Assembly (NCBI GenBank): GCA_051294905.1
Contig: CM119371.1
Span: 32,614,001 to 32,678,000 of the forward strand
Direction: 5' to 3'
Source: Botryllus schlosseri
Taxonomy: Eukaryota
DNA length: 64,000 nucleotides
In this document: piece after piece, positions 1 through 64,000 of the stretch
Layout of the letters: each line of letters starts with the position of its first letter
How positions within the stretch are numbered: position 1 is the first letter of the stretch
Made by a program: the position numbers and the translations under genes
Notes under the pieces: generated by a model
The model's database searches: none
What the model was told of the DNA's origin: nothing
The model's input: the letters and a program-made list of their open reading frames with translations, nothing else

Positions 1-435
1 TAGGCATTCGCAAAGCGAAAACACGGAAGAGAATTCGATTTTCGCAGAGACTTCGCTATATATGGGCATTTACAAGCGAAAGGACAAGAAGAATACGATT
101 TTCGCTGTCATTTCGGTATATATAGATTGGTGTGCGTCTATAAATGGTAAAGAATTGCTATTGAACAGAATATTAGGTGGGGTAATGCCCCAGTTGCCCT
201 ATAGGACGAGCCGCCACTGTAAAGTAGACCAATTAAAACTTGATCGAAAATCAACTGTATCGCTTACTTGCGATGTCATATATAGGGTTGGCAAATGCAG
301 AAAGGCTCTGGAAGTCATAGGCTATATTTCATAACATAATAGCTTATCAAACTGACTGTAACATAACCAAATTATCCTCATCGTTCGAGATGTCTTTACA
401 TCTTAATAGAGATCAGATAACATGATTGGGGAAAT

Positions 436-515
436 GAGTGGCGCAGTTGGTTAATCACTTCAGTCACGACACCAATGGTTGCTGGTTCGAGTCTCGGCTC
501 TGCTATGTTTCTATG
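436..515 (+). mobile_element. tRNA-derived SINE head (Pol III A/B boxes), fragment
   Basis: A-box TGGCGCAGTTGG (439-450) and B-box GGTTCGAGTC (484-493). Shares ACACCAATGGTTGCYGGTTCGAGTC with the minus-strand SINE at 57607-57903. No complete cloverleaf seen. Confidence 0.55.
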
Positions 516-1384
516 TGTCGGAGGTTTATCTGGGCTACTCTTCGCCGATCGCGCTGTACTTCCAGCGCCTTGAAAAGCTCAGAGGAAGAGAGAGCCGAAC
601 TCCAGAAAGATGGCAAAAAAAGACCAGGTTGCAGGCGCATGAAAAGCGAACGAGACTGGTGGTGGAAGCGCGCGTGCATGGACGTCGTCCTTGATAGTTG
701 AAGAAAATCGAACGAGCAAAACTAGTGCCAACGTGCCAAACTCGAAATTGTGGTGCCAACTAACGTGAAAATGTGCCAATATTCATAAATTTGGCCCCGA
801 TATGCGCCAATTTGCAACACTGGATACTTCGCAACGACACACTAAGCAGCAGTATTAACAGAAAGTGTTCGTGCTTGCTGGCTCACGCAGAAACAGCTGA
901 TATTTGATTAATTATGATGTAACAACAGCGGTGTATCCATTGAGAATAAACGACCGTCAATGACCGGATGGTACGAGGTTGGTAGAGTTCATAAACAAGT
1001 GAAATAGGTGTAATAGGAGGCAAATTTACGGGACTTGAAATTCATTTCAGGTATCGCAGGCTGGAATGTATTGAGCCACTTTTCTATCATCGTCGATCTC
1101 ACATAAATTGAACTGAGCAAAAACCAAGCACATATTGAATCATTATTTGACTGAAAGTTCTATCGTTTTCGCCCCCTATCGCCCCCTTGTCCGTTTCGCC
1201 CCCCTATTGCCCCCATCGTTATTTTCGCCCGCTGGATCACCAAATCGCCCCCTGGGAGGCGGTATCTCCCACGCTGGGTACCACTGCCATGAACCATATA
1301 TTCCTTAATTGCGATTGTTCTATTTTCCCAATGCAAAATACCCCACATACCAAATTACCTGGAAAGCTCGATGAGCCTGACTAA

Positions 1385-1928
1385 CAGGACCGTGTAGCAG
1401 CACTTCGTCAGCCACCGGAAACGTTGGTTTCGCCCCCCTCCCATAGGGCGATAAACCGAAGTATTCCTTTATTGGCATATAATTTTTTTCCACGGGGTAG
1501 CACTTGTCCTGTCGGGTTCAGATCGCCAGAAAGGCAACATTCAACGCCAACCGTTGATGCGCATATGAACCATTGAACGTATATGTATAGTATATATATA
1601 TCGAAGTTTTCGGTGAGAACAAGGGCATTCCTTTTCGGCCAAGGTCGTCTATCTGCTGATCGTTCTGGCACACTTCTCGGAGTCGCATGTTACATGGCCT
1701 ATAACTTCATATGTGTCGGTGCGTCGTGGTGCAGTAATCTCCGACGCCGAAGTATCCATTTCCAAAAATCTTTCGTATTTATGTTGGGGTAAGGGTACCC
1801 CGAAACCAAGAGATATGACTAGGCTATATTAAATCACGCACAGTGCCAAAATTCTTTGAAAAAGTCAAGTTCGCGTTCGAGTCCGCCTCTTCCAATTAGG
1901 AATTGGGGGAGCGGCAGTTACGGTCCTG
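1385..1928. mobile_element. non-autonomous hAT-like element (CAGGACCGT family), short version
   Basis: TIRs CAGGACCGT / ACGGTCCTG. Interior is homologous to 16753-18534 and 43424-47207 but lacks the nested element found at 17444/46156 (empty site at about 1695-1705). No clear TSD. Confidence 0.7.
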
Positions 1929-2490
1929 ACTCCAATATAGCCGTTTTAACGCGCCATCGCCCCTATCGCCCCCGTCGTTCGTTCTCGCCCCCAGCCCTAT
2001 CGCTCCCTGGACCGCAAAATCGCCCCCTGGGGGCGATATCGCCCACGTTGGGAACCACTGCATTGAGACATATGCCATAAAACCTTTACCCAAAATGACC
2101 ATTGCTAGTTGGCCAAAGTAGAAATGGTCGGCACCTAATATAGGATATCGTCTCGTCCTTGCAATCTTGTCCCGGTACTACAAAATTGGCAAACAGAGAA
2201 AAATATTGCGTACCGATTTTAAGTTGCGCACGCTATACATGTTTCACAGAGCTGCGGCTCGGTGTCCGCGCCTTTGTATTCCATTCATCCCAGTAAATAC
2301 GAACACACTGACATTAAATGCAATCATGTGGAGGCGTGAGGCTCGGGTCACGAGAAATTTGAGTCGGTCCAGAAAGTTTGAGAACCCGAGTCATACGAGG
2401 AGACGGTGTCTTGTGACGTCACAATCAACCCGCAGCGGTGACGTCATAGTCACATCAGAATGCACTTTACTCCATGTCGCCGGTGTACGT

Positions 2491-2904
2491 CAGAGATGAG
2501 CATGGATTAGGATTAGGTTTTGAAAAAACAGGATTTGTGAAATTTTGCGGATTTGGATTAGACACTTTTTTCAGAACAGATTAGAATTTGCATTGGATTT
2601 ACCTATTTTCTGGCAGATTGAAATGTCGTGTGGCGAATGGCGGCAAACTTTATTCAGATCAGTTATTAATATACTTATGGTTACTAAGTTATCTTGAATC
2701 AAGTGAATCGTTGATTGTGAAAGAAAATTTTCGAATACCTCCATTGCATAAATTGATATTTTTTCTGAATTTCCAGTTGGAATCGGATTAGGATTGGACA
2801 TGGACTTGAATATGAAAAGTTATGGATTAGGGGTTTGATTTGGATTTGACGGTTCGGATTTGGACTGGATTAGTACATAGAAATTTCAAATCCACTCATC
2901 TCTG
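2491..2904. mobile_element. MITE with GGATT subterminal repeats
   Basis: TIRs CAGAGATGAG / CTCATCTCTG. Many GGATTA/GGATTT repeats. Flanks GTGTACGT / GTATGTACGT (degenerate TSD). Confidence 0.7.
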
Positions 2905-4189
2905 GTATGTACGTACAGTAGGGATATCTAGATATGATCCAGTTTCAGGAAATAGACCATCCCACATGTTAGCGTAAGGATTGTGTATTTCCACTCATGT
3001 AAAAACCCTGATATACGGGTGCCAATATACACCCATGGCACACGAAACAAGAGCCTAACTCACACTCGAGTACAGCATTCTATTCCAAATGATGCATTCG
3101 CGTATGTGCTTAGGAAGGTATGCACGTAGGCACGTAGGATTTATGACCGTGATGTAATTCTGTGTAAGGTTCTGTCTCCGGCCCTTTGGATGTGAATACG
3201 CTAAGAGTGTAGTTTTATGGATTTAAAAACGAACGAAGTTAAATTTAGATAGTAAAGTCAATCTCATCATCAAAATACTGGCACAGTCGGAACTTTTTTT
3301 ATCGAGTACAACTGATATTGACGCGCCTGGAGTCATGGCTTGAATCGATTACCATTTTCTGAATGACCTGACTTGAATCCACTGAATCCAATTCACTTCA
3401 CTGAAATGAATTATCTTGACTTGAATTCGACGCATGCATATTATTGAATGATTCATGACTTGAGCGCGAATTTTTAATAAGTCTTTCAAGTCAACAACTA
3501 TTCAGCCTCGCAAAACCTCTCGATCAATAGGCATTCTATAATCCTTTATTCACTGGATTCGGCTTCCGTTTACGTTTTGGATGTGGTAAGTTCGATCAGC
3601 ATGTAGCGACATCTCATATAAAGGAAACGACATCGGCATGCTAGTAAAAGCCACAATAACTGTTTTCACAGGCACTAAAATATCATTAAATCCAAGACTA
3701 AATATATTTAATCAGATGGATCAGAAGGGAAGTTTTTCTATCTTGACAATTTCTAAGAAATCTGATTACGATTTAATATTTTCTCAACAAAAGTTTCTCT
3801 TTCACATAAACATGTAATCGGCTTTGCCTTTTTAGCATAAAGCTTGCATCCATCCTGCATTGTTTTCTCAATGAACATTACTTTCACGGAATTATGCCCC
3901 AATGCCACTTTGGATAGCGCATACCTTATTTTCAGGATTATCATTCCACTATACGCATAGAAGAGTATATTACAGCAGACCAGATTCATTTAGTCACCGA
4001 GTGACGTATTGTACTACCACGAAGGATCCAGGTTAAAACCAATCATACCTGACTATCGAAACATAAACTTCTCAACCTCTCTCATACTGGTAGACTTATG
4101 GTTAGCTATCAAGGTTACAAAATATTCCAAAGACTAGTGAATTAGACAGCGAATACAAGCCGCGCACAATATGTGCAATATTGTCCACA

Positions 4190-4870
4190 CCGACTTGCCC
4201 AAATTACTGGATTTCCAAAAAGCGCAACTACAATTACTACTACAACTAATCAATTTTGGAAACTAGCAACTAGAACTAAATATAGAACTACTCACTTTTC
4301 AAACCACGCAACCATACTAGAACTAAAACTAATCTCTTTTCGAAGCCCGTAGCTAGAACTAGATCTAGCTAGAACTAACGACCTTGCAAAATTAATCGAC
4401 CGCAGAATATAGAGCAAAATTTTGATTTGACCCTCGAACCTATTCACTGCTTCTCATTCTCTGAAAAATAATTTCATTTTACTAAGAAACACATTGATTA
4501 TTATTTTATCGGGAATATTATACACAGAATCGTCATTTCAAAAGGAAGTGTTTCGAGTTTAAAATAGGAGAGATTTCGACCCCCAAACCTCACCCGTTGG
4601 CTACGCCACTGTTAGCAGTGATGGCTTTGAGCGACCAATGGCTGCATAAACATCATTCAGCAGAACGCCGGTATCTCGAATCGCGCAAAACAACAACACG
4701 TGTATTCTAGTTATCCGGCAACTAATATTTCTTCAAATGTGAAACCAGAACTAGATCTATAGAACTACTCTTTTTTCAAAATTCGAAACTAGAACTAGAA
4801 CTAGAAGTACTCAAAACACCGTTAGTTATAGTTGATCGGCAACAAACTAAATGAGTAGTGTGTACTCTGA
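4190..4870 (+). mobile_element. MITE with (ACTAGA)n subterminal arrays
   Basis: ACTAGAACTA arrays at both ends. Copies at about 33890-34570, 54665-55430 and, reversed, 12320-12516. Confidence 0.6.
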
Positions 4871-6106
4871 ATCAACAGTTTAACCATGACTTAACCCTCC
4901 ACTCCAGTAGTCATATAAAAAAATGAACAAATACGAATCCAGGATGCATCCTAAATTAAATTCGAGTAGATTTCATAGTCGAAATACCGGTACGCTATAT
5001 GATCTTTTTTTTCTAGCGACACATGATATTGACATGATTTTTGATAAACTATGTTCTGTCAAATTCTACACTGGTTTCTGAAGATTATCCCTGGCGCGTG
5101 TGTCATTATGTGTATGGTAATTTTAGAAGATATCAGGCAAAATGGCCATGTTTCATCATATGATACGTATCAAAATACAATTAGCACACTTTCCCGATTC
5201 CATAAATAAGATTGTATAATCGTAATCGCGCTATCTTACCAATGTAAAATATACCGCATAGCAAACTATCTGGAAAGCAGGGTTAGCCTGACTAATGCTG
5301 ACTATGAGCTTCCCATAATACTCACGTTCAGATAGACCACCGAAATCGTCGCTAATACCGTTAACATGCATAGCGAGGTTTTTGATCGATTTTGCAAGTC
5401 CTGCGACGATGCCTGAAACAGACTGAAGCCGGATGTAATTTAATGCTAAACCCGCACGCACGAATCGCGTGAGCGCGCTGCGCGTATACTATACAGCTGT
5501 GAAAATGCTGATACATCAATGGCCAGTTCACTGAACAATGAATGGTCTTAATAGTGATATACGTGTGGCGATCAACCATTTTCGAAGTGATCTTTTTATG
5601 TTGTGCTGTGCCTACTGTTGCAACTTACTTTTATTCCTAAGTATATGAACAGAGAATCATATTTAAATCATAGATGTACTTTAGACTTTGTCCTGATTGC
5701 ATTTAAATTAATATTGCAAACAGTATATATATATAAATATATTAGCATAAACATTAAATATCGCGCCGTGTTCACTTGACATATTAAACCACATGATACA
5801 ACATGCACTCATTGGTTCCTAATTCTGCTGTTCTAAAATTACAATCAGTTATCATATAACGTTTCAGATTCGTACTTTGCCGTACATACTCGAAACAGTG
5901 CATTAAATAATGCTTGGAGATATTGGGCAACAAACATTGTCCACATAAAGGGGAATCAGTAGATACAATCTTATGTAAGTGATAATTGAGCCGACAATAC
6001 CCTGATCTCCATCATAACAGTTTCAAAGTAATATTTATAGAATGTACAATGTACATCATGGATAGAACTGTCTCAATGATCTTATATCATCGCATGTCAT
6101 AGGAAG

Positions 6107-7111
6107 TAGGGATGGTGTGAACGTGAGGTTCACGTTCGCGTTCTGTGTGTGAACCTCGGAAATTTAGAGGTTCGTGTTCACAACAGAACCTTGGTAGGTT
6201 CTGCTCTGTGAACCTTTTGGTAAATTGTAATTTTTACTCCATTATATGATTTTTGGCTCAAATTTATTGCATTTCAACTGCATACCACTCCATGCATGGT
6301 GCTGGCAGCATAAAAAATCAACGCTTAACGAGCATGCACCATGCACCTCGACAACCTTAAAAGTTTTAGTTGCTTTGTTGCGAAAATTTTCTCGGAATAA
6401 TCAGCTTTCCGTTTGTGGATATTTAGTGACTATCTGCTGTGAGCTTGACCCGCAATCACATAACATAACGAGCGATATACGTAGTCAGCGAATGATGCTT
6501 ATATTCAACCAATCAATGACATTGATATCGTCTTCTGATGTAAAAAATCGTACGGGCGTACGGGGTCAATCTTGACTTCATATCTGTACTGTATCATTAA
6601 AACCAAATCCGTGCGATTAAGGTGTTTGCTACTACTGCATAACTTGTTGTTGTTTGTGGTATCGGTAGCGAGTATTGAAACCCGTTGTACACTCTGCTCC
6701 ATATCAATGTAGCAATACTCAGACTCCGAACACATAGTCCGGTCTGGCTAAGAACGTTAAGGCGTAAGCTTATATTCCTTGGTAAGTCCTCGTCGAAATT
6801 GTTGGCAAAGCGACGGAATGTATTGATTTTACGCAATTATTATATCCTTTGGTTACAGCTGTTGATACATTTAGCGACGTTTAAAACGCCGACATGTACT
6901 TCAGCATTGTGGCATTATGTGGACCGAGTCTTCGCTAGGTATCGTGTAGGCTACATTAATATAGGCTATCACTTCATTGGAATATAGGGTTGGAATTAGC
7001 AATATGACGTCACGTGACGTCACGAGGTTCACGGCCGTGTTCACACAGAACCTTTCAAAAAGGTTCGCGTTCACACGAACCTGAACCTTTCAGAGGTTCA
7101 CACCATCCCTA
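6107..7111. mobile_element. non-autonomous hAT element, 1005 bp
   Basis: Perfect 16-bp TIRs TAGGGATGGTGTGAAC / GTTCACACCATCCCTA. Perfect 8-bp TSD ATAGGAAG (6099-6106, 7112-7119). Absent from paralogous sites at about 35805 and 56668. Confidence 0.92.
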
Positions 7112-7650
7112 ATAGGAAGGTATTTGAAAGCCAATTTCGTCTACTAGAAACTCCTTTACACCTATATTCAAACGAACTTCTTAGTAGTGAATTTCGTCAT
7201 CCACCGCCGGCGACTTCCATGCCATAACCGAGTGTGCAAAAAGTAGCTAGTATGGGAAACCTAATACATGCTCAAACTCGGTCAGTATCAGAACGCAGAA
7301 ATGCAGGAAATACACAGTATTACAGTGCTTTTAACCTTTTTGGATACCGATTCGCACTTTTTTTTTGTAATTGAATTTCATTCGCTCAAATCAATAAATA
7401 TTGTTATAGTTTTCCTGATGTCTTGGGAAATAAGCTCCAACACGATCACAGAGAGTAGACTCATTAGAGCTCGCTACCTTATGATACGTTCCTCAGACTT
7501 GCGTTCGGTTTTTATTTCTCGATTTCCCATTTCCTGTCTCGCGAGTTAATGGAAAGAGCAAGGATCTCTCACTCGAAACTTAATAACAGTTCGAAAAACT
7601 TCAATAACCAACAACCAGCTTCTTGAACCACGAGAAAAATCAGAGATTTT

Positions 7651-8250
7651 GTGGCATCTCGCCGAGCCTCACACCTGGAAAATATGGTATTTGTAATATT
7701 ACAGTTGCATGCCACGATTTTAAGGACATTCATAACATTAACTACCGAACTTGCAGAACACAATTGTACGCAACACGAAACGTGTCTGACGCACGTGATT
7801 TCAAATAGGAGTGATTTAAATTCCCCTGCTCGTTGCATTTGTACTACTGTCCACTCAGATTGCAAGAACAGGACTATTCAGTGCCAACCGCCGACAACAG
7901 AGCGTATCGATTTGGAAAGGCTTGGCCATCCAGCGACGGTCATTTTTGACCGAGCTTTTGTCGCCGCTGATGCTTTTGGCACCGCATTTTATCAGCGATA
8001 TGTTGGCCAAACTTTACATTTTCCGGTGCCCCGACAAGCCAACATAGAAGGGTCTGGTCTCGAAATAAATGTGTCTCGCGGTCGTTGCACAGAAATGCAC
8101 ACCCCTACACTAGTTCATCTCAACGGTCTTCGACGACGTCTTTCAGAAAACCAGTCGTACAAATCCTATCATGAATCCAAACCAAAGGTCGCAGATTCTC
8201 ATGATAAAGCCATATTTTTGCTTATTGGATATAGTATGCAACAACAGTGA
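7651..8250 (+). pseudogene. longest open stretch (199 aa) of an unidentified decayed coding-like cassette (segment C)
   Basis: Homologous DNA at about 36950-37890, 59040-59730 and inverted at about 39830-40800. The copies give interrupted but mutually similar peptides. No family recognised, and frame and strand are uncertain. Confidence 0.3.
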
Positions 8251-8768
8251 CCCTGGATATGTAAAAATCATCGCCGGATTTTTTGCAATAAATTAAACAA
8301 ATACTACATACATATCAATAGATAGTTCTGGCAACGTGTCGACCTAACATCATATACTCTTTGCGGCCAATACTTTAATAACCCTTGAAGGGGTGAGAAT
8401 TTGCGCTGCAGTAACTTGCGAATGTGAGTCTGTAATGTTGGTACTAATCAATGAGCTCTTACATTGTTGTGCAACGTTATTCGACTCAGCTAGATTGACA
8501 GTCATATATACAACAATTTCATGGGGTTGGCAGCAGTGGCGTAGCAGCAGGTGCTGCCACCCATGGCTTTTCTTGAAAGTGCCGCCGCATAAGCACACCG
8601 CAGCAAATTTCGACATAGTTTCCTGTTCGAGCACTCTTTTCAATAAAAATAATTACAAATAATATGCCGCGTATCAGAAGTTCTATGTTGCTTGAGAAAG
8701 AAGCCCATCTCAGCGTTTATAATGCCAAAAACAATAATGACAAGAAATTGAGAACGAATGTATTAGTC

Positions 8769-10210
8769 CAGGGGCGGCCAACCCGTCACCCGCGAGAAGA
8801 TTTTGAGTGGCTGGCGAAATAATTCGCGAAATTAGCTGTAATATTAAATAATAAATATTCCATGTAATTTATTACCGTTATATATATCGTCTGCTATCGG
8901 CGCAACAAAGTATGTAATTTACTGTGAATTTTCAAGGTCCATCAAAAGTTTGATAAGCTTTACTGCGAAATTTGGGTTGGTAATGACTTGAGCATCATTT
9001 CCGACGCAATGGCGTAGCCAGGGGCCAGCCAGATTTTTCATAAGATCTTCGTATATGATCATAAAGTAGAATATTTCGTGGTAGATTTATTTGACTCGAT
9101 ATTTTTATTAGCACTTAGCGCGATTTATTGTCACTCAAATTCTTGCTTATAGTACTCCCTCCTTAAAATTCACCGAATTGAGTCTGACAATACTCGCAAT
9201 TATGAGAGAACGTGTCGTCCAACATCCGACTTCGCATCTGCATTTGTAGAAAGATGATAGGTGATGATGAAACATTCGTACAAAATGATAGACGCCTCTA
9301 CGCCGGAATCTACGATATTTATATGCCTAAGCGCCGAATATTCGTGTCCTTGTCAAATGAGCGCAGCGGCATGCAAAGGCGACCCGCAATATATGCAAGT
9401 GGCAGAGGTATTGGCCGAACTCATTCATTATAATTTAGAAAAATGTTAGCGCTTGGCTCGGTTAGTTCACGAGTGCACTATGCACGCTGACTTTTCACGA
9501 CATAATTGTTATCGATTTTGATGCCTAGTAATATACGTCTTCTTTCCAGGGTTGTAATGACTCGAGTCAGACTCGAGACACGATTTTCTGATGACTCGAC
9601 TTGACTCGAGTCATTTTTTAAAAATACGGAAATCACTTTACTCGATTCGAGTCAATCTGTGTATTGCGCATGACTCGAACCAAGTCATATGACTTGAGAC
9701 CAAGACGGCCAAGACCGATATTTCATTGTGATTTCGAAGAATAGTAAAGAAACCACCCTATCGGGTCGGGACTTCGACTATTGGTACTGGTACTTAAAAA
9801 GGCGACCAGAAACTGATAAAAGTGAGGAAAATTAGTATATTACAAACGCGAACCAGTCGATATCACCAAACAGAGTTATAAAAGTGGGTTTGACAAGACT
9901 TTAACTGGAAACTAAGCAGTCAACACGATGACTTGGACTCGGACTCGAGTCATAATACCATGAGTCGGACTCGAATACCGGGTCGATGACTTGGACTCGG
10001 TGGTGAATTGAAAATGACTCGACTTGACTCGTGTCAAAACTATAAAAGTGAGATTGACTAGTGACTCTGTTACAACCCTGCTTGTTTCCGTATAGTCCGG
10101 CTCGCTCCTATCGAACGACTCAAGAAAGGTCATCAAAATTCAACATCCAAGTGGCCTGCTCAATGATTCCCAAATCTCATGTGGCCCTTTGACCGAAAAG
10201 GTTGGCGCCA
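8769..10210. mobile_element. degenerate hAT-like MITE (CAGGGGCGGCCAAC family)
   Basis: Left end CAGGGGCGGCCAACCCG, decayed right end AAGGTTGGCGCC. Paralog at 38120-39000. Interior related to 43937-44520. Confidence 0.55.
9547..10080. mobile_element. hAT MITE, GACTCGAGTC-rich family
   Basis: TIRs CAGGGTTGTAA / TTACAACCCTG. TSD CTTCTTTC / CTTGTTTC (7/8). Absent at the paralogous site at about 38875. Confidence 0.85.
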
Positions 10211-10244
10211 TGTATTGGACAAATATAAAAAAATCAATAGCCGC

Positions 10245-10625
10245 CTCAAAACTGAACTCTCCGGGCTTTCAGCGGAACGAAATCAGCGACAATATTCTAA
10301 AAATCAAGTTTTTGAACGTAGTCCCTTTCTATAAAAAGAATGGATAGAGGTGATAGCCGATACTCATTCACGGTATAACGTAAATAAGACTTTATCAGTT
10401 TGAGCTTTGAGAATCTCGTCTCAGAGCTCGCAATTGAAACACAAATGGTCAGACACGTATGGTGTCGAATCATGTAGGTGTGATTTAACTAACCACCGTA
10501 AAACATCGAACGCTGTTGCATTACGATCAAAAGTGGTTTCACGGCTCCGCACCAGCCTCTTAAATCTGTCAATTTCCGCATCTAACTCCAATTTAACAAT
10601 GAAATACTGTTTTTAACAGAAATCT
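10245..10625 (-). pseudogene. hAT transposase C-terminal (dimerisation) remnant, ZMYM1-like type
   Basis: Frameshifted paralog of 39035-39415, which reads IASCERSFSKLKLIKSYL.STVNEDRLS. Confidence 0.75.
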
Positions 10626-10630
10626 ATTAC

Positions 10631-10670
<40 letters not shown>

Positions 10671-11095
10671 AGTATTGTACACATGGTGTTCGGCTACAAT
10701 GGCCTTTTACACCAGGTCTTAAGAGTCTGACAAAGCCATTAGCGTCACAACTGTCTGCCGGTGAGGATAACGAATTCAGCCACCGGTAGTAAAATACGTG
10801 AATCTGATAACAGTATTGTGAGATGAAACGGTATGCCTACATTCGCCGCTGTCGTCTTCAAGTGATTACGGTGGGTCGAATAGTGTTGGAAATGAATTGA
10901 AAAGTATTCGACCGTATCGTCGACGTATCGCATAAACCCATCTCGTGACATGCAATTCTGCGAAGGTGCCAGTGGATTCTACAGTGGCCCGTTTGCAATC
11001 TTATCAGAATTGATGAGATTGTTCGGGAGGATATGCTGCAGCTTGGCATGATTGGCTATACAGAGGTGACCCGCAATATATGTATCGGCCGTAGC
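10631..11095 (-). mobile_element. 5'-truncated non-LTR retrotransposon (I-group-like ORF2 C-terminus) with (AAC)n tail
   Basis: Minus-strand peptides ILIRLQTGHCRIHWHLRRIACHEMGLCD and DTVEYF...VAEFVILTGRQL*. Homologous to 25120-25385. (GTT)n at 10631-10670 is the 3' tail. Confidence 0.85.
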
Positions 11096-11099
11096 AATG

Positions 11100-11330
11100 T
11101 AAAACTTCGAATGCTGCTGCATTACGATCAAAAGTGGTTTCACTGCACCGCACCAGCCTCCTAAATATGTCAATTTCTCCAGCTAACTCCAATTTAACAA
11201 CACAATACTGTTCATAATCGAAAGCTATTGTTGCCTCTTTGATTGCGGCTGGTCGGGACAACGGAAACACCGTGAAATATACCCTTCTATGTTTGAACAT
11301 CGGCATTGTTCCGAATATTCGCTCGATATA
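11100..11330 (-). pseudogene. second overlapping hAT transposase fragment
   Basis: 11100-11235 is a diverged duplicate of 10500-10632. Reads ...DYEQYCVVKLELAGEIDIFRRLV..., directly upstream of the dimerisation motif in the other copies. Confidence 0.55.
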
Positions 11331-11580
11331 ATTTCCATTATCATGGTCAATTTGGTCATAGTGTTGCGGCGCTCCGATTAATCGGAACAATCGGTCTTGA
11401 CGGCTGTTTCGGATTGGTCCAATTGCCATGCTCACATTTTAATTTGTGTTTTCGGAATCAGTGCGACACTAGCTTTCGATTTAGACCAGTTGATTAAATT
11501 TGAGGTCTCGGGTCGCCATGCAGCTATAGGACTACAAATTATACGCTGCTTTTAGCCGGCTGTGTACTCTGTGCACTGTG

Positions 11581-12180
11581 CAGTAGGGGTCTTCAAAATG
11601 ACTTCTTTTCTCTATTTGTACTGGCTACTTGATAAAATTGTGAGGTTAGCTAATTTAGGCCTACACGCCAAATTACAACCAGTATAGCCTCAATTCCAAC
11701 CAGTATAGCCTCATTGCTACAGGAGAAATAAGTTTCTATTTATCACATAAAAATAAATACAAATATAATTGAAAATTATCTGTTCGCTCCATCAAAGTGT
11801 TAGGTTGTCTACAGAAACGATGTTCACCAAATTTGGTTCAAACCCAAGTCGTGGAAGCGGAGTTATTGCAGTCGCAAAATTTGGATTTGAATAAAATAGT
11901 AAATTAGTAATAATAAATATTTAAAGAATTGGTCACCGTAAATACTATTTTATTCATAATCCAAATTCTTCGACGGCCATAACTCCGCTTCCACTGGTTG
12001 GAATTGAACCAAACTTGGTGAACATCGTTTCTATAGACAGCCTAACACTTTCATGGGGTGAACAGAAATTTTCAAATGTTTTGGTATTTACTTGTACATA
12101 GTAAATAGAAACTTTCTTCTCTTGTAGCAATGCGTCTACTGGTTGGAATTGAGCCAAAGTTGGTGTGTAGGCTTGCATTA
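11581..12180. mobile_element. foldback-type MITE with long inverted arms
   Basis: About 11655-11901 is the diverged reverse complement of about 11943-12180, around a ~40-bp spacer. Related to 14127-14617. Confidence 0.7.
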
Positions 12181-12722
12181 GGTACGGTTCTCAACATTAA
12201 ATGACTTGGGAACCCCTGTGGCCGAGCTGGGCAATTATTTTTCTGAGAATAACAAGCAGAAATACGTTGAAGGATAAGTCAAAAGTTGGCACTATATGTA
12301 GTGTATGAATTCTAAAATGATGTTAGTCTGAGTTTTAGTTCTAGTAGCGGATTTTGAAAAGTGAGTAGTTCTAGTTTTAGTTGCGGATTTTAAGAAGTTG
12401 TTAGTTCTAGTTTTAGTTTTAGTTATCGTTCCGGGATTGAAAAATAATGAGTAGCTCTAGTTCTAGTTCTAGTTCTAGTTGTCCTTTTTGCATATCGAGT
12501 AGTTTGTATAAGTCTGAGCATGAGTCAGGGTTGTATCCAAATCACAAGGCTTCGAGTCACAAGTAAATCTCATTGATACAGTGTTGAATCGCGTCATTTT
12601 CAATTCGACACCGAGTCAAGTCAGGGTGCAGAGGGTCAAGTCCGAGTCATAGTCTTATGATTCGAGTCCGAGTCTGTGTCATTGTGTTGACTGCTCAGTT
12701 TCCTGTTGAAGTCTTGGTATAC

Positions 12723-13114
12723 TAGGGTTACCATACGTCCTCTTTTGAGAAGATTTGTCCTCTTTTTTGAATCTTTTGAAAGTGTCCTCGGAGGACGCCC
12801 TTTTGTCCTTTTTTTGAGAATTTAGGTCATATTTACTGCAACATTCGACTGATATGTCGTAAATCAGCGCCGGAGTGGTGCTCCGGGTATTTCGGGAACT
12901 GGGCGGGTAGTTGACCTTTTTTGTTAGTCAATCACCTAACAATGTGGAGGAAAATCTGTATTTTGGGCGTTGAGCGAGTAAGTTGACTTTTTTTGGTCAA
13001 CCGACGTCAAAGTAGAAAAAATTCGCCATTTTTTGAGAATTCACCTCCGGATTTGCAAGTCTGAAAATTCTGAATAAGTGTCCTTTTCAGATTTTCAAAA
13101 ATGTTGTAACGCTA
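12723..13114. mobile_element. hAT MITE (TAGGGTTACCATACGTCCTC family)
   Basis: Left TIR TAGGGTTACCA, decayed right end TGTAACGCTA. TSD TGGTATAC / TGTTATAC. GTCCTC repeats. Same family as 21208 and 52082. Confidence 0.8.
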
Positions 13115-13797
13115 TGTTATACCCATTTTATTATAACACTGTTTGGTGATATCGAATGGTTCGCATTTATAAAATACTAATTTTCCTCAATTTTGGCCGT
13201 TTCTGCTCGCATTTTCAAGTACCAAACCAATAGATGAAATCCCGACAGTATGGTCACTTCACTATTTTTCGAAATTGCGATGAAATGACGGTCTTGGTCG
13301 CAGGGTTGTAATGACTCGAGTCATGACTCGACTCGAGTCAGACTCGAGTCACGATTTTTTTATGACTCGACTTGACTCGAGTCAATTTCTTGAAATGGGA
13401 AAATGACTCGACTCGACTTGTACTCGAGTCATTACGCATGACTCGACCCAAGTCATTGACTCGGCTTATTTTATATGACTTGAAGATGAAGAAATTTGCG
13501 AATCATAATGGCTAGATCAACGCATCCGACGAATTCTGCCGACATCGCTATTTGTCACCACTGCTTTCTTCGCACTTGTCTCATATCAGATATGCCGCCG
13601 TAAAAACAACAGAAAATGTACATAGTAGCAATGCATTGTACAAAATCGTCCAGTGATGAAGAGGTAATAGATCCTCCGCAATTAAAGTACTCAAGACTTT
13701 TCAATTATACAAGCAAGCAATTGAATCAAAATTCAATTAGAGCCAATGAAATGACTCAGATGGTGAAGAGACTGATAAGCTCATGTGTAGATTTGAA

Positions 13798-14016
13798 GGC
13801 GATGATTCTTTGCATTTTTGGGCGACTAGAAAGAATGAGTATTGAATGCTATTCAGTGTGGTTCAAAAATGCTTGTCAATTCCTGCATCAAGTTCTAGTG
13901 CACTAGTGGAACGTGTATTCAGTATATGTGGATTCATTTTATGGCCATGCCGCTTTAACATATTTGAGGATCTCCTTTCCACATTAGTATTTTTGAGGTG
14001 TAACTCATTGATTTGA
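13798..14016 (+). pseudogene. hAT (Ac/ZBED-like) transposase dimerisation domain remnant
   Basis: Manual translation: DSLHFWATRKNEY*MLFSVVQKCLSIPASSSSALVERVFSICGFILWPCRFNIFEDLLSTLVFLRCNSLI*. Matches the FW...IPA.S...ERVFS..G motif. Confidence 0.88.
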
Positions 14017-14126
14017 TCTGCTGTCTGTGAAAACACACAATGCCCCTCGTCCATTTGACGTTTTGTTAGGTATGTGCATTGTGCACGTGAGTAATAATGA
14101 ATGGCTAATGTTATGTGAAGTTTGTA

Positions 14127-14617
14127 CAATATGGCTGTTCTAAAATAACTTCTTTTTTTATTTTACTGGGTGGTTACTTGATAAAATTGTTATGTTGCAT
14201 AGAAGGAACACTGAATCTGGCTTAATTTGAAAAAAGTGGAATCAATGATGTAAGAGGAGAATATTTTGGATTTGAAAATAAATGGAGTATTTTAGTGAGA
14301 AATTATTTCATATAATATAATTACATAGTAGTAAGCCGACTATTTTTTCATATCCAAAACATTCTAATCTAATAACTTCACTTTTTCTAGTTGGAATGGA
14401 GTCAAATTTGCTATGAATCATATTTTTACACAATGTAACAATATCATGAGATAGCCGGTAAAATTCGAAAATATCTATTTGAAATTAGTCTAAAATTTTC
14501 TTTCATAGCATTGCTTTCTACTGGTTGGAATTGAGCCAAATTTGATTTTTTAGGCAATCTAGCAATTTTAAGAAGTAGCCGGAAAATTTGAAAAAATGTT
14601 TTTGAACAGCCCCATTG
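14127..14617. mobile_element. TA-flanked foldback MITE (Tc1/mariner-like ends)
   Basis: TA|CAATATGGCTGTTCTAAAA ... TTTTGAACAGCCCCATTG|TA, with internal inverted arms. Related to 11581-12180. Confidence 0.6.
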
Positions 14618-16409
14618 TACAATCATTTCTCCAATGCTGTAACTGCGATGTAGTCTGTAATGCACTTTAGTATAATCAAAAGGTATCTGTTCTGTTGTCA
14701 CTGCACAATGTACATAGTTGCATGCACGCTTTTACAGCATGCTGGCCTGTTGTAAATACCTCTACATAAACATGCATCTATTGATTCTCTATCAACTAGT
14801 ATCTTGACGTGAATTTGTTGGTTCTCTATCAGATAGTATGTAGACGTGAATTCGTTGGCTCTCTATCAGCTATTCGTGAGCTATCGTCGCTGTGCTCATA
14901 ATAAAAACTGAATGCTTGTATTGGTGATGTATCAGACTGACAAGAGAGATATTTGATTTTAAGGTCTAAGATTAGTAAAGTTATCTTTAGCATCGGTAAA
15001 TGAGGCCAGGACCTGTCCGTTATCTGCCTAAATAAACACGTGTCAAGACTCTGGGCAAAATGAGCATGTTTCGCAAACAAGGAATTCGATATCACCCAAG
15101 CAGGATTGAAAACATGAGTTGAACATGACTTCAATACTGTGACTTGGACTCGACTCGAGTCATAACACCATGACTCGGACTTGACCCCTTAAACGGTGAC
15201 TTGGACTCGGACTCGAGTCTGTGATGAATTGAAAATGACTCGACTCGAGTCAATACCACAAAAGTATGATTGATTCGTGACTCGGAACCATGTGACTTGG
15301 TTACATCCCTGCTTGGTCGTCTGAGTCTCGATTCATATGACTCGGTTCGAGTCATGAACCGTATTTTGAGAAAATGACCCGAGTCGAGTCATCAGAAAGT
15401 TGTGACTGGAGTCGGATTCGAGTCATTATAGAACCCTTGTATGAACCCGTGCTCGATGGTTGTTATAGCAACCAGGGTTGAAATGACTCGAGTAAAGACT
15501 CGACTCGAGTCGAGTCATGTTTTCAAAATACGGAAATGACTCGACTCGAGTCAATCTGTGTATTGACTCCACTTGGACTTCATTTCGCATGACTCGAGCC
15601 AAGTCATATGACTTGAGAATCAGACGACCAAGACCGACATTTCATTGTAATTTCGAAGAATATTAAAGTCACCGCACTATTGGGATTTCATCTATTGGTA
15701 CTGGTACTTGAAAATGCGACCAAAAACTGTGTGAAAAGTTAGTATATTATAAATGCGAACCGGAATCGCCTATGCGTAACAAAAACAAATTTCTTTAGTG
15801 AGGAACACTGACTCCCAAGTTTTATTTCTTTGTGGAGCTCATCATTTTCTTCTGCTGTTCGCATATGTACTGTGAAGCTAAAATTGATCGAATGAAGTCT
15901 TATTGAATCACGCAGGGCGCGAAGAAAATTTCGAGATTACTGAATCTCTTAAAGAATTTAGGAGTAAAATCGTGAAGCCCATTTGCAGGTCCACTGCCGT
16001 CAACACATAGTAATTGAATCACATGTCAACGGCCGTATAAATATACTTCTACGGACGCAGGTTGGCCACCCCTTGCAATATAGGGATAGCATATTTTGAG
16101 ACCCAAAATCAGGCACTCATTACAAATTCGAAATTTATTATATTGGACGCGAATACGGGTAATTTGAAAACCTATATAGAAAATCCTGTTGTGTTGCCCT
16201 AAAAAAGTTATGTTGCCATCTCCACTCCTGCAAAACCATCGAAGTAGCTCGCAACTCGTAAGTTTAAACAAACTTCGCTAAGTTGCGACCGTACGAGTTC
16301 ATGACCTTCAGCAGTAGAATAAATGCAAAGTCGTATTTCTTTGTAGCTGCATAGTCGTAACGGTAATTTGGATGAAATTTTATTGTTATTGACGGCTTAC
16401 CAGCAAAAA

Positions 16410-16442
<33 letters not shown>

Positions 16443-16752
16443 CCATAGCCATAGATGTCAATAGTTTCTCAGTGCTTAGTGCTCAGAATTTCACATCCCT
16501 TGGTGGATTTGAGGGGATTTCGGTATTCTGGCATAGTCAATATTTGGACTTACGGAATCAGTGCGTCGATAGCATTTGATTGATGCTAGTTATTATAAAT
16601 TATCAGCTGTCAATGATGAATTACATTATCGAGGTGAGGCACGACTGGCAATTATCTTATACTTGTCCAGACGACAGGTGAGGTATTGCCTCACTCCCCT
16701 TCCTGACTGCACGTCACTGAAATGATCCCTCCGCAGTACCATGCTTATTGCT

Positions 16753-18534
16753 TAGGGCCGTAACAGTACGTCGTCAGCCCCCCTCAAAACGGTGGTTTCG
16801 GGCCTCCATACGATGATATACCGAACTGCTGGGGTGCTTCTCCCCCCAGACCCCTCAGGCTGCACGCTGTTTACCGCTACTTATAATCTACATTGGAGGC
16901 CGTTTACTGAAGCAGCATTTCTGGCGTTAATTTCTATTATTCATGAATGAATCGGTCCATAAGATCGGGAGTTGCATGTATATTGTTATTGCAATCAATT
17001 TCTTGTCCTCTCTGCTCACGTAATCAGATTTACCGGTAGAGCTAACTGAGGTGTCTTGGATAGGCTACTGTATGGCCCGTTGGTATGACTCCGTAGCATG
17101 ATGTTATTTCATGACCTCCTGTCTGCTATATCAAAAAAAAAAATAGAATCGCCCAAACGTAGGCTATTAAACTAAAAAACGCACACGATTTTAAATCGGT
17201 ATTCCTTCACTGGCATATAATTTTTCCCTGCGTGATGGTATATGTCTTGTGAGGTTCAGATTGCCGAGACAAGAACATTCGGCAGCCGTCATTTAGGCGC
17301 CTATGGACAATAAAACCTATATGTGCATATGTGCATATAACGAAGTTTTCGGTCAGCATAAGGGCAGTCCTTTTCGGCCAAGGTTTTCTCGCTGCCGATC
17401 GTTCTGGCACACTTCTTGGAGTCGCATGTTACATGGCGTAAAACACTGGTTCTCAATTTTTTGTCTTCGCGGACCCCTTTTGGACCACCACGGACCTCGC
17501 AGACCCCCTCAAGTTTTCGTTCAAAATTAGCTCGATTATCGCGCAACCGCCATCTGTCTCGTGCAGATACTGATTGTAGGCTATTGATAAACAGCAACAA
17601 AATGGCTTTTCTTGAAAATAGCATCACAGTATATGTAAAAATTGGGTAGACTTTTATTATATAGTAACGAATTTTGCAGCTGTATTTATTGTCTTGAAAA
17701 TCCGTGACTTCGATTGGATACGAACGAGTGCCAAAAATCCATTTTCACACATATATATTGGTGGCGAATGTAATATTAACGCGTAACGCTTTCGACGACA
17801 GATTTTTGTTGTGAGTTTTTAATAAAAAGTTCACGTCCAGCCTGGTCGTTTTTATTTATGATCTCAGCTTGAAGTTATTTAGTGGTTATATCACAGGAGT
17901 AAATGGATTTCTTAGAGAGTTTTCAATTACTTCATTGGGACAGATTAGGAAAAAATAAGGAATTTATATTTAAACGACTGTTTGATAATTTGCTGAGACT
18001 GACAACTCCAAATCCAAAGTGCTACCTCTAACATTTCATTTTTCCACAGACCCCAACAAAACATCTCTAAACAGTAGGATGTGTCATCTCAGAAGACCAT
18101 TTCAATGATGTGAGTCCTAAACTTTTAGCAATTATGAAGCGAAACCGTCATGCCTTTCCTAACTGAAAAAATAGGTTATCAATCTCATTACAAATTTAGA
18201 GGCTTCGCGGACCCCCTGAAAACGCTTCGTGGACTCCCGGTTGAGGACCACTGACCAAAAACTTTATATGTCTTGGTGCATCGTGGCGTGGTAATGGCCA
18301 ACACCGATATGCCCATTTCAATAAATCTTGCGTATTTTTTCGTGGGGGAAGAGTACCCCAAAATCAAGATATTTGGCAACTTGAAATCGCGCCCAGCGTG
18401 AATAATTTTTGAAAATGTTGCATAAATTTTCAAAAAATACTCTATAATTTATGGTAATTCATGAAATAATTTAGGGCCCCCTTCGAGCTCGCCCCTCCAA
18501 TTGGGGGGTTTGAAGAGCGGCAGTTACGGTCGTG
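16753..18534. mobile_element. composite hAT element (CAGGACCGTAAC family), unit-1 copy
   Basis: Paralog of 43424-47207 with damaged ends (TAGGGCCGTAAC / GTTACGGTCGTG), followed by CTTATATA. Confidence 0.75.
17444..18253. mobile_element. nested hAT MITE (CAGTGGTTCTCAAC / GCGGACCCC family)
   Basis: Ends CACTGGTTCTCAA / TTGAGGACCACTG. Paralog of 46156-46976. Empty site at about 1700. Confidence 0.8.
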
Positions 18535-19261
18535 CTTATATAATAATGGATATTATTAATATTAATAAATAATGCATATATATTAATGCAAGGGGCATAT
18601 ACCGTAAGTCAATCCATACTTGTTTCAATGTGGAACATAGGTTCGTTTTGCAGACGGGTCCACGAAAAGTATTTTATCTTTGAAACCGCTCCGCAGAGCT
18701 AAAATGGTTGCCGATCTACTTCCTTAATACACACTTTATTTATAGGGTTGTGTTCTGTGCATCCTTCAACTATTTGAAATCCTTTTATATCTGAAAACTC
18801 CTCAAATTATGAATGACTTTTTTAGACAGACACATATTGAGTAAGCACATGCATTGCAGCTTTGCACCAAAGCCACCCATGGCATGTATAATTTTACTAT
18901 GTCTTAAATTAGAACTTTTATGAGTAAGTTTCTGTGACTTCATTCTACACTCAGCTCACATAAGTGTTCTTGAGATGGTCTATCCACAGTATCTGAATCT
19001 CAAAAACTTCAGATATTCAATACTAAACCAGCTAACAGAACACAGATCTGTACAAATATCAGTAATAATCAGTCACGTTACAAGAACTGCTGCTGAGACT
19101 TTATTAAGCGTCTAACCGTCGAAGCGGCTAGATGGGAAAGACACAGGAACAACACAAGACATCACTACTATAACAGGGAGTGGTATAGAGCACGGCTGCC
19201 ACATATCGACTGCAATTGTACATGTGAATATCCCTATGCATTTTATGAAACGTCAATGAAT

Positions 19262-20434
19262 TTACGTCAGGAAATATTGGAGAACAAAATCCAATAATTG
19301 GACAGAGATGAAAAAAAAAACGTTTTTCAGATACTTGAATGTAATACATATTAATGAGTTTACGCTTGGAGTAACCCTTCGCAGTATATGCTCTCTCCCA
19401 TACATTTCATCCAAGTTGTTGATGCCAGTATGCACATTCATATGTCGCCGGAGGTGATTCTTCTGATTAAACGCTCTCCTGCATAAATCACATTTATGAT
19501 TTTTGATGCCTGCATGTATGTACATATGAAGCTTGAGGTGACCCTTTTGAGAAAATGCTTTTCCACATACAGCACATCCATAATCTTTGATACCAGCATG
19601 CATATTCATATGTTGCTTGAGGTCCAGTTTATGAGTAAATTCTTTTCCACATACATCACATTTATGTCTTTTGATGCCAGCATGCATATCCATATGACGT
19701 TTGATGTGACCATCCTGAGTAAGTGCTTTTCCACATACATCACATTTATATTTTTTGATGCCAGCGTGCATATTCATATGTCTCCTGAGGCCATCCTTCT
19801 CAGTAAATGCTTTCCCACATACATCGCATTCATGATTTTTGATGCCAGCATGCATATCCATATGACGTTTGATGTGATCATCCCGAGTAAATGCTTTTCC
19901 ACATACATCACATTTATATTTTTTGATGTCAGCGTGCATATTCATATGTTTCCTGAGGCCACCCTTCCCAGAAAAGGCTTTCCCACATACATCACATTCA
20001 TGATTTTTGATGCCGGCATGCATATCCATATGACATTTGATGTCACCATACTGAGTAAATGATTTTCCACACACATCACATACATGATCTTTGATGCCAG
20101 CATGTATATGCATATGTTTACTGAGGACATGTTTCTGGGTAAATGCTTTCCCACATATATCACATTCATGTCTTTTGACGCCAGCGTGCATATCCATATG
20201 AGACTTGAGGTAGCTCTTCAGATGAAATGATTTCCCACATATACCACATTCATGACTTTTGATGCCAACATGCATATTCATATGTCGCTTGAGGTTATTC
20301 TTCATTGTAAATGCTCTCCCACATACATCACATATATGAGTTTTGGTGTACGCGTTTTGCGAGAACTCTTCTCTGGCAACATCGCATGGATGATCTTTCA
20401 AGTCGTGATGAATAGATAATTTCTCTGACTCCAT
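19262..20434 (-). CDS. tandem C2H2 zinc-finger protein, 11 fingers (ZF-1)
   Basis: 390-aa ORF with 11 CxxC-x12-HxxxH units at 28-aa spacing. ATG is in GACATGG context with an in-frame stop 13 codons upstream. Upstream exons cannot be excluded. Confidence 0.9.
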   Translation of the reverse strand: MESEKLSIHHDLKDHPCDVAREEFSQNAYTKTHICDVCGRAFTMKNNLKRHMNMHVGIKSHECGICGKSFHLKSYLKSHMDMHAGVKRHECDICGKAFTQKHVLSKHMHIHAGIKDHVCDVCGKSFTQYGDIKCHMDMHAGIKNHECDVCGKAFSGKGGLRKHMNMHADIKKYKCDVCGKAFTRDDHIKRHMDMHAGIKNHECDVCGKAFTEKDGLRRHMNMHAGIKKYKCDVCGKALTQDGHIKRHMDMHAGIKRHKCDVCGKEFTHKLDLKQHMNMHAGIKDYGCAVCGKAFSQKGHLKLHMYIHAGIKNHKCDLCRRAFNQKNHLRRHMNVHTGINNLDEMYGREHILRRVTPSVNSLICITFKYLKNVFFFISVQLLDFVLQYFLT

Positions 20435-21207
20435 GTCGCCCTTGTTATGGAAATGACCGTACGATGGTGTTTATTTATTACAGTGGAATATCTGTTTTCA
20501 AGTTCAAAGTGGTTATTACATATTTTCAACAATTTCTTCAGTGTATATACCAGTAAGCTAGTTCTTTGACGGTATGGCACTGTCTGATAAATATGAAACT
20601 ATGAAAGTGTCGAACTAATCTTAACAAAGAGCAGCATTAGACTGTCATTGTCATACTATTATATCATGCAATAAAAATATGATCACGTATTTAAACAATT
20701 TGATCGGAATTAGTCAAATAGCATCAATGCGATCATCATTTTGATCACTTCTGAATAATTAAAACTATAGACAGATAATACCACTATGAAAAACTATTGA
20801 CAAAACATCCTCAATTTACAACAAATCACCGATCAACTGGCAAAGCAACATAGAGCTTTGTGGTAAAGGTGCATATATATCTGCTGGTGAAGAGAACGTA
20901 TGGCTCATTTTTGGACACGAAATGGCCTCGTAGTTGAATCTTCAATCTCGCACTTAATTCTCGTCTTGGTTATAAATATCGCTGTAACGATTTGGTGGAT
21001 TTCATAATGGCCTGAATCATTATTCTTGTGGTACCTGAGACAAGTGTATGTGAGGTTACCTTAACATACAAAATATAGACGTATGCAAGTTAAACTCAGA
21101 TGTCACTACTAAGATTTTTATTAAAGTCATTTCGACACCATCGGATTTTCGAAAGGCACAATGGCACTCCGATGTAATCCGGTTTTGACAAAAATATGTA
21201 TATATTA

Positions 21208-21630
21208 TAGGCTTACCATACGTCCTCTTTTAAGAGGATTTGTCCTCGTTTTTGGCTCTTTTGAAAGTGTCCTCGGAGGACGCCCTTTTGTCCTCTTTTT
21301 TGAGATTTTGTCCTCTTTTTTGAAAATTTAGGTCAGATTTAGAGCAAATTGCGAGTGATATGCCGCAAATTAGCACAGAAGTGAAGCTCCGGCGGGTATT
21401 TCAGGTCTGAGCGAAAAGATGACCTTTTTTTTTTAGTCATCCACCTGGCAATGCGGAGAGAAAAACGGTATTTTTAGCTCTGAGCGGAAATAATAACCTT
21501 TTTTTTAGTCAACCGATCACAAAGTGGGAAAAATTAACCGGTTTTTCAGAATTCTACTCCGGTTTTGCTGCAAGTTGCAAATTTCTGAAAAAGTGTCCTC
21601 TTTTTAGATTTCCAAAATATGGTAAGCCTA
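21208..21630. mobile_element. hAT MITE (TAGGCTTACCATA family) upstream of ZF-1
   Basis: TIRs TAGGCTTACCATA / TATGGTAAGCCTA. TSD ATATATTA / AAATATTA. Confidence 0.88.
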
Positions 21631-22593
21631 AAATATTATCCCTCAGGTATCACACACTTACACTATCATAACATTCGGGAAATATTAGTCTTAAATTAGA
21701 ATTACGTTTATGATTCACAATGAGCAGACTATGGGACTTCTACAACGACAGGCCTGTAAAGTAGGCTACAAGATGTAAAATGGCAAATGATGAAAACACC
21801 GACTTGAAAACATCTATGTCACAAACGACATGGATATTGAAAAAAAAAATTTGACTTTGTAAACAATTTTTACACTTTTTTGTCCTAAAGCAACAATTAT
21901 TACAATATTTTTACTTTTTTTGCGAAGTTAAAAAAAAACCTTGTCTTTAACCATGGAAAATCGCGCTTCGTTATAAGAATTTTTTGCGTCGTGACATTCA
22001 AAAGATATTAAATAGATGTTACAAGAGCGCTCTGGTGTCGTCGCGACCCAAAATTGTACCATTCGTGTCCCATACTTCAAGAACTCCTGTCCTGCAGTCA
22101 TAGTCATGTTTAAAGCGTGGTAATAACCGCTGCCCCTAGGCCGATTTACCTAAAATATACGCATTTGCTCGTAGTAATCATATTAAAATCTGGTCCTGTG
22201 AAGACATGTACTCGCCGCAAGCGCGACGGAGATTTTCAAGTTGAATAGATCTCCAACAAACGACCAACGTAATATTTTAGGCCCCTTCTATCTCTCCAGA
22301 AATGGGGGTTTGGGGTGCAGCAGCTATGACCCTGGTAGATCGTCTTCAGGGGCGTCAAACATACGGCCCACGGGCCGATTCCGTCATACCAGGCCATTTT
22401 ATGCGGAAGCAATTATGAGTGAATTCTTGTATTATCCAGCACGTTTACAACAAATGTTGTTCACAGAAGCCAAAAAGCCAACGCTAGACCGTCTTGACAT
22501 AAACCCAAATTGCGATTTAATACTAATGAGCATGATTTCAATATCTGCGTTTATAGTCAAACTTGAAACGAAATGGAGCATAGAAATATGCAA

Positions 22594-22761
22594 AACTACT
22601 TACTTACTTGAGTAGATTTAAAGCCAGCAAATTCTACTTCTACTTCAAGTAGTTCTAGGTTGCTTATGTAAGAAGTACTTCTACTTGCACTTGAGTAGAT
22701 TTTTGCATCGCTACTTCTACTTCTACTTGAGTAGTTTTCTTGACTACTTTGACCACCTCTG
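22594..22761 (+). mobile_element. isolated right end of CAGAGGTGGTCA-family hAT element
   Basis: Matches 49228-49395, including TACTT repeats and terminal TGACCACCTCTG. Confidence 0.8.
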
Positions 22762-23604
22762 TATATACTACAGCTTCAGCCCAATAAGATCACACAACGT
22801 ATAGTGTCATTGTTAAGCTTTATATATTTGTATTCACTGATGGTGGATCCGTACTGAAACGTTTAATTCGCTCAACACTTGCATAAGCGCCTTTGCTTTC
22901 TCTCGATGAAAACACGACATGTAGGCTTCAGCCGTTTCGTTCACAATGAAGCAGTCATGCTGTAAAAGCTTCTGTGAAGCAGGTGTTGTTTGTTCATCAT
23001 CTATTTCGTACCTCAACATGTCCTGAATTAATCTTAAATCATCACCTGCCAACCTACTAACAATGCGCACTCAGAATCCCCGCCGGTAGCAGACTTCTTG
23101 AACACCTGATCAGCAAGCTGCTGCTGCCGTGGTCATTGAAGCATAGCCGATTTGCCAATCAAGAGCCGTGGTTATTTGATTACTAGTCTTCTCTCCGTTC
23201 TATGGTCAGTGACACGCCCATTCTTGAACAGCTACTTTCAAACGCTTTGACCGAAATCTTAACGGCTTTCCTGTAAGCTTCTTTCAGGCTAATTGTTGTT
23301 TTTCATCAATAATCTATAGAATGAGAAACAATCACGAAGACTTTCTGAGATTTTCCAAATTTTAGACAACCCTACCGTCCGCGGCCGCACAAATTTCCCT
23401 TTACGGCCGCAGGTTGGCCACTCCTGGCCTAAGCTATAGTAGCCAATTTGCTGCACATCGGAACAAAATATTGCTTAGTATCTTCTTTTTGTAAAACAAA
23501 TTCCGGTTGGTTTGTGCAAATGAAATATATTTTCCAAATAAAGTACGAATAGAACTGAAAAATGTTGAAAAGCACTGGCCTAAACTATAGCATTTCACCA
23601 AATA

Positions 23605-26280
23605 CTAATCCATTCTGCATCGTAAATTAAATTCGAATAGATTTCATAGTCTAAATGTTGGTACGCTATGCTACTTCTTACTAGCGACAAATGATATTGA
23701 CATGATTTTGATGAACAATGTTTTTTCAAATTCTCTACTAGCTACGGAAGATTATTCCTGGCGCGTGTGCTATTATGTGCATGGTAATTTCAGAAGGTAT
23801 CAGACAAAATGGGCATGTTGCATCATGGTCCCGTATCAGGGTACAATCGGTACACTTTCTAGATTCTATAATCATGATTCTATAATCGCAATCGCGCTAT
23901 CTTCCCAATGTAAAATATACCGCATAGCAAGCTATCTGGAAAGCTGGGTTAGCCTGACTAATGCTGACTATGAGCATCCCATAATATCTCCTTTCACATA
24001 GCCTACCGCTATCGTCACTAATACCGGTATTATACTACATGCACGGCAAACCACTACATGCATCCCGCGACGATGCCTGAAACAGAATGAAGCCGGATGT
24101 AATTAAATGCTAAACCCAATGCCCGAATCACGTGAACGCGCTGCGCGTATATAGCTGTGGAAATGCTGATACATCAATGGCCAGTTTCCTTAACACTGCT
24201 TTTCTCGTAAACGCGATATACGAATGGCGATAAACCATTTTCAAAGTGATATTTTCATATTGTGTTGTGCCTAAAACTGTTTAAACTTACTTTTATTTCA
24301 AAGTATATAACCAGAGAATCATATCAAAATCATAGAAGTCCTTGGGAATTTGTCCTGATTGCCTTAAAATTAACATCGCAAACGGTATAACGGTATAAAT
24401 AAATTCATTAACAAAAACAAATGACCACGGCCTAATTTTCATAATCTTGAAATGTCCAGTACTTCAGTTTTGCGAGGTAGTAAAAATGAAGAATAGCCTA
24501 CATATCTAGGCAATGGTGCAGCCGATAGATATTTTTGATATCGCGATCGGTTGATTATTTCGGTGAATTATGAAGCCTAGGCATCTCAAATAACGCGCCG
24601 TGTTAACTTCACATACAGAATCACATGATCCAACATGCACCCATTGGTTTCACCCATTGATAGCCATCCGGAATAGTCTGTATTGCGTCAAACGTAATGG
24701 TACGCCAGGAAGACGGGTGGCTATTTTATCAGACAGCCAGAGCAGCCTAATGGCGAACCGAAACTGCTCTCCGGACAAAGAAATCATCGCCGATATCCAC
24801 CTCCTAGGATCGGATATGAACGCATTAGAGATCGAACTGGTTCTGGCGTGGATCCCCGGCCTTAAGGACAACCGCGGTAACGAAAAAGCTGATGAAATCG
24901 CAAGTCGGGCAGCTGTGAGGCCTCTCACACTTGATGAAAGCCTTCAACAAAGATTAACTGCGAAAGAAATGAAATCTGACATTGCCGTTAGATGTCGGGA
25001 AAAGTGGATCGATCACACGAATGCAAATGAAGGCGATTCGCAATATAAAAATATTATTGGAGTTATCAGGAACGCGAAACCAATCATGAATTTGTCTCGC
25101 AGATAAGCCGGAATTCTAATTAGATTGCAGACTGGCCATTCTAGGCTGAACGGCCATCTCAACAGAATGAAATGTCACCAAAATGGCCTTTGTGATTTGT
25201 GCGCGATCGAAGGAAACGTGGAACATTTTCTCCTTCGCGGCCCCAAGTATGACCGTGCCAGGACGAATCTAATACAGATCGCAGAGCGGAATAAATTATC
25301 ATTAACGCCTATGTCCCTGCTAACAGATGAGCATACTAAATGACCAGTCATCGAATTCACGATAGCAAGTGGAAGGGCTATATGAAGAGTCATAAACCAT
25401 TGGTATAAGTGTGAATAATCGCTATTTATCGTCCTGGGGCAAAAAGCCAAGTAGCTAAGCCCCATCCCCCCTAATACCTACCTACATACCTACCTACCTA
25501 CCTACCTACCACCCATTGGTTACCAATTCTGCTGTACTAAATGACTATCATTTGTAATAGCGCTTCAGATCCGTACTTTGCCGTACATACTCGAAACAGT
25601 GCAAATATTACTAAGCGGCATCGGGCTACAATTATTGTCCACACAAAGAGGAATCAGTAAATAAAATCTTATGCAAATGATTGTTGAGCCGGCAACAGCC
25701 TGATCTCAAACGAAAAAGTCTCAAAGTGATATATGTACAATTTACATCAGAGTCGAGACTTTGGCAATGACAGTAACAATATCCTACTGATCACGATCAC
25801 GACCATATCAAAACCAGTATTAGATTACCTCACTCAAATGCTCTGATATCAGATCAATCTTGAGTAGATTTTAAAAGATTCCAGAAAAAAAAGTTGCACG
25901 CCAAAGGTCCACTAATAGCTGCAATATTATAACCCGACAGTTTGACTCGACGCGATCAAAAAGTAGGGAATTGTTCCGCGAGCACAATTGAGTTTGAGAC
26001 CTCTGATGAACAATGTATATCATGCATAGAATCGTTTCGATGATTTTATATCATAGCATGTAATGGTAAGGTATATTTGAAAGCCAATATCGTTATCCGG
26101 AAAGTTCTTTATGCCTATCTTAAAACAAAAGTTTGAGTGGAAAATTCCATCATGTACCGCCGGCGACTTCCACTCCATATCAGAGTCTGCGAAAAGTAGC
26201 TGCTGATATGCGAATCCTGATACATAGGGTACTCAAACTCGTTCAGCATCAGAACGTAGATACGCAGGAAACAGACAGTA
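23605..26280 (+). repeat. older diverged copy of cassette segment B and the start of C
   Basis: Homologous to 4935-6100 and 7120-7320. Interrupted by the LINE at 24650-25509. Confidence 0.85.
24650..25509 (+). mobile_element. 5'-truncated RNase H-containing LINE (I-group-like), with (CCTA)n tail
   Basis: RNase H motifs VAILSDSQS and WIPG..NRGNEKAD. C-terminal IRLQTGH...CDLC...VEHFL. In-frame stops. 12-bp TSD CACCCATTGGTT (24638-24649, 25510-25521). Confidence 0.92.
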
Positions 26281-26849
26281 TACCGTGTTATCAGGTTGAA
26301 TAATAGTATTATCATAAAATGCATGTATATATGTTTATCCTCTGGTCTTTATAAATAAAATTCTTGAACATTTTTACAGTCAATTTAAATAAACATGCAT
26401 GTTTATTGCCTTGAAATGTGGTAAAAGCGCTTTGTGGCAGTAACGTATCGGTCTACGTTTATGAATGACGAAGTTATCGTAAGTTGGTCTGATACAATAA
26501 TTAATGCATGTCGTCAACAACGCAGAGTTCTACCCTGATTTTCGACAGTCTGGTCTATTTCGTTAATCAGACATGATCATATCAACGTGTGTAGTTTTTT
26601 TAAATTACGTTGACCTAGCTGGAAAAGTACTATTTAATACAGATGGAAACACGCGCAAACTGGCCCTATCGAGTAATCACGAGGACAGTAGATCAGGGGG
26701 TCACCTATTTTTGCAACCAAGAGCTACTTCTTGAGTAGCCTACTGATTGAAGCGACGGGCAACCATTTACTCATACCGTTTACCCGTACCATACTAAATT
26801 TCCTCCTAGCCTAGCATAGCACTGGACAGTAATTATTCGATATCGAACT

Positions 26850-27660
26850 TTATTCTCGTCTTAGTTATATATATCGCAAAACGATTTGGTGAAATTTCAT
26901 GATGGCCTGAATCAATATCCTTGTAGTAGCTGAGACACGTGTATGTGAGGTTACCTTAACATACAAAAATATAGACATATGCAAGTTAAACTCAGATGTT
27001 TAAGATTTTTATTAAAGTCAATTCGACACCATCATATTTTCGAAAGTCACAATGACACTCTGATGTTTTGAAAATGGCAATGAGCACAATTTTAATGTCT
27101 GGGCTTATAGTTAAACTTGAGACGACATGGAGCATAGAAATATGCAAAGTTATGTTGTCATTTAAGCCACCATTCCAGGGGTTTATAACTGTATTCGACC
27201 GGCAAATCATCGTTCGCTTGCCAATTCGATTGTTTGCGAATCAAGGTGCTTTTACAATGGCACCTCAATGAACCGTAACTATCGCGTACACAAGCTTGAT
27301 AATCAAGTATGAAAGTGGAAGACAATCACATGGATTTTGAAATAAATTTCAGGAAAATTTGACTGCTGCGGTCTGCGAGCGATTTGACGGTTTGATTCCG
27401 GCCTGCGACGCAATTAGAGTTTCACACTTGGAAACATTTGTGCACATTATGGCCGTCCGATCACTTCGCGAAACCATATGATCCAAGTCCCTCATCCACC
27501 ACGAGGTTGGGTCTTTAGTTCCACTATGGTAAGGAATAATTTAGCCATACTGTACCAGCTTCTTTAAACAATTCTTTGGTGAATGGGATAGTTTAGTTAT
27601 ACTACAGAGAGAGAGAGAAATATTTTTAATATGCGAGATGTACGACTGTACAGGTACACA
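26850..27660 (+). repeat. relic copy of the ZF upstream region without a ZF exon
   Basis: 26850-27065 matches 20955-21180/51830-52050. 27075-27200 and 27445-27660 match 53400-53745. Confidence 0.8.
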
Positions 27661-27669
27661 CAGTATCTC

Positions 27670-28464
27670 TTGCACAGTTCCTTTGTCTGGATAACATACA
27701 TGTTGAAGTATAAATTCAAGTGTAGTAATGCATTTAATACCCGGACATAGAACTAGACAATATGGCATCTTTACGGTCCACCATATTTTTTTATTAACGT
27801 TTACTAATCGCGCACCGTGTTTACACCGTATCTTATACAATTTCTCCTTATTGCTATCCCACTAAACTACGGACCTTATAATATGGGGATGGCATCATAC
27901 CATGCTATTTTCTAAAACGTGCTGCTCGAGAAAACAAAGGATAAGTAGCCGATCGCATTTCCATATAAATCCTATCATTTCCATCCCATGATGTGAAAGA
28001 ATGCTTATGCTATCGCAAATTGGATACCTGCTGGTATGCATCAATTTGAATCAAGCTCGTCACCTTTCGCAGCTTTACACGATTTTGCAATACATGTGAA
28101 CGAATTAGGATCGTTTTCACAACTACTTACTTACTTGAGTACTTTTAAAGTCAGTCAATTCTACTTTTACTTCAAATAATTTTAGAGTGCTTATGGAAGA
28201 AGTACTTCTACTCGTACTTGAGTAGATTTTTCCGTCTCTACTTCTGCATGACTTAGAAAGCCGTAAAGGCTATAACTGCACTTCCTTGTCCAGCGGCATA
28301 TGCACATCATGCACTCATGGTATGCATATTCGCAGATCGTCTGTATGTGTATCATGAGTCGGTGTATATGCCGCAAAAACATCAAGGACAAAACATGAAC
28401 TACGTCCTTTCCTTTCCTTCTGCGTCTACTTGAGTAGCTTTCTTGATTACTATGACCACCTCTG
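27670..28464 (+). mobile_element. right part of CAGAGGTGGTCA-family hAT element
   Basis: Homologous to 48795-49395 and ends TGACCACCTCTG. Interrupted at about 28245-28425 by sequence matching the reverse complement of 58350-58522. Confidence 0.78.
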
Positions 28465-29059
28465 CGGCGTAAATTTACATCAGATAAACTGAGTCTGAGT
28501 TTATTGCACACCATTTGCAACGGTTTGCGACTTACGACATTTGACCATGATGGAATACCAGGGTACTTCGGCATCAACTGCCGGTTATTACCTAATCGAA
28601 ATTCTTTTCGTTGCTGTTAGCTGTAGATTGCCATAGTCGCGAGAAAAAGGCCGACGTTCCCCCCTCCCATTTTCGAATTGTACATAATCTGACTCCAAGT
28701 ATGAAAGTACTTCTCATCAAGGTTGGTTGGAAAGCTTTATGCAGCTCACGTATATTTCGATGATATGGATATATTTCACTAATTCCACAATTTTCCAAAT
28801 AACTCTGTGGCGCACCTCGGAATGCTCCTGTGGCCCACAATTTGAGAACTTTCGGTCAATCGCACCGCGCTTTATTCAGTAACATAATCATTAATGTAAA
28901 GTGCATAGGTTTTGTTTTCCAATGAAGGAAAATCACATCAAATACTCGCTTTCCATGTAAACCATACAAAATCGCACGGTTGGCAGATAAATTGCGTCTG
29001 CTAAGCACATCAGTTCCATAAAGGGCGAAGCAAACGGTCATATTTCAGAAAATAGACGA

Positions 29060-31705
29060 TCTAAGTTTTTTGGATTTAGAGACGAACGAAGTTTAATATA
29101 AATCTTCGAGTCAATTTCATAGTCGAAATATTGACGCAGTCTGAGCTTTTTATAGTATAGCAACAACTGATGTTGACAGGACTCGAGTCATGGCTTGAGT
29201 CTGGTAACGTTTTCGGAATAACCTGGCTTAAGTCACTGCACTAAAATGACTTGACCTGATTCTAATTTCGACGCATGCATATTACTGAATGAGTCACGAC
29301 TTGGGCGTAAATCATATATAGTCATCAACTATAATGCTTCGAAAAACCTATTGATGAACAGGTCTGCTATAATCCTTTATTCACTGGACTCGACTTCCGT
29401 TTACGGTTTGGATGTATGGTAAGTAGATCAGCATGCGGTGACAACACGGATAAAGGAAACAGTATTGGCATGCCATGAACGGCCGTAATAATGGTATTGG
29501 CCAGCATTTTAATAGCAATAAACCCATAACCGAAGACATATTCAATCAGGTTGATAAGAATAAAAGTTTTTCTAACAAAGCAATTTCGAAGAAATCTGAT
29601 AACAATTTGCTATTTTCTCAGTAACCTTTTTTTCTAGAAAAATATTTGGTAGACTCTGCAAAGTTTGCAACCATCCGGCAATTAATGATACTTTGACGGA
29701 ATTATGCTCCCAGACTACTTCTAGTAAAGCATACCTTGTTAGTTGCATTTCCATCCCAACATACACAAATGACCAGATTCATTCGTACACTAAGCGATGT
29801 ATCGTAATACCTTGAGAGGAGCCAGGTTAAAACCAATTACACGCGAGTATGAAAAAGACTTGTACGTAGTCGAGGAACGAGAACACTTTCAAAATGAGTT
29901 ATGTCGCGCATAATGGAAGAATTATGGTTCACTACCAAGGTACCAGCCTCACACAATATGTACAACATATGCAACGGTTTATCAAGGTCTGAACCCTTAA
30001 GTTAGACCAGTAGTCGGGAACCTTTTTTCGTACAAAGAGCCATTTCAGCCCTATATTTTCCATTTTAACTCCCAAAGAGCCATACATGTCAATCAATTGC
30101 CACGTCACATTTTAAAATTCGTTTCGTTATGGTAGTGCAATTTCGAACTCACTACATGGGATTAGTCGTGGGCGTCATATTTTCTCTGTAAAAACTGGTA
30201 GGATACCAATCATCCTGTGATAGCACAATTCATCGTAAATAGCTAGGAATTTATATTAATTGATATTAATCTAATATAACTGTAGAAATGATTCCGAAAA
30301 TCCAAATATTGTTCGACTTCTCAATTCGGCGGTGACATAAACGTTGCACTACAAGCCTACATTTTACGGCAGTACTGGTGAGCTGCTTATCAATGAAAAA
30401 CGTGGATAGCGAAGCGTTGCTGGTAATTTGGATTTGAAATTGGACTGTCATTTCCAAGGCAGTTAATTTCTCGCCGTATAACAGGAAAACAATGTGTATT
30501 TGAAAACTAGATTGTCTTATAGGCGTTCCCATGTTTGCTATTCTCTTTGATCAACCAACGTATGGTGCCATCCAAGATTACGCAGCGTGCGATGCGGGGT
30601 ATATCAAATTCGCCAGGGATATTGGTCGCTGGCGCTACAGCGATTTAAATTTGAGGATTCTGTAAACGGTTCCGGGCCCTTAACCCTGGATACGCCAATG
30701 TCTTGACCTCTCAAATACATGTTTATGCTGTCACGAGAATAATTATTTTGGCCGTTGAGAAAATTTACTAACAAATTGCTGCAATATCGATAAAATTAAG
30801 TACAAAATTAAAAATATGTCAAAGAGCCATATCTTATTCCCAAAATAGCTATATATGGCTCGCGAGCCATAGGTTCCCGACCACTGAGTTAGACAATAAT
30901 TGTTATTTTTAACACATACGAAATCAGGCTGAATCGTATATTATATTCGAGTAAATTTCATAGTCGAAATACTGGTATACTCTGAACTTTTTGACTATGG
31001 ACAACTGATATTACATAATTGTCGATATACAATGTTCTTTTCAATTATCTATTAGTTGCTGGCTGTAAGCCCCTGACGAGTGTCAGCCGAATATATTCAG
31101 GTTAATATCACTATGAATATACTAGTCACTTGTATATCCTAGGTTTATGATAATTTTGTAGTATCAGACAAAATAGGCATGTTGAGTCGTACGTATCGCG
31201 GTCCAATTAGCGCACTTTCTCGGTGCCATAGGCGAGATTCCATATACGAGATTCCATAATTGTGATTGCGCTATTTTCCCAATGCAAACTAAACCTCATA
31301 CCAAATTATCTGGAAAGCTGGATGAGCCTGATTGATACTGACTATGATTTTCCCATGATACTCACGTAACCTACCGATATCGCTGCTGACCCCGTCAATT
31401 TAGTGCACTAAACACATGGCCTGTTTTTGCATTGATTTTACAAGTGCCGCGACACTGCACGAAACAGACTGAAGCCGGATGTAACATAATGTAAAAACCC
31501 ATGCATGAACCGCGTGAACGCGCTGCGCGTATACTACTATGAAAATGCTGATGAAACAATGGTCAGACGATTCTTATCAGAGTAAAATTTCTACATTGTT
31601 TTGTGCCTGGAACTGTTCGTATTTACTGTTATTCCGAAGTATATGACCAGAGAAGTCTGTGAAAATCAGAGATGTCCTCGGGCATTTGTCCAGCTTGCCT
31701 CTAAA
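29060..31705 (+). repeat. most diverged copy of cassette segments A and B
   Basis: 29060-29975 matches 3210-4180 and 30915-31705 matches 4930-5710. Confidence 0.8.
30008..30886. mobile_element. non-autonomous hAT element, 879 bp
   Basis: TIRs CAGTAGTCGGGAACCT / AGGTTCCCGACCACTG (15/16). Perfect TSD AGTTAGAC. Confidence 0.92.
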
Positions 31706-34700
31706 GTTACATTGCTCTAGTGATAAATGCGCGCTTCTCGTCAATGCTATTCTAGAAACACGTCAATTTCAAAGTTAAATATGCATGCAAAAAGCCATTG
31801 TACCGCTCAGACATACGTAGAACAGCTAAGCCACGAAAGTAGCTATATAGCCTCAAGCTATGATTATAATTATCAGCCAAAATAGAGAATACGAAACCTA
31901 AGAAATTAGAAATTAATTGATGTAATGCAATACGCTGCCCAAGTAGGCTACATAACTATGAGATACAAGTCAAGCCTGCGCCAATGGTTGACGGTTAATA
32001 TATACTTATACAATATATTCAATATATATTTAAATCAAACCAGAGGTCTGGGGAGAATCGAGCACTATGAGCAGTCTATAGAACAGACATAGATATCTTA
32101 CTCTTACATTACTTTAATACTAGTTTACAACCCTAGGTGCCAACTTTTATTTTCGCACCACAGGGGTTCTTAAAGTATGGGTCGCGGCCCAAACATAGGT
32201 TGCGAAGGGTATAAATTTGGGTCGCTCCCGCCCATAGCGATCGCTAAATATCTTGGAACAACAAAAGTTCTTCGGGTCTCGCGTGATATCCTGTGCATAG
32301 CTTGTAGGTGTACAATGCTCAGGGGTTATGGCCAATAAGTGAATCACGCATAAAAGTCGTTACTACAATGGAGTGATAATGAAAATGTGCCAACATTCGT
32401 ATTACACAAATTGGTTTGATGTCATGATAACATATTTCTGACATTGGTTTCTCTAGAAAGGTCTAACTTTCGCGGGTAATATACTCTGACAGGGTAGAGG
32501 GAGGGAAAGAGTGCGGCCGTAACTGCCGCATCCGATATCTTTTTATGAATACGCGTTAAGTTACTCAAATGAATCAACTTTATTTGCAATTGTGACGTAT
32601 AGGCTACCGGTATATCCCTAGAATTGCTTAGCGTCGCCGACGATCGTTGGGCTGCTTCCAACTATGGGTGTGCAACAAAGTTGGATCAATTAAAATTTGT
32701 AATTGGGACGAATGTAATTAATGCATTTTTTGTGTAATTGTAATTGTTATTGAAGCATTTTTATTTTGTGTGATTGTGATTTTATAAAATTTTGGCCTAA
32801 TTACAATTTCAATTACTGTACACTGTTATTGAAATTTACCAAGCAAAAAATAAAATATTGAAGTGATGTAATTCTTAGTAAGGTTCCGTCTCCGGTTCTT
32901 TGGATGTGAATACGCTAAGAGTGTAGTCTTGTAGGTTTAGAGTTGGACAAAATTGAATATAGAAGTCAATTTCACCGTCAAAATACTGGCCCAGTCTGAA
33001 CTTTTTTATCGAGTACAACTGATATTGACGCGTCTGGAGTCATGGCTTGAATCGAGTGCCATTTTCTGAATGACCTGACGTGAGTCACTCCACTGAAATG
33101 AATTGACTAACTTGAATTCGACGCATGCATATTACTGAATGATTCATACTTGAGCGCGAATTCTTAACATATCTTTCAAGTCATCAACTATTCTGCCTCG
33201 CGAAACCTCGCGAAACCTCTCGATCAATAGGCATGCTATAATCCTTTATTCACTGGATTCGACTTCCGTTTACGTTTTGGATGTGGTAAGTTCGATCAGC
33301 ATGTAGTGACATCTCATATAAAGGAAACGACATCGGCATGCTAGGAAAAGCCACAATAACTGTTTTCACAGGCACTAAAATATCATTAAATCCAAGACTA
33401 AATACATTCAATCAGATGGATCAGAAGGGAAGTTTTTCTATGTTGACAATTTCTAAGAAATCTGATTACGATTTATTATTTTCTCAACAAAAGTTTCTCT
33501 TTCACATAAACATGTAATCGGCTTTGCCTTTTTAGCATAAAGCTTGCATCCATCCTGCATTGTTTTCTCAATGAACATTACTTTCACGGAATTATGCCCC
33601 AATGCCACTTTGGATAGCGCAAACCGTATTTTCAGCATTTTCATTCCATTATACGCATAGAAGAGTATATTACAGCAGACCAGATTCATTTAGTCACCGA
33701 GTGACGTATTGTACTACCACGGAAGGATCCAGGTTAAAACCAATCATACCTGACTATCGAAACATAAACTTCTCAACCTCTCTCATACTGGTAGACTTAT
33801 GGTTAGCTATCAAGGTTACAAAATATTCCAAAGACTAGTGAATTAGACAGCGAATACACGCCGCGCACAATATGTGCAATATTGTCCACACCGACTTGCA
33901 GAAATTACTGGATTTCCAAAAAGCGCAACTACAATTACTACTACAACTAATCAATTTTGGAAACTAGCAACTAGAATTAAATAAAGAACTACTCACTTTT
34001 CAAACTACGCAATCATATTAGGACTAGAACTAATCTCCTTTCGAAGCCCGTAGCTAGAACTAGATCTAGCTAGAACTAACGACCTTGCAAAATTAATAGA
34101 CCGCAGAATATTGAGCAACATTTAGACTTGACCCTCGAACCTATTTACTGCTTCTCATTCTCTGAAAAATAATTAAATTTACTAAGAAACACATTGATTT
34201 TTATTTTATCGGTAATATTATACGCAGAATCGTCATTTCAAGAGGAAGTGTTTCGAGTTTAAAATAGGAGAGATTTCGACCCCCAAACCTCACCCGTTGG
34301 CTACGCCACTGTTAGCAGTGATGGCTTTGAGCGACCAATGGCAGCATAAACATCATTCAGCAGAACGCCGGTATCTCGAATCGCGCAAAACAACAGCACG
34401 TGTATTCTAGTTATCCGGCAACTAATATTTCTTCAAATGTGAAACCAGAACTAGATCTATAGAACTACTATTTTTTTCAAAATTCGAAACTAGAACTAGA
34501 ACTAGAAGTACTCAAAACACCGTTAGTTATAGTTGAACGGCAACAAACCAAATGAGTAGTGTGTACTCTGATTCAACAGTTTAACCATGACTTAACCCTC
34601 CACTCCAGTAGTCATATAAAAAAATGAACAAATACGAATCCAGGCTGCATTCTAAATTAAATTAGAGTAGATTTCATAGTCGAAATACCGGTGCGCTATA

Positions 34701-36199
34701 TGATTTTTTTTTTCTAGCGACACATGATATTGACATGATTTTTGATAAACAATGTTTTGTCAAATTCTACACTGGTTTCTGAAGATTATCCCTGGCGCGT
34801 GTGCCATTACGTGTATGGTAATTTTAGAAGATATCAGGCAAAATGACCATGTTTCACCATAGGATACGTATCAGAATACAATTAGCACACATTCCCGATT
34901 CCATAAATAAGATTCTATAATCGTAATCGCGCTATCTTCCCAATGTAAAATATACCGCAGAGCAAGCTATCTGGAAAGCAGGGTTAGCCTGACTAATGCT
35001 GACTATGAGCTTCCCATAATACTCACGTTCAGATAAACTACCGATATCGTCGCTAATACCGTTAACATGCATAGCGAGCTTTTTCATCGATTTCGCAAGT
35101 CCCGCAACGATGCATGAAACAGACCGAAGCCGGATGTAATTTAATGCTAAACCCCCATGCACGAATCGCGTGAACGCGCTGCGCGTATACAGCTGTGAAA
35201 ATGCTGATAAATCAATGGCCAGTTTCCTTAACACTGAATACTATTAAAAGTGATCTACGTGTGGCGATCAACCATTTTTAAAGTGATCTCTTTATATTGT
35301 GTTGTGCCTACAATTGTTGCAACTTACTTTTATTCCCAAGTATATGACCAGAGATTCATATTAAAATCGAAAATGTACTTTGGACTTTGTCCTGATTGCC
35401 TTTAAATTAATATTGCAAACAGTACATATATAAATTCAATAGCATAAACATTAAATATCCAACCGTTTTCCCTTGACATACTAAATCACATGATCCTACA
35501 TGCACTCATTGGTCATTATTTCAGCTGTACTAAAATAACTATAATTTATAATATAACGTTTCAGATCTGTACTCTGTCGTACATAGGCTACTGCTACTCG
35601 AAACAGTGCATTAAATAATGCTCGGAGATAGGGCTACCAACATTGTCCACACAAGCGGGAATCAGTAGATAAAATCTTATGTAGGTGATAATTGAGTCGA
35701 CAATACCCTGATCTCAATCAAAACAGTTTCAAAGTAAAATTCATAGAATGTACAATGTACAAGATGGATAGTAGTGTCTCGATGATTTCATATCATCGCA
35801 TGTCATAGTGAGGTATTTGAAAGCCATCGTCGTCTTCTAGAAACTCCTTTGTACCAATATTCAAACGAACGTTTTCGCAGTGAATTTCACATCCACCGCC
35901 GGCAACTTCCACGCCATAACCGAGTCTGCAAAAAGTAGCTAGTATGGGAAACTTCATACATGCTCAAAATTGGTCAGTATCAGAACGCAGACATTCAGGA
36001 AAGACACATTATAACAGCTCTTTTTAACCTTTTGGGAAACCGATTCGCCTTTTTTCATTACGAATTTCATTAGCTCACACCAATCAAAGATTGTTATACT
36101 TTGCCCGATGTCTTGGGAAATAAGCTCTAACACGATCACGGAGAGTAGGCACATCAGAGCTCACTACCTTATGATACGTTTCTCAGAATTGCGATACGG

Positions 36200-36850
36200 C
36201 TGATCTCATCTGTACCTTTACGTACCAATTTATCGCCTTACAACCGTAAGCATCGAATTTTGCGAGTTGATGAACTATATCCCTTCGAAGTATCAAAAGT
36301 TGTTCACAAATATTTTTCCAATAGTCTGCCTCCTGTGTTTGATGACTTTTTCATACCTGCTAAACATGTCCATTCCCATTACACGAGATCCTCGTCTAAA
36401 GGAAACATCTACTTACCCCCACCCAATAGCAACCTAACTAAGAGATCTATCGACTACTCGGGACCTATCATCTGGAATGCATTACCACCACATATCCGTG
36501 AATTGCCTTATAATAGATTCAAAAAAGCCCTACTTGATCACCTCTTGTTGTTACACAAACACTGTTGCACTACCTCGCCCAGACATTGCTTCATTGATCA
36601 TTTGCTACCATTGTTTGAATTTTTTCTATTTTCTATTTTCTATTAAACATTTTTTTTTACAGCCAGACTGTTCAGAGTCAAGTGTACCTGTTTGATGCTG
36701 GTGTGATCAGACTAGAGGACCTTCACGGTCTTATCGATCATTCCTATCTAATACCGAATACTGTGCATGCATATTTTCTGTACCACCATCACTGCCGTTT
36801 GTTATGTATTTTGGTTCGATGAAAATAAAGACTCTCTCTCTCTCTCTCTC
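36200..36850 (+). mobile_element. 3' fragment of CR1/L2-group LINE
   Basis: ORF 36260-36646 reads LY.FEV...HK..N.LP..F..FF...HSHYTR...SIDYSGPIIWNALP..IR....FKK (post-RT C-terminus). Ends AATAAA plus (CT)n. Absent from paralogous sites at about 7500 and 58920. Confidence 0.85.
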
Positions 36851-39034
36851 TTTGGGTTCTGTTTTTATTTTTCGATTTCCTATTTTCTGTCTCGCGAGTT
36901 AATGGGAAGAGCAAAGATCTCTCACCTGAACTTTAGTATCAGTTCGAAAACCAACAACCTGCTACTTGGACCACCAGAAAAATCAGAGATTTCGTGGCAT
37001 CTCGTGACCCGAGCCTCACACGTGAAAAAGAATGCATTTTTTAAAAAATATTACGGTAGTATGCCACGATTTCAACGACATGCATGACATAGGACACTGA
37101 ACCTGCAGACCACAATTGTACGTAACACGAAACATGTCTGGCGTAGGTGATTTCGAATAGGAGTGTTTTAAATTCCTCTGCCCGTCGCATTTGTACTACT
37201 GTTTTCTCAGATTGCAAGCACAGGAGTATTAGGTGCAGACTGCCTATAACGGATCGTATCCATATCGAAAGGTCTCGGCCATCCAGCCACGGCCATTTTT
37301 AACCGAGGTTTTGTCGTTGCTGATGTTTTGGCACCGCACTTTATCAGCGGTATGTTGGCCAAAACTTTACATCTTCATTTTCCCCGACATAGAAGGGGTT
37401 GGCCTCGAAATGAATGTGTCTCATAGGCCTGGACATGCTCGTTGCACACCCCTACATTAGTTCAGCTCAGGGTTAGTCGACCACGTCTTTCAGAAAACCA
37501 GTCGTACGAATCCTATCATGAACTCGAACCATAGAACGCAGATTTTCATGATCAAGCCATATTTTCTGCGTTTCTCGCTTATTGGGTGTAGTACGCAACA
37601 ACAGTGACATTTATGTAAAAACCATCGCAGGATTTTTTGCAATAAATTCAACAAATACTACATACATATCAACAGATAGTTCTGGCAACGTGTCGACCTA
37701 TCATCATATACTCTTTGCGGCCAATACTTTAAAAACCCTTGAAGGGGTGAGAATTTGCGCTGCAGTAAATTGCAAATGTGAGTCTGTAATGTTGGTAGTA
37801 ATCAATGAGCACTTACATTGCTGTGCAAGTTTTTCGTCTCAGCTAGATTGACAGTAATATATACAACAATTTCATGGGGTTGGCAGCAGTGGCGTAGCAG
37901 CAGGTGCTGTCGCCCATGGCTTTTCTTGAAAATGCAACCGCATAAGCACACCACAGCAAATTTCGACATAGTTTCCTGTTCGAGCACTCTTTTCAATAAA
38001 AATAATCACAAATAATATGCCGCGTATCAGAAGTTCTATATTGCTTGAGAAAGAAGCCTATCTCAGCGTTTATAAGGCCAAAACAATAATGACAAGAAAT
38101 TGATACGAATGTATTAAGCCAGGGGCGGCCAACCCGTCTCCCGCGAGAAGATTTTGAGTGGCCGGCGAAATAGTTCCCGAGATTAGCTGTAACATTACAA
38201 AATAAATATGCCATGTAATATATCGTCTGCTATCGGTGCAACAAAGTATGTAATTTATTGTGAATTTGCAAGGCCAACCAAAAATGTGATAAACGTTACC
38301 GCGAAATTTGGGTTGTTAATGATTTGAGCATCATTTCCGACGCAATGGCGTAGCCAGGGGCCAGCCAGATTTTTCATAAGATCTTCGTATATGACCATAA
38401 ACTAGAATATTTCGTGGTAGATTTAGTTGACTCGATATTTTTATTAGCACTTAGCGCGATTTATTGTCACTCAAATTCTTGCTTTTAGTACTCCCCTCTT
38501 AAAATTTACCGAATTGAGTCTGACAATACTCGCAATTATGAGAGAACGTGTCGTCGAACATCCCACTTCGCATCTGCATTTGTAGAATGATGATAGGCGA
38601 TGGTGAAACCTTTGTACAAAATGATAGACGCCTCTACGCCGGAATCTACGATATTTATATGTCCAAGCGCCGAATATTCCTGTCCTTGTCAAATGAGCCC
38701 AGCGGAATACAGAGGCCACCCTCAATATATGCAAGGGACATAGGCATTGGCCGAACTCATTCAATATAACTTAGAAAAATGTTAGCGCTGGGCGCGGTTA
38801 GATCACGAGTGCACTTTGCACGCTGACTTTTCATGACACAATTGTTATCGATTTTGATGCGTAGTAATATATGTTCTCGTATAGTCCGGCTCGCTCCTAT
38901 CGGACGACTAAAGAATGGTAATCAAAATTCAACATCCAAGTGACCCGCGCAATAATTCCCAAATCTCATGAGGCCCTTTCGCCGAGAAGGTTGGCGCCAT
39001 GTATTAGGCAAATAACAAAATCAATAGCTGCCTC

Positions 39035-39415
39035 AAAACTGACCTTTTCGGGCTTTCGCCGGAAAGAAATCAGCGACAATATCCAAAAAATCAAGTTTTT
39101 GAACGTAGTCCCTTTCTATAAAAAAGAATGGATGGAGGTGATAGTCGATCCTCATTCACGGTAGAACATAAATAAGACTTTATCAGTTTGAGCTTTGAGA
39201 AGCTCCTCTCACAGCTCGCAATTAAAACACAAATGGTCAGACACGAATGGTGTGGAATCAAGTAGGTGTGCTTTAAGTAACCACTGTAAAACAGCAAACG
39301 CTATAGCATTATGATCAAAAGTGGTTTCTCTGCTCCGCACCAGCCTCTTGAATCTGCCAATTTCCGCATCAAACTGCAATTTAACAATAGAATACTGTTC
39401 TTAATCGAAAGCTAT
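39035..39415 (-). pseudogene. hAT transposase dimerisation-domain remnant (ZMYM1-like type)
   Basis: ORF 39091-39297 reads LTICVLIASCERSFSKLKLIKSYLCSTVNEDRLS. Frameshifted. Confidence 0.88.
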
Positions 39416-39445
39416 TGCTGTTGTTGTTTGTTTGTTTGTTTGTGG

Positions 39446-41415
39446 CAGTGCTTTTCAACCTGTATGACGGTTCGCACTAGTGCGAATCCAAAAAATTGCA
39501 GTGCGAATGGCGGAGGTAGGGCAAATGGCGCGAATGAAAATCCAGATCAAGTGCGAATGACGAAGGTGTTGCGAATGAAAATCCGGATCACGTGCGAATG
39601 ACGAAGGTGTTGCGAATGAAAATCCGGATCACGTGCGAATGGAAATCGTTATCAATTGTTAATTTTTCTGGAATAATTCAAATAAACCTAATAGGAAATT
39701 TAAGGTATGTGTTACTTTTGTAGTTGCGACGAAATTGTAAAAACTTAATACGACGCACCACTAGTTGTAGCTCTCACAAGCCGTATTGAATTATTATTCT
39801 CGGAATATAATTATTAGCCTACGTAACCAAAAGCCTAGTTTGGAAGCTGGTGTAGTGGCAGACATACAGCACAATATATCAGCCCGTCTGAGCCTGCGAC
39901 CAGCTGAAAAATGATGTCAAATTCACTTCTGCTTTCTTTCGCTAAACAATCATCACATTTTCGTAATACCTGTTCGATTAGCGGGAGGCACGAGGATATT
40001 ATAGTAAATACCATCATTACAGACTCACGTTTGTAAGTTACTGTAACGCAAATTGTTAGCCCTTCAAGGGTTATTAAAGTATGGACCGCAAAGGGTATAA
40101 TTTTAGGTCGACACGGTGCCAGAGCTATCTGTAATATTGTGTGTAATATTTATTGAATTTATTGCAAAAAATCCTGCGATAGTTTGTACATATCCAAGGT
40201 CACTGTGTTGCGTACTGTAGCCAATAAGCGAGACACGCAGTAAATAAGGCTTTATCATGAAAACTCATGATAAGATTTGAGACTATTAGTCTCATTCATT
40301 GCGAGGTCAACCCCATCTGCGTCGGGGCACAAGAAGACGTAAACTATTGGCGAACAAACCGATGATAAAATGCGATGACAAAAATGTAAGTGGCGACAAA
40401 ACCTCGGCCTAAAAATGACCGATGCTGGATGGCCATGGCCAAGCCTTTCGAGAAGGATTGGCTATGCTCCGTTGTTGGCACGGAATAGTCCCGTTCTTGC
40501 AATCTGAGTAGACAGTAGTACAACCGCGACACGCAGAAGAATTTAATTCTCCCTAATTTGAAATCGCGTGCGTCAGACATGCTGTGTACAGCTGTGTTGT
40601 GTTGGGTAGAATTGTGGTGTGCGCGTGCTGTATGTCATACATGCCGTAAAATCGTAGCATACAACATTAATATTACAAATGATTTCCTTTTCATGTGTGA
40701 GGCTCGGGTCGCGAGATGCTACAAAAACGCGGACTTTGGTGGTAGTCTAAAAGCTGCTTTACCGTTATTAAACTGCTATGAATTCCCAGGTTAGATTGAG
40801 TTAAAGAGTAGAAGACACAGAATCGTGAGTTTATTTTATCTTCTCATAAACTCGCGAGACCGAAGTTGGGCAACGTATCATAACGTAGCGAGCTCTAATG
40901 TGCCCACTCTCCTTGATCGTTTTGCACCTTATGTTACAAGACATAAGGCAAAAGCCACAAAACAAACATGTTGGTTTTTTCATCCTTTCGACAAACTGGA
41001 GCCTCCGGGACCTTTGTGTTGTGTCAGGTCTCAAAATCGATTTCTGCCAGGTATCATTTTTCACACGCGAAAAATACGCTGTATTTTGGATAGGAGTGCA
41101 GAACATACTGTAAGACCTGGCCATCTAACCCAAGCACCAGTAGACGTTCTTGCACAAATTCCCAACAACATTCTTTGGCCGGGAAGGGTATTAGTGGAAT
41201 AATTGAAAGCAAAACGAGCGAAAAAAATTCACTTCTTAATGAGACACTTGATAGTTTAAGCTACATAAAAGTCTATTTGTTGCACATCTGAAAAGCAAAA
41301 TGTTGTTAAGTATCTTCATCTTCTTTTTGTATAACAATTTTCGATTAGTTTGTGCGAGTGAAATTTATTTCCCAAAAAAAGTGCGAATGGAGCCAAAAAA
41401 GGTTGAAAAGCACTG
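39446..41415. mobile_element. non-autonomous hAT element (1970 bp) carrying inverted segment-C sequence
   Basis: Perfect TIRs CAGTGCTTTTCAACC / GGTTGAAAAGCACTG. GCGAAT subterminal motifs including a 41-bp tandem repeat (39530-39641). Flanks GTTTGTGG / GTTTGGTG (imperfect TSD). A second right end lies at about 23510-23577. Confidence 0.85.
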
Positions 41416-41550
41416 GTTTGGTGTATTCATGGTGTTTGTCCACTGCATCGTTCATTTGCACCAGCCCGATTTTCTGCATTTTCTGATTCCGTATGTGTCG
41501 ACTTGTAGCACGGCCAACTTCTAGGCTTTTTGTAAGACACCGCTTACGCA
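41416..41550 (-). mobile_element. SINE 3' half (same family as 57379-57903)
   Basis: GTATTCATGGTGTT...CTTCTAGGCTTTTTGTAAGACACCGCTTACGC matches 57633-57738. Its tail continues at 39417-39445 across the hAT insertion. Confidence 0.75.
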
Positions 41551-41974
41551 CTTTATCGGCGCACCAAATCGGCGCACCATATCGGCGCACCATATCACTG
41601 TTATCTACTCATCACACTTCGATATCTTCTCATTATTGAATGAGGAACCCTGAGTTTATAATTTGGTTTTCGGGGTTTAAGACGAGACTCTTCTACGCTC
41701 ACGACAATAAGGTATCCGAATAAACTGTATTGAGCGAATCTGTGGATTGGGAATTCACTACCAAGAAAGCAACGGACTCAAGGTCAAATTACCGGTAAAG
41801 TGCAATCCATAATGTCCGGTTAGCTACCATTGTACTTCGGGCACAGCAATTTCATCAATTGGCTGCAGCAGTCTCTGCTATAGTCTTGAACACGAAATAA
41901 ACTAGAAGCCTGCATGTGAACGCCTACGTTTAGAAGTAGTCTGGTCAATTTACAGAACATATAGGGTTCTAAGG

Positions 41975-42714
41975 CAGGGGTGGCCGACCCTTTTTGCTAT
42001 TGACGGCCGCATCTCAATTACTTTTCCACATTCCTGGGCATATCCGTAAGGAACTAACTGAACGCCAAATACCCATGTTAATCCGTCCGGGTCCATTTCC
42101 GATAAACTCTGGACTAATCTACTTCTTCATATCGTCTTACTATACGCACCTAAATCCTGAGTGGTCCCGTTTGGAATGGTTCCTGAGATTCGTTATGGTC
42201 ATGCGAATATATTTTCAGATTCACCATTGAATTACGTCTCTTGTTAGTAGATTCACATATTGCTATCAAATATTTATTATTTTTCAGTCCATGTGTAGTG
42301 TATAGATTCACTGGCAGAGTTGGGTTGGTGAACCGATTGTTATTAGTCACTTTGTTCTTTTTGCTTGACCTCCCATCGCGATTGTTGGTAGTGGAAAGAT
42401 CGGAACCGCCTATGCGTAGCAAAAACAAATTTCTTTAGTGAGGAACACTGTCTCCCAAGTTTTATTTCATTGTGGGGCTCATCATATTCTTCTGCTGTTC
42501 GCATATGTACTGTGAAGCTAAAATTGATCGAATGAAGTCGCATTGAATCGCGCAGGGCACGAAGAAAACTTCAAGATTACTAAATTTCTCAAAAAATTTG
42601 GGAGTCAAATCGTAAAGCCAATTTGCAAGTCCACCGCCGCCAACACGTAGTGATTGAATCACGTGTCAATGGCCGCATAAATCTCCTTCTACGGACGCAG
42701 GTTGGTCACCCCTG
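41975..42714. mobile_element. hAT MITE (CAGGGGTGGCCGACC family)
   Basis: TIRs CAGGGGTGGCCGACC / GGTTGGTCACCCCTG. No TSD match. Relatives at 61417-62212 and about 15765-16075. Confidence 0.65.
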
Positions 42715-43044
42715 CAATATAGGGATAGCATATTTTGAAATCAGGACACTCATTACAAAATACGAAATTTATTATATCGGACGAGAATACGGTTAATTTG
42801 AAAACCTATACAGGAAATCCTGTTGTGTTGCCTTAAAAAAGTTATGTTGCCATCTCCACTCCTGAAAAACCCACGAAGTAGGCTAGCTCGTACGTTTAAA
42901 CAAACTTCACTAAGTTGCGACCGTACGAGTTCACGACATTTAGCAGTAGAATAAAGGCAAAGTCGCATTTATTTGTAGTTGCATAGTCGTAACGGTAATT
43001 TGGATGAAATATTACTATTATTGAAGGCTTACCAGCAAAATGTT

Positions 43045-43047
<3 letters not shown>

Positions 43048-43102
<55 letters not shown>
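43048..43102. repeat. (GA)n microsatellite
   Basis: Pure GA run. Shorter paralogous run at 16414-16440. Confidence 0.95.
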
Positions 43103-43106
<4 letters not shown>

Positions 43107-43771
43107 ACCATAGCCCTAGATGTCATTATCTTCGCAGTGTTTAGTGCTCAGAATTTCACATCCCTTGGTGGATTTGAGGGGGTTTCGATATTCTGTCATT
43201 TTTAGTATTTGGATTTACGGAATCAGAGCGTCGATAGCATTTGATTGATGCTAGTTATTATAAATTCTCAGCTGTCCATGATGAATTGCATTATCGAGGT
43301 GAGGCACGACTGGCAATTATCTTATACTCGTCCAGACGACGGGTGAGGTATTGCCTCACTCCCCTTCCTGACCGCACGTCACTGAGATGATCCCTCCGCA
43401 GTACCATGGTTATTGCTTATATACAGGACCGTAACAGTACTTTGTCAGCCCCCCCAAAAAACGATGTTCTTGGGCCCTGATATTATGATGAACCGAACTG
43501 CTGGTGAGCTTCGCTCCCCAGACCCCCTCAGGCTGCACGCTGTTTACCGCTACTTGTCATCCACATCGGAGGCCGTTTACTGAGGCAGCTTTTCTGGCCT
43601 TAACGCACGAAGGGCGACAAAAATTCCATATTTCATGATTGAATCGATCAATATGATCGGAAATTGCATATATACTGCTATCAATTTTTATCCTGAATGA
43701 GGAGTGTTTGAAAAGGTAGGACCCCTCAATAATAATTGAACATCTTCGGGGGTATTCCTGTGGGCAGGAAC

Positions 43772-45504
43772 CAGGGCTCTGGAGCAGCCGTAAATTTAAA
43801 CTGCTTCAGCTCCGGCTCCGGAGCTTTGTTCTATCATACATTAGCTCCGGCTCCAGCTCCGGAGCCACATTATTACCACTGCTCCGGCTCCGGCTCCGGC
43901 TCCGGCTCTGAAATTATCGAATGGGCCTGTCTATATCAGGGGTGGCCAACCCGCGGGCCAAACGTTGCCCGCGAGAGGGTTTTGCGTGGCCCGCCAGGTA
44001 ATTTCCTATTATATTATCGAAAATGAATTGCTCAGATTGTGAACTTACAATGCCAACCAAAAATTACAAGTCTGCTGGCTGCGACACTTGGGATGTTGAT
44101 GACTAAAATATCAGTTCCGACGAATTGGCAGATGCATGGTCCAGTCACATTTTCAGTAAATCGTCGTACATTACAATAAACTAAAATAGTGGTGAAATTT
44201 TTCTTCACGTTTCGCGTGTTTAATTGTCACACGATTTCTTGCTTGGTAGCCTACCCCCTACCGAAAATGAAAAAAACGCCTAATTTACCCGATTGAGTCT
44301 AACTGTATTCGCAATTACAGGAGAAAGCCTTTTCGCGTTTGCGCTCGCACAAAGATCGTCGACGGTGAAATGTGGGCACAATATCATTGTCGCATATTAT
44401 CGGAAACCTTCGATATCGATATGGCCAGACGCCTAATAGTCGTGTCCTTGCAAACTGAGCCTAGCGGGCGGTATACAGTAGACCCGCAATATACTCAAGT
44501 AATAATATTATTGACCTAGTTTATTTATAAACTTCTACACTTATTTTTGCCTACAAAACTGAAAACTGTCAAGTAGAAGTAGTCTAAAATCATAACTACT
44601 TAAAAAGTAGTGTGAGTAGGCAAAATCTACTTCAAGTACTTCAAAAAGTAGAAGTACTTCGTTACTGACCACATCTGTATGGGACACTATGCTCTGATCA
44701 ATCAACAAACACACGGTGCAATCCCTAATTAATATTTCAAGGCGTTCGATAAAGCCCGGTACCCCAAGATATCAATTCATTAGGGCTGAGTAGGTGATGA
44801 GATAGCGTCGTTGTTCATCTGTGTGGCCTACTTCATCTCGATATTGAATTCATGCGGACCGCGGCATCTACGAAATTTGAAAAGTGGCCCGCGACTCGTT
44901 TTGAGTTGGCGACCCCTGGCATAAGCGGTGTCTTACAAAAGCCTAGAAGTGTGCCGTGGTACAATTGTAGTCTGCAAACACAATGATTACTGCAAACGAT
45001 ATTAGGATTCAGTACATCGTAAATGCCGATAATGCAAGTCTTCTCGCTTCGAAGAACTTACGCGCAAGCTACACTCGCACGCTGCGCAAGTGCATACATG
45101 TACAAAATAACATACAGTCACCAAAATTTGACGTAGTAAGCAAGTAGCAGGGAATCTCGACAGACTTTAGCCGCGGGCCACATTATCATATAAAACTGAA
45201 AACTGTCCGTGGGCCGGACAAAATCCCTTCGCGGGCCGTATGTTCCCCGCCCCTGCTCTATGCCATTGCTGTACACGGCATTAAAATTCAGGCCTGCTGT
45301 TCAATTATGATAAATCAGCAGATGTGGTTGTTGCATATATAATAGCATCTTATGAAATAAGTCGGAGCCGGAGCTACTCCTCAAATAACGGGCTCCGGCT
45401 CCGGCTGAATTTTATGTAGAGCTCCAGCTACGGCTCCAGCTCCGTTGAAAATGCACGGCTCCGTGGCTCCGCCTCCGGGCTCCGGCTCCGGCTCCAAAGC
45501 CCTG
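43772..45504. mobile_element. nested hAT element with (GGCTCC)n subterminal arrays
   Basis: TIRs CAGGGCTCTGGAGC / GCTCCAAAGCCCTG. Perfect TSD GCAGGAAC. Itself contains further MITE and SINE pieces (43937-45255). Confidence 0.9.
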
Positions 45505-46155
45505 GCAGGAACGAGACAGCACTTCCTCAGTTCCCCCGAAACAACTTGAGTCTTGGGCTCCCATGACGTGATAAGCCTACCTCAAATCACGTTGTTCGCT
45601 ATTGCCACGAAATTATACGAACAGTTTAGTGAGCCAGCGCCAAGCGCGGAAATTTTAGATTATCCATGATGAAATCGGTCAATAAGATCGGGAAGTGCAT
45701 ATATATTGCTATTGCAATCAATTTCTTGTCCTCTATGCTCACGTAATCAGATTTACAGGTAGAGCTGACTGAGGTGTCTTGGATACTGTATGGCCCGTTG
45801 GTATGTCTCCGTAGGATGATGTTATTTCGTGACCTCCTGTCTGCTATATCAAAAATATAGAATCGCCCAAACGTAGGATACTAAACTAAAAGACGCACAC
45901 GGTTTTAAAGTGGTATTTGTTCACTGCATACAATTTCTCCCTGCGGAATGGTATCTGTCTAGTGAGGTTCAGATTGCCAAGACAGGAACATTCGGCCGCA
46001 GTCATTTACGCGCCTATGGACAATCAAACCTATATGTATTTTGTGAATATAACGAAGTTTTCGGTCAGCATAAGGGCAGTCCTTTTCGGCCAAGGTTTTC
46101 TCGTTGCCGATCGTTCTGGCACACTTCTTGGAGTCGCATGTTACATGGCCTAAAA

Positions 46156-46976
46156 CACTGGTTCTCAACCTTTTTGTCTTCGCAGACCCCTTTTGGACCA
46201 CCACGGACCCCGCGGACCCCCAAAAGTTTTCGTTCAAAATTATCTCAATTATCGCGCAACCGTCATCTGTCTCGTGCAAATACTGGTTGTAGGCTGGTGA
46301 TAAACAGTCACAGTATGACTTTTGTTGGAAATAGCATCACAGTATATGTAGAAATTTGATATACTTTTATTAATTAGTAACTAATTTTGCAGCTGTATTT
46401 ATTGTCTTGAAAATCTCTGACTTCGATTGGATATGAACGAGTGCCAGAAATCCATTTTCACAAAGATATATTGGTGGCGAATGTAATATTAACGCGTAAC
46501 GCTTTCGACGTCAGGTTTTTGGTGTGTGTTTTTATTAAACATATCACGCCCAGCCTAGTGGTTTCTATCTGTCATTTGTACTTGAAGTTATTTAGTGGTT
46601 ATATCACATGAGTAAATGGATTTTTTGTCGAGTTTTCAATTCCTTCATCGGGACAGATTAGGAAAAGAAATATGGAATTTATATTTCAAACGACTGTTTG
46701 CTAATTTGATGAGACTTTTTGACAACTCCAAATCCAAAATGCTACCTCTAACATTTCATTTTCCCACAAACCCCAACAAAACATCTCTAAACATTAGGAT
46801 GTGTCATCTCAGACGACCATTTTAATGATATGAGTCCTGAAGTTTTAGCAAGTATGAAGCGAAACCGTTATGCCTTTCCTAACTGAAAAAATAGGTTATC
46901 AATCACGTTACAAATTTAGAGGTTTCGCGGACCCCCTGAAAACGCTTCGTGGACTCCCGGTTGAGGAGAACCACTG
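46156..46976. mobile_element. nested hAT MITE (GCGGACCCC family)
   Basis: Ends CACTGGTTCTC / GAGAACCACTG. TSD GCCTAAAA / ACCTAAAA. Confidence 0.85.
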
Positions 46977-48112
46977 ACCTAAAACTTCATATGTCTTGGT
47001 GCACCGTCCAATGTCCAACGACGATATGCCCATTTCTATAAATACTGCGTATTTTTTCTTGGGATATTTGGCAACTGGAAATCGCAAATGTTAAATAAAT
47101 ATTCAAAAAATACTCCATAATTTATGATAATTCACGAAATAATTTTGGGCCCGATTCGAGCTCGCCCCTCCAATTGGGGTTTTGGGGGTGCAGCAGTTAC
47201 GGTCCTGCTTATATAACAATGGATATTATTATTATTATTAATAAATAATGCATATACATTAATGCATAGGGCATACATCGTAAGTCAATCCATACTAGTT
47301 TCAATGTGGAACATAGGTTTGTTTTGGAGACGGGTCCACGAAAAGTATTAAATCTTTGAAACCGCTCCGCAGAGCTAAAATGGTTGCCGACCCCTTCCTT
47401 AATACATACTTTATAGGGGTGTGTTCTGCGCATCCTTCAACGATTTGAAATCTTTTTATATCTGAAAACTCCTCAAATTATCAATGACTTTAGACAAACA
47501 CTCATTGAGCAAGCACATGCATTGCAGTTTTGCACCAAAGCCACCCATGGCATGTAGAATTTTACTTTGTCTTAGATTAGAACTTCTATGAGTATGTTTC
47601 TGTGACTTCATTCTACGCTCAGCTCAGATAAGTGTTCTTGAGATGGTCTATCCACAATGTCTGAATCTCAAAAACTTCAGATATTCAATACTGAACCAGC
47701 TAACAGAACACATATCTCTAAAAATATCAGTAATAATCACCCACGTTATAAGAACGGCTGCAGAGACTTTATTAAGCGTCTAACCCCCGAAGCGGCTAGA
47801 TGCGAAAGACACAGGAACAACACAAGACATCACTTCTATAACAGGGAGCGGTATAGAGCACGGCTGCCACATATTGACTGCAATTGTACATGTGAATATC
47901 CCTATGCATTTTATGAAACGTCAATGAATTTACGTCAGGAAATATTGGAGAACAAAATCGAATAATTGGACAGAGATGAAAAAAAAACGTTTTTCAATTA
48001 CCTGAATGTAATACATGTTAATGAGTTTACGCTTGGAGTAACCCTTCGCAGTATATGCTCTCTCCCATACATTTCAACCAAGATTGTTGATGCCAGTATG
48101 CACATTCATATG

Positions 48113-49395
48113 CAGAGGTGGTCAGTAACGAAGTACTTCTACTTTTTAGAGGTACTCAAGTAGTTTACCTCTACTTCTGGTACTTACTCAAGTAGATCTG
48201 AATTTCGCTACTTCCACTTCTACTTCGTATTTTTTTGTGATCTACTTACTTACTTTTCGCTATTTTCAGTTTGTCAAGTAGAAGTAGTTTAATCCTTCCT
48301 CCAGGAAGATAGCCGGAGGAATTTCGGGGCTGTTTTGACGGAGTATCAACATTTATTTATCATAAAAGTTGAGTAAAACCCAGAATTTTCGTCGCGCTTC
48401 GCGCTCAGTGGATACGGAGTAGCCAGTATGATTACACGAAAGTATCGGTGAATATAATTTGGGTAGCGGGTTGGCGTGGTTCCGTTCACAGCGCATTGTC
48501 GCCCTTTGCCCATATGGAATAATTCACCACAGTATGTATGGCTCATCATAACGTTTGAAACTGATGCTTCGCAATCTAGCATATACTTATCATATCGTAA
48601 TCCAGCAGTCCATGGCCTGTCATATAATCTGGAAAGTGAACTCAGACTTTTTTTAGTTTTAGAGCTGTTTTAGCATACCACCTTTGAAACTTTCTGTCTT
48701 TAGATATGAAATACATATTCCGCTTTTAGAAGTAGTATTTACATTTCACTTTCAATTCCCAGTATCATATACTTTCATCTCTAATAATATCAGTTCTTTT
48801 GTCTCGATAACATACATGATGAAGGATAAAGAAAGTGTAGTAATGCCTTTAATTTCCGGAAATAAAGCAACACAATATGGCATTTTCACCATATTTATTA
48901 TTCACGTTTTATAATCGCGCAAAGTGCTCACACCGTATCCTATACAACTTCTCCTTATTTCTCTTCGACTGCACCACGGGCCTTATAATATGGGGGAGGG
49001 CGCCATACCATGATATTTTCTAAAACGGGCTGTTCGATTAAACATAGGATTAGTATCGCATTTCCATATCAATATTATCATTTTTATCCCATGATGCGGA
49101 CGTATGCATATGCTGTCGAAAATTGAATACCTCCTGGTATATATCAATATGAATCAAGCTCGGCACCTTTCACATTGATCAATTTGCACCTTTTTCATCC
49201 ATGTGAACGAATTACGATCGTTTTCACAACTACTTACTTACTTGAGTAGATTTAAAGTCAGTCAATTTTACTTCTACTTCAAGAAGTTTTAGGTTGCTTA
49301 TGGAAAAAGTACTTCTACTCGTACTTGAGTAGATTTTTTCGTCGCTACTTCCACTTCTACTTGAGAAGCTTTCTTGACTACTTTGACCACCTCTG
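48113..49395. mobile_element. non-autonomous hAT element (1283 bp) inserted in ZF-2 finger 22
   Basis: TIRs CAGAGGTGGTCA / TGACCACCTCTG. Perfect TSD TTCATATG (48105-48112, 49396-49403). Empty site in ZF-1 at 19436-19443. Confidence 0.95.
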
Positions 49396-49772
49396 TTCAT
49401 ATGTCGCCGGATGTGATTCTTCTGATTAAACGCTCTCCTGCATAAATCACATTTATGATTTTTGATGCCAGCATGTATGTAAATATGAAGCTTGCGGTGA
49501 CCCTTCTGAGAAAATCATTTTCCACATACATCACATTCATAATTTTTTACAGCAGCATGCATATCCATACGGATCTTGAGCTCACGCTTTCCGAAAATTG
49601 GTTTACCACATATATCACATTCTCATTTTGTGACGCGTGCGTGCCTATCCATATGAGGCTTGAGTCGACTAAATGCTTTTCCATATACATCGCATTCATG
49701 ACGATTGATGCATACATGTTTTTTCATATGTAGCATGAGGCTATTCTTGTGAGTTAATTCTCCCCCACATAC
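49396..49772 (-). pseudogene. dead C2H2 fingers 18-22 of ZF-2, downstream of a premature stop
   Basis: In-frame continuation: C*VCGGELTHKNSLMLHMKKH..HECDVYGKAFSRLKPHMDRH..*ECDICGKP..YECDVCGK*FSQKGHRKLHIYIH..HKCDLCRRAFNQKNHIRRHMN. Resumes after the hAT element at 48104. Confidence 0.9.
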
Positions 49773-51308
49773 TTAACATTTATGTTTTTTGATGACAGCA
49801 TGTATCTTCATGTGAAGACGGAGGTTATTCTTCTGGGAGAATACCTGGCCACATATATCACGTTTACCACTTTTTCTTCCATCATGAGTATCCATATGAC
49901 GACTAAGGTCACGCTTCTGAGTAAATACTTTCCCACATACATCGCATTGATGATTTTTGGTGCCGGAATGCATCTCCATATGAAGCTTTAGCACATTCTT
50001 CCTAATGAATGGTTTACCACAAACATCACATTCATGTTTTCTGACACCAGCATGCATATCCATATGATAATTGAGGACAGGTTTATGAGTAAATGTTTTC
50101 CCACATACATCACATCGATGATTTTTGATGCCAGCATGTATAACCATATGATTTCTGAGGTAATTTTTACGAGAAAATGCTTTACCACATAAATCACATT
50201 CATTATTTTTGATGCTTGAATGCATCTCCATATGAAGCTTTTGCTCATATTTCGTGATAAACGGTTTACCACAAACATCACATTCATGTTTTTTGACACC
50301 AGCATGCATATCCATATGACGCTTGAGGCTCTGTTTCCGAGTAAATGCTTTCCCACATACATCACATTCGTGGTTTTTGATGCCAGCATGCATATCCATA
50401 TGAAGCTTGAGGTCACCCTTCCGAGTAAATGCTTTCCCACATACAGCACATCCATAATCTTTGATACCAGCATGCATATTCATATGTTGCTTGAGGTCCA
50501 GTTTATTAGTAAATGCTTTTCCACATACATCACATTTATGTCTTTTAATGCCAGCATGCATATCCATATGACGTTTGATGTGACCATCCTGAGTAAGTGC
50601 TTTTCCACATACATCACATTTATATTTTTTGATGCCAGCGTGCATATTCATATGTCTCCTGAGGCCATCCTTCCCAGTAAATGCTTTCCCACATACATCG
50701 CATTCATGATTTTTGATGCCAGCATGCATATCCATATGACGTTTGATGTGATCATCCTGAGTAAATGCTTTTCCACATACATCACATTTATATTTTTTGA
50801 TGTCAGCGTGCATATTCATATGTTTCCTGAGGTCACCCTTCCCAGAAAAGGCTTTCCCACATACATCACATTCATGATTTTTGATGCCGGCATGCATATC
50901 CATATGACATTTGATGTCACCATACTGAGTAAATGCTTTTCCACATACATCACATACATGATCTTTGATGCCAGCATGTATATGCATATGTTTACTGAGG
51001 ACATGTTTCTGGGTAAATGCTTTCCCACATATATCACATTCATGTCTTTTGACGCCAGCGTGCATATCCATATGAGACTTGAGGTAGCTCTTCAGATGAA
51101 ATGATTTCCCACATATACGACATTCATGACTTTTGATGCCAACATGCATATTCATATGTCGCTTGAGGTTATTCTTCATTGTAAATGCTCTCCCACATAC
51201 ATCACATATATGAGTTTTGGTGTACGCGTTTTGAGAGAATTCTTTTTTGGCAACATCGCATGGATGATCATTCAAGTCGTGCGGAATAGATAATTTTTCT
51301 GACTCCAT
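49773..51308 (-). CDS. tandem C2H2 zinc-finger protein, 16 intact + 1 degenerate finger (ZF-2)
   Basis: 511-aa ORF with 28-aa C2H2 repeats. Terminated by TAA within finger 18. Paralog of 19262-20434. Confidence 0.9.
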   Translation of the reverse strand: MESEKLSIPHDLNDHPCDVAKKEFSQNAYTKTHICDVCGRAFTMKNNLKRHMNMHVGIKSHECRICGKSFHLKSYLKSHMDMHAGVKRHECDICGKAFTQKHVLSKHMHIHAGIKDHVCDVCGKAFTQYGDIKCHMDMHAGIKNHECDVCGKAFSGKGDLRKHMNMHADIKKYKCDVCGKAFTQDDHIKRHMDMHAGIKNHECDVCGKAFTGKDGLRRHMNMHAGIKKYKCDVCGKALTQDGHIKRHMDMHAGIKRHKCDVCGKAFTNKLDLKQHMNMHAGIKDYGCAVCGKAFTRKGDLKLHMDMHAGIKNHECDVCGKAFTRKQSLKRHMDMHAGVKKHECDVCGKPFITKYEQKLHMEMHSSIKNNECDLCGKAFSRKNYLRNHMVIHAGIKNHRCDVCGKTFTHKPVLNYHMDMHAGVRKHECDVCGKPFIRKNVLKLHMEMHSGTKNHQCDVCGKVFTQKRDLSRHMDTHDGRKSGKRDICGQVFSQKNNLRLHMKIHAVIKKHKC

Positions 51309-52081
51309 GTCGCCCTTGTTATGGAAATGACCGTACGATGGTGTTTATTTATTACAGTGGAATATCTGTTTTCAAGTTCAAAGTGGTTATTACATATTTT
51401 CAACAATTTCTTCAGTGTATATACCAGTAAGCTAGTTCTTTGACGGTATGGCACTGTCTGATAAATATGAAACTATGAAAGTGTCGAACTAATCTTAACA
51501 AAGAGCAGCATTAGACTGTCATTGTCATACTATTATATCATGCAATAAAAATATTATCACATATTTAAACAATTTGGTCGGAATTAGTCAAATAGCATCA
51601 ATGCGATCATCATTTTGATCACTTTTGAATAATTCAAACTATAGACAGATAATACCACTATGAAAAACTATTGACAAAACATCCTCAATTTACAACAAAT
51701 CCCCGATCAACTGGCAAAGCAACATAGAGCTTTGTGGTAAAGGTGCATATATATCTGCTGGTGCAGAGAACGTATGGCTCATTTTTGGACACGAAATGGC
51801 CTCGTAGTTGAATCTTCAATCTCGCACTTAATTCTCGTCTTGGTTATGAATATCGCTGTAACGATTTGGTGGATTTCATAATGGCCTGAATCATTATTCT
51901 TGTGGTAGCTGAGACAAGTGTATGTGAGGTTACCTTAACATACAAAATATAGACGTATGCAAGTTAAACTCAGATGTCACTACTAAGATTTTTATTAATG
52001 TCATTTCGACACCATTGGATTTTCGAAAGGCACAATGGCACTCCGATGTAATCCGGTTTTGACAAAAATATGTATATATTA

Positions 52082-52507
52082 TACGCTTACCATACGTCCT
52101 CTTTTAAGAGGATTTGTCCTCGTTTTTGGCTCTTTTGAAAGTGTCCTCGGAGGACGCCCTTTTGTGCTCTTTTTTGAGATTTTGTCCTCTTTTTTGAAAA
52201 TTCAGGTCAGATTTAGAGCAAATTGCGAGTGATATGCCGCAAATTAGCACATAAGTGAAGCTCCGGCGGGTATTTCAGGTCTGAGCGAAAAGATGACCTT
52301 TTTTTTTTTTAGTTATCCACCTGGCAATGCGGAAAGAAAAACGGTATTTTTAGCTCTGAGCGGAAATAATGACCTTTTTTTTTAGTCAACCGATCACAAA
52401 GTGGAAAAAATTAACCGGTTTTTCAGAATTCTACTCCGGTTTTGCTGCAAGTTGCAAATTTCTGAAAAAGTGTCCTCTTTTTAGATTTCCAAAATATGGT
52501 AAGCCTA
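52082..52507. mobile_element. hAT MITE upstream of ZF-2
   Basis: Paralog of 21208-21630. Perfect TSD ATATATTA. Confidence 0.88.
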
Positions 52508-55500
52508 ATATATTATCCCTCAGGTATCACACACTTACACTATCATAACATTCGGGAAATATTAGTCTTAAATTAGAATTACGTTTATGATTCACAATGA
52601 GCAGACTATGGGACTTCTACAACGACAGGCCTGTAAAGTAGGCTACAAGATGTAAAATGGCAAATGATGAAAACACCGACATTGAAAACATCTATGTCAC
52701 AAACGACATGGATATTGAAAAAAAAAAATTTGACTTTGTAAACAATTTTTACACTTTTTTGTCCTAAAGCAACAATTATTACAATATTTTTACTTTTTTT
52801 GCGATGTTAAAAAAAACCTTGTCTTTAACCATGGAAAATCGCGCTTCGTTATAAGAATTTTTTGCGTCGTGACATTCAAAAGATATTAAATAGATATTAC
52901 AAGAGCGCTCTGGTGTCGTCGCGACCCAAAATTGTACCATTCGTGTCCCATACTTCAAGAACTCCTGTCCTGCAGTCATAGTCATGTTTAAAGCGTGGTA
53001 ATAACCGCTGCCGGTAGGCCGATTTACCTAAAATATACGCATTTGCTCGTACTAATCATATTAAAATCTGGTCCTGTGAAGACATGTACTCGCCGCAAGC
53101 GCAACGGAGATTTTCAAGTTGAATAGATCTCCAACAAACGACCAACGTAATATTTTAGGCCCCTTCTATCTCTCCAGAAATGGGGGTTTGGGGTGCAGCA
53201 GCTATGACCCTGGTAGATCGTCTTCAGGGGCGACAAACATACGGCCCACGGGCCGATTCCGTCATACCAGGCCATTTTATGCGGAAGCAATTATGAGTGA
53301 ATTCTTGTATTATCCAGCACGTTTACAACAAATGTTGTTCACAGAAGCCAAAAAGCCAACGCTAGACCGTCTTGACATAAACCCAAATTGCGATTTAATA
53401 CTAATGAGCATGATTTAAATATCTGCGTTTATAGTCAAACTTGAAACGAAATGGAGCATAGAAATATGCAAAGTTATGTTGTCGTTAAAGCCACTATTTC
53501 ATTGGTTTATAACTGTATTCAGCCGGCACATTATGGCCGTCCGATCACTTCGCGAAACCCAATTATCCAATTCCCTCATCCACCACGTAGTTGGGGCGTT
53601 AGTTCCACCATGGTAAGGAATAATATAGCCATACTGTACCAGCTTCTTTAAACAATTTTTTGGTGAATGGGATAGGTCAACTACAGAGAAGTAGAGAAAT
53701 ATTTTTAATATGCGAGATGTACGACTGTACAGGTACACAGTATCTCCTGCACCTATTTAATTTTCAATGTCATACAATCAATTCATGTGCTTCTTAAATT
53801 GTGTGCAATGATTTCACGGCTGGACATTTTAACCTTACGCTTTTAGAAGTAGTAGGCTATTTATGTTTCATTTGCATTTCCCAGTATCATATTCTTTGAG
53901 TTATAATTAATGTCAGTTCTTTTGTCTGGATAACATACATGTTGAAGTATAAATGCAAGTGTAGTAATGCCTTTAATTTCCTAAAATAAAGCTACACAAT
54001 ATGGCATCTTTACGGTCCACAATATATTTTATTAACGTTTACTAATCGCGCACAGTGTTTACAGCGTATCTTATACAATTTCTCCGTATTGCTATCCGAC
54101 TAAATTACGGATCTTGTAATATGGGGATGGTGATATTGACGCGTCTGGAGTCATAGCTTGAATCGAGTACCATTTTCTGAATGACCTGACTTGAGTCACT
54201 CCACTGAAATAAATCGACTTGACTTGAGTTTGACGCATGCATATTATTAAATCATTCATGACTTGAGCGTGATTTTTTAAAAGTCTTTTAAGTCATCAAC
54301 TATTCTGCCTCGCAAAACCTCTCGATCAATAGGCATTCTATAATCCTTTATTCACTGGATTCGACTTCCGTTTACGTTTTGGATTTGTTAAGTTCGATCA
54401 GCATGCAGCGACATCTTATTTTCAGCATTCTCATTCCATTATACACATAGAAGAGTATATTACAGCAGACAAGATTCATTCAGACAACGAGTGACGTGTG
54501 TACTAACCTGGAAGAATCCATACCTGACTATCGAAACATCAACTTCTCAACCTCTCTCATATTGGATGACTTATGGTTAGCAATCAAAGTTACAAAATAT
54601 TCTAAAGACTAGTGAATTAGACAACGAGTACACGCCGCGCACAATATGTGCAATATTTTCAACACAGACCTGCACAAATTAGGCTACTGCATTTTCAATA
54701 AGCGCAGCTACAATTACTACTACAAATACTCAATTTTTGAAACTAGCAATTAGAACTAAATACAGAACTACTCACTTTTCAAACTACGCACTCATAACTA
54801 GAACTGGAACTAATTTTTTAAAGCCCGCAACTAGAACTAGATCTAGATCCAGCTAGAACTAACGACATTGCAAAATTAATACACCGCTGAATATATAGCA
54901 AAATTTTGACTTGACCCGCGAACCTATATTTACTGCTTCTTATTCTCTGAAAAATAATTTCATTTTACTAGGGGACACATTGATTTTTATTTTGTCGGAA
55001 ATACTATACACGGAATCGTCATTCCAAGAGGAAGTGTTTCGAGTTTGAAATGGGAGAGATTTCGACCCTCAAACCACACCCGCTGGCTACGCAACTGTCA
55101 ACAGTGATGGCTTTGAGCTATCAAACGGTGCATAAACATCATTCAACAGAACACCGGTATATCGAATCACGCAAAACGACAACACGCGCATTTTAGTTGT
55201 TTGGCAACTAATATTCTTCAAATGCGAAACTAGAACTAGAACTATAGAACTACTCACTTTTCAATATCCGCATTTAAAAATAGAACCACTCACTTTTCAA
55301 AATCCGAAAATAGAACTAGAACTAGAACTACTCCGTTTTTAAAATCTTCAACTGGAAATAGGACTTGAACTACTCAAAACACCGTTAGTTATAGTTGAAC
55401 GGCAACCAACTAAACGAGTAATGTGTACAAGCTTTTTTCAACAGTTTAACTATGACTTAACCCTCAAGAAATATAAAATAAATTAGTAGGGTATTTCAAC

Positions 55501-56745
55501 AAATACGAATCCAAGCTGCATCGTAAATCAATTCGAGTAGATTTCATACTCGAAATACTGGTACGCTATATGATCCATTTTTCCAGCGACAAATGATATT
55601 GACATGCTTTTAGATAAACATTATTTTGTCAAATTCTACACTGGTTTCTGAACATTATCCCTGGCGCGTGTGCTATCATGTGTATGGTAATTTTAGAGGG
55701 TATCAGGCTAAATGGTCATATTTCATCATAGGATACGTATCAGGGTATAAGTAGCACACATTACCGATTCCATAAACAATATTCTATATTCGTAATCGCG
55801 CTATCTTCCCAATGTAAAATATATCGCATAGCAAGCTATCTGGAAAGCAGGGTTAGCCTGACTAATGCTGACTATGAGCTTCCCATAATACTCACGTTCA
55901 GATAGACTACCGATAGCGTCGCTAACACCGTTAACGTGCATAGCGAGCTTTTACCTCGATTTTGTAAGTCCCGCGACGATGCATGAAACAGACTGAAGCC
56001 GGATGTAATTTAATGCCAAACCCCCATGTACGAATCGCGTTAACGCGCTGCGCGTGTACAGCTGTGAAAATGCTGATAAATCAATGACCAGTTCCCTGAA
56101 CAATGAATACTCTTAATAGTGATATACGTGTGGCTATCAACCATTTTCAAAGTGATCTTTTTATATTGTGTTGTACCTACAACTGTTGCAGCTTACTTTT
56201 ATTCATAAGTAGGCCTATATGACAAGAGAATCATATTGAAATCATAGTTGTACTTTGGACTATGTCCTGTTTGCCTTCAAAGTTTTATTGCAAACAGTAT
56301 ATATATATATAAATTCATTGGCATAAACATTAAATATTGCACCGTGTTCAGTTGACATACTAAATCACATGATCCAACATGCACTCAGTAGTAACTATTT
56401 CTGCGGTACGAAAATGACCATCATTTATAATATAACGTTACAGATTTGCACTTTGCCGTACATGGGCTACTCGAAATAATGCTAGGAGGTATCGGGCTAC
56501 AAACATTGTCCACACAAAGGGGAAACAGTAGATAAAATCTTATGTAGGTGATAAATGAGGCCACAATACCCTGATCTCAATCAAAACAGTTGCAAAGTAA
56601 TATTCATATAACGTACAATGTACATCATGGATAGAGTTGTCTCGATGATTTTATATCTAAGCATGTCATTGGGAGGTATTTGAAAGCCAACGTCGTCTTC
56701 TAGAAACTTTTTAATACCTATATTCAAACGAACGTCTTGCTAGTG

Positions 56746-58012
56746 CAGCGGTTCTCAAACGGGGGTCTGCGGACCCCTGGGGGTCTGCGAAGCCTCTAAA
56801 CTTGCAAAATGATTTATTATTGTAAGTCAGTTTTCGCTTCATTACTCCTACAACTTCATGACTCACATCGACATAAAGGCCGTCTGAAATGACATGTCCT
56901 ACTGCGCAAACTCATTTTAATTGCCAAATTCCCAATAGCCTACTGATAAAAAAGGTATTGCGGTTCAGAGAAGTTTGTTGGAGTGATATACAAAACCACT
57001 ATCCCAGACCAACTTCAAGATGAGCTCCTGAATGAAAATGGATAGGATGGACGTTATGTGTTCAATGAAAAATCGGAGTCTCGATTTTGGTGCTATATAT
57101 GGTGCGATCATACTTAAAGGGGTCGTCAGTTCCCATTAATATACCATTCACCCCACCCATATTTATAGAAATAAATTTTCGGCACTCGGTCATATCAAAT
57201 CGAAGAGGCGGAGTTTCAAGACATGGCCACGAATTTCAGGAAAGTCAGCTTCAGAATTTGTTACCGTCTACCCAATTTTCACATAAATAGTGTGATATTA
57301 GTTTGTTGCAATATTTAGCACTATAGCCAGCAATTAATATTCGTAAAACACAGATGACGATTGCCCGATAATTAAAGCTTGTTTGTGGTATTCATGGTGT
57401 TTTTCGACTACTATGGTCTTTCACACTAGACCATTGTTGCTCATTTTTATTTAATAGCTGCCGACTTCTATCATGACCCGCTTCTAGGCTTTTATAAGAC
57501 ACTGTTTACATGAGATGGCGAGGAGGAACTTGGATAAGCCTCCAATACATGGGTATAGGTATTTTGGAGGCGACCTCGGTCGGACTCGAACCCGCAACCC
57601 AGTGGTGGTTGCTGCTGTTTGTTTATTTTCTGAGGTATTCATGGTGTTAGTCGACTACCATTGGACATTTTTCATTCCGTAACTGCCGGTTTATACCACG
57701 GCCCACTTCTAGGCTTTTTGTGAGACACCGCTTACGCGGATGAGGTGGCGAGGAGGAGCCTAGATAAACCTCCAACATTTAGGTATAGGAATTCTGAAGT
57801 CGTCCTCGGTCGGACTCGAACCGGCAACCATTGGTGTTGCACCCGCGGATCTCGCCACCGTGTTGCTGCTGTGGAATGTGGATTATACCACTACGCTATC
57901 TCGTTAAATTGAGCTAAATTGAGCTAAATTGAACTAAAATTTGGGGAGGGGTCCGCGGGGTCCTTGGTGGTCCAAAAGGGGTCCGCGAAGACAAAAAGGT
58001 TGAGAACCATTG
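56746..58012. mobile_element. hAT MITE (GCGGACCCC family, reverse orientation) containing two SINEs
   Basis: Ends CAGCGGTTCTCAA / TTGAGAACCATTG. Perfect TSD TGCTAGTG. Empty sites at about 7185 and 35878. Confidence 0.9.
57379..57903 (-). mobile_element. two tandem tRNA-derived SINE copies (57379-57600 truncated; 57607-57903)
   Basis: Minus-strand A-box TAGCGTAGTGG (57888-57898). B-boxes GGTTCGAGTCC (57812-57822, 57582-57592). Shared body and AACACCATGAATACC...AAAC tail. Confidence 0.82.
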
Positions 58013-58081
58013 TGCTAGTGAATTTCGTCATCCACCACCGGCAACTTCCACGCCATAATCGACTCTGCAAAAAGTAGCTAA

Positions 58082-58684
58082 ATATGAGAGAGAGAGAGAG
58101 AGGTAATATTCTTTTTCACCTGCACTAGCGAGATGCTTTGACGACGGAGTGGCGATACGGCCGTGAGGTCAATCTGGTCTGCGTCACGTTTTTTCTCCTG
58201 CGTGCTATCCGTGATTGCCAAGCGCCTAGCAGGATAGCTGCGGTTATCAAGTTTGGGCTCTTTGGTATGACCCGGACGGGGATCGAACCCACGACCTACC
58301 GCTCGAAAAGCCGGACGCATGACCATTACACTATCACGCTCGGTATGGAAAGAAAAGGACTTAGTTTATTTTTGTCCTTGATGTTTTTGCGGCATATACA
58401 CCGACTCATGATACACATACACACGATATGCGCATATGCATACCATGAGTGGAAGATGTGCTTGTGCATATGGCGCTGGACAAGGACGGTGCAGATATAG
58501 CCTTGTGTGGCTTTCTAAGTCTCGCACCACCTCTCCATGCTATCCCATTAATGCATGAGCGCCAAGCGAAGAAGTCGTGGATATCTGTTTTACTAATCAG
58601 GTCTTTGGTCTGACCCGTCCGCGGATCAAACCGACGACCTGCCGATCAAGAAGCCGGACGCTTCGCCATTACGCTATCTTGTCT
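58082..58684 (-). mobile_element. second tRNA-derived SINE family, two heads in tandem, (TC)n tail
   Basis: Head 1: TAGTGTAATGG...GGTTCGATCC...GGGTCATACCAAAGA (58259-58335). Head 2: TAGCGTAATGG...GGTTTGATCC...GGGTCAGACCAAAGA (58600-58680). Absent from paralogous sites at about 7250 and 35942. Confidence 0.8.
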
Positions 58685-60848
58685 TGGGAAACCTAATACA
58701 CGCTATAACTCGGTCAGTGTATGAGAACGCAAAAATACAGGGAAGACACATTATAACAGTGCTTTTAAACCTTTTGGGATACCAATTCGCCCTTTTTCTT
58801 GGATAATGAATTTCATTCGCTCAAATCAATCAAAAATTGGTATAGTTTGCCTGATGTCTTGGGAAATAAGCTCCAACACGATCACGGAGAGCTCGCTACC
58901 TTATGATACGTTTCTCAGATTTGTTTTTTGTTTTTATTTTTCGTTTTCCCATTTCCTGTCTCGCGAGATATAATGGGAAGAGCAAAGATCTCTCCCTTGA
59001 AACTTAACAACAGATCGAAAACCTTCAATGACCAACAACCTGCTTCATGAACCACTAGAAAAATCAGAGATTTTGTGGCATCTCGCGACCCGAGCCTCAC
59101 ACATGAAAAATAATGCATTTTTAATATTACAGTAGCATGACACGATTTTAAAAACATGCATGACATTGGCTACCGAACGTGAAGACCACAATTGTACGCA
59201 ACGCGAAACATGTCTGACGCACAAGAATTCGAATAGGTGTGATTTAAATTCCTCTGCTCGTCGCATGTGTACGACTGTCTTCTACGATTGCAAGAACGGG
59301 ACTATTAGGTGCAGACTGCCGACAACGGAGCGTATCCATATCGAAAGCTTTCGGCCATCCGGCGACGGTCATTTTTGGCTAAGGTTTTGTCGCCGCTGAT
59401 GCTTTGGCACCGCATTTTATCAGCGATTTGATGGCCAAAACTTTACATCTTCATTTGCCATTACATAAAAGGGGTTGGCCTCGAAATGAATGTGTCTCAT
59501 AGGCCTGAACGCGCTCGTTGCATACCCCTACATTAGTTCATCGCAAGGGTATTCGACCACGTCTTTCAGAAAACCAGTCGTACAAATACTATCATGAACT
59601 CGGACTATAGAACGCAGATTCTCATGATCAAGCCATATTTACTCCGTGTCTCAACAGTGACCTTTATGTAAAGACTATCGCAGGATTTGTTGCAATAAAC
59701 TCAACAAATACTACATATATAACAATAGATCAGTCGTTCCTTTTTGTCTTCGCGGACCCCTTTGAACCGTGATCAACCCCGCGGACCCCCTGACGTTTTA
59801 GTTTGAATTTAGCACATTTATCGTACAACCGTCATCTATCTTGTGCAAATATCAACTCAAGGCTAGTGATAAACAGCAACAAAATGACCGTGCTTGAAAA
59901 CAATATCATACTATATGTAGAAATATGGATATACTTTTTTTATTTATTTCGGAATGACTTTTGTAGCTGTATTTCTTATTTCTTGAAATATGTGGTCGTG
60001 TCCTAAAAATTCACGCCTTCGATTTCATATGAACCAGTGCCGAAAATTCATTTCCACAAAGGTAGCTGAAGGCGAATGTAATATTAACGACTGACGCTTC
60101 CGAAGACACCTTTGAGCACTATCGCAACATATATGCCATCAAAATTGAGAATCAAATTTTTAATGAAGTTATCACTTCCAGACTAGTCATTTCTATATAT
60201 CAGCTAAACTTCAAGATATTCTGGAATAGTGGTCATGTATATCACAGGAGAATATGGATTCCCTGATGAGGTTTTAATCTCTTTTTTTAGATGAAATAAA
60301 AAATACTCTTTTTAACAGACCTCAACAAAACATCTTTAAACAGCAATATATTTGTATCAGTAGGCTATTGGCAACTTGGAAATTGAAATGAGTTCACACC
60401 AGGGGCGTCAAACCTACGGCCCGAGAAGCCATTCCCAGTAGATTGAAAAATATATGTATTATCCAGCACATTGGTCACAAATGTTGATTTGCTTGGAAGA
60501 AAATACTTCCGTTAAATATTCCCCCACGGCAGCAAATGTTGAAAATGTTCGTAGGAAACATTATATTCACCAGACTACGGTGTTTTGGTTTCACACTTGT
60601 TACCACTATAGGAACAAATCAGTGACATTGACACCCAATTTCGAAAAGGCAAAAAGTGCACACATGATTTGAGTTTTATGGAATAATGTGCCAAAAAGTA
60701 GTTATTCACACAAGCGAAAAGCACTATGCTGAGCCGTTATATGAGGTTTACATGGATAATATATTATTTACACAAAAATATAATTCGGATATCGGTGCAT
60801 GGTTGCGCTGCAGTATCATTTCTGACTCGGAACTAGGTCGCCGGAACG

Positions 60849-60995
60849 CAGGGCTGTGGAGTCGGTAAATTTCACCACCGACTCCAACTCCGACTCCGAC
60901 TCCTGAGTCTTTAAACGTACCGATCCCGTATCCGGCTCCGACCCCGACTCCTGAGTCTTTTAAAATACTGACTCGTACTCCAACCCCGACTCCAA
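60849..60995 (+). mobile_element. left end of hAT MITE with (CCGACT)n subterminal repeats
   Basis: CAGGGCTGTGGAGTCGG followed by CCGACTCC repeats. Right end not found. Confidence 0.6.
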
Positions 60996-61298
60996 CAGTA
61001 TTACCAATTTGTCGAAATGTTGAGTTATAGAGACGGTGCCAGAGGACAAATGCATCATGACATTGTAATAGCTGTCGCGTTATAATTTAACAGCTTGCAG
61101 CCATTTGCATGCCACAACCACAGGTATAGAATATTTTAGAATGCAACAAGGATGGATCTGATATCAGAGCATTTGAGCAGTGTAGCCTGATCCGCGTGTC
61201 GGCATAATCCTTCTATATATAGGTTATCGGACACGTCATTGCCAAAGTCAAATGAAATCACCGTTCGAATATTGAAAGAGATCAACAACAACCTAAAC

Positions 61299-62854
61299 CA
61301 GCGGTTCTCAACCTTTTTGGACATGCGCCACCCTTGGGGATGGTCGAAAATATTTCGCCCCCCTGACCCCCACCCCTACACTTTTCGTCATGTCAAAAAG
61401 AGAACATCATCTAATACAAAGGTAGGCAACCTTTTTGCTAATCATGGCCCATTTCGATTACTTATGAAGCATGAGGCAGCATTCCAGGGCATAGCCGTAA
61501 TAAACTAACTGGACGCGAAATACCTATGTTAATCTGTCCATATCCATTGCCGGTGAACTACGGAGTCCGGACGACTATACTTTAAGCCTTTTTCGTACGT
61601 ACCGAAATCGCGAGTCGCAATGGTATGAATAGATGCTGGGGTTGCATATTGTCGCGCGGACCGCGAAAATTTTTCAGATTCACGAATGAATTCCGTAATT
61701 AATAGTAGCATATGACATATTATTATCAAATATTTATCCTCTCCTAGCCCATGTGATCAGATACACTGGTAGGGATCATTGAGAGAGTGCTTTTGAAAAT
61801 TTAGGGCAAGTTATAAATGATAATGCATCTTCGGGTGGGCCAAATGTTATTAGTTACTTGGTTGCATGCTGTTATTTCTTGACCCCCGATTAGGATTGTC
61901 GATTGTATCGGTAGTGGAAATAAATTAAAATCGCCCAAATGTACCATAAACAAATTCCTTTCGTGCGGAACGCACGATTCCGATTCTGGCCAAGAGTGAG
62001 GAGCGCGCTACTATATTAAAATCGAAAAATTAGGTTATGCTGAATTGCGCGGAGTGTGAAGAAAATTTCAAGATCAATTAGAATCTCTCAAAAATTTTGG
62101 AGTGAATTCGTAATTTCAATTTGCATGTCAACGGATGCCAACACATACTAATTGAATTAGGTGTCGACGGCCGCACAAATTCCCGTCTACAGCAACAGGT
62201 CGCTCTTCCCTGATCTAATAGTATACATATGGTATGTGTTACGCCAAGTTTGAATCCGCATTCCAGTTGTTGAGTCTTTAACATTTCTGACAAATTTCCC
62301 CAAACTTGTTTGAAAATAGCAAAAAAAAATTGAACAGGACATCAAATTATTTCAAGGTAGGTTGCACTGAGAAATCCTAATACTGGTAGTGACTACAGAG
62401 AGCACGGCATCGTTCTGTACTGACATGCTAAATTTGATCCGTTTTGGAATTGAATAAATTGTGTTTATTTAGGGTAGCTTAATTGAGGGCGAAATCGGGC
62501 CACTTATATTGCATCTAAATCTGTGTTAGGCAGTGCAGTTCGCCAATTATTAACAACAGCTAACCAGCGCACCGAACTTTAGGCTACTGCGACGCTATGA
62601 AGTAATGAATGACTTACACGTGGGAATTGCTCTCAATTTTCAAAGAATATCAATAATTTGCTCAAATGAAGTTGAAATCAGCCCATACTCCGATGAGCGC
62701 GAAGGCTGGGGTTAGAATTTGGTGAGATTTCTTGAATACGGAATAAGTTTCATCTTTAAAAATCCTCTTCTCAGAATGATTGTGATACACATTTTTTTAT
62801 CAGAATTCATACAGACGTAGTTAATTTGTCGCGCCCCCAGGTTGAGAACCCCTG
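61299..62854. mobile_element. non-autonomous hAT element, 1556 bp
   Basis: TIRs CAGCGGTTCTCAACCT / AGGTTGAGAACCCCTG (15/16). Perfect TSD ACCTAAAC. Confidence 0.9.
61417..62212. mobile_element. nested decayed hAT MITE (41975 family)
   Basis: Decayed TIRs CAAAGGTAGGCAACC / GGTCGCTCTTCCCTG. Perfect TSD ATCTAATA. Homologous to 41975-42714. Confidence 0.8.
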
Positions 62855-64000
62855 ACCTAAACATAATAATTGTGTCATTGTAACATAAATGTTCAATCGC
62901 CGAAGAATCCATTAGTGTTACAGCCGTGGAGCGTACCCCACTCACCTTTAATTGACGATAATGTTATGGATAAAGGTACACAACGCTCCATGATGGCACT
63001 AACTAAACATCAGGGGGGAAACAATATGCCAATGGTTGCCACAGCGGCCTGCTGAAATAGGTAAACGCTACACAACTCAAGCTACGACCTTTTCATATGT
63101 AACTATTCTCCCCGATTTTTGATAGTATGTTGCGTCCGTGATAGTACCAATGCACGGCGTTTCGAGTCACCAGTCCTTCTCTGAGTGTAACGTTTGACCC
63201 GACTCAACTCATTTTATCAACTAGTCAGTCCGAGCTCGAGTAATTTAAAGAAAGGTCGCGCCCAAGACCAAATCACAATTTTCAGTCACGAATCATCAAC
63301 GGGTCATGTTTTATTATCATGATCAGGTAATCAATGTTCCCTCTAATTTAGGGTTATTTTATTTTTGTGACTCAAATTCTAGACAATCCTTAGCGCCCAC
63401 TAACGGATTTCAAAATGAGGTACGAGCACATTGTAGGTCAATATGACGTCTCACTAGCAAAGCTTTGCCTATCGACCAGAGGTAGTCACGATCCCGTTCA
63501 AGAGTATGTGTTTGTGTGTTGTAAGTTGTAACCAGGACCAAAATCACACTTTATCACCCCTACCGGCCAAATAAACACTGATCTAGGGCCCGCCATAGGC
63601 TAATCTATGCAACTTTTAGGAGATTACTATATGCATCCGATTTCTATATGCATCCGGTAGCTAAATTCCCAATATGACTTCTGTCAATAATATTGCTATT
63701 CCATATATTGCTATATAGTTTTGATCCTCTTTCCATCCACATGACAAGCAAGTTAGCGTTTCTGTTGGAGGATGATGACTTCGAAAATGCAGGAAGCGTA
63801 ATTGTACATTGTTAACTCATATTCACGTCAAACCGATAAGAATATTTATCAGCCAGATGGTGGTGCGCACCACAGAGCTATATAAACACCACGCATCCGG
63901 TGGTTTCCAACCTTTTGTGGTGGCGACTCCCTTTCCAATTTCAAAATGTTCCGTGGCGCAGCTCAACATAGTTGATCAGCTGAATCTTAAAAATAAAAGT

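Follow-up and report, generated by a model that had tools for sequence, protein, structure and literature searches.

To our knowledge, repression through KRAB and TRIM28 is specific to tetrapods, whose KRAB-ZFP clusters are marked by tandem duplication, a single 3' finger exon and the gain and loss of fingers. Published work dates KRAB repression to tetrapods and describes KRAB-less poly-C2H2 expansions with local duplication, differences in finger number, gene conversion and change at contact residues; among paralogous poly-ZF genes finger number usually varies and selection is seen, whether they carry KRAB or not, and for Ciona 103 poly-ZF proteins are counted, KRAB being absent (Emerson and Thomas 2009, PMC2604467). 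Seven ascidian genomes are listed with 53-477 ORFs of at least five fingers (PMC10547256, supplement file 2). The cyprinid FiNZ-ZNFs, at ~700 copies, are clustered KRAB-less genes in TE-rich surroundings, with a finger exon whose contact sites change rapidly, a conserved 28-residue N-terminal exon and knockdown evidence (PMC10547256). Wells et al. (2023, PMC10547256) have already connected KRAB-less ZNF families with TEs throughout the Metazoa; the idea of a KRAB-less TE-binding ZNF is itself not new.

Our analysis of a stretch of 64,000 nucleotides from Botryllus schlosseri, hereafter the window, suggests that it probably holds a small, lineage-restricted poly-C2H2 family in birth-and-death evolution within a MITE-saturated region, the MITEs being passengers and the changes ordinary ZF turnover. 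The locus shares with the systems above its local duplication, finger gain and loss (here for two genes), conversion and contact-residue change. It differs from the KRAB-less expansions in its HAGIK-type linker in place of TGEKP, in the number of genes in the window (two) and in having no close database relative; from the FiNZ genes in that no conserved coding 5' exon was found and in its apparently few close copies; and from the KRAB-ZFP clusters in that no KRAB domain was found in the window.

The earlier note had proposed a tandemly amplified, recombining, KRAB-less ZF locus embedded in a hAT/MITE nest, with a ~20-kb unit repeated at ~30-kb spacing and one ZF gene per full copy, differing in finger number, finger fusion and contact residues. 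This description is borne out. Units 1 and 2 (Table 1) are colinear, with ~13.5 kb aligned and offsets of 26.1-30.9 kb overall and 28.7-30.9 kb in the main blocks, placing them ~29-31 kb apart, and a partial third unit is alignable over ~3.8 kb. In each full unit the minus strand carries one poly-C2H2 exon, with at least five C2H2 fingers in a 28-residue register and a single frame, as in other poly-C2H2 (tandem ZNF) genes. ZF-A has 11 intact fingers, with the Cys/His ligands complete in 11/11, and ZF-B has 16 canonical fingers that keep these ligands, followed by six decayed ones; the three in-frame stops 3' of ZF-B finger 17 and the MITE within its last finger were absent from the earlier note. 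The contact residues of the two genes differ in fingers 5, 6, 7 and 9. Both have linkers of the H[AV]G[IV]K type (HAGIK) and not the canonical TGEKP; only 1/268 database ZF proteins has xG[IV]K in at least 30% of its linkers. Among the five Pfam matches listed for ZF-A all are to C2H2 families, and its leader weakly matches zf-H2C2_2 (E 0.0006).

Table 1. Positions of the features located in the window.
Feature	Position	Strand	Basis
Unit 1, tandem segmental duplication	3149..22594, continuing 27442-27892		alignment
Unit 2	32863..54130		alignment
Partial unit 3, without a ZF exon of its own, upstream of ZF-B	54131..59730		alignment
ZF-A: ATG 20434, 33-residue leader like a degenerate finger, 11 fingers, ~55-residue tail, stop	19262..20434	-	ORF + Pfam
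ZF-B open frame: ATG 51308, 16 canonical fingers, finger 17 without first Cys, stop in finger 18	49773..51308	-	ORF
ZF-B decayed tail: fingers 18-22, three stops, 3-codon deletion, Cys/His ligands lost	49396..49775	-	sequence comparison
Crossover interval within ZF-A finger 10	19552..19557	-	informative sites
Recently homogenised tract: fingers 1-10 and 2.1 kb upstream	50434..53472		46 substitutions + 5 small gaps vs 19560-22594
3' UTR homologue (in A: ~18700-19260), one-strand single-cell read pile-up upstream of AATAAA	47336..48002	-	read depth
~830-bp block, CpG-rich, with conserved motifs and a 56-nt stretch resembling an intron; candidate for promoter plus non-coding 5' exons	55493..56329	-	repeat comparison
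TACTT-family hAT-type MITE, 1283 bp, 8-bp TSD, in ZF-B last finger; ZF-A site empty	48113..49395		TIR/TSD + empty site
GAACC-family MITE, exact 8-bp TSD, unit 1 only; motif not in the earlier note	6107..7111		TIR/TSD
GACTCGAGTC-family MITE, TSD 7/8, unit 1 only	9547..10080		TIR/TSD
Deletion derivative of a hAT, GACTCGAGTC family, TSD exact over 8 bp, with the remnant of a broken hAT dimerisation domain (13849-14013)	13301..15311	+	Pfam
GTCCTC-family MITE upstream of ZF-A, common to ZF-B (~52087-52510); further copy 12723-13114	21208..21630		TIR/TSD
GCGAAT-family TIR element, 15-bp TIR, TSD 6/8, unit 2 only	39446..41415		TIR/TSD
hAT-type element, exact 8-bp TSD, common to unit 1 (~16753-18535)	43424..47207		TIR/TSD + alignment
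GGCTCC-family MITE, exact 8-bp TSD, nested in unit-2-only stretch	43772..45504		TIR/TSD
GCGGACCCC-family MITE, exact 8-bp TSD, unit 3 only	56746..58012		TIR/TSD
TIR element of the GGATT family, beyond the duplicated units	2491..2904		TIRs
CCGACT array that follows a hAT-like left end, its right end not found; beyond the duplicated units	60849..61000	+	motif clustering

Unequal recombination has taken place between the copies, since finger 10 of ZF-A is a hybrid, B10-type on its 5' side and B21-type on its 3' side at informative sites, and since the 5' half of the gene with ~2 kb upstream has been homogenised (1.5% divergence vs 6-12% in the flanks). ZF-A lacks a stretch of 11 units, 915 nt long, that holds all three stops in the B-type array. 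The duplicate copies fall into three divergence levels (~25%, 6-12% and 1.5%), and repeated tandem duplication has generated copies of these three ages. The 11-finger ZF-A came from a recent unequal crossover or conversion in which a B-like 5' part was joined to the final two fingers of a sister gene. ZF-B ends after finger 17, its tail decaying. The hAT MITEs entered independently, before and after the duplications.

The product predicted from these exons is a fingers-only DNA-binding protein, encoded by a transcript with putative non-coding 5' exons; it may recognise a G/A-rich genomic target and act as a competitor or adaptor, without a built-in repressor domain. The family is transcribed at a low level, with an exon depth of 1-3 in two raw RNA runs (a family-wide figure in which the copies are not told apart), and reads of a single-cell run cover the 3' region of the ZF gene at a depth of 23.4 vs 0 by strand. 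Of the two matters that the earlier note had left to RNA data, expression is seen at the family level, and no conserved coding upstream exon was found in the window. No splice joint lies near the ZF gene among the 15 joints listed (1259 further), and no conserved stop-free frame of at least 60 residues occurs in the window outside the ZF exons. The candidate promoter block, with four other copies (4928-5753, 23592-24419, 30907-31715 and 34629-35450), has nearly no RNA depth. A FiNZ-like coding exon hidden in this five-copy block was considered and is not convincing: its short frame is weak, with 8 synonymous and 16 non-synonymous changes. As the earlier note had remarked, no effector domain is visible: Pfam over 150 of the 151 frames of at least 70 codons in the window gave no KRAB, SET, ZAD or other effector, nor did tblastn of 285 N-terminal regions, those of KRAB-bearing proteins included, against the window, with a single weak match outside the ZF exons (E 0.013). 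Rfam and ARAGORN gave no matches.

The surrounding elements had been described as about ten TIR families, each with its own subterminal motif. Seven of the nine motifs named do sit at the ends of TIR-bounded elements; the ACTAGA arrays run in a single orientation with no TIR found, and CCGACT has a hAT-like left end, with no right end located. The main GGATT and CCGACT arrays lie outside the span that the earlier note had covered. TSDs of 8 bp with 0-1 mismatch flank the GACTCGAGTC, GGCTCC, TACTT, GTCCTC and GCGGACCCC elements, exact or 7/8 TSDs being found at 6107, 9547, 12723, 13301, 21208, 43424, 43772, 48113 and 56746; the GGATT element has TIRs and no clean TSD. We identify the elements as hATs because of these 8-bp TSDs and of two dimerisation-domain remnants, one just below the Dimer_Tnp_hAT cut-off (E 0.00036, 20.7 bits vs 21.4) and the other, at 39091-39258, above it. 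A relation of the MITEs themselves to a hAT transposase is seen for one family only, GACTCGAGTC. The element starting at 43424 predates the duplication, since it is present in units 1 and 2, and at least four MITEs entered single units afterwards, one of them in ZF-B itself. The MITEs are very abundant genome-wide by DNA-contig depth, a rough measure in which contigs can merge variants (50,000-340,000 in MITE bins vs 15-25 for single exact contigs); on the same rough measure the ZF bins reach 1,700-2,400, and the sequence just upstream of the exon 67. Ds-like non-autonomous hATs have the same short TIRs, 8-bp TSDs, element-specific subterminal repeats and dimerisation-domain remnants; such subterminal repeats are described for Herves, Ac, Tol2 and Tag1, and hAT transposases are reported to bind short subterminal repeats whose motif varies by element (PMC3143072). 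The arrays seen here are thus probably sites for the elements' own transposases, by analogy with these known hATs, from which the locus differs in having no autonomous partner in the window.

The earlier note had gone further and suggested a TE-recognition repertoire with these subterminal arrays as its targets, a proposal for which we see no positive support: the arrays have a standard explanation as transposase sites, the MITEs are abundant genome-wide, at least four inserted after duplication and a recognition-code test was unremarkable. The top predicted match of both ZF-A and ZF-B is the GGCTCC/GGAGCC MITE end, 6.5-fold enriched, but in a low-power test with a coarse code 46 and 49 of 144 unrelated control arrays scored as well or better on MITE ends, the ten best controls all choosing GC-rich GGAGCC ends too, and the finger-array statistics of A and B are mid-range among the 144. 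Because the code is coarse and published ZF motif predictors recover just 5% of known motifs (PMC10547256), this negative result is weak. We consider it rather unlikely that the locus forms a KRAB-independent repertoire in which fingers 6-8 read GGAGCC-type hAT arrays, of the MITEs or of their autonomous partners, and either obstruct transposase or, by way of an exon or partner protein not seen here, bring in silencing. The excess of change at contact sites, the internal two-finger repeats that with recombination would allow quick changes of specificity, the low-level transcription and the predicted preference of octopus, sea urchin, weevil and zebrafish ZNFs for TEs, DNA transposons included (PMC10547256), would fit such a role; the absence of an effector from the frames searched, the motifs already accounted for as transposase sites and the MITE that disrupted ZF-B speak against it, and a trans-acting factor needs no adjacency to targets that are everywhere. 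It is unlikely that a tunicate-type, effector-less HAGIK-linker family, diversifying by unequal crossover that can also rescue fingers from a decayed tail, recognises hAT subterminal transposase-binding arrays, the GGAGCC repeats for example, and competes with transposase to block mobilisation, as a host defence against DNA-transposon ends that arose apart from KRAB and FiNZ. If binding to hAT ends were shown, it would give direct invertebrate-chordate evidence for a ZNF-TE connection now based mainly on statistics, and competition by fingers alone would be a further mechanism.

Selection at the contact residues bears on a second alternative, in which the two copies have little or no function and a low-copy gene drifts neutrally, the contact excess being due to chance or finger conversion. 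In fingers 1-9, 4/7 amino-acid changes between A and B fall at DNA-contact positions, and in tests based on this one gene pair contact sites changed more than framework non-synonymous sites (4/85 vs 3/535, P 0.008) and upstream DNA (4/85 vs 28/2034, P 0.037), the comparison with synonymous sites (4/85 vs 2/135) not being significant (P 0.16). The faster change at contact positions would point to selection on specificity, perhaps mild and diversifying at these residues. Drift would account for the three stops and the MITE in ZF-B, for an overall pN (0.014) equal to the upstream divergence (0.014), for the exon RNA depth of 1-3, and for changed contact codons that each have at least one allele found at the same position of another finger. 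We nevertheless think it improbable, since all Cys/His ligands are kept in the 11 fingers of A and 16 of B, pS (0.038) exceeds pN, the framework changed less than upstream DNA (3/535 vs 28/2034, P 0.087), the 3' reads pile up on one strand and the exons are CpG-depleted (0.53 and 0.62 vs 1.03). The lack of any relative above 53% identity among the protein matches listed would also suit drift; the searches returned generic C2H2 proteins only (best identity 53% among 120 listed, 47% among 150 and 50% among 120 shorter), ESM Atlas matches were generic C2H2 clusters, metagenome scans gave no relative and the first 62 residues share no words with any candidate protein. On the birth-and-death reading that we prefer, the locus shows readably how a ZF array changes: one finger is a hybrid, 11 units are lost and three stops with them, the 5' half has been homogenised and contact residues have changed.

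That units 1 and 2 might be two haplotypes of one locus, misassembled in tandem, is very improbable and was rejected: the ZF halves of the two copies are 98.5% alike and the deepest DNA run has very many variant letters across the stretch, but the sequences in matching positions upstream of the two genes agree at just 75-77% (29168-29443 vs 54131-54413; 31236-31561 vs 55766-56086), the ~830-bp block is present five times and the third unit is 11-15% diverged from both others.

A PRDM9-like hotspot gene with its KRAB, SSXRD and PR/SET exons elsewhere is least probable of all and was rejected, for although the C2H2 array with its 84-bp unit has rearranged through unequal exchange and oyster SET-bearing PRDM9-like proteins are among the most identical matches (44-53%), its fingers are not homogenised (mean identity 0.58 and 0.60 vs 0.82-0.87 in four oyster SET-ZF proteins), its diversity is not focused on contact sites (share at positions -1, 3 and 6 of 0.21 and 0.23 vs 0.37-0.52 in oyster) and no SET, KRAB or SSXRD exon was found within the window. 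The available part of a cnidarian PRDM9 preprint (10.64898/2026.09.07.749791) does not mention tunicates. Among the 144 control arrays, 65 and 44 are at least as concentrated in diversity at contact sites as ZF-A and ZF-B. Among the subterminal motifs, window-wide counts are at chance for CCGACT (23 vs 19.0 expected), GCGAAT (41 vs 39.3) and GGATT (119 vs 117.0), for which local clustering alone is special, and far over chance for GACTCGAGTC (13 vs 0.0) and GCGGACCCC (9 vs 0.1).

Probably the locus records ordinary birth-and-death in a C2H2 gene that is lineage-specific and fingers-only; the hAT MITEs around it would be passengers. A six-frame scan found C2H2 fingers in two places only, the minus-strand poly-C2H2 exons ZF-A and ZF-B (copies A and B). 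Past finger 16, B continues with an in-register finger lacking the first Cys and five decayed units with three stops and a 3-codon deletion, and a 1283-bp element, bounded by TIRs and flanked by an exact 8-bp TSD, interrupts its last finger; the corresponding site in A is empty. Finger 10 of A switches from the type of B's finger 10 to that of its finger 21 between 19557 and 19552 (8/9 informative sites of the former type before the switch, 25/28 of the latter after it), which accounts for the absence from A of 915 nt and all three stops. Of the 7 residues that distinguish A from B in fingers 1-9, 4 occupy helix position -1 or +3; contact sites changed at 4/85, against 3/535 for the framework (P 0.008), 28/2034 for upstream bases (P 0.037) and 2/135 for synonymous sites (P 0.16). 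This excess is only suggestive, since it comes from a single gene pair and such codons can arise by conversion between fingers. The observation of the earlier note as a whole is confirmed in part; the recombining genes of differing finger number and contacts that it described are borne out, and finger number varies likewise (here 11 versus 16) between paralogues of other poly-ZF families, which are described as commonly expanding without KRAB (PMC2604467). CpG depletion of the finger exons (0.53 at 19262-20434 and 0.62 at 49396-51308; window 1.03) is consistent with gene-body methylation; codon use may contribute. A contig of sequencing run X5, from a different sample and 92% alike to B fingers 16-18 (49702-49947), shows another long-form family member there.

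Positions of the duplicated units, finger exons and repeated features
Feature	Position	Strand or orientation	Remark
Unit 1	3149-22594 plus 27442-27892		self-alignment
Unit 2	32863-54130		self-alignment
Unit 3 (partial)	54131-59730		self-alignment
ZF-A	19262-20470	minus	11 fingers
ZF-B	49773-51344	minus	16 fingers
Five-copy block	4928-5753, 23592-24419, 30907-31715, 34629-35450, 55493-56329
ACTAGA arrays	4240-4810, 12330-12480, 33970-34500, 54800-55320	one orientation

The subterminal arrays of some ten TIR families, each with its own motif, had been proposed as candidate targets of the fingers. TIRs and 8-bp TSDs were found for the GACTCGAGTC, GGCTCC, TACTT, GTCCTC and GCGGACCCC families, and for two further, unnamed families; the GCGAAT family has a 6/8 TSD, GGATT no clean TSD, CCGACT a left end alone, and a search for TIRs of the ACTAGA arrays came up empty. 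These arrays occur in all three units and so would predate the duplication. Inside one GACTCGAGTC element is a broken hAT dimerisation domain; another such remnant (39091-39258, minus strand, Pfam E 6e-5) lies in sequence common to units 1 and 2. Empty sites place four insertions after the duplication (6107-7111, 9547-10080, 48113-49395, 56746-58012); elements at 43424-47207 and 21208-21630 are common to units. DNA-contig depth, which is no copy number, was 50,000-340,000 in MITE bins (exact contigs listed: 15-25), 1,700-2,400 in finger bins and 67 immediately upstream of the finger exon; a gap of four orders of magnitude shows the MITEs to be genome-wide and the gene region to be low-copy.

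A coarse recognition code drawn from textbook rules was applied to A and B in three-finger windows to score the ends of ten families. The best predicted enrichments, 6.6-fold (A) and 6.5-fold (B), both fell on GC-rich GGAGCC ends, but were reached by 46 and 49 of the 144 scorable arrays among 146 unrelated controls with eight or more fingers, the ten best of which all chose this family. The modelled scores lend no support to targeting of MITE ends; they hardly count against it either, since published predictors themselves recover only 5% of known motifs (PMC10547256). Next to hAT ends, short repeats peculiar to each element are described as transposase binding sites (PMC3143072). TE binding by KRAB-less ZNFs was already proposed in several phyla by Wells et al. 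2023, whose counts of ZNF ORFs for seven ascidian genomes span 53-477 (PMC10547256). A TE-recognition repertoire is unlikely here. No report on ascidian poly-ZF binding to transposons was among the literature matches listed.

Other elements include a probable SINE pair (58081-58684, minus strand), present as an insertion in unit 3 alone; two of its stretches look tRNA-like by eye (no match in ARAGORN or Rfam), and it terminates in a CT repeat. RNA from its family is more abundant in the bulk run than any other signal (depth about 755), and a related piece (28250-28417) lies inside a TACTT MITE at 28250. We take two fragments (24594-25106 and 36194-36851) to be of non-LTR retrotransposons: one has a frame resembling RNase H (Pfam E 0.0067); the other, confined to unit 2 and lacking a Pfam match, is a 3' piece that terminates in a TC repeat.

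Neutral decay of the ZF genes is quite improbable. Sequencing runs were compared, at 91% likeness, with 44001-64000, the part that holds copy B and its flanks; 4 of 24 listed runs were used, and 3-6% of the two raw RNA runs was covered. Finger-exon depth was about 1-3; in a single-cell run the 3' region (47336-48002) reached 23.4 on one strand and 0 on the opposite one, the pattern of a minus-strand transcript provided that the second mate corresponds to the sense strand, as is conventional in such libraries. AATAAA lies just downstream of it in copy A. The few RNA reads at two diagnostic sites carry the letter of copy A (2/2 each), 34/44 reads at 47972 carry a letter absent from both copies, and in four X5 contigs the number of differences from B equals that between A and B (7, 1, 8, 1), a fifth having 2 versus 1. 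The family is therefore transcribed weakly, with a share coming from other alleles or paralogues, and copy B is not singled out. None of the 15 splice joints listed (1259 others) lies near the gene.

Units 1 and 2 align over ~13.5 kb in nine colinear blocks, and each full copy holds one ZF gene. Fingers 1-10 and 2.1 kb upstream differ by 46 substitutions in ~3.0 kb (1.5%), unit flanks by 6-12% and unit 3 by 8-15%; positional homologues further upstream are about 75-77% alike and the five copies of an 830-bp block 65-92%. By this gradation the locus is a mosaic with parts of three or more ages, in keeping with repeated duplication and recent exchange; it does not fit two haplotypes assembled in tandem, and an assembly artefact is very improbable. 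The window is eukaryotic (GC 39.7%), and runs carrying it are mostly of one organism, with a small share of marine metagenome. Part of the unit (7600-8443 and homologues) recurs in inverted form (72-85%) at 40009-40772 inside the GCGAAT element, and 11706-12138 is palindromic (arms ~190 bp, 79-84% complementarity, 70-nt centre).

Protein searches gave no relative above 53% identity among the matches listed, metagenome scans none, and just 1/268 ZF proteins compared has at least 30% xG[IV]K linkers; the subfamily is thus lineage-restricted or unsampled. A PRDM9-like finger exon, rejected on the evidence of the finger-array comparison, is scarcely credible.

As the earlier note had held, no effector domain is visible. 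Pfam searches of 150/151 stop-to-stop frames of at least 70 codons (the other being an alternative frame inside ZF-B) matched C2H2 families and, weakly, RNase H, with three further weak and unrelated matches. N-terminal regions of 285/389 ZF proteins (KRAB-, SCAN-, SET-, ZAD-, BTB- and THAP-annotated included) gave 378 tblastn matches, all but one of them (E 0.013) in the finger exons, and 5595 tblastx alignments gave no stop-free conserved frame of at least 60 residues outside these exons. The 33-residue leader of A resembles a degenerate finger; a further short coding exon may exist. The five-copy block, 3-5 kb upstream of each ZF gene, is CpG-rich (1.74 vs 1.03). Four stretches of 11+ bases are invariant in it (column shuffling: P 0.008; the longest by itself, P 0.16), and a segment of 56 nt carries donor (4/5 copies), branch and acceptor (5/5) motifs; RNA depth is near zero. 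These motifs make it a candidate promoter with non-coding exons; a short coding frame within it was unconvincing. Its five copies accompany only two ZF genes, the copy at ~5400 having no finger exon downstream in the window.

What the first reader, a model, noticed from the sequence alone, without database searches (positions are those of the whole stretch)
19583..20338. ZF paralogs differ mainly at base-contacting helix positions
Seen: a manual alignment of fingers 1-9 (19583-20338 vs 50457-51212) shows 9 nucleotide differences, 7 non-synonymous and 2 synonymous. Four of the 7 are at recognition positions: finger 5 +3 (G/D), finger 6 -1 (R/Q), finger 7 -1 (E/G) and finger 9 -1 (H/N). Known: positions -1, +2, +3 and +6 (4 of 28 residues) set C2H2 specificity, and this pattern typifies PRDM9 and vertebrate KRAB-ZFPs. 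Inference: diversifying selection on target specificity in a KRAB-less invertebrate array. The counts are small, and inter-finger conversion could give the same pattern.
Basis: partly seen in the sequence, partly recalled or inferred. Interest (0 to 1): 0.8.

Follow-up and report, generated by a model that had tools for sequence, protein, structure and literature searches.

The report
Fast-changing DNA-reading residues in zinc-finger paralogs
Two recently recombined copies of a zinc-finger gene differ mostly at the residues that read DNA bases, and other young gene pairs of the same large family show the same bias, which fits selection for new DNA targets but is not proven by this pair alone.

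Summary
Window 19583-20338 and 50457-51212 (minus strand, nine C2H2 fingers) differ at 9 bases, 7 non-synonymous and 2 synonymous. Four of the 7 fall at helix positions -1 or +3.

This pair cannot prove selection. Coding divergence (1.19%) equals that of the non-coding 5' flank (1.30%). The excess at contact positions gives p=0.009 under a uniform null but p=0.15 when weighted by the family's own variability. My codon model gives omega 3.9 at contact sites, p=0.12.

The 21-mers around all four contact differences occur only at the three orthologous sites in the 495 Mb assembly.

Independent evidence comes from 10 other paralog pairs. Pooled contact omega is 1.50 (p=0.00045) against 0.35 elsewhere, and 4.8 in the three youngest pairs. 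The signal weakens under the strictest filter against conversion, and one real helix-sized conversion exists in the family.

Copy A is a recombinant. A ~3 kb tract of 98.7% identity lies inside a duplication of 87-92% identity.

Verdict: a new example of a known kind (KRAB-ZNF and FiNZ-ZNF style diversification). Interest is moderate.

The parts
19262..20434 (-). Gene A: open reading frame of 390 aa from the ATG at 20434. It has a 32-aa N-terminal peptide, 11 C2H2 fingers and a short tail, and no other domain.
19583..20338 (-). Fingers 1-9 of gene A, the stretch named in the finding. It has 9 differences from copy B, 7 non-synonymous and 2 synonymous. Contact-position differences are at 19959 (F5 +3), 19884 (F6 -1), 19800 (F7 -1) and 19633 (F9 -1).
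19499..19582 (-). Hybrid finger 10 of A. Its first half matches finger 10 of B and its second half matches B's penultimate, decayed-array finger. The recombination junction lies at about 19558-19562.
19563..22594 (.). Young high-identity tract shared with 50437-53472. Differences are 28/2159 (1.30%) in the 5' flank and 9/756 (1.19%) in fingers 1-9. It sits inside an older duplication of 87-92% identity. It ends at a high-copy repeat.
20339..20434 (-). N-terminal pre-finger coding stretch with 8 differences in 96 bases (8.3%), both synonymous and non-synonymous. Codon 9 reads H, P and Q in copies A, B and C. The A-lineage cluster of 4 changes in 15 bases has no donor in the assembly.
49773..51308 (-). 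Gene B: open reading frame of 511 aa from the ATG, with 16 intact fingers. It ends at a stop inside a further finger.
50457..51212 (-). Fingers 1-9 of gene B, the partner stretch of the finding.
49396..49772 (-). Decayed distal fingers of B. Together with the stop that ends the B reading frame at 49773-49775, the array carries three in-frame stops, and several zinc ligands are lost. The last two fingers correspond to A's F10 (second half) and F11.
48113..49395 (.). Insertion in B relative to A that interrupts B's last finger. Its right end (49225-49396) is a high-copy repeat also present at 22591-22762.
3149..19444 (.). Older duplicated block, matching 32863-48112 in pieces at 87-92% identity. 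It gives the background age of the A/B duplication.
34556..62980 (.). Block containing gene B. It is duplicated at 97.4-99.6% identity at G000:C1:32540012-32570000, which holds copy C, 107 kb upstream.

Best explanation
A, B and C are young members of a very large C2H2 zinc-finger gene family specific to this lineage. The family has H-A-G-I-K-N type linkers, and neither KRAB nor any other domain is detected in the reading frame. It is concentrated on one 41.8 Mb contig.

The cluster grows by segmental duplication and is reshuffled by ectopic recombination. Copy A received a ~3 kb tract (5' flank plus fingers 1-9.5) from a B-like gene. The tract joined out of register to A's own penultimate finger, which removed the decayed middle of the array.

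Since that event the framework of the fingers has been held by purifying selection. Point substitutions have accumulated faster than the neutral rate at the helix positions that contact bases (-1, +3, +6, less so +2). This changes the DNA triplets each finger prefers.

The family-wide pattern is best read as recurrent positive (diversifying) selection on binding specificity shortly after duplication, as in KRAB-ZNFs and fish FiNZ-ZNFs. The A/B pair is a small sample of that process.

Shown here: the counts, the recombinant structure, the absence of donor fingers, and contact omega above 1 across pairs.

Inferred: that these proteins bind DNA in the canonical mode, that the changes alter targets, and that the driver is a conflict such as transposon silencing.
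For: Membership in the fold:
- The fingers are canonical. Pfam zf-C2H2 scores E=8e-58.
- The nine fingers align without gaps to the DNA-bound ZFP568 chain 5v3m_C, E=1.1e-66.

The pair itself:
- 4 of 7 replacements are at contact positions.
- Contact 4/86 sites against flank 28/2159: Fisher p=0.032, Poisson p=0.027.
- Non-contact pN is 0.0056, against 0.0130 in the flank.
- The 21-mers of either allele at all four contact sites occur only at A, B and C in the whole assembly, so these are point substitutions.

The family:
- I took 43 non-redundant zinc-finger reading frames and chose 11 pairs. 131 of 143 in-register fingers were kept, at 80% identity or more.
- NG86 contact omega exceeds 1 in 9 of 11 pairs, with Fisher p<0.05 in 5 of 11. 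Non-contact omega is 0.22-0.86.
- My partitioned codon model gives contact omega above 1 in 9 of 11 pairs, significant in 4.
- Pooled over the 10 pairs without A-B, contact omega is 1.50 (p=0.00045) and non-contact 0.35. The three young pairs give 4.78 (p=4e-6).
- Keeping only fingers with at most 3 differences gives 3.45 (p=0.015).
- Isolated single differences in the four youngest pairs: contact 12/477, other replacements 15/3025, synonymous 7/781.5. Omega is 2.8, p=0.022.
- The highest pooled pN values are at +3 (0.251), -1 (0.223) and +6 (0.216). Values at +1, +4 and +5 are low, which is the DNA-facing periodicity.
- Entropy over 671 fingers has the same top three positions.
- L063 finger 11 carries three single-base changes exactly at -1, +3 and +6, with no donor in the genome within 2 mismatches.

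Recombinant origin of A.
Against: - The pair alone is not significant by the likelihood-ratio test (2dlnL 2.41, p=0.12) or against synonymous sites (p=0.16).
- Its overall pN/pS is about 0.76, and finger divergence equals flank divergence.
- Weighted by the family's own positional variability, 4 of 7 has p=0.15.
- Two older pairs have contact omega below 1, and L041-L049 is significantly so (0.59, p=0.035).
- With the strictest filter (at most 2 differences per finger) the pooled contact omega falls to 2.28 (p=0.09), and to 1.82 (p=0.30) without A-B.
- A true helix-sized micro-conversion exists in the family. The helix of L063 finger 2 is identical over 24 bases to the helix of L004 finger 1.
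- Conversions limited to the helix would give a contact-to-synonymous count ratio of about 2.3, close to what is observed.
- Pairs were picked from only about 60 loci, because no more sequence could be fetched. A-B and B-C share copy B.
- The codon model is my own pairwise script, not codeml or HyPhy.
- I showed neither expression, nor DNA binding, nor any target.
Confidence: 0.55

Rival explanations
1. Relaxed constraint without positive selection. After duplication the contact positions are simply free to drift (omega about 1) while the framework stays constrained. On this reading the 4-of-7 pattern in A/B, and the excess in a few other pairs, are sampling noise plus a few conversions.
For: - Finger divergence (1.19%) equals flank divergence (1.30%).
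- The replacement to synonymous count is 7:2, against about 4.6:1 expected from the site counts.
- 4 of 7 has p=0.15 under the family's variability weights.
- The A-B likelihood-ratio test gives p=0.12.
- Older pairs sit near or below omega 1.
- The strictest filter removes significance.
- B and C have decayed distal fingers and a repeat insertion.
Against: - Pooled contact omega is above 1 without the A-B pair: 1.50 (p=0.00045), and 4.78 in the young pairs (p=4e-6).
- It is still 3.45 (p=0.015) after dropping fingers with more than 3 differences.
- Isolated single substitutions give omega 2.8, p=0.022.
- A-B contact sites exceed the flank rate, p=0.03.
- No zinc ligand is altered in fingers 1-9 of A, B or C.
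Confidence: 0.3
2. Micro-conversion. The differences at helix positions are pasted in from other fingers or paralogs in short tracts. This would mimic an excess of contact-site replacements without new mutations being selected.
For: - The helix of L063 finger 2 is identical over 24 bases to the helix of L004 finger 1. That accounts for 7 clustered differences, including one synonymous.
- The A/B locus itself carries a 3 kb ectopic tract.
- A helix-only tract would give a contact-to-synonymous count ratio of about 2.3.
- Two of the A/B differences come in close pairs, 8 and 10 bases apart.
Against: - For all four A/B contact differences, neither allele's 21-mer exists anywhere else in the 495 Mb assembly, nor as 15-mers among the sequences I held, apart from three unrelated hits for one allele.
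- The L063 finger 11 and finger 1 helices have no donor within 2 mismatches.
- Whole-finger conversion predicts contact: other: synonymous counts of 0.81: 1.61: 1. The observed counts are 4:3:2 and 17:9:6.
- Isolated single differences still show the excess.
Confidence: 0.1
3. Artefact. The differences are assembly or consensus errors, or A/B/C are haplotypes of one locus laid side by side, so that the 'paralog divergence' is really allelic polymorphism.
For: - B and C are 99.3-99.6% identical over at least 28 kb, which could be a retained haplotype.
- Contigs of run X4 show only B-type letters at 19633 and at the flank sites.
- The best run holds only 0.56 of the sampled words.
Against: - All 9 differences are substitutions that keep the frame.
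- Contigs of an independent sample (X5) carry A-type letters at 20245 and 19633, and match the A-specific 3' end 19314-19510 with no other letter.
- A has its own 3' end and flanks only 87-92% identical to B, so A and B are separate loci.
- Contigs drop minority variants, so X4 cannot show absence.
Confidence: 0.05

Closest known systems
Mammalian KRAB zinc-finger genes (lineage-specific expansions; Emerson and Thomas 2009, PMC2604467, passages read)
   Same: - Tandem arrays of 28-residue C2H2 fingers in clustered, recently duplicated genes.
- Copies differ in finger number.
- Replacement changes are concentrated at -1, +3 and +6, with omega above 1.
- Short gene conversions occur among paralogs.
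   Different: - No KRAB domain in the reading frame and none found in the genome (control uninformative).
- The linker is H-A-G-I-K-N, not T-G-E-K-P.
- In that paper the two invertebrates tested (mosquito, fruit fly) gave no significant signal.
- TRIM28-type silencing and transposon targets are unknown here.
FiNZ zinc-finger genes of cyprinid fish (Wells et al. 2023, PMC10547256, passages read)
   Same: - A huge KRAB-less ZNF family specific to one lineage.
- Positive selection in young paralog clades, with base-contacting residues enriched for omega above 1.
[quoted passage not shown]
   Different: - FiNZ genes carry a conserved N-terminal FiNZ domain. Here only a 32-residue N-terminal peptide resembling a degenerate finger precedes the array.
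- Here there is no expression or knock-down evidence.
PRDM9 zinc-finger array
   Same: Rapid change focused on DNA-contacting positions of a C2H2 array, with recombination within the array.
   Different: - No PR/SET or KRAB-like domain.
- Fingers within one gene here are only about 72-81% identical to each other at the DNA level. They are not a minisatellite of near-identical repeats.
- The family has hundreds of loci, not a single gene.
ZFP568 bound to DNA (PDB 5v3m, chain C)
   Same: Best solved match. All nine fingers align without a gap, with the same 28-residue period and 7-residue linkers, E=1.1e-66.
   Different: It is a mouse KRAB-ZFP. Similarity rests on the conserved framework. The contact residues and the linker sequence differ.

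Membership tests
Tandem C2H2 (Krueppel-type) zinc-finger proteins | Repeated C-X2-C-X12-H-X3-H motif with conserved Phe and Leu | tested here: met
   All 11 fingers of A and all 16 of B fit the motif. Consensus over 671 family fingers is.
Tandem C2H2 (Krueppel-type) zinc-finger proteins | Profile match above the curated cut-off | tested here: met
   PF00096 scores 190 bits against a cut-off of 25.2. PF13465 scores 235 bits against a cut-off of 40.
Tandem C2H2 (Krueppel-type) zinc-finger proteins | 28-residue period with 7-residue linkers, as in DNA-bound arrays | tested here: met
   Gapless alignment of 251 residues to ZFP568 chain 5v3m_C.
Tandem C2H2 (Krueppel-type) zinc-finger proteins | Canonical T-G-E-K-P linker | tested here: not met
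   The consensus linker is A-G-I/V-K-N-H. Only the Gly and Lys are shared with the canonical linker.
Tandem C2H2 (Krueppel-type) zinc-finger proteins | Sequence-specific DNA binding through helix positions -1, +2, +3, +6 | not testable with these tools
   Inferred only, from the periodic variability pattern: high at -1, +3 and +6, low at +1, +4 and +5.
KRAB zinc-finger proteins | N-terminal KRAB domain | tested here: not met
   Pfam finds only zinc-finger families in the A and B frames. PF01352 has 0 matches in the genome, but the control search rang in no genome. An upstream exon cannot be excluded.
KRAB zinc-finger proteins | Omega above 1 at DNA-contacting residues among young paralogs | tested here: inconclusive
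   Not significant for A-B alone (p=0.12). Significant when pooled over the other pairs. Sensitive to the strictest conversion filter.
KRAB zinc-finger proteins | Binding and silencing of transposable elements | not testable with these tools
   No binding or expression data were available.
PRDM9-like | PR/SET methyltransferase domain joined to the array | tested here: not met
   No such domain in the reading frames.
FiNZ-ZNF | Conserved FiNZ N-terminal domain | not tested
   No model was at hand. Only a 32-residue peptide precedes finger 1.

The most novel reading that the evidence does not exclude
This may be an invertebrate counterpart of the KRAB-ZNF and FiNZ-ZNF arms-race families. The family has hundreds to more than a thousand loci, a non-canonical H-A-G-I-K-N linker and no known effector domain, and it is packed onto one chromosome-scale contig. 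Each new duplicate would be retargeted in two ways: by positively selected point changes at -1, +3 and +6, and by pasting whole recognition helices between fingers. Out-of-register recombination could also rescue decaying arrays, as it appears to have done in copy A. If so, adaptive retargeting of zinc-finger arrays does not depend on KRAB/TRIM28 and is older and more widespread than the vertebrate cases show.
Probability: 0.35. Interest if true: 0.65.

Novelty: new member of a known kind. Interest (0 to 1): 0.45.

Why it matters
Positive selection on the base-contacting residues of tandem zinc fingers is the signature that links KRAB-ZNFs (and fish FiNZ-ZNFs) to an arms race with transposons.

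Outside vertebrates the evidence is thin. In the passages I read, Emerson and Thomas 2009 found no significant signal in the fly and mosquito expansions they tested. Wells et al. 2023 inferred generality mainly from entropy and predicted binding. My two literature searches turned up no explicit test of this kind on an invertebrate family. That does not show that none exists.

A KRAB-less family with a different linker and a measurable omega above 1 at -1, +3 and +6 would give a tractable non-vertebrate system for asking two questions. Is retargeting of zinc-finger arrays a general animal response to genomic parasites? Which effector does it use?

The locus also shows concretely how ectopic recombination and helix-sized conversion reshape such arrays.

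Tried and rejected
- **More family members.** The family test therefore rests on the window plus loci L001-L063.
- **Expression.** No RNA holder was listed for the stretch. In the one raw RNA run laid (X23), 476 of 478 laid reads lay only partly on the stretch, and most sat on high-copy repeats. Nothing can be said about transcription. X5 is only guessed to be RNA and also covers the non-coding flank.
- **Taxon.**
  - The protein search gave only 29-47% identical zinc-finger proteins from vertebrates and arthropods.
  - A search with the RNase H-like frame found nothing.
  - The protein atlas gave generic zinc-finger clusters.
  - The earlier-notes look-up by place ('near') and the one by sequence found nothing.
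- **KRAB in the genome.** There were 0 matches, but the control genomes also gave none, so the search has no shown sensitivity.
- **Other content of the window.** Pfam on 16 further frames gave only a weak RNase H hit below its cut-off, and the remnant finger of B.
- **A tandem-junction reading, rejected.** I first read 22591-22762 and 49225-49396 as a tandem-duplication junction. Read depth shows it is a high-copy repeat.
- **Unfiltered L016-L028 alignment, rejected.** It included non-orthologous fingers, so I replaced it with per-finger identity filters.
- **Polarising the changes.** Only F2 could be polarised (Gly ancestral, shared with L016) along with the B-specific F5 +3 Asp. No close outgroup exists for fingers 3-9.
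Full report
**What is there**

The window is G000:C1:32614001-32678000 of a 495.5 Mb assembly in 219 contigs. On the minus strand lie two zinc-finger genes.
- Gene A runs 19262-20434 and encodes 390 aa with 11 fingers.
- Gene B runs 49773-51308 and encodes 511 aa with 16 intact fingers.

Pfam finds only C2H2-type families in both (zf-C2H2 E=8e-58 and 1.3e-92). The nine fingers of the finding align without a gap to the DNA-bound mouse ZFP568 chain 5v3m_C (E=1.1e-66). The linker is H-A-G-I/V-K-N-H, not T-G-E-K-P. Only a 32-residue peptide that looks like a degenerate finger precedes finger 1.

**The observation**

Window 19583-20338 and 50457-51212 are both 756 bases, align without gaps and differ at 9 bases. 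Seven differences change the protein:
- F2 G/R, between the two Cys
- F4 S/A and F9 E/A, at the residue before the conserved Phe
- F5 +3 G/D
- F6 -1 R/Q
- F7 -1 E/G
- F9 -1 H/N

Two are silent.

A third copy, C, lies 107 kb upstream of B (G000:C1:32557429-32558184). It is nearly identical to B. In fingers 1-9 it differs from B only at the F5 +3 codon, where C keeps Gly like A so that Asp is derived in B, and at one silent site. C sits in a block of at least 28 kb that is 97.4-99.6% identical to window 34556-62980.

**Are the differences real?**

Contigs of an independent sample (X5) match the A-specific 3' end (19314-19510) and 20141-20295 with no other letter, and they carry the A letter at 19633. 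Contigs of X4 carry the B letters at 19633 and at 14 flank sites where A and B differ. Both forms therefore exist in reads. Because contigs drop minority variants, X4 does not show that A is absent.

**Architecture of the locus**

A self-comparison shows an older duplication, 3149-19444 against 32863-48112, at 87-92% identity. Inside it, 19416-22594 matches 50290-53472 at 97.4%. Divergence by segment:

| Segment | Differences | Divergence |
|---|---|---|
| 5' flank | 28/2159 | 1.30% |
| Fingers 1-9 | 9/756 | 1.19% |
| N-terminal coding stretch (96 bases) | 8/96 | 8.3% |
| 19416-19582, in-register alignment | | 19.8% |

The last figure is an alignment effect. That part of A is orthologous to a different part of B. 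B's array continues past finger 16 into decayed fingers. There are three in-frame stops and lost zinc ligands, and a repeat-bearing insertion of about 1.3 kb sits in the last finger. A 19437-19556 matches B's penultimate and last fingers with 5 mismatches in 120.

Finger 10 of A is a hybrid, with the switch at about 19558-19562. A is therefore a recombinant. A ~3 kb tract from a B-like gene (5' flank plus fingers 1-9.5) is joined out of register to A's own penultimate finger, and the decayed middle of the array is absent. The far end of the tract coincides with a high-copy repeat. The 9 differences have accumulated since that event.

**Does the pair show selection?**
- NG86 gives 2 synonymous differences over 134.8 sites and 7 non-synonymous over 621.2, so pS is 0.0148 and pN 0.0113. 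Overall the fingers have diverged as much as the flank.
- The replacements are unevenly placed: 4 in 86 contact sites against 3 in 535 other sites (Fisher p=0.0087). The binomial p is 0.009.
- Against neutral yardsticks the contact rate of 4.7% exceeds the flank (p=0.032 Fisher, 0.027 Poisson). It does not significantly exceed the synonymous rate (p=0.16).
- A GY94-type codon model of my own, with separate omega for contact and other codons, gives 3.89 and 0.42, with 2dlnL=2.41 and p=0.12.
- If replacements are expected in proportion to how variable each position is across the family (contact positions hold 31.6%), 4 of 7 has p=0.15.

The pair is suggestive and typical of the family, but it is not decisive.

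For each of the four contact differences I searched the whole assembly for the 21-mer around it, allowing either allele. Each occurs at exactly three places, the orthologous sites of A, B and C. Among the sequences I held, no 21-mer of either allele occurs elsewhere. These four differences are point substitutions.

The 27-mer around the F2 difference is shared by A and the outgroup paralog L016, so Gly is ancestral and Arg arose in the B/C lineage.

**The family**

The query hit 1,694 first-look candidates. By my hand count, about 120 of the 150 listed matches lie on contig C1. From the window and 63 fetched loci I extracted 43 non-redundant zinc-finger reading frames. I formed 11 pairs of 84-99.6% DNA identity. 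They are disjoint except that A-B and B-C share B. I kept fingers aligned in register with at least 80% identity, which was 131 of 143.

- **NG86.** Contact omega exceeds 1 in 9 of 11 pairs, with Fisher p<0.05 in 5. Non-contact omega is 0.22-0.86.
- **Codon model, per pair.** Contact omega exceeds 1 in 9 of 11 pairs. It is significant in L004-L063 (5.62, p=0.0002), L035-L058 (3.60, p=0.0005), L016-L028 (4.08, p=0.008) and L034-L036 (2.00, p=0.02). One older pair, L041-L049, is significantly below 1 (0.59, p=0.035).

Pooled codon-model estimates:

| Pairs pooled | Contact omega | p |
|---|---|---|
| 10 pairs without A-B (non-contact omega 0.35) | 1.50 | 0.00045 |
| 3 young pairs without A-B | 4.78 | 4e-6 |
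| 7 older pairs | 1.29 | 0.038 |

By position, pooled pN is highest at +3 (0.251), -1 (0.223) and +6 (0.216). It is low at +1, +4 and +5 (0.051-0.065). Entropy over 671 fingers ranks +3, +6 and -1 first. This is the periodicity of the DNA-facing side of the recognition helix.

**Conversion in the family**

It does happen. The helix of L063 finger 2 is identical over 24 bases to the helix of L004 finger 1, which explains 7 clustered differences.

To guard against this I ran four checks.
1. I counted only differences with no other difference within 12 bases in the four youngest pairs. That gave 12 contact in 477 sites, 15 other in 3,025 and 7 synonymous in 781.5. Omega is 2.8 with p=0.022, and p=0.066 without A-B.
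2. I kept only fingers with at most 3 differences. Contact omega is then 3.56 (p=0.004), or 3.45 (p=0.015) without A-B.
3. I kept only fingers with at most 2 differences. It is then 2.28 (p=0.09), or 1.82 (p=0.30) without A-B. This filter also discards genuinely multi-hit helices.
4. L063 finger 11 has three single-base changes exactly at -1 (W/R), +3 (T/A) and +6 (L/H). Its 27-mer is unique in the genome within 2 mismatches.

Whole-finger conversion would give contact: other: synonymous counts of 0.81: 1.61: 1. A helix-only tract would give contact: synonymous of about 2.3. The observed young pairs give 4:3:2 and 17:9:6.

**Reading**

The best-supported account has three parts.
- The gene cluster duplicates and recombines quickly.
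- Purifying selection holds the finger framework.
- The base-contacting residues change faster than neutral soon after duplication, mostly by point substitution, with some helix-sized conversion.

The A/B pair is a small sample of this. From recalled recognition-code rules, an Arg/Gln change at -1 and a Gly/Asp change at +3 would shift the preferred base. This is inference, not tested here. I give this account 0.55. Plain relaxation of constraint at contact sites gets 0.30, conversion as the main cause 0.10, and artefact 0.05.

**Comparison with what is known**

Positive selection at -1, +3 and +6 among young poly-zinc-finger paralogs is established for vertebrates. In the same study the mosquito and fly expansions tested gave no significant signal (PMC2604467, passages). 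Fish FiNZ-ZNFs show the same signature, and base-contacting residues are reported as among the most variable in several metazoans (PMC10547256, passages).

Two full-text searches surfaced no explicit test of this kind on an invertebrate family, which does not prove that none exists.

This locus meets the defining features of tandem C2H2 proteins except the canonical linker. It fails the KRAB and PR/SET criteria. It works like a KZNF or FiNZ family but is a member of neither. I could not name the organism. Earlier notes of this scan call the genome an animal's and mention marine invertebrates, and I did not verify this.

**Limits**
- Only about 60 loci of a family with more than a thousand candidate stretches could be examined.
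- The codon model is a pairwise script, not a tree-based site model.
- No close outgroup polarises fingers 3-9.
- Expression, any upstream exon, DNA binding and targets are all unknown.

Noticed in passing
window 20339-20434 (minus strand), and the same stretch of B and C: The N-terminal pre-finger peptide is a divergence hot spot, with 8 differences in 96 bases against 1.3% in the flank. Both silent and replacement changes are involved. Codon 9 reads His, Pro and Gln in A, B and C. A carries 4 changes within 15 bases, three of them A to G, with no donor in the assembly.
   Followed up: partly
window 49396-49868 and 48113-49395: B (and C) keep a decayed tail of fingers with in-frame stops and lost zinc ligands. 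A ~1.3 kb insertion ending in a high-copy repeat interrupts the last finger. A lacks all of this because of the out-of-register junction in its finger 10.
   Followed up: yes
G000:C1:32540012-32570000 (L031-L033) against window 34556-62980: A block of at least 28 kb that contains gene B is present twice, 107 kb apart, at 97.4-99.6% identity. It may be a very recent duplication or a retained haplotype.
   Followed up: partly
window 19625-19626 and 20212: Contigs of other samples carry further variants at contact positions. In X5, F9 +2 changes from Leu to His (two adjacent bases). In X12 and part of X4, F2 +3 changes from Tyr to His, and His is also the state in paralog L016. I cannot tell whether these are alleles or cross-laid paralogs.
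   Followed up: no
L004 and L063 (G000:C1:32731027-32732586 and 33456714-33458273): This paralog pair is 725 kb apart and 97.8% identical. The recognition helix of finger 2 in L063 is a 24-base copy of the finger 1 helix as kept in L004, a helix-sized micro-conversion. Finger 11 differs by three single bases exactly at -1, +3 and +6.
   Followed up: yes
window 21128-21679 and 22600-22783: Very high-copy short repeats lie in the 5' flank of gene A. Summed contig depth is 10^5-10^6, against tens elsewhere. The second repeat marks the end of the A/B high-identity tract.
   Followed up: partly
window 19487-20062 (+) and 50220-51104 (+): Long open frames of 191 and 294 aa run antisense through the finger arrays. 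They are most simply a by-product of the repeated codon pattern and not genes.
   Followed up: no
L028 and L029 (G000:C1:32524154-32524762 and 33403757-33404365): Two zinc-finger genes 880 kb apart encode identical 432-aa frames. Together with L004/L063, this points to recent large duplications between the 32.5-32.7 Mb and 33.4 Mb parts of the contig.
   Followed up: no

Follow-up and report, generated by a model that had tools for sequence, protein, structure and literature searches.

A poly-zinc-finger gene on the minus strand of a 64,000-nucleotide stretch of the Botryllus schlosseri genome (hereafter, the window) raises the question of how its finger order arose, given that one of its fingers appears to be composed of parts of two different fingers of a second gene in the same window. 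The gene in question, ZF-1 (19262-20434), encodes 390 aa with 11 canonical C2H2 fingers, and the second one, ZF-2 (49773-51308, also minus strand), encodes 511 aa with 16 canonical fingers and ends at a TAA in finger 18 (49773-49775). Both arrays consist of C-X2-C-X12-H-X3-H units in tandem (11 in ZF-1 and 16 in ZF-2), with 7-residue linkers and a period of 84 bp, and the units within the arrays show 73% matches to each other. C2H2 was the sole Pfam domain type found in the ZF-1 ORF (PF00096, E = 5.4e-58; PF13465, E = 1.7e-72). A Pfam search of the two ORFs, in which 19 and 24 families were matched, returned no match to KRAB, SCAN, or BTB, and none to SET or SSXRD. Judging from their family, the products of both genes are expected to bind DNA in a sequence-specific manner.

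ZF-1 belongs to a cluster of C2H2 poly-zinc-finger genes arranged in tandem and is a recombinant among them. Ten finger arrays lie within the 294 kb examined, inside nested segmental duplications, and a search of the species' own genome revealed many further paralogs. One cluster member, ZF-3 (G000:C1:32556368-32558280), is a near-identical twin of ZF-2 that carries identical stops. A protein search with ZF-1 residues 250-345 (fingers 9-11) gave 38 matches among 49 candidates, the best of which reached 48% identity, and neither an allele nor an orthologue was among them; searched by exact match only, neither ORF was found in the protein collection.

Our comparison of the two arrays confirmed that the finger fusion is real in the assembly. 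Fingers 1-9 of ZF-1 match fingers 1-9 of ZF-2 at 82-84 of 84 nt each, at an offset of +30874, and ZF-1 finger 11 (19415-19498) matches ZF-2 finger 22 at 82/84 nt, at an offset of +29959. The step between the two offsets is 915 bp, i.e., 11 x 84 - 9, where the 9 bp correspond to a deletion in ZF-2 finger 19. As the difference between these two diagonals, the ZF-2 stretch with no ZF-1 counterpart runs from the middle of finger 10 to the early part of finger 21 (approx. 49531-50445, minus strand). The initial annotation had described finger 10 of ZF-1 as a chimera of fingers 10 and 21, followed by finger 22, with eleven units missing in register, and the offsets agree with it on all of these points.

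The change of partner takes place inside ZF-1 finger 10 (19499-19582, minus strand; YGCAVCGKAFSQKGHLKLHMYIHAGIKN), whose first strand and first Cys are of the ZF-2 finger 10 type (YGCAVCGKAFTRKGDLKLHMDMH) and whose helix, both His residues, and linker are those of finger 21 (YECDVCGK*FSQKGHRKLHIYIH). The best match of nt 1-30 is ZF-2 finger 10 (29/30), and that of nt 31-84 is ZF-2 finger 21 (50/54), followed by finger 10 (45/54), which upholds the earlier attribution of the helix to finger 21. When a single switch was fitted to fingers 9-11, the best position gave a Fisher p of 2.6e-12 over 59 informative sites, and none of 300 shuffles reached this value. The grouping of the two halves had been set beforehand as a check, and it came out as predicted in trees that comprised 104 and 113 finger pieces, taken from six cluster genes (ZF-3, A2, A3, E, F, H, and others were left out): no base separates the preceding linker and nt 1-20 from ZF-2 finger 10, and nt 31-84 group with finger 21 of ZF-2 (97/76) inside a clade of penultimate fingers (95/92), where the support values are rough since the columns are few and the bootstrap is unsettled. 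Taken together, the breakpoints occupy an equal position in two units, the frame is kept, and the junction sits within sequence common to the two units, as in a repeat-mediated in-register deletion.

The junction lies within 19553-19571 (minus strand), most parsimoniously within 19563-19571. The last base specific to finger 10 is 19572, and finger-21-type bases are found at 19562 and 19552, the former being weak alone because GGA and GGG at its codon vary among fingers (28 and 89 of 149). Between 19571 and 19563 (in ZF-1 coordinates), no base differs between ZF-2 fingers 10 and 21. In fact, only two bases (19578 and 19572) link the N-terminal part of the fusion finger to finger 10, and therefore the original assignment of the N-half YGCAVCGKAF to that finger rests on YGCA, VCGKAF not being diagnostic; moreover, the GCA codon credited earlier to finger 10 is also the penultimate-finger codon in paralogs A, B, and D. 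We also considered whether the fusion finger has a new helix specificity and rejected this idea, as its residues at what we take to be helix positions -1, 2, 3, and 6 (Q, G, H, and L) are those of finger 21. From the sequence, the novelty is one of finger order, and the recognition helix is entirely that of finger 21.

Which of the two arrangements is the older one can be read from the paralogs. The finger 20-21 adjacency of ZF-2 is common to the more distant paralogs D and E, and the ZF-2 finger-10 helix matches finger 8 of D at 52/54 nt. With both adjacencies of ZF-2 being the older state, it is ZF-1 that is derived, and the reverse event, an insertion of 11 fingers into ZF-2, was rejected because the outgroups share both adjacencies. 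Together with the in-register offsets, this polarity sustains the proposal that recombination between 84-bp units gave rise to a new open finger order.

The source of the 3' part has to be viewed differently from the initial annotation, which had taken the dead finger 21 of ZF-2 as the donor. At codons 9, 16, and 20 of finger 21, ZF-1 carries GCA, Leu, and ATG, as do most outgroup paralogs, and ZF-2 and ZF-3 carry TGA, CGC, and ATT; the damage to ZF-2 finger 21 (49458-49541, minus strand), i.e., the TGA at 49515-49517, Leu to Arg, and Met to Ile, is thus specific to ZF-2 and ZF-3. Finger 22 of ZF-2 is interrupted by a 1283-bp insertion (48113-49395) with 12-bp terminal inverted repeats and an 8-bp target duplication, presumably a hAT-like non-autonomous element given the length of that duplication. 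It is also found in ZF-3, and the corresponding site in ZF-1 finger 11 (19437-19444, minus strand) is empty. Given the outgroup-like codons and the empty site, today's ZF-2 was not the 3' donor, and we infer that the 3' part of ZF-1 came from a sister copy, also of the ZF-2 lineage, in which finger 21 was intact. No such copy of the ZF-1 3' side was found in the assembly among the best 40 of 7620 candidates scored, where the next-best matches had 95% identity over 415 bases or 89-93% over longer stretches. Elsewhere in the window, pieces related to the 1283-bp transposon occur at 22591-22762, 27675-28244, and 53835-54130.

These same observations bear on a crossover in or between today's damaged ZF-2-type copies, placed just past the finger-21 stop such that all three stops were skipped. 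The best statistical split against the present ZF-2 does fall at 19557/19552, directly after the TGA codon of ZF-2, and the last fingers of ZF-1 and ZF-2 pair in the tree. This apparent split arises, however, because the TGA is a change in ZF-2 and ZF-3 only. In addition, such a crossover would call for a reversion of Leu to Arg and of Met to Ile, an exact loss of the 1.29-kb insertion, and a reversion of derived 3' UTR bases of ZF-2 and ZF-3 (e.g., 19410, 19335, 19331, and 19330). The outgroup codons largely refute a crossover into the damaged ZF-2 finger, and we consider it very improbable.

An assembly artefact must also be weighed, be it that finger repeats were collapsed or misjoined or that the phase switched between haplotypes, since some copies in the cluster are nearly indistinguishable (10 of 1913 bases set ZF-2 apart from ZF-3). 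To this end, four of 24 listed sequencing runs (X1, X5, X23, and X21; none of the listed runs is on record as RNA, and X5 is RNA by our guess) were compared over 18400-22700. Among the 16 pieces listed (9402 more lie beyond these), none bridges the ZF-1 junction, and the joints listed within the array, with 20-25 bases on either side, resemble other finger genes. A contig from X5 aligns to 19314-19510 with no substitution and one gap (an extra base), so the insertion-free last finger is present in another sample. The extra base relates to the C-terminal tail of ZF-1 (19262-19414, minus strand; ~50 aa), which is read through owing to a 1-bp deletion at 19415/19416; in ZF-2 without its insertion, a stop occurs three codons beyond HTGINN. 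Since the missing base is present in the other nine aligned copies as well as in the X5 contig, the deletion is either a private allele or an assembly error, and in the latter case it would speak for an artefact.

Several features point the other way. ZF-1 departs from both ZF-2 and ZF-3 at bases to either side of the junction (19633, 19641, and 19673 on one side; 19547 and 19511 on the other), no other assembled copy among the best 40 of 7620 candidates matches the ZF-1 3' side, the contig measures 41.8 Mb with no N in the 294 kb examined, and a misjoin would require units with differences at ~12 of 84 bases to have been linked within ~1 kb. The ZF-1-specific bases around the junction and the unmatched 3' side in particular render an artefact unlikely, and we assign it the smallest chance of the explanations considered here.

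The run X1 adds a further aspect. One of its contigs is identical to ZF-1 over 18483-18706 (224/224), where ZF-2 differs at 20 positions, and at all 16 of the 5' variants checked (the repeat 21248-21783 and position 22669 were left out, and 50 further entries lie beyond these), X1 has the ZF-2 letter; ZF-1 as assembled may therefore be a polymorphic haplotype. As for expression, a sequence motif that forms a candidate polyadenylation signal (AATAAA, minus strand) is located at 19100-19105, and single-cell reads stack above it at 19120-19407. These reads mostly have the letters of paralogs: at two ZF-1-private sites, the paralog letter is seen in 40/47 and 15/15 single-cell reads.

We then asked whether the two halves of ZF-1 have the same history. 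The 5' tract (19563-22594, minus strand), which comprises the start of finger 10, fingers 1-9, the leader, and upstream DNA, is ~98.5% identical to ZF-2, with 45 differences in 3023 aligned bases (19563-22590), and it stops abruptly at 22591 with the end of a transposon from the same family as the insertion in ZF-2 finger 22. The 3' tract (19141-19562, minus strand) differs at 16 of 421 positions from ZF-2, and equally from ZF-3, versus 28 of 2151 in the 5' non-coding part (3.8% vs 1.3% divergence from ZF-2; Fisher p 0.0013, or 0.0055 without the two TGA bases), and its probable source is a sister copy in the ZF-2 lineage that had diverged further. The distal 3' flank (12911-17950) belongs to a different paralog lineage, that of gene A (G000:C1:32524762): windows across 16941-18040 show 0-7 differences per 100 from A vs 2-17 from ZF-2, and the block assigned to the gene A lineage (12911-19035) has 95.8% identity. 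Such mosaic flanks show repeated exchange between paralogs. Gene A itself displays three clean within-finger switches, in finger 3 (C3 to C13), finger 9 (B17 to B20), and finger 10 (B21 to B18), so within-finger fusions are common in the cluster.

The alignments thus show the junction, its polarity, and the unequal divergence of the two ZF-1 halves, and the account that we lean toward, if only moderately, is that one out-of-register exchange linked a 5' part of ZF-2 type with the 3' end of a sister copy. We postulate that the homology of two 84-bp finger units allowed an unequal crossover or a template switch, whereby a ZF-2-type 5' part reaching to about nt 11-30 of finger 10 would have been fused to the final two fingers and the 3' UTR of the sister copy. 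Each unit spans a whole number of codons, so neither the reading frame nor the Cys2-His2 spacing was disturbed. Finger 21 of the donor would have been undamaged and probably lay behind the older stop of finger 20. The product would be a shorter array in which fingers 1-9 are followed by the conserved last two helices of the family. For C2H2 proteins, a shorter array with a changed finger order means that the binding site would differ at one end.

An identical mosaic would be obtained, albeit with lower probability in our view, by an older deletion within one gene copy, through replication slippage or an intrachromatid exchange involving fingers 10 and 21, if that copy was then as far from ZF-2 as the 3' end is now and its 5' part was replaced by recent ZF-2-type sequence through a later conversion or crossover. 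This order of events would fit the flanking of the 98.5% tract by more diverged DNA on both sides, as well as the uneven divergence within the tract (8/96 in the leader vs 9/756 in fingers 1-9). It would also agree with the 2 synonymous and 0 replacement changes in the two donor-type fingers of ZF-1 (the counterparts of fingers 21-22), as if these had been translated since the split, although the numbers are tiny. Against this, two events are needed instead of one, and the refreshed tract must extend close to the junction, where finger 9 matches at 82/84 and nt 1-20 of finger 10 are identical. The chemistry would be shared with the single exchange that we favor, in that the homology of the 84-bp units keeps the frame.

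Whether the fusion brought silent fingers back into a protein depends on the stops. The TGA in finger 20 of ZF-2 (49623-49625, minus strand) recurs in ZF-3 as well as in paralogs D and E, which are more distant, so that all four copies with this tail have it, and the last finger of ZF-1 pairs with that of ZF-2 in the tree (98/74). By parsimony, fingers 21-22 were thus probably untranslated in the donor, and the fusion probably returned these two fingers to the frame, with the proviso that this parsimony operates amid the visible mosaicism of the cluster. The TAA in finger 18 and the deletion of 9 bp are confined to ZF-2 and ZF-3. The earlier proposal that the crossover bypassed stop-containing fingers therefore probably applies to one old stop, that of finger 20, and does not amount to a rescue of the gene: ZF-2 is open through 16 canonical fingers, so six intact fingers (11-16) were lost. 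For a similar reason, we rejected the label of a resurrected pseudogene, as both ZF-2 and ZF-3 are open through 16 canonical fingers and only the last fingers lie behind a stop. Within fingers 21-22, the common branch of ZF-2 and ZF-3 has 3 damaged codons and 0 synonymous changes, and the pattern seen in ZF-1 would fit its translation, albeit on tiny counts. A tentative proposal, which we hold to be rather doubtful, is that in-register recombination gave back to a protein two fingers left in the 3' UTR behind an old stop, and that selection has maintained them since. If it is true, decayed array tails would serve as a store of spare DNA-binding modules for an invertebrate family that evolves fast, is still polymorphic, and has no recognized effector domain; if stop-parked fingers are recycled and then selected, dead tails would gain a role, and the cluster would be a small natural test of how finger register affects DNA binding.

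The finger fusion is a real and ordinary route of change, known for poly-zinc-finger genes. Excerpts from published work describe whole-finger deletion and duplication as the commonest source of differences in finger count among poly-ZF paralogs (PMC2604467), and, for primate orthologues, name altered finger number as the domain change seen most often, internal multi-finger deletions included; in chimpanzee ZNF780B, five internal fingers are deleted, and such deletions are predicted to shift the DNA register (PMC3126818). Like the genes described there, the ZF cluster consists of tandem C2H2 arrays in clustered paralogs, whereas the return of fingers from behind a stop is not described in the available excerpts of these two sources (PMC2604467; PMC3126818). 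One narrow literature search likewise found no account of fingers restored in this way. The KRAB-ZNF genes differ from the ZF-1 and ZF-2 ORFs in the domains (KRAB, SCAN, and BTB) for which the latter gave no match. Poly-ZF and KRAB-ZNF genes have TGEKP-like linkers, unlike the HAGIKN-like linker of the ZF cluster.

The closest parallel for a splice within a finger is PRDM9, in which, according to excerpts of PMC8600002, new fingers come from template switching and variants are spliced between finger midpoints. As in ZF-1, the splice points are internal and in register, often with two parental copies; in contrast, the units of ZF-1 and ZF-2, at 73% matches, are far more different from each other than the minisatellite fingers of PRDM9, and the ZF-1 exchange took place among cluster paralogs. 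PRDM9 also has PR/SET, KRAB, and SSXRD, which the ZF-1 and ZF-2 ORFs are without, and an identity of the genes as PRDM9 or KRAB-ZNF was rejected by domain content. Lineage-specific ZNF expansions of metazoans, as partly described in PMC10547256, comprise large clustered C2H2 families with changed base-contacting residues. The ZF cluster resembles them in being clustered and lineage-specific, the best outside match of fingers 9-11 having 48% identity, and differs from them in that the Pfam search recognized no N-terminal effector domain in the ZF-1 and ZF-2 ORFs (PMC10547256). With a mechanism already documented in mammals and in PRDM9, the value of the locus lies in offering a mappable case of finger-order change beside two near-identical uncut relatives, ZF-2 and ZF-3.

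Several further observations were made on the genes and their surroundings. The 32-residue leader of ZF-1 (20339-20434) resembles a decayed finger, and its divergence from ZF-2 (8 of 96 bases) is far above that of the fingers. In fingers 1-9 (19583-20338 in ZF-1 and 50457-51212 in ZF-2), 7 of the 9 base differences are residue-changing, and 4 of these 7 replacements are found at positions that we take to be helix -1 (fingers 6, 7, and 9) or +3 (finger 5), which hints, in small numbers, at selection on DNA contact. ZF-2 and ZF-3, together with a second gene pair, are carried by a recent segmental duplication (G000:C1:32540012-32583821 vs 32648556-32697139) of mostly 98-99.6% identity at an offset of ~107-113 kb. 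Paralog E adjoins a 6.56-kb inverted repeat (G000:C1:32714908-32721469 vs 32722387-32728948) with 99.9% identity and a spacer of ~0.9 kb. Gene A, a 13-finger gene, exists in three near-identical copies (G000:C1:32524762, 33376440, and 33404365); it has a ten-unit deletion relative to gene C, and its last two fingers are repeated internally. Finally, the site at 19030-19035 is possibly an insertion hot spot: ZF-3 and genes A, A2, A3, and B carry insertions at the matching 3' position, the one in ZF-3 being unlike those of A, A2, A3, and B in sequence, and ZF-1, ZF-2, D, and E are free of them.
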